Part shown: positions 1 through 64,000 of the stretch, one piece after another
Position numbering within the stretch: the stretch's first letter is position 1
Layout of the letters: every line of letters begins with the position of its first letter
NCBI GenBank assembly: GCA_026770705.1
Contig: JANJGN010000021.1
Coordinates: 105,090,001-105,154,000 of the forward strand
DNA: 64,000 nucleotides
Direction: 5' to 3'
Origin: Isurus oxyrinchus
Taxonomy: Eukaryota
Made by a program: the position numbers and the translations under genes
Notes under the pieces: generated by a model
The model's input: only the letters and a program-made list of their open reading frames with translations
Database searches by the model: none
Told to the model about the DNA's origin: nothing

Positions 1-3000
1 GGGTGTTTCTCCCAGCGCCTTCTGCAGGCCCAGTCTACCAGATGCAGCCTTCATTGTTCAGCCAGCTTGGCCAGCCGCTCTAGGTGACAGACATTGAAAT
101 CCTCCACCCAGAGTACATTCTGCTCCATTTATACCGCCAATGCTTCCTCAAAGTGGTGTTCAACATGGAGGACCTCTGATTCATCAGCTGAAGATGATTG
201 TTAACTGCTAATCAGCATGAAATTTCCTTGCCCATCTTCTATGTCATGAGGCTTCATGTGGCCCAAAGTCAATGTTGAGGACCCCTAGGGCAACTCCCTC
301 CTGACTGTATATCTCTGTGCCCTAACCTCTGCTGGGTCTGTTCAGCAAGTGGAACAGGACATATCCAGGGATGGTGTTTGAGGTGTTAGGTACATTGACT
401 GTTGTGTATTATTCGGTGAATATAACACTTTAAGGCTGTTGCCTGATTAGCCAATGGGACGTTTCTCCCAATATCTGCAATGTAGCCTTTGTATATTGCC
501 AAAGGATGTTTCAGGAACCTGCATATGACAATGCAAAAAGAAAATAAGGTTGCTTATAAAGAAGTTCTTGACCCTATAGTGTCTGTTCACGACCGCAGTC
601 GAAGTCGAATGCCATCCTCTAGGATAGTTTTAACTTTGGGCAATAGCGAATCAGCTGGCCATTATTCATCACTTCCAAGCTAAGCAGGTGGAAGGAAAGC
701 TGGTCTTTCACCGGCGAGCTAACTCTGAGTAACAATCCTATAAACCATGCAATGGGTTGTTTGATGTTTGTGAATTTTGCCAATAATTATTTATTGTTTA
801 GGCATGAATTATACGTGCAATAACCTATGAAGATAAACAGTCTACTGAAGGAGTATAGACCGCAAGTCCAAACCTTTGTCCATTCTGTGTTGAAGCACCC
901 TCACCAGCTCAGCGATAGCAGTGCAACTGTGTGCAAGTGCGGTAACATGAAATCAAGTACTTTAGGATAATAAAATATAAACGTTGTTTCTATGGCATCC
1001 ATACTTCCATTTACAATTGATAACTAATGTTCTAGTCATACCCTGATTGCAGTTATAGCACAATAATATTTTATGTGGTGATTGAAGAGAAGGGAATGCA
1101 AATGGCAGGGTGTGCATTACTCTGCCCAATGACTAAATGGCTAATAAGAGATTTGTTTGAAACAGTGTCACTGCCTAGACATTATAATGTGTTGATTCCT
1201 GCTGTGTGGCAATAAAGAAGATTTATCATAACCAGTTGTGGCGGGCTCCAAATCCCTTGCTGAAACCTAAAATGGTCAAAATCGTTTAGCGTCACAATCC
1301 ATTTTCAGGGAACAAAGAAAGTCTGAGATGCTAGAACATCCTAGAGTGGCTGTAGAGAAGAGAGGGGGTGGAGGGTGACTCAAGTGCGACATCACATGAA
1401 GAAGCATGAAGAAGCGTCTGCTGCTTCAGTATCAGAGGGGCATGATTTCTGCGGGATCAATCAGGAGCAACAAGGAGTTTCTCATCAACCAGGTCTGCTG
1501 TCATGTACAACAATATCGCATGAGGAATCCTAGAACTGCGGGAAGTAATGCAGAAGGTGCCAGCATCATTGTAATATGGAGCAGAATACGTGGTGCAAAA
1601 AACTGAGGGAGAAGCCAGGGCTTCCACCGAGGTGGAAGCTCTTGAGGCTTCGGGGGACAAGCTGGAGACCCGATAAAGCGTGGCTTCCAACTTCTCACTG
1701 AGTCCTTGCTAGGCCTGGCAGCTGCTAGAATGGCAGGTACCAGGCTGATGACTGGAATCACAGGCCACGGCTGCAATGGAAGCATTAATGGAACAGTTCA
1801 AGTACCAGTCTCTGCCACCTCTCCGGGCCTGCCTGGGACTCCAGCCTTCCATCAGTAAGCATTATGTTATCCGATGTGGTAGACTGCATAAGGCCTCCAG
1901 CCTAAGACCCTAGGAGTAATTCTGGTCTAGAATTACACAGCAGCCAGCATGGACATACTACAGTTCACTGCCTGGCAAGTTTCCACCATGTCCCATTTTA
2001 CTGTTCCCGAGTTTACTGAAACACGGTGCAGGGGAGCATCTATAGGGAGGGCTTTTGCAGGTGCAGAGATCAAGGGTCCCGACCCATTCTTCTGAAAAAA
2101 AGCTGATGCTTACTGAACAAGCCATATGTAAAATGTCAACTTGACAGCTCTTTTCAAAGATTCTGTCCCTCTTACTTATTTCCTACATGTTCTGTTTTTG
2201 TTTTGAAAACAGTTTAACTGGTCATTTGCCGTTTTTCTGAATTTAGAACCACGCTGCTGGGGTCTCTGGGTTGTTTATGCGTGTACATAGTAAAAATCAT
2301 GGCTTGTTTAATGGTTTAATGTATTTCTGAAACAAGAATTAGGTTATCATATAGAGGTGAATTTAATAGTTGTTTGACAGTTCAGAAATTGAGTATTGCT
2401 GCAAAAAGAAACATCCTATCGAACTTGTTCGCCTTGCACTCACCAGGAAAGTTACGGAAGATACACCAACAGTAAAGGGAACAACAATTTATACTGCATG
2501 GGAAGAGAGTTCAGGTTAGCAAGTGGACTCTGATTGGTAGAGGAGGTATAATGGACAATGCAGTAGAGAACATTTAACTGTTGACTGCCAAGTTTTACTT
2601 CCAAATTTAAACCAGGTTGGTCAACTCTGATTGGTCCAGGCGTTGCCATTCAGAATGAACAAGGAAATGGTGGTTGCCCAAGCTTTTTTTTCAGCAATAC
2701 ACAAGAGATGAATTTATATTTGTTTCCTATCATGATATTGTCCTTATTTATTGCCACTCCCATGTATCTCTCATTTCCATGGTGCAAATTTCTTCTTCCT
2801 AAGAAAAACTTGCTTTACGTTATTAAGATACATTGCATAGAGGCTGACTGCCCAATCAATATACAGTTGCCAGCGGCAGAAAAATCAAAAACTTCGATTC
2901 TACATTCAGGAATATAGGAACATAGAGGGCACAATAGCCTATCCACCTTGTTGCATCACTCGGTGAGATCATGTCTGATCTGTGAACTAGAGCATTTGCT

Positions 3001-3394
3001 TCATATCCTTTGTCATATTTTGTAGACAGAAATCTACCAATCTCAAATTTAAAATTAACGATGTACCCAGCACCAATTTTGTAATTTACGGAAGAAATTT
3101 CTAAACATCTACCACTCTTTGCATATGCAAATGTTTTCTAACTTTACTACTGAAAGACTGGCTCCAATTGTTAGGCTAAGTCTCCTTGTCCTGGTCACCA
3201 GAACCGGTGGAAATAGTTTGTCTCCATCTATCAGTTCACCTTAATGGTCTGAAAAGTTCTATCAAATCACTCTTTCTCCAAAATTTCGGGTAATATAACC
3301 TTAGTTCGCGTAACCTTTACTGGTAATTCAACAATTCATCCACCCATCCAGCCATCAGTCCCTGCGCTAATCCATCCGTTCGTCTATCAGTCCG

Positions 3395-3619
3395 NNNNNN
3401 NNNNNNNNNNNNNNNNNNNNNNNNNNNNNNNNNNNNNNNNNNNNNNNNNNNNNNNNNNNNNNNNNNNNNNNNNNNNNNNNNNNNNNNNNNNNNNNNNNNN
3501 NNNNNNNNNNNNNNNNNNNNNNNNNNNNNNNNNNNNNNNNNNNNNNNNNNNNNNNNNNNNNNNNNNNNNNNNNNNNNNNNNNNNNNNNNNNNNNNNNNNN
3601 NNNNNNNNNNNNNNNNNNN
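3395..3619. other. assembly gap (225 N)
   Basis: N run preceded by a degenerate (TCCA)n-like tract. Confidence 0.99.
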
Positions 3620-4785
3620 GCAATTCTGTTAGGAGATAGCCTTACACTGGAAAAGGTTGCAGTTCTGATAGAAAAGACACCTTTTTTCATACTTAGATGG
3701 CGATTGTCCTGCTATTCATTATCAACAGTTTTTTTTCAGTTGTTCTCACTTAAAGGTTTAAATGCACTCAGCAAAGTCAGAATCTATTTTTGAGGGAATG
3801 GAAACTTTAAACTTTCAGCGACTCAATGTCAACAACGGGCATCCCACGATCAGGAACCCCGCGTTTTGATTATTGCAGAATTGCCATTTGCATTTCCTCT
3901 ATACTGAACACCAGCACTGACCTCAGAGGCGGCCAATTGCCTGCATCCGTCTGACAATTTAATTTGCATCGTCACCAACTTTGTCCTCCTCTAAATAGGA
4001 TTGCTATTTTATTGCCAAGCAGCAGGAGGAAGTGCGGGCTCTGCTGTGCACTAAGCCTGCACCCACTGAGAACAAAATCTCGGCTGCCTATACACTTTTC
4101 TTCTGACATTTGTTACCACTATAAAGAGATAACATAAATCTTGCCCTTGTTTATTTCCATATTCCAATAACCCATTGGAACTTTCAAATTGACCTCAGCA
4201 CATTGACCAAATTAATGGCTCGATCAAAAATCACCACATTGGCTGAACAGAAGAATGACTTTCACGCTCATCTTGCGAAGTAAACCTGCAGTTTATAATA
4301 GTTTGGTCATTTCCAGCATTTCATTTTCCCCATAAAACACTTTCGAAACAGTGTGATTTGTTGAGTCTTTCTCATTAGAACCACAAGATCTGCATTCGGT
4401 TTGAGATGGCTTAGCGTTATTGGATCACACCTTCGCTGTTGCCAAACAACTCCTCCGGGAATAAATAAATATCGGGGGAAGTGCTACAGAATATTTTAAG
4501 AATTAGTGTGCACAGAACTGTAAGGGACAAATTTATGCGTAATTTCCTTCCTGTAGGTTTTAGTTGGCAGTGTATGTGGATGTCCATTTTTCGAGTTGTA
4601 GTTTTTAGTTACCTATCCAAAATACTTGTGAATAGCATGTCAATGTATTGGACTAAATCAGAACATTCCATTCCCTATCTCAGGGGTCATCAGTTATGGG
4701 ACTGCTTCCCACATTCCTATCCTAGAAATTCTTTGCGCTCATCTTGCCTATTTGCTTATCCAAGAACTCTTTCCAATGCAATGCT

Positions 4786-5085
4786 AGGGGAGGTGGCGGC
4801 TTAGTGATATTGTCACTGGGCTGGTAACTCTGGGACTCAGGTTAATGTGCTGGGGACCTGGGTTCGAATCTCCACCACAGTAGATGGTGGAATTTGAATT
4901 CATTGAATATGTAGAATTGGTGGCCATGAAGCGATTGTGGTAAAACGCCACATATAGGACATCAGACACCCTCACCTGGTCTGGCCCACATGTGATTCCA
5001 GACCCACAGCAATGTGTATGCCGCTGAACAAGGGCAAATAAGGATGCAGTAATAAATGCAACACCTGCATCCCACAAACCAATAA
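4786..5085 (+). mobile_element. tRNA-derived SINE with CR1-like 3' tail
   Basis: A-box-like tggcggcttagtga, B-box ggttcgaatc, tail gggcaaataaggatgcagtaataaatgc; related copies at ~28575-29010 and ~54010-54540. Confidence 0.7.
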
Positions 5086-5739
5086 GAATCATTTACTCTA
5101 AGGGGTATTTCACAGCTCAATGAGTTGACTTTGTTTTACTTATTGTGAGAAGAGCCAGTCTCTCATGGTGATAAAGGATTTCGCATTAACCACTGCCCGA
5201 TTTTATTTAGCCACGCTGGTGTTCTTTTCATTTCTCAGGACATCAAAATAATTTCATCCTTCCATGTCAGATTTATCTTGCAGATATCTAACTCGTTGAA
5301 TTTATTTTCCTTTGGGTGCTTATCGTTCACCGTCCCATTTACAGAATTGCAGGAACAAATAAATGTTTAGAATACACATAGAGAAAGGAGTCTCACCTGT
5401 TTTGCAAACGTAAAACCGCCTTTTAAATTGGTGATTTGAGTGCATCCGAATGAAAGGCTTCTCAAGTTTTTTGTTTCTGAGGCTCCAACCCTTCGTTATG
5501 AAGAAATCACTGACCCCCTGTAACTCAGCGTGCATAATTATTTTCCGTATAACAATTAGCTACACAACCAAATAAATATTGACTGTTATTTTTGCTTTAA
5601 GTACGCAATGTGAACTTTGTTGCTGGTCCTGAGCAATGATTAACTCAAAACCTGGGGACCTGAGCTACTCGAGATGCAATAGAAGGGTTCCCTCTGCACA
5701 GTTTACTCCAGACCCACGATCAAGTTACGAGGTAGATTT

Positions 5740-8708
5740 TAGTCAAAAGGAGAACTCGGGTCATGGATTGAAGACTTTGTGGCTTGAGGGTCTTCAATTA
5801 TCTCTACTCGGACTGTGAAAGTAGAGATGGGAGGTGGCTGGGTAGTGGCAGACCTCCCATGCCCGATCTGAAGCAAACCCTTACTACAATTTGAAAGCAC
5901 TTGTTCTCCTACTGTTACATTTATCATTCCCCATTGCGTGTCACATTCGGCACTGTCCGTGTTGTACCAAAGTTCCTCCTGCGGTGCGGGATAAGCAGTG
6001 ACGATGCCCGACAATATTGCCAGTACTGATACACCCACGACCAGGATCGTAGATCTGTGGAGACATTAACATCGGCTCTCGTGCTCATATCTACAAGTGT
6101 GCATGTATCACCTGTCATAATTACCTCGTATGGTCCATGCCTGTTCGCTACGAGTTCACCCTGACCATCACTTATTCCTCACTTAGCAGGGGGAGGGGGT
6201 CCGTTGTTGCTCTTTGGATTTGCCTATTTCCATATCCTTAATCATCTGTCGGTCTCTAACTTCCTGTATCAACTCATGTAATTGCCTACTTAATTCCCTT
6301 ATATTGTCCTGTATTTTTCATTTCAGTGGCAATAGACCTCCTCCTATAATGCCTTCAGGTAATTGCATGGCTCTTCCTGTTATCATTGCAAATGGGGTGA
6401 ACCCGGCAGTCCTGCTTGGGTTAGCTCATGGCACGTTAGAATATTGGGCTCTTCCCTGTCTCTTGATTGATGTTTTTTTTAAAGTTCAGTTCATCCTTTC
6501 CACCATCCCTGGACTCTGGGGGTGGTAAGGAATATGGAATTTCTGTTTAATTTCCAAAAGATTACACACTTCTTTAATGACTCTCCCTGTGAAATGAGTT
6601 CCCTGATCAGAATCCATCTGAGTAGGCACCCCCACTCCTTCCAGTTTACACTCTCCTGCTGCTGTCTCATGTCAGACCTCAATTCCTTAAACAACTCTAC
6701 AGTGCACCTTCTTATCCTATCTTTCAATGGCTCAGTATCTTCACTCACAGTGATGGATCTCTCTGGGAATCGTTTAACTCTGCCTGTCATCAAGGTGTTA
6801 CTCCTGTGGTCTTACTTTTTGTAGCTCGCAGGCATAGTAATATAATCAGTAATACACCTATTTAGCCTTTTTCCAACTTTCCCTTTACCTGTATCCATTT
6901 TGTGGTAAATTGTTGTTAAGTATTATTTCTCCTTACATTTCAATTTCTGAACTACAGATTCCAGATAGGTTTACCTCTTCAGTTTTTTTCTGACCATGAT
7001 CATCCTAAGATTCTCTTGAGTTCAGTTTCTCTATTGTCTTGATTGTTTAAAATGTTTCCTTACTCTTTAGGCCATATTAACTATTCCATTTCAACAGGGA
7101 TCTCTGTCTCTAGATCTTTGCTTATCTCCCCCTGTGCAGTTCCAATGCCTCAGTTGATGGCCAGATTATCAAATTCATTTCCCTTAAAACAGTTTGTACA
7201 TTATGTCCTCTTTCCCTAACTCGTTCTCCTACTTGCCTCATACCATTTTTCACATGCAACAGCTACCATCTTATCTTGTTCAGGTTGCCTGGAGAGATGT
7301 TAAAATAAGGAAAATATTCTCACAACAATTTTAAAACAGAAATCAAGCATTGACATGTTTTGCTTCCTTGTCTTCTTCTCAAACAACATCTTATTGTCCT
7401 ACTAAATTATGACTGACTTTCTTTTTGCATTATCCCAAATTCATTAACTCGGCCACAAAATGGATTTCTGCCAAACTTTGTCAAAGTCAACTTTACATTT
7501 TGGGAACAGACTTACAAATACAAAAGCTTGCAGCATTTGAATTAGTGCCAATTGTTGTCAAAACTTTTAAAATGAAAATTCCCTTTTGAGAACTTTATTA
7601 AGAACCAAAGCTCAATTTTTTAAACTTTGTTAAGAACTGTAATTTACACTATCAAAATTAAAACAATCTCTTTTTTATGTGTAATCATTTGTATCCAAGT
7701 TATAATTTCTGTATGTTTATCGACACATTCTTTATTTTAGATAGCATCCTGGTGATTCAAAAGTAACCTGTTAAATTACACTGCACTTTACATCTCAAGA
7801 TTGTCCCAAATTCAAATTCCAGTGCTTTTGGAAAGCAGATTTACTTTAATATTTAATTTATCTCTTCATAAGAAATCCATTTTTACCCATTGGAACCACC
7901 TAGACCTTGTGTTTATGACTTTTGGTTTTCTGAGGATCTTTCTGAATTTTAAGTAATTTTTTTCCCTCAAAATTTTAGAATACGAACTCGTATGTATTAA
8001 TCCCAATCAGTTTGGAAGCTGATGATGAGGGTTGTTCCCTACTGGTCTGCAAGGGGGTGGTACAAGGGTTGGTTCATCTCAAACAAAGGCAAGCTTTGTT
8101 TTATCTTTACACTACCTTCAAATTACGATTTTTGCCAGAAATCTCAACTCAAACCTTATACTCAAAACTTTGGAATATTTTCCTTTAATCTAATATGGGG
8201 CTTGCGACTCTAAAGTGCTCAACTACACACACAAAAGACAATTCAGGGAACAAAACACATTAAAGCTCACATGCAAATGCTTCATTGCACACAATTAAAT
8301 ACATAGATAAAGGTACGCATCGATACTCCTGTAATATTGAACTTAACTCTAAATGAAGCTTCGAGTAGCAGTGGGGGATTAAAGGGATCTTGAAGGCTTC
8401 ACCTATTTGGACCTTCAAACTGATGAAAGCACACATTTTCTCTGCTGCTGCTTGTCAATTGCTCATTAATCCCCTAGGGGTACCCTCTCTTTCACTCACT
8501 GTTCAGCACAAACAGCTCTTGGAACTTAGATCAATTCATTTTTTTTAAAGTTACAGAAAATTCAGTAACGGACTATCTACCTCACTTAAAACATATTATA
8601 AGCGCTCAATTCTGTCCCAATTAAAAGTTCCAGCTGCTGGGAAGCTCTCTCCTTTACTTTGAGTCCATTTAACCCAATCAGAAACATATTGGACAATTTC
8701 AGGACTGT
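5740..8708 (-). mobile_element. endogenous retrovirus internal region (leader/gag-like, integrase C-terminal half, env start), heavily deleted
   Basis: Minus strand ~6490-6640 reads GVPTQMDSDQGTHFTGRVIKEVCNLLEIKQKFHIPYHPQSPGMVERMN*TLKK (integrase core); HGPYEVI (GPY/F module) at ~6120-6140; hydrophobic env-like signal VSVLAILSGIVTAYP in ORF 5739..6038. The gag assignment is positional only. Confidence 0.75.
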
Positions 8709-11013
8709 TGTTGTCTGGCGCACTGACTCTGCCTCGCAGAGGCTGAGCATCAACTCTCAGACACTTCCTCCTACCTCTCTCTGGACCATGACCCCACCAC
8801 TGAACATCAAGCCATTGTTTCCAGGACTGTCACTGACCTCATCTCCTCTGGAGAACTTCCTCCCACAGCTTCCAACATGATAGTCGCCCAACCTAGGACG
8901 GCCCGCTTCTACCTCCTACCAAAATCCACAAACAGGACTGTCCCGGTAGACCGATCATGTCAGCCTGTTCCTGCCCCAAGGAAATTATTTCTCATTATCT
9001 TGACTCCCTTCGCTCTCCCCTTGTCCAGTTCCTTCCCACCTACATCCATAATTCCTCTGACACCTTACGTCACATCAACAATTTCCAGTTCCCTGGCCCC
9101 AACTGCCTCTCTTCACCATGGAATTCCAATCCCTCTGCACCTCCATCCCCCACCAGGATGGTCTGATGGCCTTAGTTTCTTCCTCGAACAGAGGCCCGAA
9201 CAATCCCCATCCACCACTACTCTCCTCCGTCTGGCTGAACTTGTTCTCACGCTGAACAATTTCTCCTTTAACTCCTCTCACTTCCTCCAAATAAAAGGTG
9301 TGGCTATGGGTACCCGCATGGGCCCCAGCTATGCCTGTCTCTTTATGGGGTATGTGGAACATTCCTTGTTCCAGTCCTATTCCAGCCCCCTTCCACAACT
9401 CTTTCTCCGGTACATCTATGATTACTTCGGTGCTGCTTCATGCTCTCGTTGGGACCTGGAAAAAGTTATTAATTTTGCTTCCAATCTCCCCCCCTCCATC
9501 ATTTTCACATGGTCCATCTCTGACACTTCCCTTCCCTTCCTTGACCTCTCTGTCTCAATCTCTGGTGATAGACTGTCCACCAATATCCATTACAAGCCTA
9601 CCAACTCCCACAGCTACCTCAACTACAGCTCCTCACAACCAGCTTCCTGTAAGGACTCCATCCCATTCTCTCAGTTCCTTCACCTCTGTCGCATCTGTTC
9701 TGATGATGCTACCTTCAAAAACAGTTCCTCTGACATGTCCTTCTTATTCCTTAACCGAGGTTTTCCACCCACGGTCATTGACAAGGCCCTCAACCATGTC
9801 CAGCCCATCTCCCGCGCATCCACTCTCACGCCTTCTCCTCCCTCCCAGAAACATGATAGGGTCCCCCCTTAACCGCACTTATCATCCCACCAGCCTCTGC
9901 ATTCAAAGGATTATCCTCTGCCAACTCCAGCATGATGTCACCACCAAACACATCTTCCCTTCACCCCACCCTCCATTCCCTGGCAGCACTCCATAGGGAT
10001 CATTCCCTCTGGGACACCCTAGCCCACTCCTCCATCACCCCCTACTCCTCAACCCCCACCTAGGGCACCTCCCCATGCATATGCAAAAGACGCAACACCT
10101 GCCCCTTCACTTCCTCTCTCCTCACCGTCCAACGACCCAAACACTCCTTTCAAGTGAAGCAGTCTTTCACTTGCATTTCCCCCAACTTAGTCTACTGCAT
10201 TCATTGTTCCCAATGCGGTCTCCTCTACATTGGAGAGACCAAACGCAGACTGGGCGACCGCTTTGCAGAACACCTTCGGTCTGTCCGCAAGAATGACGCA
10301 GACCTCCCTGTCGCTTGCCATTTTAACACTCCACCCTGCTCCCTTGCCCACATGTCTGTCCTTGGCTTGTTGCATTCTTCCAGTGAAGCTCAGTGCAAAC
10401 TGGAGGAACAGCACCTCATCTTCCGACTAGGCACTTTACAGCCTTCCAGACTGAATATTGAATTCAACAACTTTAGATCTTGAACTCCCTCCTCCATCCC
10501 CACCCCCTTTCCGTTTCTTCCCACTCCCTTTTGATTTTTCCAATAATTTACATAGATTTTTCTTTCCCACCTATTTCCATTATTTTTAAATCTATACCTT
10601 TTATGCCCTTTTAGTCTTACTTCACCCCACCCCCACTAGAGCTGTACCTTGCGTGTCCTGCCATCCATTCTTAATTAGCAAATTCTTTTTAGATAATATC
10701 ACCACCTTCAATACCTCTTTGTTCTTTTGTCTGTGACATCCTTTGATTATCTGCTGCTTTCACTGCTTGCTTGTCCCTACAACCACCCCCCCCACTTCTC
10801 TCCCCCCACCACCACCACCACCACCCCCCCCCCCCCAGCTTAAACCAGCTTATATTTCACCCCTCTCCTGTTTTTACTTAGTTCTGTTGAAGGGTCATGA
10901 GGACTCAAAACGTCAACTTGGTTCTTCTCCGCCAATGCTGCCAGACTTGCTGAGCTTTTCCAGGTAATTCTGTTTTTGTTTTAGATTTCCAGCATCCGCA
11001 GTTTTTTGTTTTT
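8709..11013 (+). mobile_element. Penelope-like retroelement (Neptune-type), 5'-truncated and frameshifted: RT + GIY-YIG + pLTR
   Basis: ORF 8877..9872 has RT motifs (QIKGVAMGTRMGPSYA; RYIYD, mutated from YIDD); ORF 10154..10483 has GIY-YIG (VYCIHC..C.LLYIGET); 3' pLTR. Confidence 0.93.
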
Positions 11014-11607
11014 AGCCTTTTACATCCTGACTGCTTTTGTTTTCCACAATGGAAATGAAAAATCAGGCAGCATATGAGCTGGCTTCCAATTTGTTGCTGC
11101 CCAATTTATGCAACTGCCAAATACCAATTTCACTCCCATTATCTCATGTTATAAGTTATAAGGTTATTATTTGCACTTATGGCAAGTAGTTAATGCTAAG
11201 CTACTTCCCTTAAGGATTCTTGGGGAAATAGCTTTGAGAAGTGGATCAATGGTTTAAGTGATAAGGTACAAAAAAAATGCTAAACATTCAAATGAAACAA
11301 GTTGCTATATCAAACAAACAACGTTGTAAACCAATTAGAAAGACAGGAAGACATTCTATAATTAGATTGGAAAACAGTGAAGCAAGGTTATTTTTTACAA
11401 AAAGCTGGATTAATGTCCAAAACAATCTTCCTTTGATTTATCAAACTTGGCCTTTTCAATATTTGAAACATACAGATCAATTATCTGAAATATTACATTT
11501 GGAATCTGCCAATTAAATGGAATTACGTCTCAACCTTCTTTTATATTCTAGGGCTTGTATTGTTACTGGATGCATAGTGCATTTCATGATTGCTCAATGT
11601 GAATTTC

Positions 11608-12310
11608 ACAAGAACACAAGAAAGAGGAACAGGAGTAGACCATGTGGCCCGTCAAGCCTGCTCCACCATTCAATATGATCTTGGACTTCATCTTCATTTT
11701 CCCACCTGCTTCCCATATCCCTCAATTCCCTGAGAGACGTAAAATCTGTCAATCCCAGCCTTAAAGATGTTCAACGATTGAGCATCCGCAACCCTCTGAG
11801 GTAGAGAATTCCAAACATTTACAATCCATTGAGCGAAGAAATGTCTCCTCAGCTCAGTCCTAAATGCTCAGCCCCTTATCCTGAAATTGTGGCCCCTTGT
11901 TCTAGATTCCCCAACCAGGGGAAACAACCTCTCAGAATCTACCCTGTCAAGCCCCTGTGTAATATTGAGTGTTTCAATGAGATTACCTCTGATTCTTCTA
12001 AATTCCAGGGAATATAGACCCAATTTACACAGCCTCCCAGCCCTCTCATTCCAAGGACAAATATAACGAGCCTTTGTGGTACTGCTCCAATGTAATTATA
12101 TATCTATCCTTCCTTTAAATAAGGAGACGAAATTACACACACTATTCTAGGTGTGGTCTCACCAAAGACCCATACAATTGTAGAAAAACTTGTTTATTCT
12201 TGTACTCCAATCACTTTGCAATAACGGCCAACATATCATTTGCTTTCTTAATTGCTAGCTGCTTTTTTGCATTGCTTGTACAAGTGCACCCAAGTCTCTC
12301 TGAACATCAA
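11608..12310 (-). mobile_element. decayed CR1-type LINE 3' fragment inside the Penelope composite
   Basis: Matches the CR1 3' end/UTR seen elsewhere in the window (ggagtaggccattc..., agagaattccaaa, ggtgtggtctcacc). Confidence 0.7.
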
Positions 12311-12317
12311 TATTTAT

Positions 12318-12861
12318 GGGCAGAATTTGCCCTTGATGTGCGAGATCAGCGGGGGCGGCCAGGGGTGGTCAGGGAGCCAACTGCCTCCCGCGATTGGCAG
12401 CGCACAGCAATTTTACGCCAATTAAGGCTGTGGAATGAGGGTGAAGGGGCAGGCGGGGGCAGGTGCTCAATGTCCGCCGGGTCCAATAGCGACTGGCGGC
12501 CGATTCAAGTGCAGCCTCGGCAGCCCTTGGAAGGCTGCCACCGAAGGACGTGGATGTCGTGATGGAGAGTGTTGCGGGTGGACACGACAGGCGGGAGGGT
12601 AGGTCAGTGGGGCATTTGGCCCCACATACCTCCGATGAGTGCCTCGCTGCTCTCCTGGAGGGGGTGGCAGCGCGGAGAGAAACACTTGTCCCCAGGGATA
12701 GAAGGAGGAGGCCCCCCACCCCCCACCCCACCTCATCAAAAAGGCCTGGGAGGGATCCAGGGTCAGCAGCCACAATGTGGTGAGGCGCACATGGGTGCAG
12801 TGCCAGAAGCACGTCAACGATCTCCTCCAATCAGGAAGGGTGAGTACCGTGTTGGCATGGG
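12318..12861 (+). mobile_element. PIF/Harbinger-type transposon end with Myb/SANT-like ORF fragment
   Basis: Begins GGGCAGAATTT; frameshifted peptides SDECLAALLEGVAARRETL and VVRRTWVQCQKHVNDLL resemble Harbinger Myb/SANT proteins. Confidence 0.55.
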
Positions 12862-13085
12862 TCACTTTGCTTGTCCCTACAACCACACCCCTTCCCCCGC
12901 CCACTTCCCTCCCCCCCACCACCACACCCCCCCCGCCCACCTTTAACCAGCTTATTTTTTACCCCTCTCCTAATTTTACTCAGTTCTGTTGAAGGGTCAT
13001 GAGGACTTGAAACGTCAACTTTTTTCTTCTCCACCAATGCTCTTAGACCTGTTGAGTTTTTCCAGGTAATTCTGTTTTTGTGTTT
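12862..13085 (+). mobile_element. second Penelope pLTR copy
   Basis: Matches ~10760-10985; directly followed by the TSD copy aatttcaggactgt (13086-13099). Confidence 0.85.
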
Positions 13086-13099
13086 AATTTCAGGACTGT

Positions 13100-13750
13100 A
13101 ATGGACAGACACATAAGTATTTGGGGTTTCCTTCAAAGGGGGAACCTGAGGGTTTTTTGATGCCATATTTCCCATTTTACTTAATAATATATACAAAACA
13201 AACCCCACAGAAATGAGTTACTTTTCACTTCCAAGGGACTTGAACCTCTGGGTATAATATGACTACTTTTTCACCTCCAGGGAAGTCGAACCCCTGGGAA
13301 TCCTACTACTACTTTTTCACCCCCAGGAAAGTCGAACCACTGGGAATACTACTACTACTTTTTTCCTCCAGGGGCTCGAACCCCTTGGAATACTACTACT
13401 AAAGTATACTAAATTAGTGGCCAAATTAATCTCCCAAGTATTTAAATACATGACTTATCCTGAGAGTCAGCCTCAGGCAGGCGAAGGCAGATCCCCAGAA
13501 GCCCAAATGGGACTGCCGCAGACTGAGGAGTCCTTGAACCGCGAGGTCCTAATGCTGGCGCTCCATGACTCAACTCCAGGGGTTAGTCATGTCGGTGGAA
13601 CCTCCAGAAACCGTCGGAGATTAATCACACCGAGGCATCAGTAATACATAGAAACCCCATTTATTACTTGTGCACAAGGGAGAACAATACAACGAGAGCT
13701 ATTGTGCCTTCTCAAAGCAGAATACACAAAGACTTGCTTAAAAGCATTTT
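13100..13750 (-). mobile_element. ERV 5' end: leader repeats, degenerate PBS, U5/R of 5' LTR
   Basis: Contiguous with 5740-8708 once the TSD-bounded insert is removed; minus-strand TGATGCCTCGGTGTGA (13625-13640) resembles a tRNA-Met PBS; minus-strand AATAAA at ~13660. Confidence 0.5.
13215..13400. repeat. minisatellite, ~4 copies of ~45 bp in the ERV leader
   Basis: Unit approx. tactttttcacctccagggaagtcgaacccctgggaatactactac. Confidence 0.8.
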
Positions 13751-14823
13751 AAGAACAAAGAACAAAGAACAAAGAAAAGTACAGCACAGGAACAGGCCCT
13801 TCGGCCTTCCAAGCCTGCGTTTATCATATTGTCAGTCAGTTAAAACATTTTGCACTTCTGGGGTCCGTATTCCTCTATTCCCATCCTTTTCACTTATTTG
13901 TCAAGCTGCTTCTTAAACACCACTATCGTACCTGATTCCACTACCTCCTCCAGCAGCGAATTCCAGACACTCACTACCCTCTGTAAAAAACTTGCCCTCC
14001 ACATCTCCTCTATAGTTTTCTCCTCTCACCTTAAATCTATGTCCCCTAGTAATTGACTCTTCCACCCTGGGAAAAAGCTTCTGGCTATCTATTCTGTCCA
14101 TGACACTCATAATTTTATAAACTTCTATCAAGTCACCCCTCAATCTCCGTTGCTCTAGTGAGAACAATCCGAGTCTCTCCAACCTCTCTTCATAGCTAAT
14201 AACCTCCAGACCAGGCAGCATCCTGGTAAACCTCCTCTGCACCCTCTCCAACTCCTCCATATCCTTCTGGTAATGTGGGGACCAGAATTGCACCTAATAT
14301 TCCAAGTGTGGCCTAACCAAGGCTCTATACAGTTGCAGCAGGACTTCCCAGCTTTTATACTCAATGCCTTTGCCAATGAAGGCAAGCATGCCATATGCCG
14401 TCCTGACTACCTTATCCACCTGCGTTGCCACTTTCAGTGACCTGTGGAGCTGTACACCCAGATCCCTCTGCCCGTCAATGCACTTAAGAGTTCTGCCATT
14501 TATTATATAATTCCTGCCTGTATTAGACCTCCCAAAATGCATTACCTTGCATTTGTCCGGATTAAACTCCATCTGTCATTCTCCGCCCAAGTCTCCAACC
14601 GATCTATATCCTGTTGTATCCTTTGACAATCTTCTTCACTATCTGCAACTCCGCCAACGTTAGTGTCGTCTGCAAACTTACTAATTAGCCCAGTTACATT
14701 TTCCTCCAAATCGTTTATGTATACTACGAACAGCAAAGGTCCCAGCACTGAACCCTGCGGAACTCCACTAGTCACAGCTCTCCATTCTGAAAAGCACCCT
14801 TCTACTGCTACCCTCTGTCTTCC
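13751..14823 (-). mobile_element. CR1-type LINE, 5'-truncated RT C-terminus and 3' UTR
   Basis: [42 protein letters not shown] in ORFs 13913-14775; 3' (TTCTTTG)n tail. Confidence 0.93.
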
Positions 14824-15153
14824 TTAACAACAAATCAGTAAATTTTGTACATTTCAATCCACTTATTTGCATAAATTTATTGTCCAATCCATGCTGCAGT
14901 AAATTTCCTTTCCTACACCACAAGTGCAGTTGTTTATAATTTGACTATCACAACTTTGATTACATTCGGCCCAAGAGAGAGACACATGGAATGTTTCCAG
15001 GCCCATCCTGCTATGGTGGTCAGAGAAGATGCTATTGTTCTTCAAGGTTGCAGTGTTTTTCTCTTAGGCCTAAGCATTTAATTCAATTTCTCCATTAACC
15101 CTTTTAGTACTATGTGGGTTCCCTATTTGTCTAGGCCACCACAACTTCAGGTA

Positions 15154-15234
15154 GGAATTATACTGCCCCTCCCGCCGGCGGGATTTTCCGCGTTTCACGG
15201 CGCCTCCCCCGCTGCGACGGGGCAGTAAAATTCC
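15154..15234. mobile_element. short GC-rich MITE-like hairpin
   Basis: Inverted repeats ggaattatactgcccc ... ggggcagtaaaattcc. Confidence 0.45.
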
Positions 15235-16064
15235 GCCTTTTGTTTTGAAATAAACTGCGCTCGAGTAAAAGAGAGAGAGAGAGAGAGAAAGTGGATCGAT
15301 CCAATGGCGAGAATACCCCTGCTAAATCCTTTACATGGACCCGTGTGCGTTCCACGTCATAGTGTCTCCTGAACCAACATGGGAAATGTTACTGTATTTG
15401 AACATCGAGAACATCAAGTTAGTTGACACTGCATCGCCCTCCGTAACCACACACTGTACTTATGGAAGTTACTGGTTATTATCTATTATCGCGAAAAGGG
15501 AAATTTTGGATAGCAGCTGCTGGAGAATGTACCAGCTACAACCTAGCTACATCTCAGTTCCACTATTGGGAAATGGCCCAGGTACTGAACAGCAGTTCCG
15601 GTTTGAAATTAGTCGATTCTTGTCTATGATTGTCAAAATTCCAAAGTGTTCATTTTCTTGCTTCGTTCACCATCAACATATTCCCCTATCTGTACAGAGC
15701 TGTCCTAAATATCACATTATGTTTATTATGGATTCTGATTGGCCGCTATGGTTGGAGACTCGCCCCGCTTCAGTTTTATATTCGGGAAACTGAACAGTTG
15801 TGTGAAAGAGATTTCTATCACCCTGTGACTACAAACCCCAACGTTTTGTTGCGCAAGTTTTGCAAAGCGGTAGAAATGATCAGGCATAGGAAAACACGGT
15901 ATATGTGTGTGAATTTGGACAACAGCTTGATCTGGTCCGTTGTGTTCACTAGACCCAATCATATTGTCCACTCAGTTCAAAGAAATTGTCCGTGGATCTG
16001 TGAAGCTCAGGACGCGGGACAATCGGAAATCCTTTGAAATGGATAAACCAGACTTAATTATGCT

Positions 16065-16320
16065 CAGAGATAAAAACAAAAAAAACTGCGGATGCTGGAA
16101 ATCCAAAACAAAAACAAAAACAGAATTACTTGGAAAAACTGAGCAGGTCTGGCAGCATCGGCGGAGAAGAAAAGAGTTGACGTTTCGAGTCCTCATGACC
16201 CTTCGACAGAACAGTTCTGTCGAAGGGTCATGAGGACTCGAAACGTCAACTCTTTTCTTCTCCGCCGATGTTGCCAGACCTGCTGAGTTTTTCCAGGTAA
16301 TTCTGTTTTTGTTTTTGTTT
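16065..16320. mobile_element. inverted pair of Penelope pLTR fragments forming a palindrome
   Basis: Arms of ~107 bp centred on 16213; flanked by direct repeat ttaattatgct (16054-16064 and 16321-16331). Confidence 0.88.
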
Positions 16321-17926
16321 TTAATTATGCTGAGCATGAGATATGTGCCACTGCAATTCCGTAAGTAATCACTGGGTGGCAGCACAATTCTAGGCATGGT
16401 AACTGAAATTAGACTCTAGTATTACTCTGAGCAAACCATTTTTTTCCTCGGAGGACGTCTTGGAACATTTTCGTGGACGTCTACGGCGCCTGGGATTCCC
16501 GTTAGACAACCCTGGTCTTAATGGGCGAGTTTTAGTGTGCGCACCTTAAGAGATCGCATACCTTCAGGTTATAATCAATTTTGGGATTGTGGACCTGAAT
16601 TTCACCGCAATTGGATCAGTTCTATCAATGCTCAGAGAGGGTGGGATGCATTTTAGGTCCACCTGCTTGGGGTGGGGGGACCAGAAAATGGGGTGGGCCC
16701 CTATACCAACATCTCCCACCCACCCCGAACTCACCCCCATAATAAGGGGGTGAGCAGGAGGCAAAATCGGCAGCCCACCCGCCTTATTAAAATGCCAATT
16801 TAAGCGAGAATTAAGCTTGTTGTCAAGCCTATTGACACTAACAATGCGATGCCAACGCGATAATACTTCCGCGTGGACAGCAGGACGGCAGCGGGACTCC
16901 GGGTTTTTAACCTGAAATGGCTAAGGATGGGAGAGAAGGGAAAGACCGTTCTTTGGGGGCTACCCTTTGCCAATCGCGGGGCGGTCCCCCTTCGACGGAA
17001 TCTCCACGTCCCTCCTACCTGCCACCTCCCTTAAACCCACCCTTTCCCCTGCACTGTCAATCCCCCTAACGCTCCCAAGCCCTCCCGGCCCAACCCTCCA
17101 ATCACATTGGCTGGCAGCTCCAGACTCGGCCCTCCTTATTGATCCCCCATTGCTTTATGGCTTCGGGGCGGGTCGGGCCAGGTTTTGTGGGGGCTGGTGG
17201 GGTATTGACCGATGGCGTGCCATCCGCATCCCACCCCGCGTATTATTCTGTCCGTTGTTTGGCGGAAAGTACTACTTAGCACAAAGTGCACTTAGACTGC
17301 AATGGACCGGTCCCAAAATTTTCTGACGAATCTAGCTTATATCTGTGAGGTTAGTACAGAGTCTTCGACCTGTTGAACTGTTCAATATATTTGTATGATT
17401 AGCGAGGCTCTAAGAGGTTGTTTGACGAAGACTTTGACGGTGGTGTCGGTGGTGGCATGGCAGGGGTGGTGGGTGGAGTCAACGGGGGTAGTAACGCCCC
17501 ATTTTCTGCATTCAAACGCGTACTTGCTGTCCAACGGATTTGCTGCTCTGTTTGCGCATAACTAACCATGAACACCATTGGCAACACTTTTCGCAATATT
17601 TTTATTCTTTGCAGCAATGGGTCGAGTCATAATATTTTCCACCCTAACCACTCAACCACATAAAACTGCAAATATTTCTTAGAGTAAAGATTGGGATTAA
17701 AGGAAAGTAGCTAAGTTAACATCACACTCTAACTGATGCACAGACATATTCAGCCGCCTTCTTTCCCAGGAAATCGATAGGCTGGAAGGAAATCTATTGC
17801 TCAATATCTCCAGGGCAAAGTGTGATAATTAGATGGTTGGTTCATTGAAAACAAACATTTTGGCGGCAGATGCCGAATTGTAAAGGCTATTCAAATAAAA
17901 CACAATTCATAACATAGTTACTGCTA

Positions 17927-20230
17927 CATGACATTGTCATCAAACCCGCTGACAAGGGTGGTGCTGTTGTTGTCTGGCGCACTGACCTCTACCTCGCGGA
18001 GGCTGAGCGTCAACTCGCAGACACTTCCTCCTACCTCTCCCTGGACCATGACCCCACCACTGAACATCAAGCCATTGTTTCCAGGACTGTCACTGACCTC
18101 ATCTCCTCTGGGGATCTCCCTCCCACAGCTTCCAACCTGATAGTCGCCCAACCTCGGACGGCCCGCTTCTATCTCCTACCCAAAATCCACAAACAGAACT
18201 GCCCCGGTAGACCGATCGTCTCAGCTTGCTCCTGCCCCACAGAACTCATTTCTCGTTATCTTGACTCCCTTCTCTCTCCCCTTGTCCAGTCCCTTCCCAT
18301 CTACATCCGTGATTCCTCTGACACCTTACGTCACATCAACAATTTCCAGTTCCCTGGCTCCAACCGCTTCCTCTTCACCATGGACGTCCAATCCCTCTAC
18401 ACCTCCATCCCCCACCAGGATGGTCTGAGGGCCCTTAGATTCTTCCTCGAACAGAGGCCCGAACAATCCCCATCCACCACTACTCTCCTCCGTCTGGCTG
18501 AACTTGTTCTCACGTTGAACAATTTCTCCTTCAACTCCTCTCACTTTCTCCAATTAAAAGGTGTGGCTATGGGTACCCGCATGGGCCCCAGCTATGCCTG
18601 TCTCTTTATGGGATATGTGGAACATTCCTTGTTGCAGTCCTACCCCGGCCCCCTTCCACAACTTTTTCCCCGGTACATCGATGATTATTTCGGTGCCGCT
18701 TCATGCTCTCGTCGGGACTTGGAAAAATTTATTAATTTTGCTTCCAATCTCCACCCCTCCATCATTTTCACGTGGTCCATCTCTGACACTTCCCTTCCCT
18801 TCCTTGACCTCTCTGTCTCAATCTCTGGTGATAGACTGTCCACCAATATCCATTACAAACCCACCGACTCCCACAGCTACCTCGACTACAGCTCCTCACA
18901 CCCCGCTTCCTGTAAGGACTCCATCCCATTCTCCCAGTTCCTTCGCCTGCGTCGCATCTGTTCCGATGATGCTACCTTCAAAAACGGTTCCTCTGACATG
19001 TCCTCCTTCTTCCTTAACCGAGGTTTTCCACCGACGGTCGTTGACAGGGCCCTCAACCGTGTCCGGCCCATCTCCCGCGCATCCGCCCTCACGCCTTCTC
19101 CTCCCTCCCAGAAACATGATAGGGTCCCCCTTGTCCTCACTTATCACCCCACCAGCCTCCGCATTCAAAGGATCATCCTCCGCCATTTCCACCAACTCCA
19201 GCATGATGCCACCACCAAACACATCTTCCCTTCACCCCCCTTATCGGCATTCCTTAGGGATCGCTCCCTCCAGGACACCCTGGTCCACTCCTCCATCACC
19301 CCCTACTCCTCAACCCCCTCCTATGGCACCACCCCATGCCCACGCAAAAGATGTAACACCTGCCCCTTCACTTCCTCTCTCCTCACCGTCCAAGGGCCCA
19401 AACACTCCTTTCAAGTGAAGCAGCATTTCACTTGCATTTCCCCCAACTTAGTCTACTGCATTCGTTGCTCCCAATGTGGTCTCCTCTACATTGGAGAAAC
19501 TAAACGTAAACTGGGCGACCGCTTTGCAGAACACCTGCGGTCTGTCCGCAAGAATGACACAAACCTCCCTGTCGCTAGCCATTTTAACACTCCACCCTGC
19601 TCTCTTGCCCACATGTCTGTCCTTGGCTTACTGCATTGTTCCAGTGAAGCCCAACGCAAACTGGAGGAACAACACCTCCTTCCGACTAGGCACCTTACAG
19701 CCTTCCGGTCTGAATATTGAATTCAATAACTTTAGGTCGTGAGCTCCCTCCCCCATCCCCACCCCCTTTCTGTTCCCCCCTTTTTTCCCCTTTTTTTCCC
19801 TATAAATTTTATAGATTTTTCTTTTCCCACCTATTTCCATTATTTTTAAATATTTTAAAATCTTTTATGCTCCCCCACCCCCACTAGAGCTGTACCTTGA
19901 GTGCCCTACCATCCATTCTTAATTAGCACATTCGTTTAGATAATATCACCAACATTAACTTTAATACCTATGTATTCTTTTGTACCATTGTCACTGACAT
20001 CTTTTGATGATCTGCTTCTATCACTGCTTGTTTGTCTACACAAGCACCTCTGTCTCTCTCTCTCTCTCCGCCCCCCCACACACACACCTTAAACCAGCTT
20101 ATATTTCAACTCTTTCTTGGACTCGAAATCAAGTTCTGTCGAAGGGTCATGAGGACTCGAAACGTCAACTCTTTTCTTCTCCGCCGATGCTGCCAGACCT
20201 GCTGTGTTTTTCCAGGTAATTCTGTTTTTG
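17927..20230 (+). mobile_element. young Penelope-like retroelement (Neptune-type), 5'-truncated: RT + Cys linker + GIY-YIG + pLTR
   Basis: Open from 17927 (HDIVIKPADKG) through ORF 18380..19720 with intact YIDD, CPRKRCNTC linker and GIY-YIG; one frameshift near the C-terminus; 8-bp TSD tactgcta (17919-17926 and 20231-20238). Confidence 0.95.
20133..20172 (+). ncRNA. Penelope-associated minimal hammerhead-ribozyme-like motif (variant core)
   Basis: CTGTCGA-A-GGGTC-atgag-GACTC-GAAAC-GTCAAC; related copies at ~10884, 12985, 16214 (and its inverse), 23730, 51025-51060 (-), 53458, 53674. Confidence 0.55.
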
Positions 20231-20233
20231 TAC

Positions 20234-21724
20234 TGCTATGACGTGTCAGATGATGTCTGCCACGCGATCAAATCCACGAGGCAAACTTGATCACGCGGTC
20301 ACAACACCTTTTTAATTTGTATTTCACTTCGAGAAGCGTGCCCTGAATTCAGAAGAAAGAAAGGCTCCCATGGCTTTGAGGTTTTTTAGCAAACTAAATT
20401 AACTTAAATTTATTAACAAAAGAAAAGATTTCAAGCACATACACAGGTCTACAAACTACTACTATAATAACTCCTAAAGCTCCTAGTTAGCCTGGCTCCC
20501 AGTTACACCTCTGTTAGGGCACTAGTAAAATCAAATACATTTAAACAGACCCAGGCAAAGACACACAATACCCTGGACAGTCGAATTCAAGGTGAGGTTT
20601 CTCAGCTTCTCTTCCTATAGACAGCAACTTGGTGCACGGAGACTGGAGGCTTTTCACATTTGTGTTAGATCTTAGAATGCCTTCTCCCTTCTGACAAATA
20701 GCCTCACCTCCTTTATACAAGTTTCTCCATTTTTATTGTAATTTCCATTGTTCCCATATGTGTTTGCAACTTCAATCTTCTGATAAAATAAATCTTTCAT
20801 AGCGCTATTTTTTTTATCAGTGACTTTTGGGAAAAATAAACACACGATGTGGCTTAGTTCCTTCTGGCTAGTTGTAACATCTTACCAATCTTTGAAATTC
20901 AAACTATCCTAATTTAACTAAATGCAAACTTTTCTTACACCCCACATTCTAAAACTTCAGCCATTTTACGTATTGAGCATTTCAAACCTAGCGTATTTTT
21001 GAAAACTCAAAGCCTCCAGACTAGCTGTCCAATTCAATCACAACCCCCTCCCCACACACACAGAAGGAAACTAGTCCAAGCCCCATCATTAATCCACTTT
21101 TCCAAAAAAACACAATATTACGAAAGTTATTATATTTTCATGACAACCACAATGCCCTGGACAGTAGAATTCAAAATGGCTTTCCCAGCTTCGGTTTCTG
21201 TAGACAGCAGGCTTGATGCACAAATGCTGGAAGCTTTTCACACTTCTGGTATATTTTACAACGCCTTCTCTGACACATAGCCTCATTCTTTTTATACTTG
21301 TTTCACCCTTTTACTGTGTAAATTACATTGCCCATATGTCTTTGGAACTTCACCTTTCTCGGAATGTAAATCTTTTCATGTTGCTACTATATATTGTCAA
21401 TAGCCTTTCGGAAACATAAACACATTCCTTACATGCTTGTCCGGCTCTTTGTAAACAGGTTGAGATCCTTTGAAAACCAATCCCTCTTCGTTTATCTACA
21501 AATGCAAATTCCCTTCACACCTGACATGTTAAGACACCATATTTACTCATTAACATATAAAAGACATTTCCACACCTTATTTCTTTTGATAACTTCAACA
21601 TGCAGTCTGCTTGGCTACAAGATACAATTAAATCACACACACAGACAGAACAATGCAATCACCCATAAATCTACTTTACGCTAAGCCAGAAAAATATTGT
21701 ACAAATTATTGCATTTTCGTGACA
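20234..21724 (-). mobile_element. solo LTR with ~585-bp internal tandem duplication
   Basis: TG...CA ends (tgctatgac ... ttcgtgaca); 5-bp TSD gttac (17917-17921 and 21725-21729); ccctggacagt.gaattcaa repeated at ~20571 and ~21155; homologous to 42544-43455. Strand is inferred from the minus-strand AATAAA at ~20410. Confidence 0.75.
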
Positions 21725-22028
21725 GTTACAAACAACCATTAAAGCCAAAATACAAGGTAAAATAATAGTAAGAAGATCGCATAATTATGAACATTTGAGT
21801 AATTGTAATCCGTTGAAACATGCAGGTCTCCATAATTTACAGGATAAAAATGAAAACTCTGCTGCACTCTGCATTTTATATTAAAGTCCATAGATCATGT
21901 TGTCAAATTGAGTTCATTAACATCCCAATCATGTGCATGCTCTTGACCAGCTTTACACCTTTTTAGCATCGCACGCTGCCGATTCATTGCCTGGGCCATT
22001 ACTGGTGCATCGGAGTCCAAATCATCCC

Positions 22029-22256
22029 TTACACCAACAGTTTTTCCATCTCAGTTGGAGGTCTCTTTGGCGCCCGTTTTTGATTCCTTATTTCACTACG
22101 TGGTCCCACGGCCGCATACACAACGGTGTCTTCGTCCCTTTGAGACGTCCGTGAGGGAGCACCCGCGCTTTGACCTTTCCTGTGATTCTCCGTACGATTC
22201 GTTTTGGATTTCACTACGCGCAGGTCAGCGTAAACAACATTGTTCGATGCACCTCC
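22029..22256 (-). CDS. gene A terminal exon with two ITIMs
   Basis: GGASNNVVYADLRVVKSK...DEDTVVYAAVGPR...LLV*; pyrimidine tract with an atypical GAG acceptor; overlaps ORF 22029..22214. Confidence 0.72.
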   Translation of the reverse strand, partial: GGASNNVVYADLRVVKSKTNRTENHRKGQSAGAPSRTSQRDEDTVVYAAVGPRSEIRNQKRAPKRPPTEMEKLLV

Positions 22257-25200
22257 CTCAAAAGAAACAAATAATAAAAAAAAAACATGTCTGGGTTAAT
22301 GCTGTGTTTGTTCAGTAGAATAGTGCGATTACTCTGGTAAACTGAAACCGAAGGAAACTATTTTTACAGCCAGGATTCTCCTCCGGTGTATTGCACAACA
22401 ATATTGAATGCAGTCGCTACTCAAAATCTCAGCCATTACCAAAATATTGGAGGGAAATTGCTTCAAGTTTGCCACTTACGGTTAATATGATTTATTTATG
22501 TTGTTATTCTAATTGCGCTGACATAAAATGAGATTTACTGTGCCTTGAGTGCTTTATTCCGTCAGTTGGTTGGCCTTGGACAGATTATTTTTAGTTCCAA
22601 ATATTACTGAAAAGTTGGTGTTCTACTACTTTCTGATTTCGTACGGAAATATGATTTGCAACGTTCTAATAATGTTTCCCATAGAATTTCCACCGTTTCC
22701 ACTACTGGATCACTACTGGTGCAGGATGAAAAGAGCACTGCCATTGTTGTAAATCACAGGATAAGTGCCAGTGTGTTATATTCCCACTCTTTCTAAAGTC
22801 TGGTTAACTCCACTTGAGATACAAATCCATCTCTTCAGGATTTAGTTTACCGAGCGTACAAATAAAAAGTCTTCAATATCTTCCGTCTATTGCTGAGCCG
22901 AATAAAAACATAAAACCTATTTAATTCAACTCCTAAAGGGTCTAATAATGGGAAAGGTAGAAATTCCATGGGACATATCATTAGCAACAGTGGAAATATT
23001 CAAGAATGAGTGGCGCCAAAACAGAATGTCCCTTTATCATGCGAGTAAACATTTTCCCTCGATTCCATAATCCCTTGGTTACTGAGGAGGTTCGATAGCG
23101 ACAGAACAGATCCTGAAATATATTTTCCATTGAATTCAATTCTTATGCGCGCAAGTCGTTGTGCAGGTAGCTGTTTGTTAATCGTACTTTATTCATTCCC
23201 TGCAGTCACTAGTTTTGGATTGTCAGTGCTGCCTCTTTATCGGCTTTTCATTGGTCAAATTCCTGCCTCGTCTGCTACAATCGGTTAATGTTTTATCCGC
23301 TCGAAATTCGATTTGGGCCGTAACGGAAATGAGCAGTATCGCATTAGCCGCCTGTCACCAATGAAGATGATTACAGGGCCAGGTCCATAACAAGGGGTCT
23401 GTGTGATATCACCCGTCATGTGCTGAGATTTGGAATCTGGATCCTAAGAAACCTTTATGTCCCGTGGCACCTCAGATTTTTACGTCCACATATATTGTTG
23501 TTACCATGGACATCTACTCTAAATCAATTAGTTAATTCTTTGTCTTTTTAGTATCTCATTTTGCCTTGCACCGGCATCCCTTTTACTACTTAATCAACCC
23601 TGATCTCCACCTGATCATAGACTTTCCGCTTTTTTATTTTTTCCCTCTCCTTCCGCACCGTCACCACACGGCTCTCTTGCTCGGCAGGGTGCTTGCTTAA
23701 AAACTGTTAAATCTCTAACTTTTTCCAGTTCTGATGAAAGGTTAGCGACATGAAACGCTCGCGTTATTTCTCAATCCACCGATGCTACCTCGCCTGCTGA
23801 ATGGTTCCAGCATTTTATGCCTCGACGCTAAATTATGTTGACCACTTAAATCTCTTTTCTGATGTTGCAACCAGAATTGGGTCGGAGGGAATATTGATTT
23901 CTTAGAAGGAATGAAAGAGCGTTTAAGGGTGTTGCTGGCATTTGACAAGCCGCAATGAGTGAAGAGAACATGGGGTGGAGCATAAAACCGTCTGACAATT
24001 GTACGCCTGCTTCTTTCTGCTGCTTAAGTCAAATCCCATTTCTTACCTGCTTTGAAATGGTTTCATGGCTAAGGGGGAGTTATGTTTCTAGTCCAGCATG
24101 AAAAGGACAACTAAGATGACGACTATGGGAAGAGATTATGTGATGATGCACCTGCAAACGTGGAGAGCATGACCCCAATGTAACGTAATAAACGACGCAC
24201 TAGCTATAGTTATCTGTCCGGCTCATGATTGACCATTCGTTTGAGCGTGCAGTTTGCTGTGGATCATAATCGTGGCTAATGTTTCAAACGTCGAATCATA
24301 GCAATGTAGAATTGTCCAGCATAGTAGGAGACCATTTGACCCATCAAAGAAAAACCCAGTTAGTCCCAATCCTCAACTCTTCTCCGTATGCTTGCATTTT
24401 TTACCCCTCAATTCTTTATGCAGTTTCTTTTTGTGAGCTATAATTAAACCTGTCTCTGCCACCCCATCAGGCTGTGCATCCCAAATAGTTACTTCTTGTC
24501 ACCTTTGGTTATTTTGGCTATCACCTAAATCTGATCCTTCAGGTAATCGACCGTTGAAAACAATTTCTCATCATTTACTCTACCGCATCCCTTTTACTAT
24601 TTTAAGCACGAGAAGCAAATCTCCATTTTGCTTTATAGATTATCATTGATTAATTTGCTACTAACTGTTTTACAGATACACTTGCTGATACCTTATTCTA
24701 AGTGTAGGACTCTGTCTTTGACAATACCCGAGTATGCTTAAAGCATGTTTATACATTAAGTTAAGTAATCTTGAAACGTAGCAGTTTCAGTAATTTTAAA
24801 ATACGAACTGGGTGTTTGAACAAATATCTCTTTCCAAACTGGCTGGTGGTCATTTGATTGATGAGTAACTGAAAGTTGTGAGACCTATCAACAATTGCAG
24901 TTGTCTGTAAAACCTCGATGAACTAAGCTATAAAGTATAACAGTGGTTAACTGTTGGATAAGACTAAAGAATACACAAGAACGGATGCCTCTGCAAAAGC
25001 TGGAGATCACTAGGAAGTGTCTTTGTATGAATGAACAAATAAACAGAGAATCGGATTTTAGCTCGGCCTGGGCATAAAGTGATTGGACGTATTGGGTGCA
25101 ATCTCTGCCTTAAAAAAAATAGCCGTTGGAAGCATTTGCGGGTCCCGGCCCTGCGTGGTCCGAAAGCAGAAACTTTCCTCGAGGTGACCAATTAAGAGGC

Positions 25201-28200
25201 CGTTGTCGAGTTCACCATCTAATTAATGATAACAAGCGATTCCTGTGGTGGGAATGCAGCACATCGATTTCCACTACAATAGAGGCCATCAGATCCCAGA
25301 TTTTGAGACTAGTGGGATTACGGCACAGATTACGTTGATACATGGCAGGAAAGCACTGCAAAGATCACTAGCGTCAATGGTGCAGGTGCAAGGTGCACTG
25401 TATGTGGCCATTGGCGACATCCGTCTCGGCGATCCCTTCACTCAATGGAGCGACCACGTAATGGGCGGACTGTAGCCTTGCCATTTGCAGTCGATCAGCT
25501 CTTGAACGGCCTCATACTTAACAAGGTTCTGACACCCTGATGTGAGGCTGACGTCCCTCATCTGCTCGGGAAGGCGACACAGCGGCACTGCTCGAAATAT
25601 ACCAGTTGTATGCAAAAGTAAGAGCTAATTGCTCTTTAAAGTGCGTTGATGAGAGACCCCCAACTACCGCGGCAATTGATGCTGCTCAGAGGCCGATGTG
25701 ACCTTGCATCAGAACCGAGAGCAGGGTGCAAATTGGAAACAAAGTTGGTGAAGATTTTCCAATTCAAGGTGAGAGCAGGAAAGGGCACGGATAAAGTTAT
25801 CAATATACCAGACAAAGCCTTGAGGAAGGGGTTCCGAGCAGGACCGGAGCAAGCAGTGTTCTGTTTGCCTCAGAAAAAAAAAGACAGACACACCTGGGAA
25901 CCTCACGGGTCCCTTTTATTTGGAGGAAGTGAGATCAGTTAAAAGAGAACTTGCTCAATGGGAGAACATGTTCAGTCAGGTGAGAAACAGTGGTGGTGGG
26001 TGGGGATTGTTCTGGCCTCCATTCAAGGTAGAAGCAGTAAGCCCTCAGGCCGCCTGGTGGAGGGTGGGGGCGCGGCGGTGTTGGGGGAGTGTAGAGACTG
26101 GACGTCCATGTTGACTGCCCTTCATTGATCCCACCCTTTCCAAATGAGGATATACCTCATGTCTTCAGAAATGTTTCCAGTAACTTGCCAAACACTGGGG
26201 TTAGGGAGTGTGGCCCTGAATGACTTGGTCCATTCCGTTCGTTCTTTGGAAACAACGGCAGATTGTTAATAGTACTCCTGTCCAGCAGCATCACTTCTCT
26301 AGCTCTAGACAATTGGAAAATGATTGTTTGAGCGTCTATTTGTCCCTGGTTTCCTATAGAATCCTGGTATACATTTCATCTGCACCTGGCGATTTATCCA
26401 CTTTCAAGGACATTAAACAGCTTAATAATTTCTCCCTCGCTACTACGTTTATCCCATCAAATGTTTCACATTCCTCTCCGTAACTGCATTGTCTGCTTTG
26501 TCCCTCCTAAAAGAGCAGATGGGAAGTGTCCATTAAGATCCAGGTCCATGTCATGTGCCTTCAGGTGCATGTTAATGTTTTGGTCTCAAATTGGGCCTAC
26601 TCTTTCCTTTGCTATAATTCTATTCTTTATGAATTTAGAAAACATAATTTGAGTTTTCCTTGATTTTACTTGCCAACGGTTTTTTCATGCCCTCTCCTTT
26701 CTTTCCTAATTTTCTTCATTACAAATAGAGAGCGATCGAGTCATTACAGTAAGAAGGAAGCCATTAGGCCCATCGAGTCCATACTGGCTCTCTGTAGCGT
26801 AATTCAAACAATGGCATTCGCCCATTCTAGCCCTGTAAGTTTATTTCCCTCAAGTACCCATCGAATTTCCTTTTGAAATCCTTAATCGTCTCTGCTTTCA
26901 CATCCCTCCACCTCCCTTATAGGCAATGATTTCCTGGTCATTGCCCCTCGCTATGTAAAGAACCTTTGCCTGATATCCCCTCGTAATTTCCCTTGCCCAA
27001 AACCTTAAACCTGTCTCCCCCAGTCCTTGTACCATCAACTAATAGGAGCAGCCTTTCCTTGTCTACATTATCTAAGCCTGTCAATTGTGTGCGCCTCAAT
27101 CAAATCCCCCTCAATCTCCTTTGTCTCAAGGTCTAATCAGAGCTTAATACAGCACCACTTCCGCCCTTTCGTGCTCAATGCACCGAGAGAGGAAACTCAA
27201 AGTCCCAACTGCCTTGTTAACTTCTTTCTCAACATGTCCTTCCACTCTAAAGGTTTGTACTGAGGAACCTGCAAGTCCGCTTGGCCCCTACACTTCGTAG
27301 ACCTGTATTTGATGTGTATTTCATTTGTACTTAATTTTACCCCTGCACTTTCCATACTCTTGACGGATTTATATAGCATTGCCACATGACATAAGTTTTC
27401 TTTTTTGGCTTTGTCCTAGTCTGTACGTTCTTTGATACCTGTTTAACACAAGTCTCTGTCTTTAGTATTATATGTCTCTGTTAACAATATTCAACATTGC
27501 GTATGCTGTACCAAGTACTTTTCTAACTTTATGCATTCCTTTCAAACACCCTAGATCTCTGCTCCTGCATGGGAACATATGGAATAGGTGCAGGAGTAGG
27601 CCATTCGGCCCTTCGAGCCTGATCCGCCATTCAATTAGATCATGTTGATCTTCTACCTCAACGCCATTTCCTTGCACTATTCCCGTATCCATTGATATAT
27701 TCAATGTGTAGAAATCTATCGATTTCTGCTTTGAGCATACTCAACGAATGAGCCTCCATAGCCGCCTGGAGTAGAGAATTCCAAAGATTCGCTACCCTCT
27801 GAGCGAAGAAATTCCTCTCCATTTCAGACCTAAATGGCCTACCTCTTATTGCACGCCATCTGAAGCTGTACAACTTAGCTTGTTTGGCCTCGCCTCGACT
27901 TTCTCACCGGAAGGCATTAAATTATACTTTACTGCATTGAGTTCCATTGATCACGTGCTCACCCATTTCACAAGACCGTTTATCTCCTCTTGAAGCCTAA
28001 GAGAAACCTCCTTCGTGTTATGACCCCTCTTCTTTCACTATTTTAACATAGGTGCTGTTTGGTTTAAAATAACGGGACCAAACACCGGATTAAAATAGCG
28101 ATCTGAAGAAAATTTGGTTGCCTATTAAATTTATTTGCTAATTTTGCAGAAGAAAATGCTCAAACGCTGAAAATTATGGAAAGGGTGCCGCATGAATTAG

Positions 28201-31200
28201 AACCAATTCAAGCTCCGTAGAATTATCATTCAGAAGATTGGGTGGTGAAGCTAATCTGCGGCCTTAACTCGCGCCTTCATCTAAACTGAGATCTCGCCCC
28301 TGAATTTCATCGTGTGTAATTCTAGCGTGGCTTACCATTCTTACCTGTTCTTCCTCTCGAGTTCTCGATGTTCTCTCTAGAAAAATGTTTGAGATAAACA
28401 TGTCACATTGATGCGGCGAACAAAGTAAGTGGAATAAATGAATGTTTCACAAATGCATTGAGATTATCTCTGACTAAACAGAAGAAGCCAAAATACAAAT
28501 TCTGTAGTCAGGCTTGAATTCACAACCCTTTAAGGCGCAGGCGAGAGTGCCATCATCTGATTTGCAGGACCTCGAGGTCAATGCTGGCGTAATGACAATT
28601 TTACTGGACTCGTAATCCAGAGGCCCAGGTTATTGCTCTGGGGGCGCGAGTTCAAATGCTACCAAGGCAGCTGGTGGGATTTAAATTCGGGTAATTAATT
28701 CATCTAGAATTGAAAGCCTATCTCAATAATGGTGACCATCAAACCGTCATGGATTGTCACCAAAACTCATGTGGCTCACTAATGTCTTTTGGGGACAGTC
28801 GTTACACAGTGGGGCCTACGTGTGGCCCCAGACGCACAGCAATATGGTTGACTCTTGACTGCCAGCTGAAGTGGCCTAGTACGCCATTCAATTGTACCAC
28901 AGCACTACAGAAAAGGGGATGGACTGTACTCGTTCACCACCATCTTCCAGGGACAATTAGGATGGGCAACAAATGCCGGCCTTAGCAGAGATACTCACAC
29001 CCCACGAAAGGATTTTATATATAAAGAAAGAAAATACTATTGCATCCTGATGCTTACTATGGAGTAATGGTTTATTCTCTACTTTTTAGCTTTAAAGGCA
29101 TCAAGGCGTTTCATTGTCTATGTCACAGACCTTGGGCTTCCTGCTTAACTGGAACACCAACAGTGAATTTATAACTTTATGTCCAATTATACAACACATT
29201 TGTAAACTAATTGGTTGATACTGATTTTGAAGTTAGTCTGAAAGGTTCGCACGGCTGTCAGCTCCTGTTTAATTCGAAATCGAGCGGCTGTCTCTGCCGA
29301 CCATTAATCAATGGTATCACTTTGGCCTCCGAGTAAGAAGGTTGTGAGCTCCAGCCCTAATCCACAACTGTGTGCATAGAATCAAGCCCCACTCCACAGC
29401 TTCGAACTTAGAACCAAGCCCCAGCTCCCAAATTTGAACACAAAATCTGATAGTGCAGAAGGAGTGCTGCAGAGTCGGAGGTGCTGTGACTCAGGTGAGA
29501 GGTGAATCGGAGTCTAGGCTTGCCGTCTTACCCGAGGAGCTTTTACTCTGAATGCAAACGATCACTCACCAATACCCCGCGGACGAGCAGGGGAGTTCTT
29601 CCTAGTATCGCAACCAACATTGTTCCCTGAGGCAAGAAATCGTAAATAAATTACCTGATTATTATCACATTTCTGTTTTTAAGGACTTGCCGACATTTTT
29701 TTATAGCGTTTTAAAACTAGTTGGTTGAAAGTTGCCATGTGAGGTCACCAGCTCCTGAAACGTGCTGTACGTGATTGTGTAGCTGGCAGAGTACCAGGCC
29801 ATTTGGCCTGAAATGAGACAAGCTCTCTCTTTCTTTCTGACAATGATGCATTCAATGCCTAGCAGCGCTTCGTGCATTTCAATCTAAAGCTATGTGTAAC
29901 CCCCAAAATATTTGTTCACCTATCGCCACCATGATATATGTAATAGTTACCTTGATGCTTGCAGCGACGCCAGGTGATAAGAACTGCGGTTAGCAGCAGC
30001 GATACAATGACCACCAACAGTGAAGAGAAAATGACCAAGATGTGCTGTGCAGTAGTTCTGTCGTGTACAGCTGTAGAATATAAAACGATTACTATTAGTG
30101 ACATCCTAGGTTTTTTTGTCAATGCAGCGCCAAATGTTTGGGTCATTGTAAGATCATTTTTTAAAATAAATTAAGTATTTAGCTTCCCTTTCAACTACTT
30201 TAATTTGCTGGGGCTCTTTTGCGTTTTGCGGAGTTATGTAAGATCATATGAATAAGTTTACATGAGAGTGCGTGTCCTGTAGTAAAATGGCGGCATCAAC
30301 TCTGATTCAATTACCTTGGAATAATCGAGGATGCTACCTGGCGAATTAGCTGCGACAGAGGTTATAAACGCATGCACATGCATTGATTTTAAGATGTACC
30401 CATGGGTGAATAGTTTCGTTTGCACGCATATTTACATATCATCATCAAGCCAAGGTTGCACATTTAGTGATAACAGGCTAAATAAAACAGCGAAGTCTCC
30501 TAAAGATTGACCAGTCTGAACAAGAACAATAATAATAAATAACATTTCTTTCATTTTTTGACACAGAGTCAATGAAGGAAAAAATAAGGATAGATGGCCA
30601 GAAGCTTGATCAAAGAGCTTTGTTTTTACAAGCAGTTTAAGCGAAAAGAGAGAGAAGAAGGGAGATTGAGGTAGGGAATTCCAGACCCAAGCACCTTGGC
30701 AGATTGTGCAGGGCTGCCAATAGTGAACGGTTAAAATCGGAAGGCCAGAGTTGCAAGAGGATATATATCGCAGAGGGCTACAGGGCTGGAAGGGTGAATA
30801 CAGATAGGGAGGGAGGAAGACATGGAGGAATTTAAATATAAGTACGAGGATTTTAAAGTTCTAATGTGTGGATGCAAATGAAGTGTAACAAGCGGAGGAA
30901 TGATTAGTGAATGAGATTGTGAGCGAGTTCAGTTACGAACAGTAGATTTTTTGAATAAACACAAGATTACGTAGGATTGAAACATGTAACGAATCGGGAT
31001 AGTCAAATCTAGAGATAACGAAGGCATGGATGAGGATTAGCATTAGACCCAGGGGTACCCGGGAGGTGGAAATAGACAATCATGGTGATGGTACGAATGT
31101 GTAGTTGGAAACCCAACTCGGGGTCAAATAATGCACCAAGGTTGCGAAATGTCTTACTCAGTTTAAGATAATTATCGCCAATGGAGGCGGTGGACATCAA

Positions 31201-34061
31201 AGGAATTGTATTGCGGGGCCCGAAGACGATGGCTTCAGTCTTCACAATGTTTGGTTGCAGGAAATAGCTGCTCATCCAGTTTGAAGAATTAGAAAAAAAT
31301 GCATGGGCCCCGGGGGAGGTGATGATGAGTGTCAATGGCATACATCTGGAACGTACTGCTGTGTTTTCGAGTAATCTCATCGAATTCATGTTCAAGAGAA
31401 GAAAGAAAGTCGGGGACATTTAATTTAATTAAAGAACAGCTAGGCTATATTTTCTATGTATGGTAAATCCTAACAAGCGTGTAAAAATGACAATCCGACC
31501 AGAAAAATACAAAATATCAAATAGAATGAAATATGGTGAATCAATTTACACATTTAATCATGTGTTTCTGGTTAATAGAAAATGAAGTTTGCATTTTACG
31601 CTTTTATGGAGTACGTGTTAAGCAGATTATTTAAGTATAGAATTTAATAAACGGGCATTAATCTCCAGGGATTCGATTTGTATAAATCTTCTTTATAACC
31701 CTTATCTGAGAGTTATCGAGTGGATGTTGGAGGGATAAGTAGTTGAATGTTTTGTTGAAAAGAATTAATGCAAAGAAGGACAGATATTAGCACAATAGAA
31801 CCGTACCTTCTACTGTTACCTGTGTGCCCATCCCGGTTCCTTTGCCAAACTGAAATGATTCTATTTCACAATAATATATCCCTGAATCATTCTGGCTTGC
31901 GTCCATGACTGTAATTTGATTCCGTCTTAAAGATATTTGATTTTCCTCCAAGACTCTACCAATAAATTCTCCAGATTTGTTCATAACTTTACAGCTTTCA
32001 TCACCCAATACTTCCTTGTACCACGCGACGGCAAACAGTGCTGTCGTTTCAGGTGTAGTAAATGTGCAGGAGATTTGAAACTCCTCTCCTTCTGTTATTT
32101 TGATAACCCGTGGGCTTTGAGTTACTTTGATATCGGCAGCAGCAACAGCTGAAAGACAGATAAGCCAATTACTCTCGTTAGACAAATCTACTCCGCATTT
32201 CAATCTACCTGTCCTGATAACTCGCAAATAACTCAGATGCGGCTAATGGCGAACTCAAACAAGGAACCCCTATTTGAATCCCCTGATTTTCAGTGGCAAC
32301 ATGACTATCGAATCTCCTACCATCAGCCTTTTTGCTGTCACCGCTTCTTTCTCCCCTTGCAGCCTTTAACGCTGAACTGAAATTTCGTAATCACATTCAA
32401 ATTCTTGAGATCTCCACAAACAGGTTCAGCTATAGCTAATTCTATTCACTACACATGTTATGAAGAAATTGCTGAAGGTCCTGAATAGATCAAAGGCGAT
32501 GGGACTTGATAACATTCAGGCTCTGGCGCTGATGACTGATGCTCCAGAACTAACCGTACCACAGGAATGGAGGAATTAGGAGCAGGAGGAGGCTATTTTA
32601 CCCCTCGAGCGTGCTCCGCCATTCGATAAGATCATGGCTGATCCACCTGCGCTCCACGTTACCTGCCTGCCGTCCCCATAAGTCCTCAGTGATCAAAGAT
32701 CTGTGTAGCTCAGCCTTCAACAGATTCAATTACCTAGTCCCCACTTCTCACTTGGGAAGAAAATTCTCCAGCATACCGACCCTCTAAGATAAAAAAAAAT
32801 CTCCTCACCTACGGACTTAAATTGGAGACCCATATATTTTAAATTGTGTCCCCTGGTTCTAGACTCGCCCACAAATTGAAAGGTCCTCTCTGCATCAACC
32901 ATGTCGAGGCCCCTCAGAATCTTATGTCTTTCAATAAGAGGGCCTCTCATTGTTTTAAAATCCAATGGGTGTAGGCCCTTTTCCAAAGATACCTTTAAGC
33001 CAAACTGTGCAAGTATAGCTACGAAACTGTCATCAATCCGGCTCTGTGGAAATTGACTGCCTAAGGCCTGTCCACAAGAAGTGAGACAAATGTAATCCAG
33101 CTAATTACAGGCCCAATACACTACTCTCAATCATCAGTAAATCGGCTGCAGTTACATCATTGAACATTGATATAAAGGAGCATTTAATCAGCATGAACCT
33201 TCTCAACGTTCAGGCTTGGGCTGCTAACTGACAAGTGACCTTCACAACACACAATTGATTAGCTAAATCCAAAAAGAGAGAATCGTCCAAAAAGAGAGAA
33301 TCTAACCATCCCCACTTAACATCCAACGGCGTTATCAACACTAACTAACCCATAACAACACCCCGGATGATATTGTGGACCAAAGATCTAACTGGATGCC
33401 CCACAAAGGTCAAAGTTTTGGATTTCTGAGGTGCACAACTCACCCGCTGTCTCACAAAAGTCTGTCCAACATCTGCAACGCACAAGTTTGGATGGAGCAA
33501 ATCCCACTTGCCTAAATGAGTGCTGCTTCAACATCACTCAGGACGATTGGCATCACCCAGGACAAAGCAGCCCGCTTGATGGGCACACCATCAACCAGCT
33601 TAAACATTCAGCCACTCTACCACTGGTGGGCAGTGTCAGCAGTGTGTACTATCTACAAGATGCACTACAGCTACTCTCCAAGCCTCCTTCTACAGCACCT
33701 TCCAAACCCTGCGACGCCTACCACCTCAAGAGAAAGAGCAGCAGAGGCATGGTAACACTAGCACCTACACATTTACCTTGAAGTTATACACCAACCTGAC
33801 TTAGAATAATATATCCATCCCATCATGTCTCTGCGTGGAGTACTTGGAACTCCCTTCTAACAGCACTATGGTGTACCTCTACTACTAGGGCTGCAGCAAT
33901 CCAAGAAGGTGGTTCGCCACCACTTTTTCAAGCACAATTAGTGTGCAATGCTCCCTTGCCAGTGATGCCCACACCCCATTAACGAATATAAATATTTGCT
34001 TCAAATAAATTAAAGGCTTACCAGAAATCAGCAGGACACCGAGTATCATATCTGGATACAT
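22029..34061 (-). CDS. NCR3: NKp30/NCR3-like V-type Ig receptor, inhibitory form (gene A); join 34022-34061, 31807-32148, 29951-30070, 28345-28376, 22029-22256; ~253 aa
   Basis: All exons have GT-AG ends and compatible phases (1,1,1,0), giving an open 762-nt CDS: leader MYPDMILGVLLISAVAAA, V domain, uncharged TM, and a tail with VVYADL and VVYAAV. The V domain resembles NKp30 as I recall it (V.N...EF.GR; CEIESFQFGKGTGMGTQVTVE vs CRVEVLGLGVGTGNGTRLVVE). The symbol means NCR3-like; orthology is not tested. Confidence 0.75.
25690..26110 (-). mobile_element. old Penelope-like RT fragment
   Basis: Reverse complement resembles 18380-18760 (MDVQSL, LLLT.LNMFS, WYIDNF). Confidence 0.6.
27565..27870 (-). 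mobile_element. CR1-type LINE 3' end
   Basis: RNFFAQRVANLWNSL (ORF 27658..27873) and CR1 3' UTR. Confidence 0.8.
28345..28376 (-). CDS. gene A exon 4, short cytoplasmic exon (ERTSRTREEEQ)
   Basis: Acceptor catttttctag, donor CAG|GTAAGA (a second in-frame donor lies 9 nt on); converts phase 1 to phase 0 as the ITIM exon requires. Confidence 0.6.
29310..29775 (+). mobile_element. Deu-domain SINE (SacSINE1/AmnSINE1-like), decayed
   Basis: ggagtgctgcagagtcggaggtgctgtgactcaggtgagagg resembles the Deu core as I recall it; related minus-strand copies at ~34850-35240 and ~52655-53000. Confidence 0.55.
29951..30070 (-). CDS. gene A exon 3, stalk plus uncharged transmembrane helix
   Basis: Acceptor ttttatattctacag, donor G|GTAACT; AVHDRTTAQH-ILVIFSSLLVVIVSLLLTAVLITW-RRCKHQ with a basic stop-transfer. 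Confidence 0.85.
30560..31420 (-). mobile_element. old L2-like LINE fragment in the gene A V-TM intron (paralogue at ~46320-47210)
   Basis: NWMSSYFLQPNIVKTEAIVFG, RNLGALFDPELGF in ORF 31009..31419. Confidence 0.65.
31807..32148 (-). CDS. gene A exon 2, Ig V-set (VJ-type) domain
   Basis: Acceptor tctgtctttcag, donor G|GTACGG, 342 nt; canonical C...W...DSGIYYC and GxGTxVxV G strand. Confidence 0.93.
32565..32980 (-). mobile_element. CR1-type LINE 3' fragment
   Basis: KILRGLD, ESRTRGHNLK in ORF 32726..32986. Confidence 0.75.
34022..34061 (-). CDS. gene A exon 1, signal peptide (MYPDMILGVLLIS)
   Basis: ATG at 34061, 40 nt, phase-1 donor G|GTAAG; paralogous exon at 51765-51804. Confidence 0.8.
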
Positions 34062-35677
34062 GTTTCTGCTTTTGTCTGTGAAGGCAATCAGGAAGAAGAG
34101 ATTTACAAAGGCAATTTCAATTGTTGTGTAATTTTGCAGCTTTCAGTGAAAGTTCTTCCCACCTGACACTTCAGCTACTTCAATTGAAGCTGGTCGCTGA
34201 TTTGTGTACAGGTTTTTTTTTACCTATGTGGAGGAAATATTCCGCTGTGTTCCTCTACTCGTCCACCATACATCGTTCGTATGTTGATTTGTCTTCCTCA
34301 GAAAGCAGCTGATTATGGTCATTGAATTTATTCAAGGCAGAGTTAGCCAGGTTTTTGATAGACAGTGAAGTCAAGGGTTATGGAGGGGTAGATGGCAAAG
34401 TGGAGTTGAGACAACAACGAGTTCAGCCATGATCTTATTGAATGACAGAGTAGGCTCGAAGGCCTATTCCTGCTCCTACATCCTATATTTATATGCTTGG
34501 TTAAATGGGCGGGCGTTACAAATGTAATTGATGACTGCCAGGGGATTCAGATATGGACGGTGTGCTTTTAGCAGTGAGAACCATTTTCACTGCAATATCC
34601 ACCTTTCGTTATCTCCCCTTCTGAACTGGATTATTCTGCACTAGGACACCACAGTAAAATTATTTTTTCTTTTCTATTCTTTACAGTTGATGCGCTTTTC
34701 AATTCATTTTTGCTTAAGTTATCACTGACTCCATTAAAACAATATTCATTAATATACCTTATATTGTTAAATTAAATAGCAGCATTTATCATCGCAAAGA
34801 TGAAGCTGAACATGAGCACTGATTAAGAGCAGGCGGCATAACAGTCAAAAGAAAGCTTGTATTTCTTAGCACCTTTTTAGGCCAGGGAAGTTCTCAAAGG
34901 GCGTTACAGCCAATGAAATACGTTTGAAGTGCAGCCAGTTTTGCAATTTAGAAAACGCACCAGTGTGACCATAACAAAATAATGTGTTGTGGACTGAGTG
35001 ATAAATATTGGCCAGGACACCAGGAATAGCTCCCACTTCTCTCCTTCGGAAACTGTCAGGGAATTTCTTAAATTAACCTGATCGGGCGGATAAGTCCTCA
35101 GTTTAGCCACTCATTCACACAATGGCACCTCAGAAAACACAGCACACACTCGTTACTGCCTTAGAGTGTTAACATTGACTTTTGCAATCAAGTGGGGCTT
35201 CAGCCCATCATCTTCTCGTTCAGCAGGGAAAGCGCTGAAAACGAAGGTACACATCACCTGCGCTGAATGTTCAGTTCGAGTGACTTCAGTAGAACTGACT
35301 ATCAGGCAAGCTGTACACTGGTGGACAAGAGTAGTTGCGTGTGCTCTGTGACCACCAGATTGCTTGTTGTACTCGTTTAGTGTAGATTCTGGTCCAAGGA
35401 CGGATCAGAGAGGAATGGTGAGATGAACTCAAAACCGAACACGGAGCGCCCAGCAGGTTGACCAATCTCTTGTAGGTTAAGTTTTAACAGCGGTCTAAAA
35501 TATAGTAGCAAGGCTGGAAAAGTGGAAAGGTTTCAGAAGGGAATTCCAAAGACAGAGACCAAGGCAACAGAAACTGTGCCCTAATGCTGGGTTGAAGGCA
35601 TATGGTGGTGCGGCAGATGCAGAGTAGACCAGAGGCAGGGGAATGATGGGATAACCATGTAGAGCTGAAGGGGTGAC

Positions 35678-38338
35678 AATGTGGTACTGGACTATGGACA
35701 GATTTAGAGATAAGGAGTCGAATTTCCAACTCGGCTCATTGGCGAATCGAAAGTCAATGCAAGCCGTTCTTACCTGGTCTGGCCTACATGTGGATCGAGA
35801 CCCACAGCAATGTGGTGACTCTTAACTGTCCTCTGAAATGGCCTAGCAAGCCACTCCGTTCAAGGAAAATTAGGGATGGGCAACAAATGCTGTTCTTGTC
35901 AGCGACACCCACATCTCCTGAATGCATGAAAGATTTCGAACTTCCATTTCTCGATAATGGTTTTCCTATTTTACCAATTAGCACAATCGAACATTAAGCA
36001 GATAAATTCTGAACATGACCGGTGCTTTAATAAAGGGAAGAGCTAGAGAAAAAATGCACTTACTTTTATGTGTTTAGCGAAGCGTATTATTTGCAGAGTT
36101 TCTCCTGGTCTGTGCTGTAGCAAAATTATTTACAGAATGCAATCGGGCAGCTTGATGTTTTACAGCATTGAAAGAGGCTTGTCAGCATTTCCTTGAAGAG
36201 CAAGAAAAGAGGATGAGAAACGGAGGATGGTATCTTATGCAGGCTACATAACGCTATATGAAAGGTCACTGAACATATGAACGTGGGAAACGATTCCCAT
36301 GTAGTTCTTAAGCAAATTTCAAGCAATGCATGATACTTATTTTTGGTAAATGTGAAATAAGATGTTTCATTCCTGTCATTGTAAAGTACGTACGCAGTTC
36401 ACTTTTTAAGTGGAGAAACAATACAGAATGAAACTCTTATTTAAGTCACAACCTTCAAATGTTTGCTAATAAGCTGTTGCAATTTCATGGCTTCGGTAAA
36501 AAATCGATTTATGAAATACTAGTGAAATGATCAAAATAACCAGACACTTAATCCGAAACTTAAGTTACCACAGAAGCAAAGATTGCGAGAATCCTTAAAT
36601 TTCAGTATAAGTTGAGCAGTGATATTTAAGGAAGTGGTTAAACTTTAAACCTCACCCTTTACCAACATGCGAATGTAAAAGCAGGAGCAGCCCATTCAGC
36701 CCCTCGAGTCTGATCTGTCATCGAATAATGTGGTACTGGACTATGGACAGATTTAGAGATAGGGAGTCGAATTTCCAACTTGGCGCATTGGCGAATCAAA
36801 AGCCAATGCAAGCCGTTCTTACCTGGTCTGGCCTACATGTGGATCGAGACCCACAGCAATGTTGGTGACTCTTAACTGTCCTCTGAAATGGCCTAGCAAG
36901 CCACTCCGTTCAAGGAAAATTAGGGATGGGCAACAAATGCTGTTCTTATCAGCGACACCCACATCTCCTGAATGCATGAAAGATTTCGAACTTCCATTTC
37001 TCGATAATGTTTTTCCTATTTTACCAATTAGCACAATCGAACATTAAGCAGATAAATTCTGAACATGACCGGTGCTTTAATAAAGGGCAGAGCTATAGAA
37101 AAAATCCATTTACTTTCACATGTTTAGCGAAGCGTATTATTTGCAGAGTTTCTCCTGGTCTGTGCTGTAGCAAAATTATTTACAGAATGCAATCGGGAAG
37201 CTTGATGTTTTACAGCATTGAAAGAGGCTTGTCAGCATTTCCTTGAAGAACAAGAAAAGAGGATGTGAAACTGAGGATGGTATCTTATGCAGGCTACGTA
37301 TCTCTATATGAAAGGTCACTGAACATATGAACGTGGGAAACGATTTCCATGTAGTTCTTAAGCATATTTCAAGCAATGCATGATACTTATTTTTGGTAAA
37401 TGTGAAATAAGATGTTTCATTCCTGTCATTGTAAGGTATGTACGCAGTTCACTTTTTAAGTGGAGAAACAATACAGAATGACACTCTTATTTAAGTCACA
37501 ACCTTCAAATGTTTGCTAATAAGCTGTTGCAATTTCATGGCTTCGGTAAAAAATCGATTTATGAAATACTAGTGAAATGATCAAAATAACCAGACACTTA
37601 ATCCGAAACTTAAGTTACCACAGAAGCAAAGATTGCGAGAATCCTTAAATTTCAGTATAAGTTGAGCAGTGATATTTAAGGAAGTGGTTAAACTTTAAAC
37701 CTCACCCTTTACCAACATGCGAATGTAAAAGCAGGAGCAGCCCATTCAGCCCCTCGAGTCTGATCTGTCATCGAATAATGTGGTACTGGGCTATGGACAG
37801 ATTTAGAGATAGGGAGTCGAATTTCCAACTTGGCTCATTGGCGAATCGAAAGCCAATGCAAGCCGTTCTTACTCGTTCTGGCCTACATGTGGATCGAGAT
37901 CCACAGCAATGTGGGTGACTCTTAACTATCCTCTGAAATGGTCTAGCAAACCACTCCGTTCAAGGAAAATTAGGGATGGGCAACAAATGCTGTTCTTGTC
38001 AGCGACACCCATATCTCCTGAATGCATGAAAGATTTCGAACTTCCATTTCTCGATAATGTTTTTCCTATTTTACCAATTAGCACAATCGAACATTAAGCA
38101 GATAAATTCTGAACATGACCGGTGCTTTAATAAAGAGCAGAGCTATAGAAAAAATCCACTTACTTTCACGTGTTTAGCGAAGCGTATTATTTGCAGAGTT
38201 TCTCCTGGGCTGTGCTGTAGCAAAATTATTTACAGAATGCAATCGGGAAGCTTGATGTTTTACAGCATTGAAAGAGGCTTGTCAGCATTTCCTTGAAGAA
38301 CAAGAAAAGAGGATGAAAAACTGAGGATGGTATCTTAT
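35678..38338. repeat. tandem duplication, period ~1050 bp, ~2.5 copies
   Basis: Units start aatgtggtactgg at 35678, 36727 and 37777; near-identical copies. Confidence 0.95.
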
Positions 38339-39349
38339 CGAATAAGATCATGGATGATTTGATTGTGGCCTCGGCTCCACTTTCCACCCAACCCCGATGG
38401 CTTTTGTCTCCCCTGATAGTCAAGAATCTATCTATCTCTGCCTTAAAAATACTCACTGACCCCCACCTCCACCGCTCTCTGGAGGAGAGAGTTACAAATA
38501 CTCAGGGCCCTCCAAGAGAAAAAGACTTCTCACCCATGTCTTAAACGGGAGACCCTTTATTTTAAACTGTGCTCCCCTAACTCTCGTCTCTCATACAAGA
38601 GGGAACATCCCTTCAGTCTCCATCCTGTCGGGTTCCCTCAGGATCTTATATGTTTCAATAAGATCACCTCCATTCTTCTAAATTACAATGGATAGAATTC
38701 CATTGTCCCATCCCTACGTTCAGAAGGGTTTGTTGCTGCTTCCCATGTGACTTACCATCAGACCCACGGAAAGTCCCGTTCACTCATCCACAGCCCCACC
38801 GAAGAACAGCGGCATAACGGTTCCTTTATGAATGTGTTGGTCACTTTTTTGGAAATCTATGGCGGTGACTGTCGCGTCGCACATAGATCTTGGGAACTGG
38901 ATGTGTACTTGAATTATAACATGGTTGATTTGCACGGGAAGTTAGCATTATAAAGGCGAAATAAATTGATGCAACTCACCCTAAAGTGATGTACCCACCC
39001 CCACCCCGCAACCGTTCTTACTAAATGAAAACACCAATAAAGATGCCCGTGTATCTTAGGTGTGCATGCTCGTGCAGGAATAAGTAGTACCGCATTCACT
39101 TTTATGCACGGGGTTTAGAGAGCAGAGAACAGTGTAGGTTGCAGATTGAAGCACTAGGCTCTAGGTCGAATCGCACCATGATAACTATGGATTATCTTTA
39201 TACAGAATTTTGAGAGAACAATGTGTCAAGTACACGTTAGTCTTCTAACAAGAAGCTTGGTTGCATATCTTGGAACCTACGAGGCCATTCAATATTGCAG
39301 GCCAATTATAATTGCTACGTTATCTATTTTAGGAGTTCATGTCTGACAA

Positions 39350-39905
39350 CGGTAGGAACTCGCCTCCTGACTCCCCAAAGACTGTCCACCATCTACTAGG
39401 TATAAGTCAGGAGTGTGATGGAATGCTCCTCACTTGCCTGGATGAGCGCCGCTCCCACAACACTCAAGAAGCTTGACAGCGTCCAGGACAAAACAGCCTG
39501 CTTGATTGGTACCCTATCTATAAACGTTCACTCCCTCCACCGCCGACGTACAGCAGCAGCGGAGTGTACGATTTACGAGATGCACTGCACGAATTCACCT
39601 TGGCTCCTTAGACAGCACCTTCCAAACCCACGACCGCTACCATCTAGAAGGACAAGGGCAGCAGATAGATGGGAACACCATCACCTGGAAGTTCCTTCCA
39701 AATCGCTCACCACACTCATGTGGGAACATATTGCCATCCCTTCACTGTGGCTGGGTCAAAATCCTGGAACACTCCCCCTAACAGCACCGTGGATATACCT
39801 ACACCACGTGGACTACAGTGGTTCAAGAAGGCATCCCACCACTACCTTCTCAAGGGCAACTACGTATGGGCAATAAGTGCTGGTCCATCTCGTAAATGAA
39901 TTTTA
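39350..39905 (+). mobile_element. CR1-clade LINE 3' end (second family; donor of the SINE tail)
   Basis: ORF 39415..39876 (MECSSLAWMSAAPTTLKKLDSVQDK); tail caagggcaac...gggcaataagtgctgg; older relatives at ~33000-33985 and ~49500-51730. Confidence 0.75.
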
Positions 39906-42543
39906 AAAATAACCACTCCTTTCACACCACCACTATTCTGACTGACCTGTTGTAACAATTTTTGAGGCAGCGATAAACATTGACATGTCACGCGCTTCAG
40001 TCCATCTTATCCTTTGCTCTCTGCATAATTATTCCTTTATTTCTACCACCAGAACAGATGTTATGTGTTTCTAATAAATTCCTAATGGCGAGATAAATAT
40101 GCTGAAAGGACCAATAACAATAACGCGATTATACATGCGCAATCTGATCCTATTATCTAATGTCCTTTCATTCCGCTTCCCCTTAAAACAATAAATGTGG
40201 CCGACTCCATTTTCATCTTTTGTTTTAATATTTTGTTATCGACTATAAAATCCAGGAAATGCATTCGCGGTTGGAAATCGCCTGGGTGCCATATGAATGG
40301 CCAGTGGACTAAAGGGCGGAGGGAAGTGATGTCATGGAGGTGGAAGGAAGGAATCGCCATGATAAAGTGGATATTTGTGTCCGAGGCTCAAGGCTAGGTA
40401 ACGTAGGATGCCTTGGTTGAGAGTAATCTGGTGGGGGACCTCAGAGGCAGTGAGAAAAGGGTTTTTCTTTCACATTCCCGTCTCAGTTTCTATTCACGTG
40501 ACACTTCAGCGTATTCCTTTGTCAAAACTTGCTTTCAAACAAAGCGGGAAACACCATTGCAGCCGCACAGGTTACTGAACAAGTTGATGTGTATTATTTG
40601 ACATTACATACAAATTGCATGAAGAATCAGGGCAACTACTCGGAACAAGATGAAATATTGCCTGCAACTTTCTCAGATCCATCACTATTAAACTAAAATG
40701 GAAATCACATTCTAATTCGTGGATCAAGGTTAAGTTGGGGAATTTAGCTATTAGATACCCACTAAACATGCCAAAACATATAGTTTTATATTCAACTGTA
40801 AGTGATTTTTTTTTGATTGTGATAAGTCTTAATTACTGCCACAGAACTCCCCTACACTGAGAATTTTAGTTTTCCAATTGTGGGGTCTGATTCCTTCAGG
40901 GTTTGGTTATTGTTGACTATGCCTGCAAAAGTATTGTTTCTTCGTTTTTCTCTCGTTGTCTCTTAATTTCATCTGTCACTTAGTTTCGCTTTCTGTATCT
41001 GTTATGGCATTGGACTAAATATCGCTTTTTACACTTTCTGTTTCAGGTCCTTTGTGTCTCAGTAAAGATTCTTTACAATTGCTTGATTAAAAGATACACA
41101 ATTGCTTTCCCTGTTCACAGAGGTGCCATATCCCTAGCCACGCACAGAGAAAAAACTGGAATCACTTTAAGCAGCCATGTTGAAGAACTTTCTTCACAAG
41201 TCCCGAGCAGAAAGGGCAGCCGAGAGGCCAGCTTATAATGTGCTACACTTCTGTAAATGGAACTGCTGCTGTTTTCAACTGATACTTACTGCATGTTCGA
41301 GTGGAAAGCCCTGTAAAATGCTTGAGGACAAGCCCAAGTGCGCTATTGTTTCAGGACTGATCTCAAAATCCGTGGCGTTTAATTCATGCTCAAGAAATAA
41401 TATATATTGATTTAATTTTTTTAACATTGAATATTAATTACATGAAGGTTCATTGAAAATTCTAGGAGGAAATCGGAACATTACTCTAGGTTGATTACAA
41501 TTAACTCATGTTGACCAGAACTATAATTGGTTGATAAACGTCAGCTTGTAATGTCTAATTTATACGTGTGTAGTTTCTGCAAGGGCTTATTATGCATAGC
41601 CGTGGTTTGTGGGACCGGGGGTGGGGATGGTAGGAAGGGGTGGTGGGGTGTTGGCGGTGGGGAATTGCAAGTTTAAAATATCTGCTCAAGTTAAGTTAGA
41701 GAACATTTTGATCAATTTGTCAGAGGGACACAGATTGTGAAATGGCAAGGCCGCCAATTTTGCAGAAACCGCGACATGCACCAGAACCCAAAACGGTGAT
41801 TCATTTTGTATCAACTGGACTTCTCCAAAATGTAGTTTTAATACCCTTTAAGCAAATTGATGAAGCGGCATGACATAAAACCAAAACTGTTGAGGGGGCT
41901 TTCCTGAGTGCAGTGCTACATTGCACCCAATGACTGCCTTTTCTTAACAGCTACTTACTTTTAAATGCTTAAGGGCTTACAGCGAAGATCATAAGAAGTG
42001 GTGGACTGGACCCCGCAAACTTGCCATGTAGCCACATGAAAGAAGATTAACCAATAAGTCACAGGTGGCGTATTTTGAACAACGCTCATCTTTCTCAAAG
42101 GATAATAAAATCAGAACAATGAGGTGATGTTTAAACCAGCTGTTGTGCAATCTTGCAACATTAGGTTGGCTTACGATTAGGCTGCTTTACGCTGACTGTT
42201 CTTCTGAATTCTGGTTCAATAAAAATATGCACTACAAACAATAAACAGCTGCTAAAGTTTTTTTAGATCTTCGTGGGCTAGGCTGACTTTGAAAGGGGCT
42301 GATTGTCGATATCTGTTGCTAGGCCTAACGCAAAAATGATCACCAGCCACAGACCCAGGGACATTTTTTCAGATATGTAGGTATAGAAGCTGCTTCCAGG
42401 AGGTACGATTAATACTCTTTCAGTTGTTGATATTTACAGCTGCAAATTCAGCTAGTTTAAAAGGCAAAAAGTTGTCTTGTCGATCAGAACTGAAAAATTT
42501 ATTAGACGGATTTGATAGTAACGAAGTTGCAGTACTGGATCGG

Positions 42544-43455
42544 TGTTATGAAGTGGCAGATGATGTGTGCCTGATGGACAAACCCCCAAGGGAAACTGGG
42601 TCGCGCTATCACAACCGTTTTGTAATTGGTATTTATTACGAGAAGATTTGCCCACTGAATTCCGAAGTAATGAGCCCACCAAGACCGTTAGAGATATCAA
42701 AAAATGAAATTAAAGCATTTATTAACAAAATAAAAGACTTCAAGTACATACACAAGACTACAATTACTTATTACAATAACAAATCCTGAATTCCCAATTT
42801 ACCTGACTCCCAGTTACATTTTAAGGCAACAGCCCAAAACAAAACCTGCAAGTAACACAATATCTACTTAACAGTGGAAATCCAAATGGCTTCCCCAGCT
42901 TCAGTTACCTTGCATAGCAGACTTAGGCACAAGTGGCCAGAGGCTTCTTGAAGGCTGTTTCACACACTCTTGTTAGATCTTACACGGCCCTCTCCTCACA
43001 TAGCCTTTGTTCCTCGTGTAAATATGTTTATTTATCTTTAATATTTAAATTCTATTGTTCCATATGTCTTTGAAACTCTTGCTCATAATACAAAATCTTT
43101 AATGTTGCCAAAATTGTCAGTAACCTTTGGGAAAAATAAACAGACTTCTCAGCCTTGTTTATCTGGCTAATTGTAAACAGATGAGCATGCCTTTGAAATC
43201 CAAACAATCCCTTCATTTACCTAAAAAAAATGAAAATTCCCTTCGCACCTTACATTCTAAGCCGGCATCCATGTTTACTCATACATATTTCAAGCACATT
43301 TCTGCACCTAGCTTCTTTTGATAATTCCAAGCTTGCAATCTACTTAATTCCAAATGTAATTAAATAACACCGATAGACCCAACTATGGTCGCCCCATAAA
43401 CCTATTTTACAATAAACCAGTAAAATATTATGAAAGTTATTAAACTTTCGTCACA
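42544..43455 (-). mobile_element. solo LTR, same family as 20234-21724
   Basis: tgttatgaa ... ttcgtcaca ends; absent from the paralogous site at ~62650; no clear TSD. Confidence 0.7.
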
Positions 43456-45124
43456 GCAGTGACCCAGACATCACAAGTTCTCTATTCCAACAGGGAAACG
43501 TTAAAATTGGAAAGAATAAATCAGGCAATTTCCGTGCTGGTATAGGGAAATAAAGAGTATGACCGTTTTCACATTGCTGTAAAAACGCACAAGGACGGGT
43601 AAACAGCTATAATTCCTCAACCTGGCCTCAGTGTGACGCGGACCCTACTTGAGTAGCAACAAAAGATAACACATATTTCATATAATGCCCTCGGGTGAAC
43701 TCGGGTTGCAAGAAAGATGCAAATTCGCCGGCGTTGGCCACGTCCCAGGAACAAATGCAAACATTTTCAGAAGATGATGTGCATCTGAAACATTCATTGA
43801 TTCAAACTTCTTCGCAACCACATTGTTTATTTAATTGATTTTGAAAATGTCGATAGATTGACAGATGGATGGATGGATAAGTGGCAGCAGATTCTAATTT
43901 GTGATGACAAGAACATGAACTAGGTAAGAATAATTCGTAACATGGTGGCAAAGAAATATTTAAAAAGAATAATAGTAAGGATAAAGCAATGAAATAATTT
44001 CACTATTATAATAATTTCAGCAGGCAAATAAACTACAATACGTTGCAAAATACAGATCTCCTTAATTTACAGAATATAAATGAACGTTCTACATAAAACG
44101 GCATTTTATTTAATGTTCATAGCTGATACATTGCCAGAATGAATTGACTTGAGTTTTCAGCCTTTGCCTGAGACTACAAATCTTAAACTTTTACATAGAT
44201 TTGCTCAGAAACGCTTGTAACTCATAATATTCGTCAGAATCAGGCTTTTACAATATTGCTCAAGTCAATATCGGTTACTTATGTCTTGCTTAGCTTGGAT
44301 TGATGCTGCTGATTGTTGTGCGCATGCGCGCCTTTGTGTTGTCGACATAGCATTTACCTTACTTTGAAGGGGTTTGTCAGCAGCGTCCTCTTCAAAAGTC
44401 AAAATCATCAGAGGGAGAGAGTAACGGCCAAAAACGCTTACAAGGCGTAAAATTAAAATTCTCCGTTTCAGACGTGTTACCGTGATTCGAGTTTCAGGGA
44501 AGCATTTGCCATTAAATTGTTTCCCCACGAAGCAGACACCTTCACCATGCTGCGCAATAGAATAGCAGTTTGAACTGCAGAGGTGCATGCATGTAAATTA
44601 TGTAGCACATATTTATTTTTAAGAGTTATGAAAGATGCAACTCAGTAAGTGACCGCTTACAGTGATAACTGCTCTACTTGTGCGTTCACAGTGGTTTTCT
44701 GTTCTTAGGCCATTGATGTTACATGCCTCTTGTCACCAGTTCCTGTCTCCGCTAGAAAAAAAGACGATATGGTATAAATATCTTAGCATGTGTTGACGTC
44801 AGTTTTGCTGTTTTAGTACTTAATAGTTAAAACTATTCAAAGTGGGAACCTGGGACATACCAAATTTACCATAACTGCAGCTTTCAATGAACGAGTTTAA
44901 TTACTACAATATCACCGAATGTAATGTTTTGACAGTAAAACGTTCCAATATAAAAGCGCAAGAAGATAACGGGGGACATATAAACTTACCGGAACACAAG
45001 TGACTTTACGACATACTATGCACTATTTTTGAGTTTGCATTTGACAACTGGAATCATTCCACAGAAAATTTCACTTAATAATCAGCAGCCAATACAAGCT
45101 GTCCAAAATGCCAGTCGGCTTAGT

Positions 45125-45330
45125 TTAACGTTTTACCATGGAACACGAGCCGGCTGGATCGGCTTCCTCTCGCCCTGAGGTGAATGCCATAGGAGAACTT
45201 CGAGATTCGCAGAAATATACGAGAAAAATTGTTATCGTGATAATAACGGCAAACACTGCAAATTTCACTCCCATCACCATCAGCTGCCAAAGCAGCGAAT
45301 GCCCGCTGACACTACCGAATTCCATCACAC
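45125..45330 (-). CDS. gene B exon 3, Lys-containing TM plus short cytoplasmic tail
   Basis: Acceptor ctgtctctttctccatag, in phase with the V exon; matches ORF 45125..45328. Confidence 0.8.
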
Positions 45331-48300
45331 CTATGGAGAAAGAGACAGCTCAATTTAGCAATGACTTTATTTAGTTCACTCCAGCAGTGCATCGCAATAA
45401 TCACCAAGTGCGTTACTTATTCCCTTGTGCAGTCGGGCAGACAGATTGTTCCGATTAGGTACCTGCGCATTCGGAGTGGTATTCTAGACATCTAACTTTG
45501 TACTAATGATTCGTCTCGAGTCCTTCTTGTTCGTCTTGGATTCTGGCGTTGATTTTCTATCTTATTTCTCAATCGCTTACCCACCCCTTTAGTATGTGAT
45601 AATCCAAAGCATTGAGCAAAGTTTGCTTCTGGTGAAGAAAGGTTATTGAAATTATGAGCTTTATAAGATTAATATATTTTGGGACAGTAGCTTTAAGCTT
45701 CACGTAAATGATGGGGCTATGTGACCCATTCTGCAATCTGCCTGAAATTAGGCCTGCGTGGTTTGATTGTTAGAGTTCAAATGAAGGCTTAGGTTGTTTT
45801 AATGAGTATAAGGTACAAGGTATTTACGCTTGGAGCCAATATCTCTGAGTTAACAATGAATGGACTCTGAGTCCCCCAAAGTCCCAGAAAGGTATTGAAG
45901 GCACCAGGTTGTGTTCTGTACCGTCCATTTGCCTCTAAGGTGAAAGGGACTTGACGCCAAAAATAGCTAATTATCATTTCTCACTAGTTACAGGCTAATA
46001 TGTTTCATGGTCCCAAGGGAAAAGGGGCAGAGAAACCATTTTGAAACCAGTTTAAAGGCTCCCCTTCAAATCATTGGATATCACAGACAGATGGCAGTTC
46101 CGTGTGGTCAACAAGCTGAAGAGGCTGCTTGGCTTTGTGAGATAGTGAAGCCGGATAAAGGAGGGAGACGATCACTGGCCGAAGAGATGATTCTTGTCGC
46201 CTAGATATGGGCATTCGAAGTTTCTTTGGGGTTGGGCAGCATTGGAAGCTGGGAGCAACTGTGGACTGCTTCCTGAAAGGGCTGTAATTCTGTGAGGTGG
46301 TTCTAACAAGTGACTTATGAGAAAAGAGAGAAAGGTGGAGATGTTGGCGGAGGGAATTCCGGATCCTGGGACCTTGGCAGATGAAGGCACGACTGCCAGT
46401 ATGGAACAATTAAAATCAGGATGCCAGTGTTGCAGGAGGGCAGCAATAGCAGAGCGCTCCAGGGTTAGAGGGGTTAGTATTGATAGGGAGAGGGAGAGCC
46501 TTGGCAGAACTTGAATTCACGGATGAGTGTTTTTTTAAATAGAGGCATTATCGGACAGAGCGCCAATGAAGGTTAGCAAGCAGATGAGTGATTAGTAAAT
46601 GAGATTGTGAGGGAGTTAAGCTATGAAGAGGAGAGGTTCTTTTTTTGGATGAACACAGGATTATGTAGAATGAAAGATGAAATGAGTTGGTATAGTTAAA
46701 CCGAGAGATAACGAAGGCATGGGCGAAGATTGCAGTAGCAGAAATACTAAGGTAGATTTCGAGCCGAGGGATATAAAGGAGGTGGAAATATTCAATCATG
46801 GTGATGGTGCCAATGTCTAGTTAGAAGCCTAAGCCGGGGTCAAACAAAGCACCACGGCTGCGAAATGTCTTGCTCAGTTTAAGGCAATTACCGCCAGTGG
46901 GCATAAAGGCGGGGAACGGGGGTGGGGGGGGGGGGGGGGGGGGGGGGGGGTGGGGGGGGGGGGGCGGGGAAGGAGGAGGGGAGGGGGGGGTGGGTGGGAT
47001 TGGCCGAAGGCGATGGCTTCAGTCTTACCAATGTTTAAATGCAGGAAATTTCTGTTCACCCAGTTTGAAGAACTGGAAACAATGGTAAGACTCAAGGAAG
47101 TAATGGTGAGATTCAAATGACAGTTATCGGCATGCATGTCGAACCTATTGTTGTTTTTGCGGATGACCTCGCCGAATTCAGATTCACGAGAGGAACAGAC
47201 TGAGAGAGAGTTCATTTACCTAAATAATAGCCGAGCCAATATATAAATACAGGGTAAATTCTAGGAAGTGTGTAGAAATGGATAATCCGCTCCGAAAAGT
47301 CCAAACTCCAAAATGTCAAATAGATTCAAATCCGATAAATCAATTTACACATTTTATCATATGTTCCTGGTTATTAAAGAATTAAGTATGAAGTTTACGT
47401 TTTAACGGAGTACATATTAAGCAGATTATTTAGCCACAGAATGTATTAAATGCGCATTACTTTCCAGGGATTCGAAATTTGTAAACCCTCTTTATAACCC
47501 TTATCTGAGAGTAATCGAGTGGATGTTGGAGGGATAAGTAGTTGGGAGTTTTATCGAAAAGAATAAATGCAAAGAAGGACAGGTGTTAGCACAATAGAAA
47601 CGTACCTTCTACTGTTACCTGTGTGCCCGTTCCGGTTCCTTTGCCAAACTGAATTGATTCTATTTCACAATAATATATCCCAGAATCATTCTGTCTTGCG
47701 TCCATGACTGTAATTTGATTCCGTCTTAAAGATATTTGATTTTCCTCCAAGACTCTACCAATAAATTCTCCAGATTTGTTCATAGCTTTACAGCTTTCAT
47801 AACCCAATACTTCCTTGTACCACGCGACGGCAAACAGTGCTGTCGTTTCAGGTGTAGTAAATGTGCAGGAGATTTGAAACTCCTCTCCTTCTGTTATTTT
47901 GATAACATGTGGGCTTTGAGTTACTTTGATATCGGCAGCAGCAACAGCTGAAAGACAGAGAAGCCAATTACTCTCGTTAGACAAATCTACTCCGCATTTC
48001 AATCTACCTGTCCTGATAACTTGCAAATAACTCAGATGCGGCTAATGGCGAATGCAAAGGGCGAATCCCCAGCTACATCCCCTGCATTTCAATGGCAACA
48101 TGGCTATCGAATTTTCTACCACCAACCTTTTTGCTGTCACTTTCTTCACTTGCAGACTTTAACACAGAACAGCAACGTCGCGGGAACAGCGTCACATCCA
48201 TGTTCTCGTCCAAATAGCAGGTTATATATTGCGTCCTTTGACCCTCGCTGAGTCAATTTGCTTGTAAAACGTCAAGGTTCGCAGTTGTTCGCAGTGAAGT

Positions 48301-51300
48301 TCCGGCACTGCTTTACCCGTTCAAAGAACAAAGAACAACGAAAAGCATAGCATAGGAACAGGCCCTTCAGCCCGCTAAGCCTGCGCCGATCATATTGCCT
48401 GTCAAACTAAAACATTTTGCACTACCGGGGTCCGAACCCCTCTATTCCCATTCTATTCATGTATTTGTCAAGCTGCTTCTTAAACACCACTATCGTACCT
48501 GCTTCTACACCTCCTCTGGCAGTGAATTCCAGACACTCACTACGCTCTGCTTAAAAAACTTGCCCCGCACATCTCCTCTATAGTTTTCTCCTCTCACCTT
48601 AAATCTATGTCCCCTAGTAATTGACTCTTCCACTCTGGGAAGAAGCTTCTGACTATCTCCTCTGTCTATGCCACTCATAATTTTGTAAACTTCTTTCAAG
48701 TCGCCCCTCAATCTCCGTCGTTCTAGTGAGAACAATCCGAGTTTCTCCAACCTCTCCTCATAGCTAATAACCTCCAGACCAGGCAGCATCCTGGTAAACC
48801 TCCTCTGCACTCTCTCCAACACCTCCATATCCTTCTGGTAATGTAGGGACCAGAATTGCATGCAATATTCCAAATGTGGCCTAACCAAGGCTCTATACAG
48901 CTGCAGCAGGACTTCCCAACCTTTATACTCAATAACCCTGCCAATGAAGCTTCTGACTACCTTATCTACATGCGTTGCCACTTTCAGTGACCTGTGGACC
49001 TGTACACCCAGATCCCTCTGCCCGTCGATGAACTTAAGGGTTCTGTCATTTAACTGTATAATTCCTGCCTGTATTGGACCTTCCAAAATGCATTACCTCG
49101 CATTTGTCCAGATTAAACTGCATCTGCCATTTCTCCGCCCAAATCTCCAACCGATCTATATCCCGTTGTATCCTTTGACAATCCTCTTCACTATCTGCAA
49201 CTCCTCCAACGTTTGTGTCGTCTGCAAATTTACTAATTAGCCCAGTTACATTTTCCTCCAAATCATTTATGTGTACTACAAACAGCAAAGGTCCCAGCAC
49301 TGATCCCTGTGGAACTCCACTAGTCACAGCTCTCCATTCAGAAAAGCACCCATCCATGATCTTGAGCAAATAGTACGTTATATATTGAGTCCTTTGACCC
49401 TCGCTGAGCCAATTTACTTGTAAAACGTCAACGATCGCAGTTGTTCACAGAGAAGTTCCGGCACTGCTTTACCCATTCAAAGAAGACTATAGGAGAACAT
49501 GCCAAGATTATCATCAGACAAATTTAAAGAGGAGGCGCCAATCTGGTGAAGACAGTACAAGGGAGTGCATGCAAGCTAAATAACGGAAGCAACATAGTGT
49601 AAATAGCCATAAGGTATCCAAAACCAATGGATTAGATAAAATCTCGGCAGCGCTGCCAAATCCACAAGAAACTGCGGGTCGAGGCTCTACAACTATTCCT
49701 ATTATAAATGATGGAGAGTTCCGCCCATCAGCGCAACAGTTAGGATTGAAACGTTTGCAACCACCTCCGCCCAGAAATGTGAAGCGGCTGTTCTGTCTGA
49801 GACCCCTCCTGAGGTCCCCGCCGTCACAAACGCAAGTCTTCAGCCAGTTCGATTCACGTGATATCATGAAATGGCTGGAAGCACTAGATGCGGCAACAGC
49901 CATGGGATCTTCTGCTTGCTGTTGTGCTGATGATTTATGCTCCCGATCCAACCATGTCTCGAGCCAACCTGTGCTAGTGCAGCCACAAAACTGGCATCCA
50001 CCCGACCCTATGGAAGCTGTATTCCTGAAACCTGTCTGTGGAAAGAAGGACAATTGCAGTCCAACTAATCAACACCCCAACATTCTACTCTCAATCATCA
50101 GCAAATAGATGAAAGATACACCATTCAGCAGTGTTATCAAGCAGCCGAATCAGCAACACGCTTCTCAATTTAGGTTTCATCTGGACCAGTTGGCTCCAGA
50201 CATCATTACAACCTTTGTCCAAATAAGGTCAAAAGAGTTTAGTTCCAGTGGTGAGGTACGAGAATTTGCCCTTGATATCAGGTCAGTATTTAACCGAGCG
50301 TGACAACAGGGAACCCTGGCAATATTGAAGTAAACGGGAATCGGGGTTGGGGGTGTGGGTAGGGGGGAAACTCTCCACTGTATGGTGCCATGTCGACCTC
50401 AAAGCAAGATTGCGGTGGTTGTTGGTCTCACGGTAGAGGATGTTCCTCTACCCACTGACTGCCCACTATTCGTTTCCAATCCAAACCTAGCAGATAACAA
50501 AGCAAACCGTGTCAGTATGCATGAAGGCCTGGCCAATATTACTACTTGGGCTGAGAAATGACAATTAACATTCACGCCACAGAAGTGCTTGGCAATGCCC
50601 ATCTCCAAAAAGAGAGAATCTAAACATCTTTCCTTAACATTCAACAACATTACCGTTGAATCCCCTAACAAAAACTTCCTGATGGTTATAATTGACCAGA
50701 GATTTAACTGAGCGAGCTACATAAAGGTTGTGGCTACAAGAGCAGGTCAAAGTCCGGGAACTCTGAGGTATCCAACCTACTTCTTGACTCTTGACTGTTC
50801 AACATCTGCAATGCACAAGTCAGCACATTGATAGGATTCCCGCTCCTTGCCTACATGACTTCAGTCCCAACAGGGTTCAGATGTTTGGCATCCCCTGGGA
50901 AAAGGCATCCTGCTTTATCACCATAGATAAAAGCAAAAAACTGTGGATGCTGAAAATCCGAAACAAAAACAAAAATACCTGGAAAAACTCAGCAGTTCTG
51001 ACAGCATCTGTGGAGAGGGCTAGTTAACGTTTTGAGTCCGTATGACTCTTCACCAGAACTAAGGAAAAATAGAAAAGAGCTAAAATATAAGCTGGTTTAA
51101 AGGGGGTGGGACAGGTAGATCTGGATAGAGGGCTAGTGATAGGTGGAGATTGCCAAAAGATGTCATAGACAAAAGGCATCACCATCCCATTGATCACCAT
51201 GCACATTGGGTCCCCCTACACTGGTGCACACTGAAAGCAATGCATACTATCTGCAAGATGCACTGCAGCAACTCTCCAAGCCTCCCTCTACTGCACCTTT

Positions 51301-51804
51301 ATACCCACGACCTCTACCACCTCAGGAGAAATGGGCAGCAGGTGCATGATAAAACAAGCACCTGCATATTCACCGCTCACTTGCACATCATTCTGACTTG
51401 AAACGCCATAGCATACAGGGCTACGGGCCAGGTTCTGGAAAATGGGATTAGAATAGATAGGTGCTTGATGGCGGGCACGGACACGATGGGCCGGAGGGCC
51501 TGTTTCTGTACTGTGTGGCTCTATGCCTCTATGACTTTATGACTTGGAACTAAATTTCCATTCCCTCACGAAGCTGGGTCTAAATCCTTGGACTCCACCC
51601 CCAACAGCACTATGGGTTTACCTCAACCACAAGGATCAGAACGCGTCAAGATGGCGGCTTACTGTTACCTTCTCATGGGCAACTGGTGTGCACTTAATGT
51701 TCGCCTTGCCAGTGATGCCTATTAACGAATGTAAAGAAATATTGCAAATAAGTTCAAGACTCACCGGAAATCAGCAGGGCACCGATTATACTTTCCGGAA
51801 ACAT
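45125..51804 (-). CDS. NCR3: NKp30/NCR3-like V-type Ig receptor, activating form (gene B); join 51765-51804, 47606-47947, 45125-45330; ~195 aa
   Basis: Phase-1 GT-AG junctions give an open 588-nt CDS: leader MFPESIIGALLISAVAAA, V domain, TM LLWQLMVMGVKFAVFAVIITITIFLVYF containing Lys, and a short tail without tyrosine motifs. The symbol means NCR3-like. Confidence 0.78.
46917..46998. repeat. G-rich low-complexity tract
   Basis: Long G runs; length may be a sequencing artefact. Confidence 0.85.
47606..47947 (-). CDS. gene B exon 2, Ig V-set (VJ-type) domain
   Basis: Same splice sites and 342-nt length as the gene A V exon; 9 nt and 6 aa differences by manual count. Confidence 0.93.
48322..49355 (-). 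mobile_element. CR1-type LINE, 5'-truncated, in gene B intron 1
   Basis: ORFs 48505..49086 and 49046..49369; same subfamily as 13751-14823. Confidence 0.93.
51765..51804 (-). CDS. gene B exon 1, signal peptide (MFPESIIGALLIS)
   Basis: ATG at 51804, 40 nt, donor G|GTGAGT. Confidence 0.8.
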
Positions 51805-54800
51805 GTTTCTGCTTTGGCCTGTGAAGGCAATAAGGAAGAAGAGATTTGCAAGGAGAATTTTAATTGACGTGCAATTTCGTAGCTTTTACTGGAAGTTCTT
51901 TACACCAGACAGTTTACTTTCTTCAAAAGGTGCCCCATTGTTTAGTCATATATCTCGAATTTGCTCGCTCACTGCTGTGCAGACTTTCTTTTTAAATACA
52001 TGGAGATGATATTCCGCCAGGCTCCACTACTCGTCCGCCAAATGTTAGGGGAAAACAACTGCGGAGATCTAGGGGTAAAGGCCTAAAGGGCAAAACCCAA
52101 CATGAACTGGCTAGGCCGAATGGCCTGCGTCTTGACCATAACTTCCATGTAGTTAGTCGATAAACTATCTTTTCTAGGAGTTCTGTTACAGTCACGATAA
52201 TGAAAGGGAGGATCCACACTTCACATTATGCCTATATGTTTTCTATAATTTCCAGCTATCAGGCAGTGATGCGAAAGCACAATATTTATTTAACTGGACA
52301 GAAATGGCAAATAGAAGTGATAATTCACAGGCAGTTACAATGAGCTGTAAACCTGGGTGGTGAATTTTTTGGGGTGATAGAACATTGCACTCCAATTACA
52401 CACCTAGTGTTATCTTCCCCTTTGTGAACCAGGTTCCCATCAAGACCCTACAAGTAAGGTTTTGTTTCTTTCTCTATTCTTTTCTGCTGATACGTTTCAA
52501 AATTTATCATTACTTAAATTATCACTGCCTGTATTAAAATAACGCTTATTATTGTGCGTTCTAGTCTACTACAATAGCAACATTTATCCGTACAGCAGAG
52601 ATGAAATTGAATATGATCAAAGGTGAAAATCAGGGGGTTTAGCTTCGATCAAGAAGAAACTTACATTTCTTAGCACCTTTCATGACGACAGGGGGTCCCC
52701 ACTGAATTGCATTCACTGTTGCAATTTAAGAAAAGCAGCCATTGTGATACTGATCAGATAATGTGCTGTGGATTAAGGAATAAATATTATCAAGGACACC
52801 GGGAACTTATCTTCTTTGGAAAACTGTAATGGAATTTCTTAATTGTGCCTGATTGTGCAAACGTGGCCTCGGTTTCACATCTCATTCAAATGATGGCAAT
52901 CATGCAGAATGCAGCGCATTCTCCTTACTGCTCTGGGCTGATAACCTTTATTGGGTGTTCAAATGGTACCTAACCTCATCACCTTCTGATTGAGCTAGGT
53001 CAAGGGGGTGGGGCGTTGAGGCAGGGGCTGGGGGTGGGGGTGGGGTTGAGAGCCCTCTCAACTGAGACACATCACAGCCTTCAGTTTTGGTAACTTCAGT
53101 GGAACCGACCATCAGGCTACTGCTTCTACTATCCTGCTGCACAACTGCAACTCATTGTGGTTTCTGCCCCTACTGGATGGCCAATTGCACTTCTTGAGTT
53201 TAGAATCATGCCCAATGGAGCATTACAGAGGCTTGGTGAGCTGGACTCCAAACAACACAGAACGATCTGCGGGCTGAGCAAAGTTCTTGGCAAGAGGTGA
53301 CGTTTTAACAAAGGGCAGGTTTCAACAGAGTTCTCAAGGGGAGTAATAGCGCTGGAATGGTTCCAGATAGAAATTCCTAAGGCAAGGCGACAGAATGATG
53401 GGTTGAAGGCGGGGTGGGGTGCGGGACGTGCAGAGGAGACTAGAAACAGGGGGACTGTTCTGAAGAAGAGTCACTCTGGACTCCAAACGTTAACTCTGCT
53501 TCTCTTTGGACGGATGCTGCGAGGCCTTCCGAGTTTTTCCAGCACTTGTTTTTATTTCACGTCTTTAGAATCCGCGGCAGTTTACTTTTAGTATACAGGG
53601 GAACCATGTGCAGCTGTAGGGGCGGTCTCGCAAAATTGGGATATGGGCAGATTCAAAGACAAGGAGAAAAAATTCTGAAGAAGAGTCATATGGACTCAAA
53701 ACGTTAACCCTGTCTTTCTCACCACAGATGCTGTCAGACCTGCTGAGTTTCTCCAGCATTTTTTGATTTTGTTCGAGAAGAACTTCAGGCTTGGGTTGTT
53801 GGCAAACCGAGAGCTAATGTGAGTCAATAGACGGCGGACCCGAGAATTCTTCGTTAAAATTGGCTTAATTTACTATTAATTTACTTTAGTTTAAATGTGT
53901 TTCTACACTCATGAGCATTCAGCGCTTCCAATCAGCGTTAATTTATAACACAACTTAATATTCTACTAAACGAAAACATGATTTACAGAAATACATCAAT
54001 CAAGACGGTTCTTTAGTGGTAAGGTGACAGGGGTGGTAATGCGGAGAGCCAGGCTAATGCTCTGGTGACATTATTAAATCTGGAATTATGAAGCTAGTTC
54101 CGCAATGGCGACCACGGAAGCATCACCCATTGTTGTTAAAACCGATGTAGTTCACCAATACCCTAGAGGGAAGGAACTCTGTTATCATTACCCGGTCTGG
54201 CCTACATGTTACTCCAGACCGACAGCAATGTGGTTGACTCTTCACTGTCCTCTGAAATAACCTAGTATTTTAAAAAGTGAGACCCATTAAATAACTTGAT
54301 AATAAAAAGACCTGGATTTGAAATATGGCCTCAATGGTGACCTTGAAACTAGCATCAATTGTTTTTGAAACGAATCTCGTTCACTAATGTCCTTTATGGA
54401 AGGAAATCTGCCATCCTTACTTGGTATACCCTAAATGTGACTCCAGACCCACAGCAATGTGATTTACTCCTAACTCTGAAATGGCTTAGCAAGCCAATAT
54501 GAAATGCTGCCCTTGCCAGCGACGTCCACATCTCATCGAAAATAAAAGGAAAGTTTGACCTTCCATTTGTCCATGACTTCCCCCTCCCGCCCTTTCCCCC
54601 ACATCCGCCCCCACCCCACCACCCCCCCCCCCCCCCCCCCCCGCACCCCCCACCCGCACCCACCGTCAGCCTATTTAACTAATAAGAATAGCAGACACAT
54701 GGGAACACCACCAACCGGAAGTTCCCCTCGAAGACACTCACCATCCTGACTTGTAAATATATCACCGTTCCTTCACTGTTCTAGGTCAAAATGCTGGAAA

Positions 54801-56149
54801 TCCCTCCCTAACAGCACTGTGGGTGTACCTACACCACATCGGCTGCAGCTGTTCAAGAAGGCAGCTCACCACCACCTTCTCAAGGGCAACTAGGGATGGA
54901 TAATAAATGCTGGCCCAGCCAGAAGCCCACATCCCATGAATGAATTAAAAAAAAAGTTGACAGTTCGGCAGGGGAACTCTGAACATGACCGCTGTTTTAC
55001 TGAAGAACAGAATGATAAAACAAATTTACTTACTTTAACTTGCCAGCAAAGTGTGTCATTTACTATAATATCGTGCATTTCCCCATCGTCTATGCTGTAA
55101 CAAACTTATTTGTAGAACACATCGGGGAGAGTAATGTTTTACTGCATTGAAAGAGGCGTGTCTGCATTTTCTTGAAGAACAAGGAAATAGGATTAGAAAC
55201 TGAAGTTCGTGTCTTATGCAAATAACAGGGTATATATCTCTGTATTAAAAATCACATGAAATTGGGACCTGAATGCCATAGAGCTATTACAAATATTCCA
55301 AGTAATAGGCTTGGGTAAATGTGCGATCATCTGCTTCATTCCGCTCATTGTAAGGTACATACACATTTGACTATTTTAGTAGAATAACGAAATACAATAC
55401 CATTCCTGTAGAAATTGCAATCTCCAAATGGTTCTCTTAAACCGTTGGAAATATCACGCCTTCGGTAAAACAACGATTTACAAAGAATACTTGTGAAATG
55501 ACCAAAATAGCTACGAACTCAATCTGAAACTAAAGTTACAATCAGAAGCAAAAATCACGAGCATTCCTATTTCAGTGGAAGTTGTGCAACGATGGTTTAT
55601 GAAATGGGTTTATTTTTGCTGCAATCCTTTCTGCACATGCGCAGATGGGGGTGTCGGTCGCAGTGAATCAGCCTGTGGTTTTATAATTTGACACAAGCAG
55701 ATAGCTTACATTAAGTTTTGAGGAGCAAGTTGAAATCTGGATTCGGGAGTAATCTACACTGCAGTCATGTTAGCATTGGTTGTGGGCCAAAATGTCCTGT
55801 TCATTTGTGAGTCATGATATTCAAATTCTCAACAGGAATTCGTCCGGGCATAACTTTATAAGAGAACTTTTAATATCAAAAGGATTTGTTCTATTTTCTA
55901 CAAATGAATGTGCCATTGTGTAAATATTGTTTTTATTCATTCATGGGATGTGGGTGTCGCTGGCTAGGCCAACATTTATGGCCCATCCCTGATTGCCCTC
56001 CTTATAATACAACATAACTGCCCTTACTATAACAATAAATAAACAAGATCATCACCCAATGTGGGATTCAGAAGCCCCCTTAACTACCCATTGAGCAAAC
56101 TGGAAATTGCCACCACAAATCTTTTCCAACTTGCTTCAGAAATCTGTGA

Positions 56150-56900
56150 CATGAGAAATAGGAGCATAGGAAATAGGGGCAGGAGGAGGCCACTCTGTCA
56201 ATAGATCGTGCTCCACCATTCAAACGATCATGATTGATCATCTACCTCTACTCCATCTCCCATCCCCACCCCCCTACCCCCTCACTATCCCAACATCCCT
56301 TGATGTCATTGGTGTCCAGAAATCTATCGGTTTCTGTCATGAACATGCTCAATGACTTGAGCCTCCACAGCACTCTGGGGTAGAGAATTCCAAAGATTCA
56401 TCACCCTCTGAGTGAAGAAATTCCTCCTCTTACTCCTCATCTTAAGCACCCTGCCCCTTATCGTGGAACTGTGTCCCCTTTTTCTCGGCTCACCAGATAG
56501 GTGGAGCATCCTATCTCCACCTTCCCTGGCAAACCCTGTAAGAGTTTTGTCAGTTTCAAAGGGATCACTTGTCATACTTTGAAATTCTAGAGAATACAGG
56601 CACAGTTTTTTCAATCTCTCCTCATGTGATGATCCCCCCAACCCAGGGATTAGTCGGATGTACCTCCGTTGCACTCCTTCTATGGCAAGTATATCCTTCC
56701 TTAGATAAGGAGGCCAAATCTATGCCCAATGCAAATTTAGCAATCTGGAAATATTACATTTGGCCCCCACATCCAAATCATTTACATAGATTGTGAACAT
56801 CTGTGATCTTTGTAGTTCACCACTAATAACAGCCTGCTGGCCTGAGAATGACCTGTTTATTCACCTTCTCTGTTTTCTGTCTGCCAACCAATTCTAAATC
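56150..56900 (-). mobile_element. CR1-type LINE 3' fragment
   Basis: ORF 56324..56674 (RNFFTQRVMNLWNSLPQ). Confidence 0.8.
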
Positions 56901-56904
56901 CACA

Positions 56905-59900
56905 AATTAAACCTTCGATAGGGCTTTAAACTAAATAGTGGGGGTTAGGGTTCAGTTACATGGAAATATAAAAAAATCAAAGTTAAAGGAGAGGGTAAGA
57001 GTGCAGGTTAGTGACGAGGCTGATTGCTATCAAAAAGTGAAAGGAAGGGACAGAGTGTGTGATCGCCATCTTGCACCATAGAATCATATAAGAGTAGGGA
57101 AAATTGACAATAGGGCAAACTTAAAGGCTTTGTATCTGAATGCACGTAGCATTCGGAATAAAATTAATGAGTTAACAGTGCAAATAGAGATAAATTAGTA
57201 AGATTTGGTGGTGATTACAGAGACGTGCTTACACGGAGAGTACGTTTGGGAGTTGAATATCTAAGGGTACTCAATGTTTCGGAAGGATAGGCAGGAAAGA
57301 GAAGGGTGTGGTGTAGCTTCGTTAGTAAAAGAAGAGATCAGTGCTATAGTAAGGAATGATATAGGCACTGGAGAGCAAGACATAGAGTCAGTCTGCGTAG
57401 AAATAAGAAATATCAAGGGAAAGAAGTCCCTGGTGGGAGTAATCTATAGGTCCCCAACAGTAGTTTAGCAGTGGGGCACAGTATAAGCCAGAAAATACTG
57501 GGAGCATGTAAGAACGGCATGGCAATAATCATGGGTGATTTTAACATGCATATAGACTGGACTAATCAAATTGGCAAGGGGAGCCTTGAGGGAGGGTTCA
57601 TTGAGTGTATTAGAGATTGTTTCTTGGAGCAATATGTTCCAACACCAACCAGGGAGCAGGCTATTCTGGATGTGGGTTTGTGTAATGAGATGGAATTAAT
57701 TAATCTCATAGTAAAGAATCCTCTAGGGAAGAGTGATCATAGCATGATGGAATTTCAAGTTCAGTTTGAGAGCGAGAAACTTGAGTCCCATACTGGTGTT
57801 CCGGAGTTAAACAAAGGTACCCATACAGGTATGAGGGCAGATTTGTCCCTAGTGGACTGGGCAGGAAGACTACAAGGTAAGGCAGTTGATGAACAGTGGC
57901 AGATTTTTAAGGAGATATTCAGTTCCTCCCAAGTAAAATATCCCAGTGATGAGGACAGATGGTAAGAGGGGGAAAGAGCATCCATGGCTAAGCAAGGAAG
58001 TTAAAAATAACTTAAAGGCAAAAGCTAAGGCATACCAAATTGCAAATATCAGTGGCAGGCTGGAGGATTGGGAAACTTTTACTGATAAACAAAGGGTTAC
58101 TGAAAAAATAATAAAAAGAGCAAAGGTAAATTATGAAAGAAATATAAAATATAAAAACTGACAGCAAAAGCTTCTACAAGTATATAAAAGGAAAGAGAAT
58201 AGCTAAAATGAATGTTGGTCCCTTGGAGGACGAGACTGGGGAGTTAATAGTGGGGAACTCAGAAATGGCAGTGACACTTAATCAATATTTTGCCTCAATT
58301 TTCATAGTGGAGGACACTAGTACCATACCAATAGTAACAGGTAGTGCAGAGCATATAGAGAAGGAGGAACTTAGAACAATCACCGTCACTAGAGAAAAAA
58401 TACTGAGCAAACTATTGGGATTAAAGGGTGACAAGTCCTCAGGACCTGATGGCCTACATCCCAGGGTCTTAAAGGAAGTGCTAGTGGAGATAGTGGATGC
58501 ATTGTCTATAATATTCCAAAAGCTCCTGGATTCTGGAAAGGTTCCAGTGGATTGGAAAAACACTAATATAACGCCCTTTTCAAAGAGAGTGTGGGGGGTG
58601 GGGGGTGTTGGCAGGTGGAGTAGGCAGAAAGTAGGAAGCTATAGGCCAGTTAGCTTAACGTCTGTCATTGGGAAATTGTTGGAATCCATTATTAAGGAAG
58701 TAGTAATGGGGCATTTGGAAAGTCAAAATGCAATCCTTCAGAGTCAGCATGGTGTTATGAAGAGTAAATCATGTTTGACTAATTTACTAGAGTTTTTTGA
58801 AGATGTGACAAGCAAAGTGGATAATGAGGATCCTGTAGATGTAGTATATCTGGATTTCCAGAAGGCCTTTGATAAGGTGCCGCACAAAAGATGAATACAC
58901 ATGATTAGAACACATGGAGTTAGGGATAATATATTAGCTTGGATAGAGGATTGGCTAACGAACAGAAAGCAGAGAGTCAGGGTAAATGGGTCTTTTTCTG
59001 GGTGACAAGCTGTAACTAGTGGGGTGCCACAGGGTTCAGTCCTTGGGCCCCAAATATTTGCAATCTATATTAATGACCCAGATTCCGGGATAGAAGGTAC
59101 TATAGCTAAATTTGCAGATGACGCCAAAATAGATGGGAAAAAAAGTTGCAATGAAGACATATGAAATTTACAAATGGATATGGACAGGTTAGGTGAATGG
59201 GCCAAAATTTGGCAGATAGAGTTTAACGTGGATAAGTGTGAGGTTATCCATCTTGGTTGGAAGAATAAAAATGCAACTTATTACCTGCTGTACCTGCTTA
59301 TTGCTTTCAGCATTTCATGCACGAGGACACCCAGATCCCTTAGCACTGAAGCATCCTGAAGTTTCTCTCCATTTAAGTAATAAGGAAGGCAAATTTTGGC
59401 ATCTATTGTTAAAGGAATAGAGTATAAAAATAGGGAAGTGTTGATGCAACTGTACAAGGCATTGGTGAGACCGCACCTGGTGTCCTGTGCACAGTTTTGG
59501 TCCCCTTATTTGATGAAGGGCACAATTACACTGGAGGCCGTTCAGAGGAGGTTCACTAGAATGATTCCAGAGATGGGAGGCTTGCCTTATGAGGAGAGAT
59601 TGAGCAGTTTAGGTCTATACACGCTAGAGTTTAGAAGGATGAGAGGAAATTTAATTGAGTATATAAGATGCTAAAGGGGATAGACAAAATGGATGTGGGG
59701 GGGATGTTTCCCCTTGTGGGGCATTCTAGAACGAGAGGCCATAGTTTTAGACAAAGGGGTGGTAATCTAAATCAGAGATGAGGAGGAATTACTTTTCTTA
59801 AAGGGATGTGGATCTGTGGAATTCGCTGCCTCAGAGTGCAGTGAAAGCCGGGACGCTGAATAAATTTAAGGAGGAGATAGACAGATTTTTAATTAGTAAT

Positions 59901-60030
59901 GGGTTGAAATGTTATGCGGAGACGGAGGGAAATTGGAGTTGAGGCCAAAATGAGATCAGCCATGATCGTAATGAATGGTGGGGTCGGCTCAAGGGGCTGA
60001 ATTGCCTCCTCCTCCTCCGAGTTCTTATGT
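56905..60030 (+). mobile_element. near-full ORF2 CR1 LINE (APE endonuclease + RT), degenerate
   Basis: LYLNARSIRNK at ~57130, [46 protein letters not shown]; multiple stops and frameshifts. Confidence 0.93.
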
Positions 60031-63000
60031 TTTTAAGGTCGCTGTGCCCATTTTGTATTCTACCTCTTACACACAACTGCCATTCTGGCTGATCTGCTTC
60101 TTTAACCATTTACAGGCAGACAGGAACATTGACACATCGCGCGTGTCAACTTTACTATATTACAGTGTCACACGCTGTAATACATCTGCTGTAACTTCCA
60201 ACTATCATTTTGACTTTAACCTCACTAAATCTCCTGTCCATATTGTCCTTTTCTCTCTGAATATTTATTGATGCTTACTGCTAGAACAGATATTGCGTGT
60301 TTCCAATAAATTCCTTGTGCTAAGATCAAAATAATGAAAGAACAAATAATCATGCGCCCTATGATCCAATACCCTAATGTCATTTAATCCCGCTTCGCCT
60401 GAAGGCGATAAATATAGCCGACTCCATTTTAGTTTTGTCGTAGATCTATTTTGACATTTTTTTGGTATCTGTTATAAAGTCCCGGAAACACAAAGGCGAT
60501 TGGAAATCATCTGTGTGCAATTTGAATAGCCAGTGCGGAGGGAGGTTACGTCATGGAGGTGGAACGAAGGAATCGCCATGATAAAGCGGAATTTTGTGCC
60601 CGAGGCTCAACCTGGGTAACATAGGGCGCCCAGATTGTGAGTAATCTGGTTCAGTACCTCAGAGGGCGCGGGAATTTTTTTTTATCCTTTCGTATTTCAC
60701 TCTCATATGGCATTCATATGATACTTCTTCAGAGCATTCCTTTGTGAAATTTGGCTTTCAAGCAATGGGGGAAATTGAACAGCGATTTTAATTCAGGACC
60801 AAGAAACAGTGTATGTTGATGTTATTATTTAGCATTACAAACTATTCACATGAAGAATCAGAATAAGACAACGAACGAAGTGCATATTGAGTCCAGTTTG
60901 ATAAGATCAGTTAACGATGAACTAATACAATCGCATTCAAATTAATGAATCAAGGTGAAGTTGGGGAATTAACCCACTAAACCAGCCAGAATAAATAGAC
61001 ACTTTTATTCAAGTGTAAGCGATTTTTTAACGGTGTGGTTAAGTCTTAATTACTGTCAAAGAACCTCACTTATACGCTGAAAAATTATTTCTCCAAGTGT
61101 GGACCATGCTTGAAAAAAAAACCTCCTTTCTTATTCTTTCTGTCTCTTATCTCTCCTTCGCTCTTAATTCCATTTGTCTTTTTCGTTTTCTGCACCTGCT
61201 TTGCTTTTGCCTTAAATATTCTACTTTACACTTCCTGTTTCAGACACTTTGGGTTTCAGTAAAATATTTTCAAATTGATTGAATAAGGAGCTACACATTT
61301 CTTTTCTTGTTCACTGAGGTCCCATATCCCTCATTCTGCATCGAGATAAAACTCGCAATGTTTACTCATTTTGAGCAGCTATGTTGAGGAAGGTTATTTA
61401 CACCTCCCAAACAGAGAGGGCAGCCGAGAAGGCAGCTTGACCATGTGCGACACTTTGTAAATGGAACTGTCCCTTTTTTCGAATTCTGATCACTGCAAGT
61501 TCAAGTGCAAAGCCCCGTAGAATGTCTGAGGACAAGGTGTAAGTGCACTGTTGTTTCAGTGCTGATCACAAAATCCATGCCGTTTAATTCAAGATCAAGA
61601 AATAACGTTTATTAATTTTATTATTTAACATTAAAAATGAAATAAAGATTTATTGTAAATTCTGGTAGGAGACAGCAGCATTGCTCTAAGTTGATTACAA
61701 TGAACTCATATTGGTCGGAATTATAAGCGTTGAAGGGACACAATGGATAAACATTACCTTGCAACGTATAATTTGTAAATTTAGTATTTACTTCAAGGGT
61801 TCATCCTGCATATTACGTAAGTCAATTACCGGAGGGAAATGGTAATTGAAAAAGACTGCTCAAGTTAATTAAGAGAACATTTTGATCGATTCCTGAGAGA
61901 AACACACATTGTGAATCCGCAAGACAATGAGGTAACTTTCTGTAATTTATCAGGAAACGAAATGGTGATTCATTTTGTAGCGACTGAACTTCGCCACAAT
62001 TTAGTTTTACTACTCTTTAAGCAACTTGCTGAAGCAACATGAAATAGAACGAAAACTGTTGAGGGGGAACTTTGCTGAGTGCAGCATGAAAACGGCTGTC
62101 TTTTTTTTAATAGCTACTTCCTCTTTAAAGCTGAAGGGTTTATAGCGCGCGTCATAAGACCAACAAGTCACAGGCGTTGCACGTTGAATAATGCTATCTT
62201 TGTGGAAGAACAGTAAAATTCAGCACAATGAGCCGATGTTTAAGCCAGCTGGTTGTACAATTTGTCAAGATAGGTTTGACCTGTGGTTAGTTTGTTTTAC
62301 GCTGACTGTCGTTCTGAATAGTGGTTCATCACGAATATGCATTGTAAATAATGAAGAAGGCTGCTAATGGCTTTTTTTAAATGGTTCCACCGGCTAGACT
62401 GATTTTGAAAGGAGCTGGTTGCCCATATCTGTTTCTGGACCTAACGTGAAAATGATTATCGCTCACAGACTCAGGGATATGTTTTCAGATATGCTGATGT
62501 AGGATCTGCCTCGACGTTGTATGTTTTTTATTCTTTCGGTTATTGGTATTTACAGCTGCAAGTACAGCTAGTTCAAACGGCAACGAATTGTCTTCTCGAT
62601 CAGAACGGGAACATTTTTCTTAATTATTTCGCAGTATCCTAGTGCAGCCCTGGGTTAGTGGTCGAGATATAAATAGCTCATTGGTTAATTTAAAAGTGCC
62701 GAATTGTGATGTGCCCCGGAAGGGCAAGCTTTGAAAATGAAACGAGTAAATCAAATAATATCCCTGCCGCTGTGGGGGAGTAAAGCGTTTGGAAGCATTC
62801 ACATTGCACAATGGCGGGTAGCCAGTTACAATTCCTCAATCTGGCCTCAGTGCGACTCGGGTCCTACATGGGTAGTAACAAAAAACAACTTTTATTTTAC
62901 ATAATACCCTCGAGATAACTCGGGATGGAAGAAAGATGGGTCAGGAGCATTCCAAGAACAAATGCACGCAAGGGTTGCCAGAAGATAGTGCGCAGCTAAG

Positions 63001-63814
63001 ACAGTCGTTGATTCTTCGCAACCACTTTGTTTTTGTTTTGAACTGATTTTCAGTAAATCTTTAGATGATTCGCCTAATGAGAAATCATCATGGTGGCAGA
63101 GGCCGATTTGTGACAACATAAATAAAGCAAATAATCATAATTTATAATGTGGTTACAAGACGATAATCTAAAAATAAATAGAAAAGTATAAAATAATAAA
63201 AGAATTGCACAATTATAATGACTTCAGTATGCAAAGAAATTACAATAGGCCTCAAAATGCAGGTCTCCTTAATTTACAGAATAGAACTGCAAGGTCTGCT
63301 GCACTCGGCATTGCATTATAAAGTCCATATTTCATATATTGCCCTGTTTAATTCATTGAAACTAGAGAGTCTGAATCATTATAGCATTCTTTAACTTTGA
63401 TATTGATTTACTTTAAAAAAAACTTATATGCCAAAACATTCGTTACAATCAAAATTTTGCAATATGGTTCAAGTCAATTTTGGCCACTTATGTCTTGCTA
63501 GGTTTTGATTTAAGATACCGATTGCGCGTGCTGTGCATGGGTCTTTGTTTTGCCTAACAAAATGCCCCCCTTAATTTGAAGGATCTTGTCATCGGTGTCC
63601 TCTTCAAAAGTTAAAATAATAAGAGGCAGGGTTTAACGGCCAAAATCATTACAAAGTGATGACCCCGTCCAGTGTATTGAATCATATCATATAACATCGT
63701 GCCAATATATAAAGGGATTACTTAAAAAAGTATGGTTACTTTCAAAGCGTTATTAAACTCCATTGTTAGGTAGCTAGAGAGGGACTTTACTGTTGCCCAT
63801 AAGTTAATCAGCAC

Positions 63815-64000
63815 ATAAGAACTAGGAGCAGGAGTAGGCAATTCATTGGGCTTGCCCCGCCATTCATTACGATCATGGCTGATCTCATTTCGGCCTCAAC
63901 TCCAATTTCCCGCCCTCTCCCCATAACGTTTCAACTCGTTACTAATTAAAAATCTGTCTATCTCCTCCTTAAATTCATTCAGTGTCCCAGCATTCACTGC
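63815..64000 (-). mobile_element. CR1-type LINE 3' UTR, runs off the window
   Basis: cataagaactaggagcaggagtaggc...gatcatggctgatct; reverse complement of ~59840-60030. Confidence 0.8.

Follow-up and report, generated by a model that had tools for sequence, protein, structure and literature searches.

In mammals NKp30 (NCR3) is a lone activating gene and, to our knowledge, no other NK-cell receptor is shared by sharks and humans. A locus of Isurus oxyrinchus raises the question of whether, in a shark, this family can take the form of an inhibitory and an activating receptor set side by side and sharing one binding domain, as the first-pass annotation had proposed. The window (the whole 64,000-nt stretch of DNA analysed) contains two genes, here called A and B, plus repeats only, and no candidate ligand gene lies within it. 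The genes lie on the same strand, 15.8 kb apart, with all splice sites intact and all frames open; the locus is without annotation in the collection searched. Searches were run exon by exon, and joined models were used for reading frames and for per-exon identity to the great white protein XP_041068171 (P0001), named "NCR3-like".

Gene A spans 34061-22029 on the minus strand and encodes a 253-aa product in a spliced model joined by script. Its parts are as follows:

34022-34061, minus strand: leader exon, ATG at 34061, MYPDMILGVLLIS; donor in phase 1; 12 of 13 residues identical to P0001
31807-32148, minus strand: V exon, 342 nt, VJ-type Ig V domain with C-terminal end FGKGTGMGTQVTVE; 99 of 114 residues identical to P0001
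29951-30070, minus strand: stalk and transmembrane (TM) exon, AVHDRTTAQH followed by ILVIFSSLLVVIVSLLLTAVLIT; TM uncharged; donor in phase 1; 38 of 40 residues identical to P0001
29570-29626, minus strand: candidate optional cassette exon, 57 nt, GNNVGCDTRKNSPARPRGI; phase 1 to phase 1, AG and GT intact
28345-28376, minus strand: micro-exon, 32 nt, ERTSRTREEEQ; phase 1 to phase 0; 11 of 11 residues identical to P0001
22029-22256, minus strand: cytoplasmic tail exon with the ITIMs VVYADL and VVYAAV and the stop codon; 71 of 75 residues identical to P0001

The uncharged TM and the two ITIMs ascribed to gene A are indeed read in its TM and tail exons. The two tyrosines of the tail exon are 38 residues apart, both fall within the ITIMs, and there is no other cytoplasmic tyrosine. 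Both motifs are kept in great white, horn shark and sawshark, the second one in rays too. The in-frame junction of the TM exon with the segment at 22029-22256 also stands, but only by way of the micro-exon (28376-28345). With the TM exon donor in phase 1 and a tail exon that opens in phase 0, joining the former directly to 22256 puts the tail out of frame, and this arrangement was rejected. An alternative AG at 22253 would mend the frame; it was set aside because the orthologue has the micro-exon. The whole chain, micro-exon included, matches the great white protein exon for exon, with 91% identity; the joins from TM exon to micro-exon to tail rest on this computed orthologue model and are, to that extent, predicted. 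The likeness extends to the variant forms. An extra GT donor 9 nt beyond the micro-exon (28336) gives a longer version (VRM) corresponding to great white isoform X3 (P0003), and 16 of the 19 residues of the 57-nt cassette are identical to the extra segment of isoforms X1/X2 (P0005), on which its predicted, optional use is based. Gene A and great white XP_041068168-171 are orthologues, or else very close paralogues, micro-exon and alternative exons included. Weak tail-like matches at 62385-62546 and 42557-42718 were rejected, their translations being filled with stops.

Gene B spans 51804 to about 43100 on the minus strand, for a product of 202 aa in the spliced model:

51765-51804, minus strand: leader exon, ATG at 51804, MFPESIIGALLIS
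47606-47947, minus strand: V exon, 342 nt; transcript contigs cover it and splice it to 45330
45137-45330, minus strand: stalk, TM and proximal tail exon, SLLWQLMVMGVKFAVFAVIITITIFLVYFCES..., with a lysine in the TM (LMVMGVKFAVF)
43100-44751, minus strand: last exon, coding from 44751 to 44719 (RRQELVTRGM, stop), then 3' UTR to about 43100-43300

The exon chains were checked against contigs assembled from four runs of one sample, tentatively labelled as RNA; the precise GT..AG joints in the contigs argue that the sample is cDNA. Contigs of both genes are present in this same sample. For gene B the chain is complete: leader, V, TM and last exon are linked in spliced contigs across GT..AG introns in all four runs. 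In contigs X1-X3 the loose end preceding the V exon has the leader sequence, the 47606 to 45330 and 45137 to 44751 joints are found in 4/4 runs, as is the acceptor at 44752, and contigs continue unbroken across 44751-43305/43113. These contigs correct the end of the gene. Whereas the open reading frame had suggested a terminus in MVKR, the splice from 45137 to 44751 leads from ...SCSM into RRQELVTRGM and a stop; what had been said of the character of the TM and tail holds, and the spliced contigs fix the latter at 35 residues, none of them a tyrosine. Support for gene A is partial, its leader-to-V and V-to-TM joins being present as loose ends only. The leader sequence adjoins a V exon in a loose end of contig X4, and the start of the TM exon is joined to the 3' end of a V exon in one of X3, with one mismatch. 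One contig, X4, links a V exon whose 5' half is of A type to the gene B TM exon, so that V variants are not cleanly assignable to A or B from the contigs.

Is gene B an activating receptor? A TM lysine might serve assembly only, with gene B acting as a signalling-dead decoy, soaking up ligand, or pairing with some other membrane protein. The tail contains no known motif, and as mammalian NKp30 has an arginine in place of the lysine, the adaptor is not deducible by homology. However, across sharks and rays the TM around the lysine is conserved far more strongly than the ectodomain, which is the pattern expected of an interface with an intramembrane partner. Identity to lysine-TM proteins of nurse shark (NCR3), bamboo shark and stingray ranges between 59% and 63% (19/32 for nurse shark NCR3 QTT61904.1, 22/35 and 17/27, respectively), while the nurse shark and stingray V domains reach just about 35% identity to the window V. 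Moreover, a central TM lysine with a short tail is generally known as a hallmark of coupling to ITAM adaptors (KIR2DS, NKp44, TREM, SIRP-beta). We thus regard a non-activating gene B as unlikely. A homology search with the lysine-TM region of the nurse shark protein (P0043) returned solely P0043 itself.

The TM and tail exons of A and B are unrelated, as first proposed, and relic exons of the opposite type, looked for within both genes, were not found. A stretch reading ERTSR at about 44684, considered as a relic of the micro-exon in gene B, was attributed to chance, both an acceptor site and DNA homology being absent.

The V exons present a very different picture. Those of A (32148-31807) and B (47947-47606), described at the outset as near-identical exons of adjacent minus-strand genes, share 333 of 342 nt (97.4%), with 6 changed residues in 114 codons; both are in phase 1 at either end, and each matches Pfam V-set with E 1e-11 (1.4e-11 for A). 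At the amino-acid level the two V domains are 95-96% identical to each other and either is 87-89% identical to the great white orthologue. The similarity extends beyond the coding sequence:

31757-32253, minus strand: high-identity tract, candidate gene-conversion tract; partner 47556-48052; 15 differences in 497 nt

Immediately before the V exon, 69 of 70 intron nt are identical. Identity falls to 56% upstream of about 32300 and, downstream of the exon, to 86%, 75% and then 66%. Overall, the flanks of this tract of about 500 bp range between 56% and 80%; the leader region, where the leader exons of A and B align, stands at 72.5%.

Purifying selection, if strong, could also explain such near-identity, as could a V cassette duplicated very recently; A and B would then be no more than uncoupled neighbours in a large, expanding family. 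The V exons differ at only 9 nt (6 nonsynonymous and 2 synonymous codons), so that dN/dS carries little information. Coding selection, on the other hand, does not account for intron sequence beside the V exon that is as similar as the exon (69/70 and 46/50), nor for the drop on both sides. One-off copying of a V segment of about 500 bp into an older gene would itself be a conversion event, and in sawfish a lysine member and an ITIM member are again found together, their V regions 91% identical. This alternative appears quite unlikely. The tract with its dissimilar flanks points to gene conversion as the probable mechanism.

To which family do these V domains belong? Both are encoded by single 342-nt exons ending in FGKGTG(M/T)GTQVTVE and match Pfam V-set, and the AlphaFold model of the gene A domain is a confident V-type fold (pLDDT of 90). 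In a search with the single sequence, NKp30 was the best single-domain PDB chain (E 2e-8). A family profile, in agreement with the initial assignment, likewise ranked NKp30 first among single-domain chains of known structure, at 78.8 bits, the next single-domain chain scoring 54.9 bits. With the V exon alone as query, possum and hamster NCR3 were within the best 150 of 1.8 billion representatives. Relatives in great white, catshark, stingray and sawfish bear the name NCR3-like, and a tree of 38 V domains, built with no Ig, TCR or CD28 outgroup and weak at its deep nodes, groups the window genes with NCR3-like proteins of great white and catshark, in a clade that is starred.

Names of this kind may be mere annotation habit, the domain belonging instead to another VJ-type IgSF group (NITR-, SIRP-, CD28- or pIgR-like). 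Some relatives are automatically named SIRP-beta-2-like, pIgR-like, IgSF11-like or cd79b; the tree lacks an outgroup; and Foldseek against the PDB recovers the V fold with NKp30 in sixth place, not set apart from antibody, TCR and VNAR V domains. Against this stand the 24 bits by which NKp30 exceeds the next single-domain chain in the profile search, the homology of the gene B lysine-TM exon to a published nurse shark NCR3 exon, and a G strand with the doubled GxGTGxGT of mammalian NCR3 (FGKGTGMGT in the window, LGVGTGNGT in P0139). A different family is, in our judgement, very unlikely. Within the NCR3 family, gene B has the feature of the activating form, a positively charged TM residue with a short tail, and its TM is homologous to the nurse shark NCR3 TM; the ITIM variant, gene A, is without the charge.

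Altogether, the data support a paired NKp30-family architecture, as the first-pass annotation had it: adjacent genes, an ectodomain exon 95-96% identical, and an ITIM tail in one member set against a charged TM in the other. We consider it probable that A and B, both expressed and arranged in tandem, belong to the elasmobranch NCR3 (NKp30) family and form a matched inhibitory/activating pair whose V domains are kept alike by conversion. The polarity of signalling and the common ligand are both read from sequence here. The near-identical VJ-type V domain, carried on a very short stalk in both proteins, would bind the same or a closely related ligand, be it B7-H6-like or another. Gene A, with its uncharged TM and two conserved ITIMs, would recruit phosphatases with SH2 domains, of the SHP-1/2 type, and damp activation. 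Gene B, through the TM lysine conserved across sharks and rays and with its short tail devoid of tyrosine, would couple to an ITAM adaptor having a TM aspartate, of the DAP12, FcR-gamma or CD3-zeta type. A conversion tract of about 500 bp, with the V exon in its middle, would keep the shared domain alike, and the duplication that separated A from B would be older than the homogenization of the V exon.

One could go further and envisage that the elasmobranch NKp30 family evolves in true ligand-matched pairs, in which conversion over a short tract limited to the V exon repeatedly re-synchronizes ITIM and lysine-TM genes, in this shark and independently in sawfish. We hold this extension as tentative, with somewhat less than an even chance of being correct. 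The six residues at which the V domains differ (R14H, D50Y, V55A, S85R, F99I and M107T) lie mostly on the C-C'/F-G side; in ligand-matched pairs, they would tune affinity between A and B. If true, the arms-race logic of paired receptors (KIR, Ly49, PILR, Siglec-5/14) would have been acting on the oldest conserved NK receptor some 400 million years ago. Among great white proteins, a lysine-type partner of the window V lineage was not found.

The locus opens no new category. The family and both signalling types are already public, in nurse shark NCR3 deposits and in NCBI NCR3-like models from several sharks and rays, and a like pair exists in a ray. A literature search on inhibitory, shark or paired NKp30, covering the shark NCR3 literature incompletely, returned nothing relevant. 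The interest of the locus is as a clean, transcript-supported example of the shark family in the form of a matched inhibitory/activating pair with a homogenized binding domain. In addition, the exon models are exact enough to design expression constructs and ligand screens from, since they contain the micro-exon that changes the phase and the actual C-terminus of the presumed activating member.

Among known systems, the closest are the elasmobranch NCR3 sequences themselves (nurse shark QTT61904.1, that is P0043, and P0166; the NCBI "NCR3-like" models), which, like A and B, have their VJ-type V domain in one germline-joined exon, followed by a short stalk. Among the published nurse shark sequences there are both a lysine-TM form and an ITIM form; in the present locus, the two signalling types are adjacent, share a 97% identical V exon and have their identity tract mapped. 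Mammalian NKp30 (NCR3; PDB 3NOI, 3PV6, 6YJP) is a single activating gene with a TM arginine, coupling to CD3-zeta/FcR-gamma. It resembles the window proteins in the VJ-type V domain, the GxGTGxGT G strand, the short stalk and, for gene B, the positive TM residue, but differs in that the window has a TM lysine, an ITIM-bearing twin and membership of a large gene family, sequence identity being about 27%. Paired families such as KIR2DL/2DS, PILR-alpha/beta, SIRP-alpha/beta, Siglec-5/14 and the teleost NITRs show the same adjacency, near-identical ectodomains and opposition of an ITIM tail to a short tail behind a charged TM, and for Siglec-5/14 homogenization of the ectodomains by gene conversion has been described. 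They belong to other Ig families, so that the likeness is one of design, not of descent. The same design is found in sawfish (Pristis pectinata), where P0165 (lysine TM, 178 aa; WQMLEMGVKLAIF) and P0164 (ITIM, uncharged TM, 295 aa) lie on one contig and are identical at 116 of 127 residues (91%) over leader plus V. This is a ray, and its pair has another V lineage, about 30-35% identical to that of the window, which suggests that pairing arises, or is maintained, repeatedly.

Genes A and B, adjacent on the minus strand, each open with a short leader exon followed by an immunoglobulin exon:

Gene A leader exon: ATG at 34061, minus strand, 40 nt, MYPDMILGVLLIS
Gene A V exon (second exon): 32148-31807, minus strand, 342 nt, V-type Ig, phase 1 at both ends
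Gene B leader exon: ATG at 51804, minus strand, 40 nt, MFPESIIGALLIS
Gene B V exon (second exon): 47947-47606, minus strand, 342 nt, V-type Ig, phase 1 at both ends

Both V exons match the Pfam V-set (E about 1e-11 each) and their final residues, FGKGTG(M/T)GTQVTVE, form a J-like G strand that is joined in the germline. The adjacent minus-strand genes with near-identical VJ-type Ig exons described in the first-pass annotation are confirmed, 333 of the 342 nucleotides being identical. The 9 differences produce six amino-acid changes (R14H, D50Y, V55A, S85R, F99I and M107T, numbered on the exon translation) and two synonymous codons. An AlphaFold model has a V-type fold (pLDDT 90), on whose strands the six changes fall in the A/A' kink, the C-C' loop, C', the E-F turn, the end of F and the G bulge. 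V domains often bind through their GFCC' side, where four of these changes lie.

When the V exon alone was compared with solved structures, NKp30 (NCR3) chains 3NOI, 3PV6, 6YJP and 9FWW were the best single-domain matches (E about 2e-8). A 16-member family profile scored NKp30 at 78.8 bits (E 5.5e-21), against 54.9 bits for a shark VNAR, the runner-up among single-domain chains; entries ranked higher were multi-domain antibody constructs in which each domain scored 35 bits or less. These comparisons support the NKp30-family label assigned earlier. Scanning 1.84 billion representatives with the gene B V domain (HMMER) returned shark and ray relatives, together with NCR3 of possum and hamster and NCR3-like proteins of newt and sturgeon. 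In Foldseek, NKp30 came sixth, mixed in with V domains of antibodies, TCRs and VNARs, a ranking that does not discriminate families. The interpretation of the locus as a paired receptor inside the known elasmobranch NCR3 family is supported.

Self-comparison of the two genes revealed homology in the 5' flank and leader, in the V exon and over roughly the first 1.2 kb of intron 2 (30637-32377 versus 46315-48170, with further patches upstream). It ends well short of either TM exon, and a search of each gene for remnants of its partner's TM and tail exons found none, in agreement with the earlier view that these exons are unrelated. Identity is strongly non-uniform along the aligned stretch:

Identity between genes A and B (identical/aligned columns)
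Upstream of 32300: 93/167
32298-32219: 64/80
Intron, 70 nt upstream of the V exon: 69/70
V exon: 333/342
Intron, 50 nt downstream of the V exon: 46/50
Next 100 nt downstream: 86/100
Following downstream segment: 118/157
Last downstream segment: 205/309

Across the leader region, identity in the alignment is about 72.5%. Because the flanking intron is as alike as the exon and identity decays on both sides, the pattern looks like a gene-conversion tract, at approximately 32253-31757 around the V exon; selection on the coding sequence alone would not give such a pattern. At the protein level the two V domains are 95-96% identical, and either is 87-89% identical to the great white shark orthologue. 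In a V-domain tree without outgroups, they are sisters (support 88/78) with great white next (94/99). We infer that the genes go back to an old duplication in which the signalling half was exchanged, and that the binding exon was homogenised later.

The remainder of gene A comprises the following exons:

TM exon: 30070-29951, minus strand, AVHDRTTAQH then an uncharged TM segment; ends in phase 1
Cassette exon: 29626-29570, minus strand, 57 nt, in frame; 16/19 identical to the insert of great white isoforms X1/X2
Micro-exon: 28376-28345, minus strand, 32 nt, ERTSRTREEEQ, good acceptor and donor
ITIM tail exon: 22256-22029, minus strand; starts in phase 0

The uncharged TM and the two ITIMs of the earlier gene A model stand, but a direct join of the TM exon to 22256-22029 would lose the reading frame, since the first ends in phase 1 and the second starts in phase 0. 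In the revised model the route through the micro-exon, which turns phase 1 into phase 0, takes its place. The great white counterpart P0001 (XP_041068171.1, "natural cytotoxicity triggering receptor 3-like isoform X4", 253 aa) carries 11 additional residues, ERTSRTREEEQ, at the TM/tail junction, exactly those encoded here. Joined for a frame check, the exons yield a product of 253 aa with no internal stop, identical to P0001 at 231/253 positions (leader 12/13, V 99/114, TM 38/40, micro-exon 11/11, tail 71/75). A second donor 9 nt 3' of the micro-exon (28336-28344) corresponds to the VRM form, great white isoform X3. Since the cassette exon and this tandem donor are both kept, and are used in great white isoforms X1-X3, gene A likely has several cytoplasmic isoforms, every one keeping the ITIMs. 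The tail's only two tyrosines lie 38 residues apart, each within an ITIM (VVYADL and VVYAAV). Both ITIMs are kept in horn shark and sawshark relatives, and the second in rays.

Transcript evidence came from the assembled contigs of one sample (four runs, X1-X4, labelled probable RNA only), which inform on presence and joints, not on expression levels or transcript ends. Two gene B joints, 47606 to 45330 (V to TM exon) and 45137 to 44751 (TM to last exon), occur in all four runs, with GT..AG borders on the minus strand. A single X1 contig spans gene B from its leader through the B-type V exon and the TM exon into the beginning of the last exon, and contigs from X3 and X4 run on through 44751-43773. 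Because spliced contigs join 45137 to 44751, the donor ATG/gtaaaa, three codons ahead of the ORF's stop, is in use. The C-terminus thereby reads ...ADPAGSCSM/RRQELVTRGM, then stop, in a protein of 202 aa. Its TM segment, LLWQLMVMGVKFAVFAVIITITIFLVYF, has a Lys near the centre, and the cytoplasmic part has 35 residues and no tyrosine, in line with the TM Lys and short tyrosine-free tail of the first-pass annotation. The full exon chain was recovered for gene B; for gene A, only loose ends were found, joining leader A to a V exon (X4) and a V exon 3' end to the start of TM exon A (X3, one mismatch). The gene A joins from TM exon to micro-exon to tail are predicted from the great white orthologue.

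One X4 contig (47606-47953) is mixed: it carries leader A, its V exon is A-type in the 5' half (variants at 47908, 47907, 47801 and 47785) and B-type in the 3' half, and the TM exon joined to it is that of gene B. An allele with another conversion tract might have this structure; as 90 nt of identical sequence separate the switch points, the simplest reading is a de Bruijn assembly chimera across that sequence. Contig depth at 42797-43194, in the distal gene B 3' UTR, reaches 775 versus about 7 for gene B, and probably marks a dispersed repeat transcribed from many loci.

The window also contains repeats. Three tandem 1050-bp units, 96-97% identical, occupy 35678-38338, between the gene B 3' end and the gene A leader, with a diverged partial copy at 54975-55607. 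Retroelement debris includes copies 88-89% identical (8705-10979 versus 17964-20231; 13756-14802 versus 48322-49354) and reverse-transcriptase-like ORFs at 48505-49369 (minus) and 57471-59674 (plus); one retroelement copy lies between the gene B leader and V exon. G-rich low-complexity runs (GGGGxGG...) are present at 46870-47090 in gene B intron 2, where contig mapping omitted 46910-47003 as repeat, and at 54394-54663 upstream of gene B. Positions 3395-3619 are 225 N, a gap or masked. Near the window's end, 62723-63654 and 60236-62616 are 68-75% similar to 40000-44443 (gene B 3' UTR and downstream DNA); this resemblance suggests that a further K-type gene has its last exon or its 3' part at or just past that end.

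Both genes would present the same V domain. Upon ligand binding, the gene A ITIMs would be phosphorylated and recruit SHP-type phosphatases, and the gene B Lys would pair with a TM Asp of an ITAM adaptor. The six V-domain differences might lower the affinity of the activating member, as is the case in several mammalian receptor pairs.

Homology to the gene B TM exon is seen in the TM of nurse shark NCR3 QTT61904.1 (19/32), in a bamboo shark protein (22/35, adjoining FCES included) and in a stingray NCR3-like protein (17/27). In their V domains, the nurse shark and stingray proteins share only about 35% identity with the genes studied here. This conservation of the TM segment, well beyond that of the ectodomain, argues for an intramembrane partner. 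The Chiloscyllium plagiosum Lys-TM protein P0167, 82% identical to nurse shark NCR3, bears the public name "cd79b" and looks like a mis-annotated NCR3-family member. Another nurse shark NCR3 deposit, P0166, combines an uncharged TM with two motifs that resemble ITIMs (LPVYSTV and LTYAQV). In the same outgroup-free tree, the stingray ITIM form P0055 groups with Lys-TM forms P0081 and P0112 (support 99/98). Both signalling modules are old and already in public data. The present locus contributes corrected exon models and a mapped candidate conversion tract within the known elasmobranch NCR3 family; it is not a new category. The sawfish has a similar arrangement, with a Lys-TM protein (P0165) and an ITIM protein (P0164) on one contig, both named NCR3-like and identical at 116/127 positions of leader plus V.

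Follow-up and report, generated by a model that had tools for sequence, protein, structure and literature searches.

What keeps the V exons of two neighbouring shark receptor genes almost identical, when the duplicated DNA around them has drifted apart by about a quarter? This question is raised by a stretch of 64,000 nucleotides of the Isurus oxyrinchus genome (contig JANJGN010000021.1, positions 105,090,001 to 105,154,000), referred to here as the window. An earlier note, made from the letters of the window, read the pattern as recent gene conversion between paired receptors, possibly followed by diversifying selection. Based on the analysis below, we consider that the locus probably holds a tandem pair of the NKp30 family, with one predicted inhibitory and one predicted activating member, whose V exons are kept alike by repeated conversion. 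The family name and the probable hybrid origin of gene 2 are additions to what the earlier note had described.

Results

The homogenised tract in the duplicated locus

Comparison of the window with itself revealed an old tandem duplication with one near-identical island. Gene 1 and gene 2 lie on the same strand, 15.8 kb apart (Table 1), and their V domains are 95% identical in protein. Their V exons (32148-31807 and 47947-47606, both on the minus strand and bounded by AG and GT) differ at 9 of 342 nucleotides, resulting in six amino-acid changes (R/H13, D/Y49, V/A54, S/R84, F/I98 and M/T106). The likeness continues into intron 1, where 32149-32253 shows 2 mismatches in 105 positions (binomial p 4e-11), and beyond it, at 32254-32377, the mismatch rises to 25/118. 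The leader exons differ at 8 of 40 nucleotides, and the intron 2 shoulder at 31690-31806 at 10 of 117. The earlier note had given the counts for the V exons, the roughly 105 bp of intron 1 and the leaders, the end at 32253/48052 and the six named changes, and all of these were reproduced exactly. It had also described the other flanks as more diverged, and the identity is indeed not uniform across the duplicon: outside 31690-32253, 1680 of 6681 aligned columns are mismatched (25.2%), compared with 11 of 447 in the tract core (31807-32253). This background was taken from 12 of 28 colinear blocks (7245 ungapped columns), excluding off-diagonal and tandem-repeat duplicates, and since only alignable DNA enters the count, 25.2% is a lower bound.

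A maximum-likelihood change-point fit placed the tract exactly at 31690-32253, with 21/564 mismatches, and three segments were best by BIC. In 10,000 shuffles of the columns, the fewest mismatches across 447 columns were 63, compared with the 11 observed, and the longest run of identical letters was 71, compared with 105; no shuffle matched either value. The intron 2 shoulder may be a separate, older tract (Fisher p 0.005, with post hoc boundaries), but BIC favours a single tract (861 vs 864).

Only two copies of the V-exon-region DNA are present in the genome (G000). The nearest V of the remaining NCR3-like cluster, L003, has 38% protein identity with V1 and V2, and the others have 31-36%. 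L003 and L009 were ruled out as V donors, as neither has a DNA match to V1 or V2. Other NCR3-like look-alikes in this genome (L004/L006 and L005/L008/L010) are alike across long flanks, indicating recent duplicates or overlapping loci and not V-limited tracts.

Table 1. Features of the duplicated locus, in window coordinates
Feature	Coordinates	Strand	Basis
Gene 1 leader exon	34022..34061	-	tblastn with P0001; GT donor, in frame
Gene 1 V exon, single VJ-type V-set domain	31807..32148	-	Pfam V-set E 7e-12; 87% to P0001; splice sites
Gene 1 transmembrane (TM) exon, membrane segment without charged residue	29951..30070	-	38/40 aa as in P0001; translation
Gene 1 optional cytoplasmic exon, 57 nt	29570..29626	-	matches P0007/P0010 insert; frame intact with or without the exon
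Gene 1 short cytoplasmic exon	28345..28376	-	tblastn; splice and frame check
Gene 1 last coding exon, two ITIM-like motifs (VVYADL, VVYAAV)	22029..22256	-	71/75 aa as in P0001
Gene 2 upstream ATG piece	52660..52683	-	matches N-terminus of Cetorhinus P0010; gene 1 counterpart without ATG
Gene 2 leader exon	51765..51804	-	X15 RNA contig runs into leader, 29/30 letters
Gene 2 V exon	47606..47947	-	Pfam V-set E 1e-11; covered by one RNA contig, 1 letter different
Gene 2 TM exon, lysine in membrane segment	45137..45330	-	translation; V spliced to TM in X15 and X20 RNA contigs
Gene 2 last coding exon, short tail without tyrosine	44719..44751	-	predicted from splice sites; junction absent from reads
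Homogenised tract, gene 1 copy	31690..32253	.	change-point fit, shuffles
Homogenised tract, gene 2 copy	47489..48052	.	change-point fit; end 48052 also in X1 and X7 contigs (loose ends)
First copy of tandem duplication unit (gene 1 intron 2 to gene 2 intron 2)	30637..45615	.	colinear blocks, 24-28% mismatch
Second copy of tandem duplication unit	46315..64000	.	continues to window-equivalent 65643, beyond the lysine-bearing TM exon of gene 3
Inferred crossover junction, gene 2 intron 2	45616..46314	.	gene 3 homology stops at 45615, gene 1 homology starts at 46315

Assignment to the NKp30/NCR3 family

The 342-nt exon is a single germline V-set exon that contains both V and J parts, including the two cysteines, the tryptophan and the G strand, and the structure model of the V domain has a pLDDT of 90.8. 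Human NCR3 (NKp30) was the best single-domain sequence match in the PDB (E 2e-8/3e-9), and in a Foldseek search with the V model human NKp30 ranked first, ahead of VNARs by a small margin. The most similar proteins come from Carcharodon (P0001, 87%, which NCBI names 'NCR3-like') and Cetorhinus (77-81%). In terms of genomic position, the contig of the window (C21) carries 24 of the 25 MHC class I matches, and the closest of them is at a distance of 4.8 Mb. In humans, NKp30 is a single activating receptor that binds B7-H6 and carries a membrane arginine. It has in common with shark NCR3 a single VJ-type V domain, MHC linkage, and the sequence and fold match, whereas the shark locus has an ITIM-bearing gene and a lysine-bearing gene with one common V. 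MHC linkage is expected for NCR3 according to the accessible parts of two accounts (PMC12227049, PMC10751288), so the linkage of gene 1 and gene 2 is as expected for this family; the former also lists eight NCR3 accessions from nurse shark. Sequence, modelled fold and linkage identify both genes as shark receptors of the NCR3/NKp30-like type that are linked to the MHC.

Predicted inhibitory and activating genes

The reading frame of gene 1 is intact over six exons and encodes 253 or 272 amino acids, and that of gene 2 comprises four exons and 202 amino acids. The ITIM consensus is V/I/L/S-x-Y-x-x-L/V. It is well established that such motifs mean inhibition and that a membrane lysine means adaptor-coupled activation, and on this basis gene 1 is predicted to be inhibitory and gene 2 activating. 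The translations show the features of paired receptors, namely neighbouring genes, ITIM-like motifs in gene 1, and a charged membrane residue without an ITIM in gene 2.

Gene 2 is also represented in a 746-nt contig of X15, which covers V2 exon-exactly and whose loose ends match leader 2 (29/30) and the lysine TM exon (28/30). Transcript contigs of both gene types are present in X20, which comes from another species, called organism B here. X15 and X20 were taken as RNA by guess, backed by the exon-exact ends, as no listed run is recorded as RNA. No joint between the V and TM exons of gene 1 was found in the X15 contigs, a blank that carries no weight.

Probable hybrid origin of gene 2

Gene 3 is located immediately beyond the window; its V is the L003 locus (38% identical), and its TM exon encodes a lysine. 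The part of gene 2 at 43493-45615, which comprises the TM exon, the last exon and the 3' region, is colinear with gene 3 at 25-28% mismatch, and this tail distance is the same as that of the gene 2 leader side from gene 1. The gene 3-like and gene 1-like homologies meet across a 700-bp gap in gene 2 intron 2. A search for a dead V exon beside gene 2, in 45331-47600, gave none (best E 0.68). Gene 2 of this one genome is likely a hybrid, with the leader and V from the inhibitory gene and the tail from the next activating gene. The hybrid may predate the mackerel sharks, because Scyliorhinus torazame P0015 pairs a similar lysine segment with a gene-1-type V.

V domains of other sharks

In Cetorhinus, which is represented by RefSeq protein models, five 'isoforms' of a single locus contain two different V exons. 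Three of them have a gene-2-type leader and two a gene-1-type leader, and one type with the gene 2 leader also bears the N-terminal piece that is otherwise found only upstream of gene 2 in the window. The annotation places the inhibitory tail on both V types, and the assignment of the second V to the activating locus was therefore made by leader type. It is likely that the near-identical V exons caused two Cetorhinus genes to be merged into one RefSeq locus. The two types are 95% alike, the same as V1 and V2 in the window.

When the four V domains were compared, 17 sites grouped by species and none by locus, while in the leaders 3 sites grouped by locus and none by species. A V tree was built at the protein level under LG+G4 from 12 rows, the window pair and the 10 closest shark proteins, with three lamniform sources. 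V1 and V2 grouped together with support of 94/94, just under the tool's star, and the Cetorhinus pair with 100/97. The AU test rejected a tree in which the gene-1-type V domains were constrained to group together (p 0.0002) and, weakly, one in which V1 was constrained to group with its Carcharodon orthologue (p 0.036). V exons are less alike between orthologues (87%) than between paralogues (95%). The tree check proposed in the earlier note therefore favours conversion, with V grouping by species and the leader by locus, and its central claim of gene conversion between paired receptors is supported by these trees and by a bounded tract that includes neutral sites. A double crossover leaves a pattern indistinguishable from conversion.

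No annotated activating lamniform partner was found among the 5, 6 and 2 matches of word-based protein searches (62-2000 aa), which is weak evidence, and no Carcharodon activating partner was among the protein search matches. The three paralogues of Scyliorhinus torazame are only 63-66% alike in V, and such homogenisation is not seen among those three.

Age of the tract

In the gene 1 flank, 44 of 1834 positions (2.4%) differ between the window and organism B, one tenth of the distance between the paralogues, and organism B has boundary contigs of both genes. The duplication is therefore far older than the divergence of the two species. The gene 1 contig of organism B departs from gene 2 at the same base, 48052, and its two 3' boundary contigs both start at 31693, indicating that the tract ends are older than the split. 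Within the tract, the paralogue-specific letters at 47600 and 48022 are identical in the window and organism B, so these sites have had no conversion since then. Synonymous sites differ between V1 and V2 at 2.5 of 74, and the neutral divergence in the tract as a whole (4.5 of about 179 synonymous and intron sites, 2.5%) equals that from organism B, which means that most of the tract need not have converted since the split.

On the other hand, K16 and I25 are present in both window copies, while E and L occupy these positions in both boundary contigs of organism B and in the two Cetorhinus types. The depth for the E/L letters in organism B is 32.6/32.6 at 47900 and 46.2/46.2 at 47873. A36 and Q109 show the same sharing pattern relative to P0001 and Cetorhinus. 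Old ends in organism B, together with residues shared only by the window copies, indicate that the outer tract is old and that shorter conversions recurred inside it. The conversion had been called recent in the earlier note; this holds for the patches inside the exon, which post-date the split, and not for the whole tract, considering that its ends and the letters at 47600 and 48022 are common with organism B.

In S1, the exon collapses to double depth and shows gene-2 letters at 47856-48021 (depth 32.5) and 47632-47799, a pattern that would mean conversion from gene 2 to gene 1 that is still segregating. S1 was not counted as independent, because variants are lost from Logan contigs and the assembly itself may derive from this sample. 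Compared with other lamniform V domains, the derived states are D49, S84, F98 and M106 on gene 1 and H13 and A54 on gene 2; four against two derived differences are too few to indicate a direction. In X21, the V reads were too few for phasing (4 in 100 of the run read).

Selection on the V domain

Diversifying selection had been suggested as a possibility from the six amino-acid changes. These do not indicate it, since 6.5 of the 9 differences are non-synonymous and 7.0 are expected by chance, and pN (0.025) is lower than pS (0.034), giving a pN/pS of 0.72. Other evidence points in that direction and is not decisive. V1 differs from gene 1 of organism B at 16 of 265 non-synonymous sites, compared with 44 of 1834 flank sites (p 0.002); 14 of the 16 were taken from the contig table and 2 from P0001, whose V matches the contig at all listed sites. 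The same flank comparison for V2 gave p 0.02. In amino acids, V differs at 15/113 and the TM and tail at 7/126 as entered, or 6 on recount (p 0.03). Within the exon, the contrast of non-synonymous and synonymous sites is not significant (16/265 vs 2/74, p 0.21). Between the window and Cetorhinus, V is 80% conserved, the TM segment 37/40 and the tail 66/75.

The human NKp30 residues that contact B7-H6 were taken from Table II of PMC3135353. Mapped by alignment, F/I98 corresponds to Leu113 and codons 37-40 to Ile50-Val53 of this contact face, and positions matching contacts are variable among five lamniform V domains in 5 of 9 cases, compared with 28 of 104 others (p 0.08). S1 contains at least three V haplotypes at 47770-47885, at the summed depth of the two loci, and one of them departs by 8 letters and a gap of 3 nt over 103 nt, compared with 3/1845 in the flank. 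Taking into account that the six selection tests were chosen post hoc, these sequence comparisons, including the one at the contact positions, are no more than suggestive of selection on V.

Discussion

The history that we propose for this locus consists of three steps. There is a strong case that an old unequal crossover between the second introns of gene 1 and of gene 3, the activating gene upstream of it, would have duplicated a unit of 15-19 kb. The product would be gene 2, in which the inhibitory-type promoter, leader and V are placed on an activating-type TM segment and tail. Almost certainly, the V region would then have been re-homogenised by non-reciprocal exchange, first across the entire tract, before organism B split off, and afterwards by exon patches in each lineage, while the rest of the duplicon drifted to 25% mismatch. 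As a third step, it may well be that V was selected to change and that conversion lets the activating copy track the inhibitory one, with the same ligand for both. Such an arrangement is expected if a microbe exploits the inhibitory receptor.

The likeness of the two exons might be thought to reflect purifying selection alone, and the island is centred on a coding exon. In this case, however, the neutral sites would not be as alike as the coding ones (intron 2/105, synonymous 2.5/74), nor would orthologous V exons differ more than paralogous ones; because of the non-coding identity, we regard this explanation as refuted, its probability being next to nothing. An assembly or polishing artefact, in which reads of one gene overwrote the V exon of the other, is equally hard to credit. 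It is true that the exon is collapsed in short-read contigs (X1 depth 25-32, flanks 15-17), but this collapse itself shows two near-identical copies in the reads. Moreover, X1 and X7 have gene-1-specific contigs that enter the tract at either side, leader 2, V2 and TM2 are linked in one RNA contig from a different sample, the S13 raw reads have both letters at 32108 (4/6 of the gene-2 type, from 2 starts only), and Cetorhinus repeats the pattern.

It could also be supposed that a single exon replacement in the window lineage, by one conversion or a recent exon duplication, explains everything, as the single sharp end at 32253/48052 and the one best tract of the change-point fit would suggest. 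Organism B has the same ends, yet the window copies have residues absent from both of its copies, and Cetorhinus has its own near-identical pair. These observations require at least two events in the history of the window lineage and one in Cetorhinus, and a single replacement is very improbable, unless the sequences of organism B and Cetorhinus are mis-assigned. Neutral conversion deserves more weight, although we consider it unlikely. According to this explanation, V is the best-conserved part of the duplicon and stayed recombinable, and ligand sharing is a by-product without selection. The pN/pS of 0.72, with no amino-acid excess between the paralogues, agrees with it, and the later conversions lie inside the old tract ends, as if identity feeds itself; the converted exons of SIGLEC11/16 are likewise under relaxed constraint in the accessible text of PMC5701461. 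However, V is poorly conserved between species relative to the TM segment and tail, its non-synonymous divergence from organism B exceeds the flank rate, and open frames with opposite tails are kept in both genes of the window, with transcript contigs of both types in organism B.

Repeated conversion within a pair of opposing receptors has known counterparts. Merohomogenization has been described for the paired opposing receptors KLRC/NKG2, KLRI, KLRB, Ly49 and PIR (Fossum et al. 2011, PMC3210942). As far as the available part of that account goes, the shark pair resembles these in that the process follows speciation and affects only the ligand-binding exon, the signalling parts and orthology are kept, and paralogues are closer than orthologues. 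On the other hand, those systems are mammalian lectin-type or multi-Ig receptors with MHC-type ligands, and the shark pair has a single VJ-type V domain. The pairs SIGLEC11/SIGLEC16 (PMC5701461) and SIGLEC5/SIGLEC14 (PMC4042635), in the portions accessible to us, are also inhibitory and activating neighbours with conversions across the binding exon that took place independently in each lineage; common binding and co-expression were tested there and are a prediction for the shark pair. In contrast to the SIGLEC pairs, the shark tract covers one exon and about 220 bp of intron and excludes the leader. Paired Ig-superfamily receptors of other families, Xenopus CEACAM (PMC5112662) and primate CD300A/C (PMC12447643), are discussed with gene conversion in the available parts of the respective papers, one of them being non-mammalian.

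We found no report of gene conversion between shark NCR3 genes in the titles and abstract openings covered; the main NCR3 account (Kinlein et al. 2021, PMC8273117) lies beyond this coverage and may describe inhibitory NCR3 or conversion, and likewise Flajnik 2012 and Ohta and Flajnik 2015. An earlier description may therefore exist. It is well supported that a known mechanism operates here in a family new to it and in a lineage of great age, and the probable origin of the activating partner can still be read from the sequence.

In summary, the concerted evolution of activating and inhibitory pairs, known from mammals and frogs, has in this locus a case from cartilaginous fish and from the NKp30 family of NK receptors, which can be traced from sharks to humans. 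As a warning for annotation, near-identical V exons can hide paired genes, as is likely in the Cetorhinus RefSeq locus. Because the locus keeps both the scar of its birth by crossover and the later conversions, the model of 'inhibitory first, activating counter-receptor second' is testable here. Tentatively, and with more doubt than confidence, shark NKp30 could be seen as an on/off arms race and not as a single activating receptor with a conserved self ligand. In this view, an activating decoy was born in one step by a V graft, conversion that took place independently in at least three mackerel-shark lineages and is still segregating has kept it in step, and selection acts on the B7-H6-contact face. 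If this is true, Siglec-style dynamics of paired receptors would exist at the base of the jawed vertebrates, and a shark pathogen ligand that mimics B7-H6 would be predicted.

Repeats and Elements Around the Two Genes

Repeated or compositionally unusual features are present in the window that carries the inhibitory-type gene 1 and the activating-type gene 2. The unit of the tandem repeat is present in a single copy at the corresponding place of gene 2, and gene 1 is without the G-rich run. Within each of the two retroelement-like pairs, the members are 88-89% alike, and the copy at 48322 is located inside gene 2 intron 1, 270 bp past the end of the homogenised V region.

Repeats and elements in the window
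Feature	Position	Description
Tandem repeat, unit ~1050 bp	35678-38338	2.5 copies, 96-97% identity; upstream of gene 1 leader
Retroelement-like pair	8705-10979 and 17964-20231	reverse-transcriptase-like reading frames
Retroelement-like pair	48322-49354 and 13756-14802	reverse-transcriptase-like reading frames
G-rich run, ~80 bp	46920-47000	gene 2 intron 2

Variation in the V Exons

The C49-x-x-C52 motif is present in the V of Carcharodon, Cetorhinus, and two catshark proteins. At codon 49 (32002 and 47801), both window copies have lost the cysteine, which is replaced by D and Y; judging from the sequence, this loss would leave C52 unpaired. The ancestral C49 is carried, together with T41, Q45, and I46, by a divergent V haplotype of sequencing run X1 (47770-47885), which has a 3-nt gap near codons 35-37 and for which no donor was found in the assembly. 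In the related organism B (run X7), one V copy or allele showed a one-codon deletion at E67/E68 (47743-47745), which aligns with human Ser82 on the B7-H6 contact face.

Transcript Forms

Two GT donors spaced 9 nt apart at 28345 are predicted to yield gene 1 forms with and without three residues, and this choice matches Carcharodon and Cetorhinus isoforms. Among the protein models of Cetorhinus LOC144695678 (P0003, P0008-P0011), RefSeq isoforms X1, X2, and X4 place a gene-2-type leader and V on the inhibitory tail. We consider that either two genes were mis-merged in one model or these are genuine read-through or fusion transcripts, which, if real, would resemble SIGLEC14/5, a known fusion.

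The Wider NCR3-like Cluster

Further NCR3-like V exons form a separate group that adjoins the MHC class I genes (G000:C21:100.3-101.0 Mb; loci L004-L008, L010), and this group includes the recent inverted duplicates L004/L006 (95%) and three recently duplicated V exons spaced ~2.4 kb apart (94-97%). Upstream of genes 1 and 2, there are two further NCR3-like genes (L011-L015, G000:C21:105153001-105203000): gene 3 has a TM exon with a lysine, and gene 4, with its V in L009, has an uncharged TM exon and a tail with a tyrosine motif. As predicted from these sequences, inhibitory and activating types alternate along the NCR3-like cluster.
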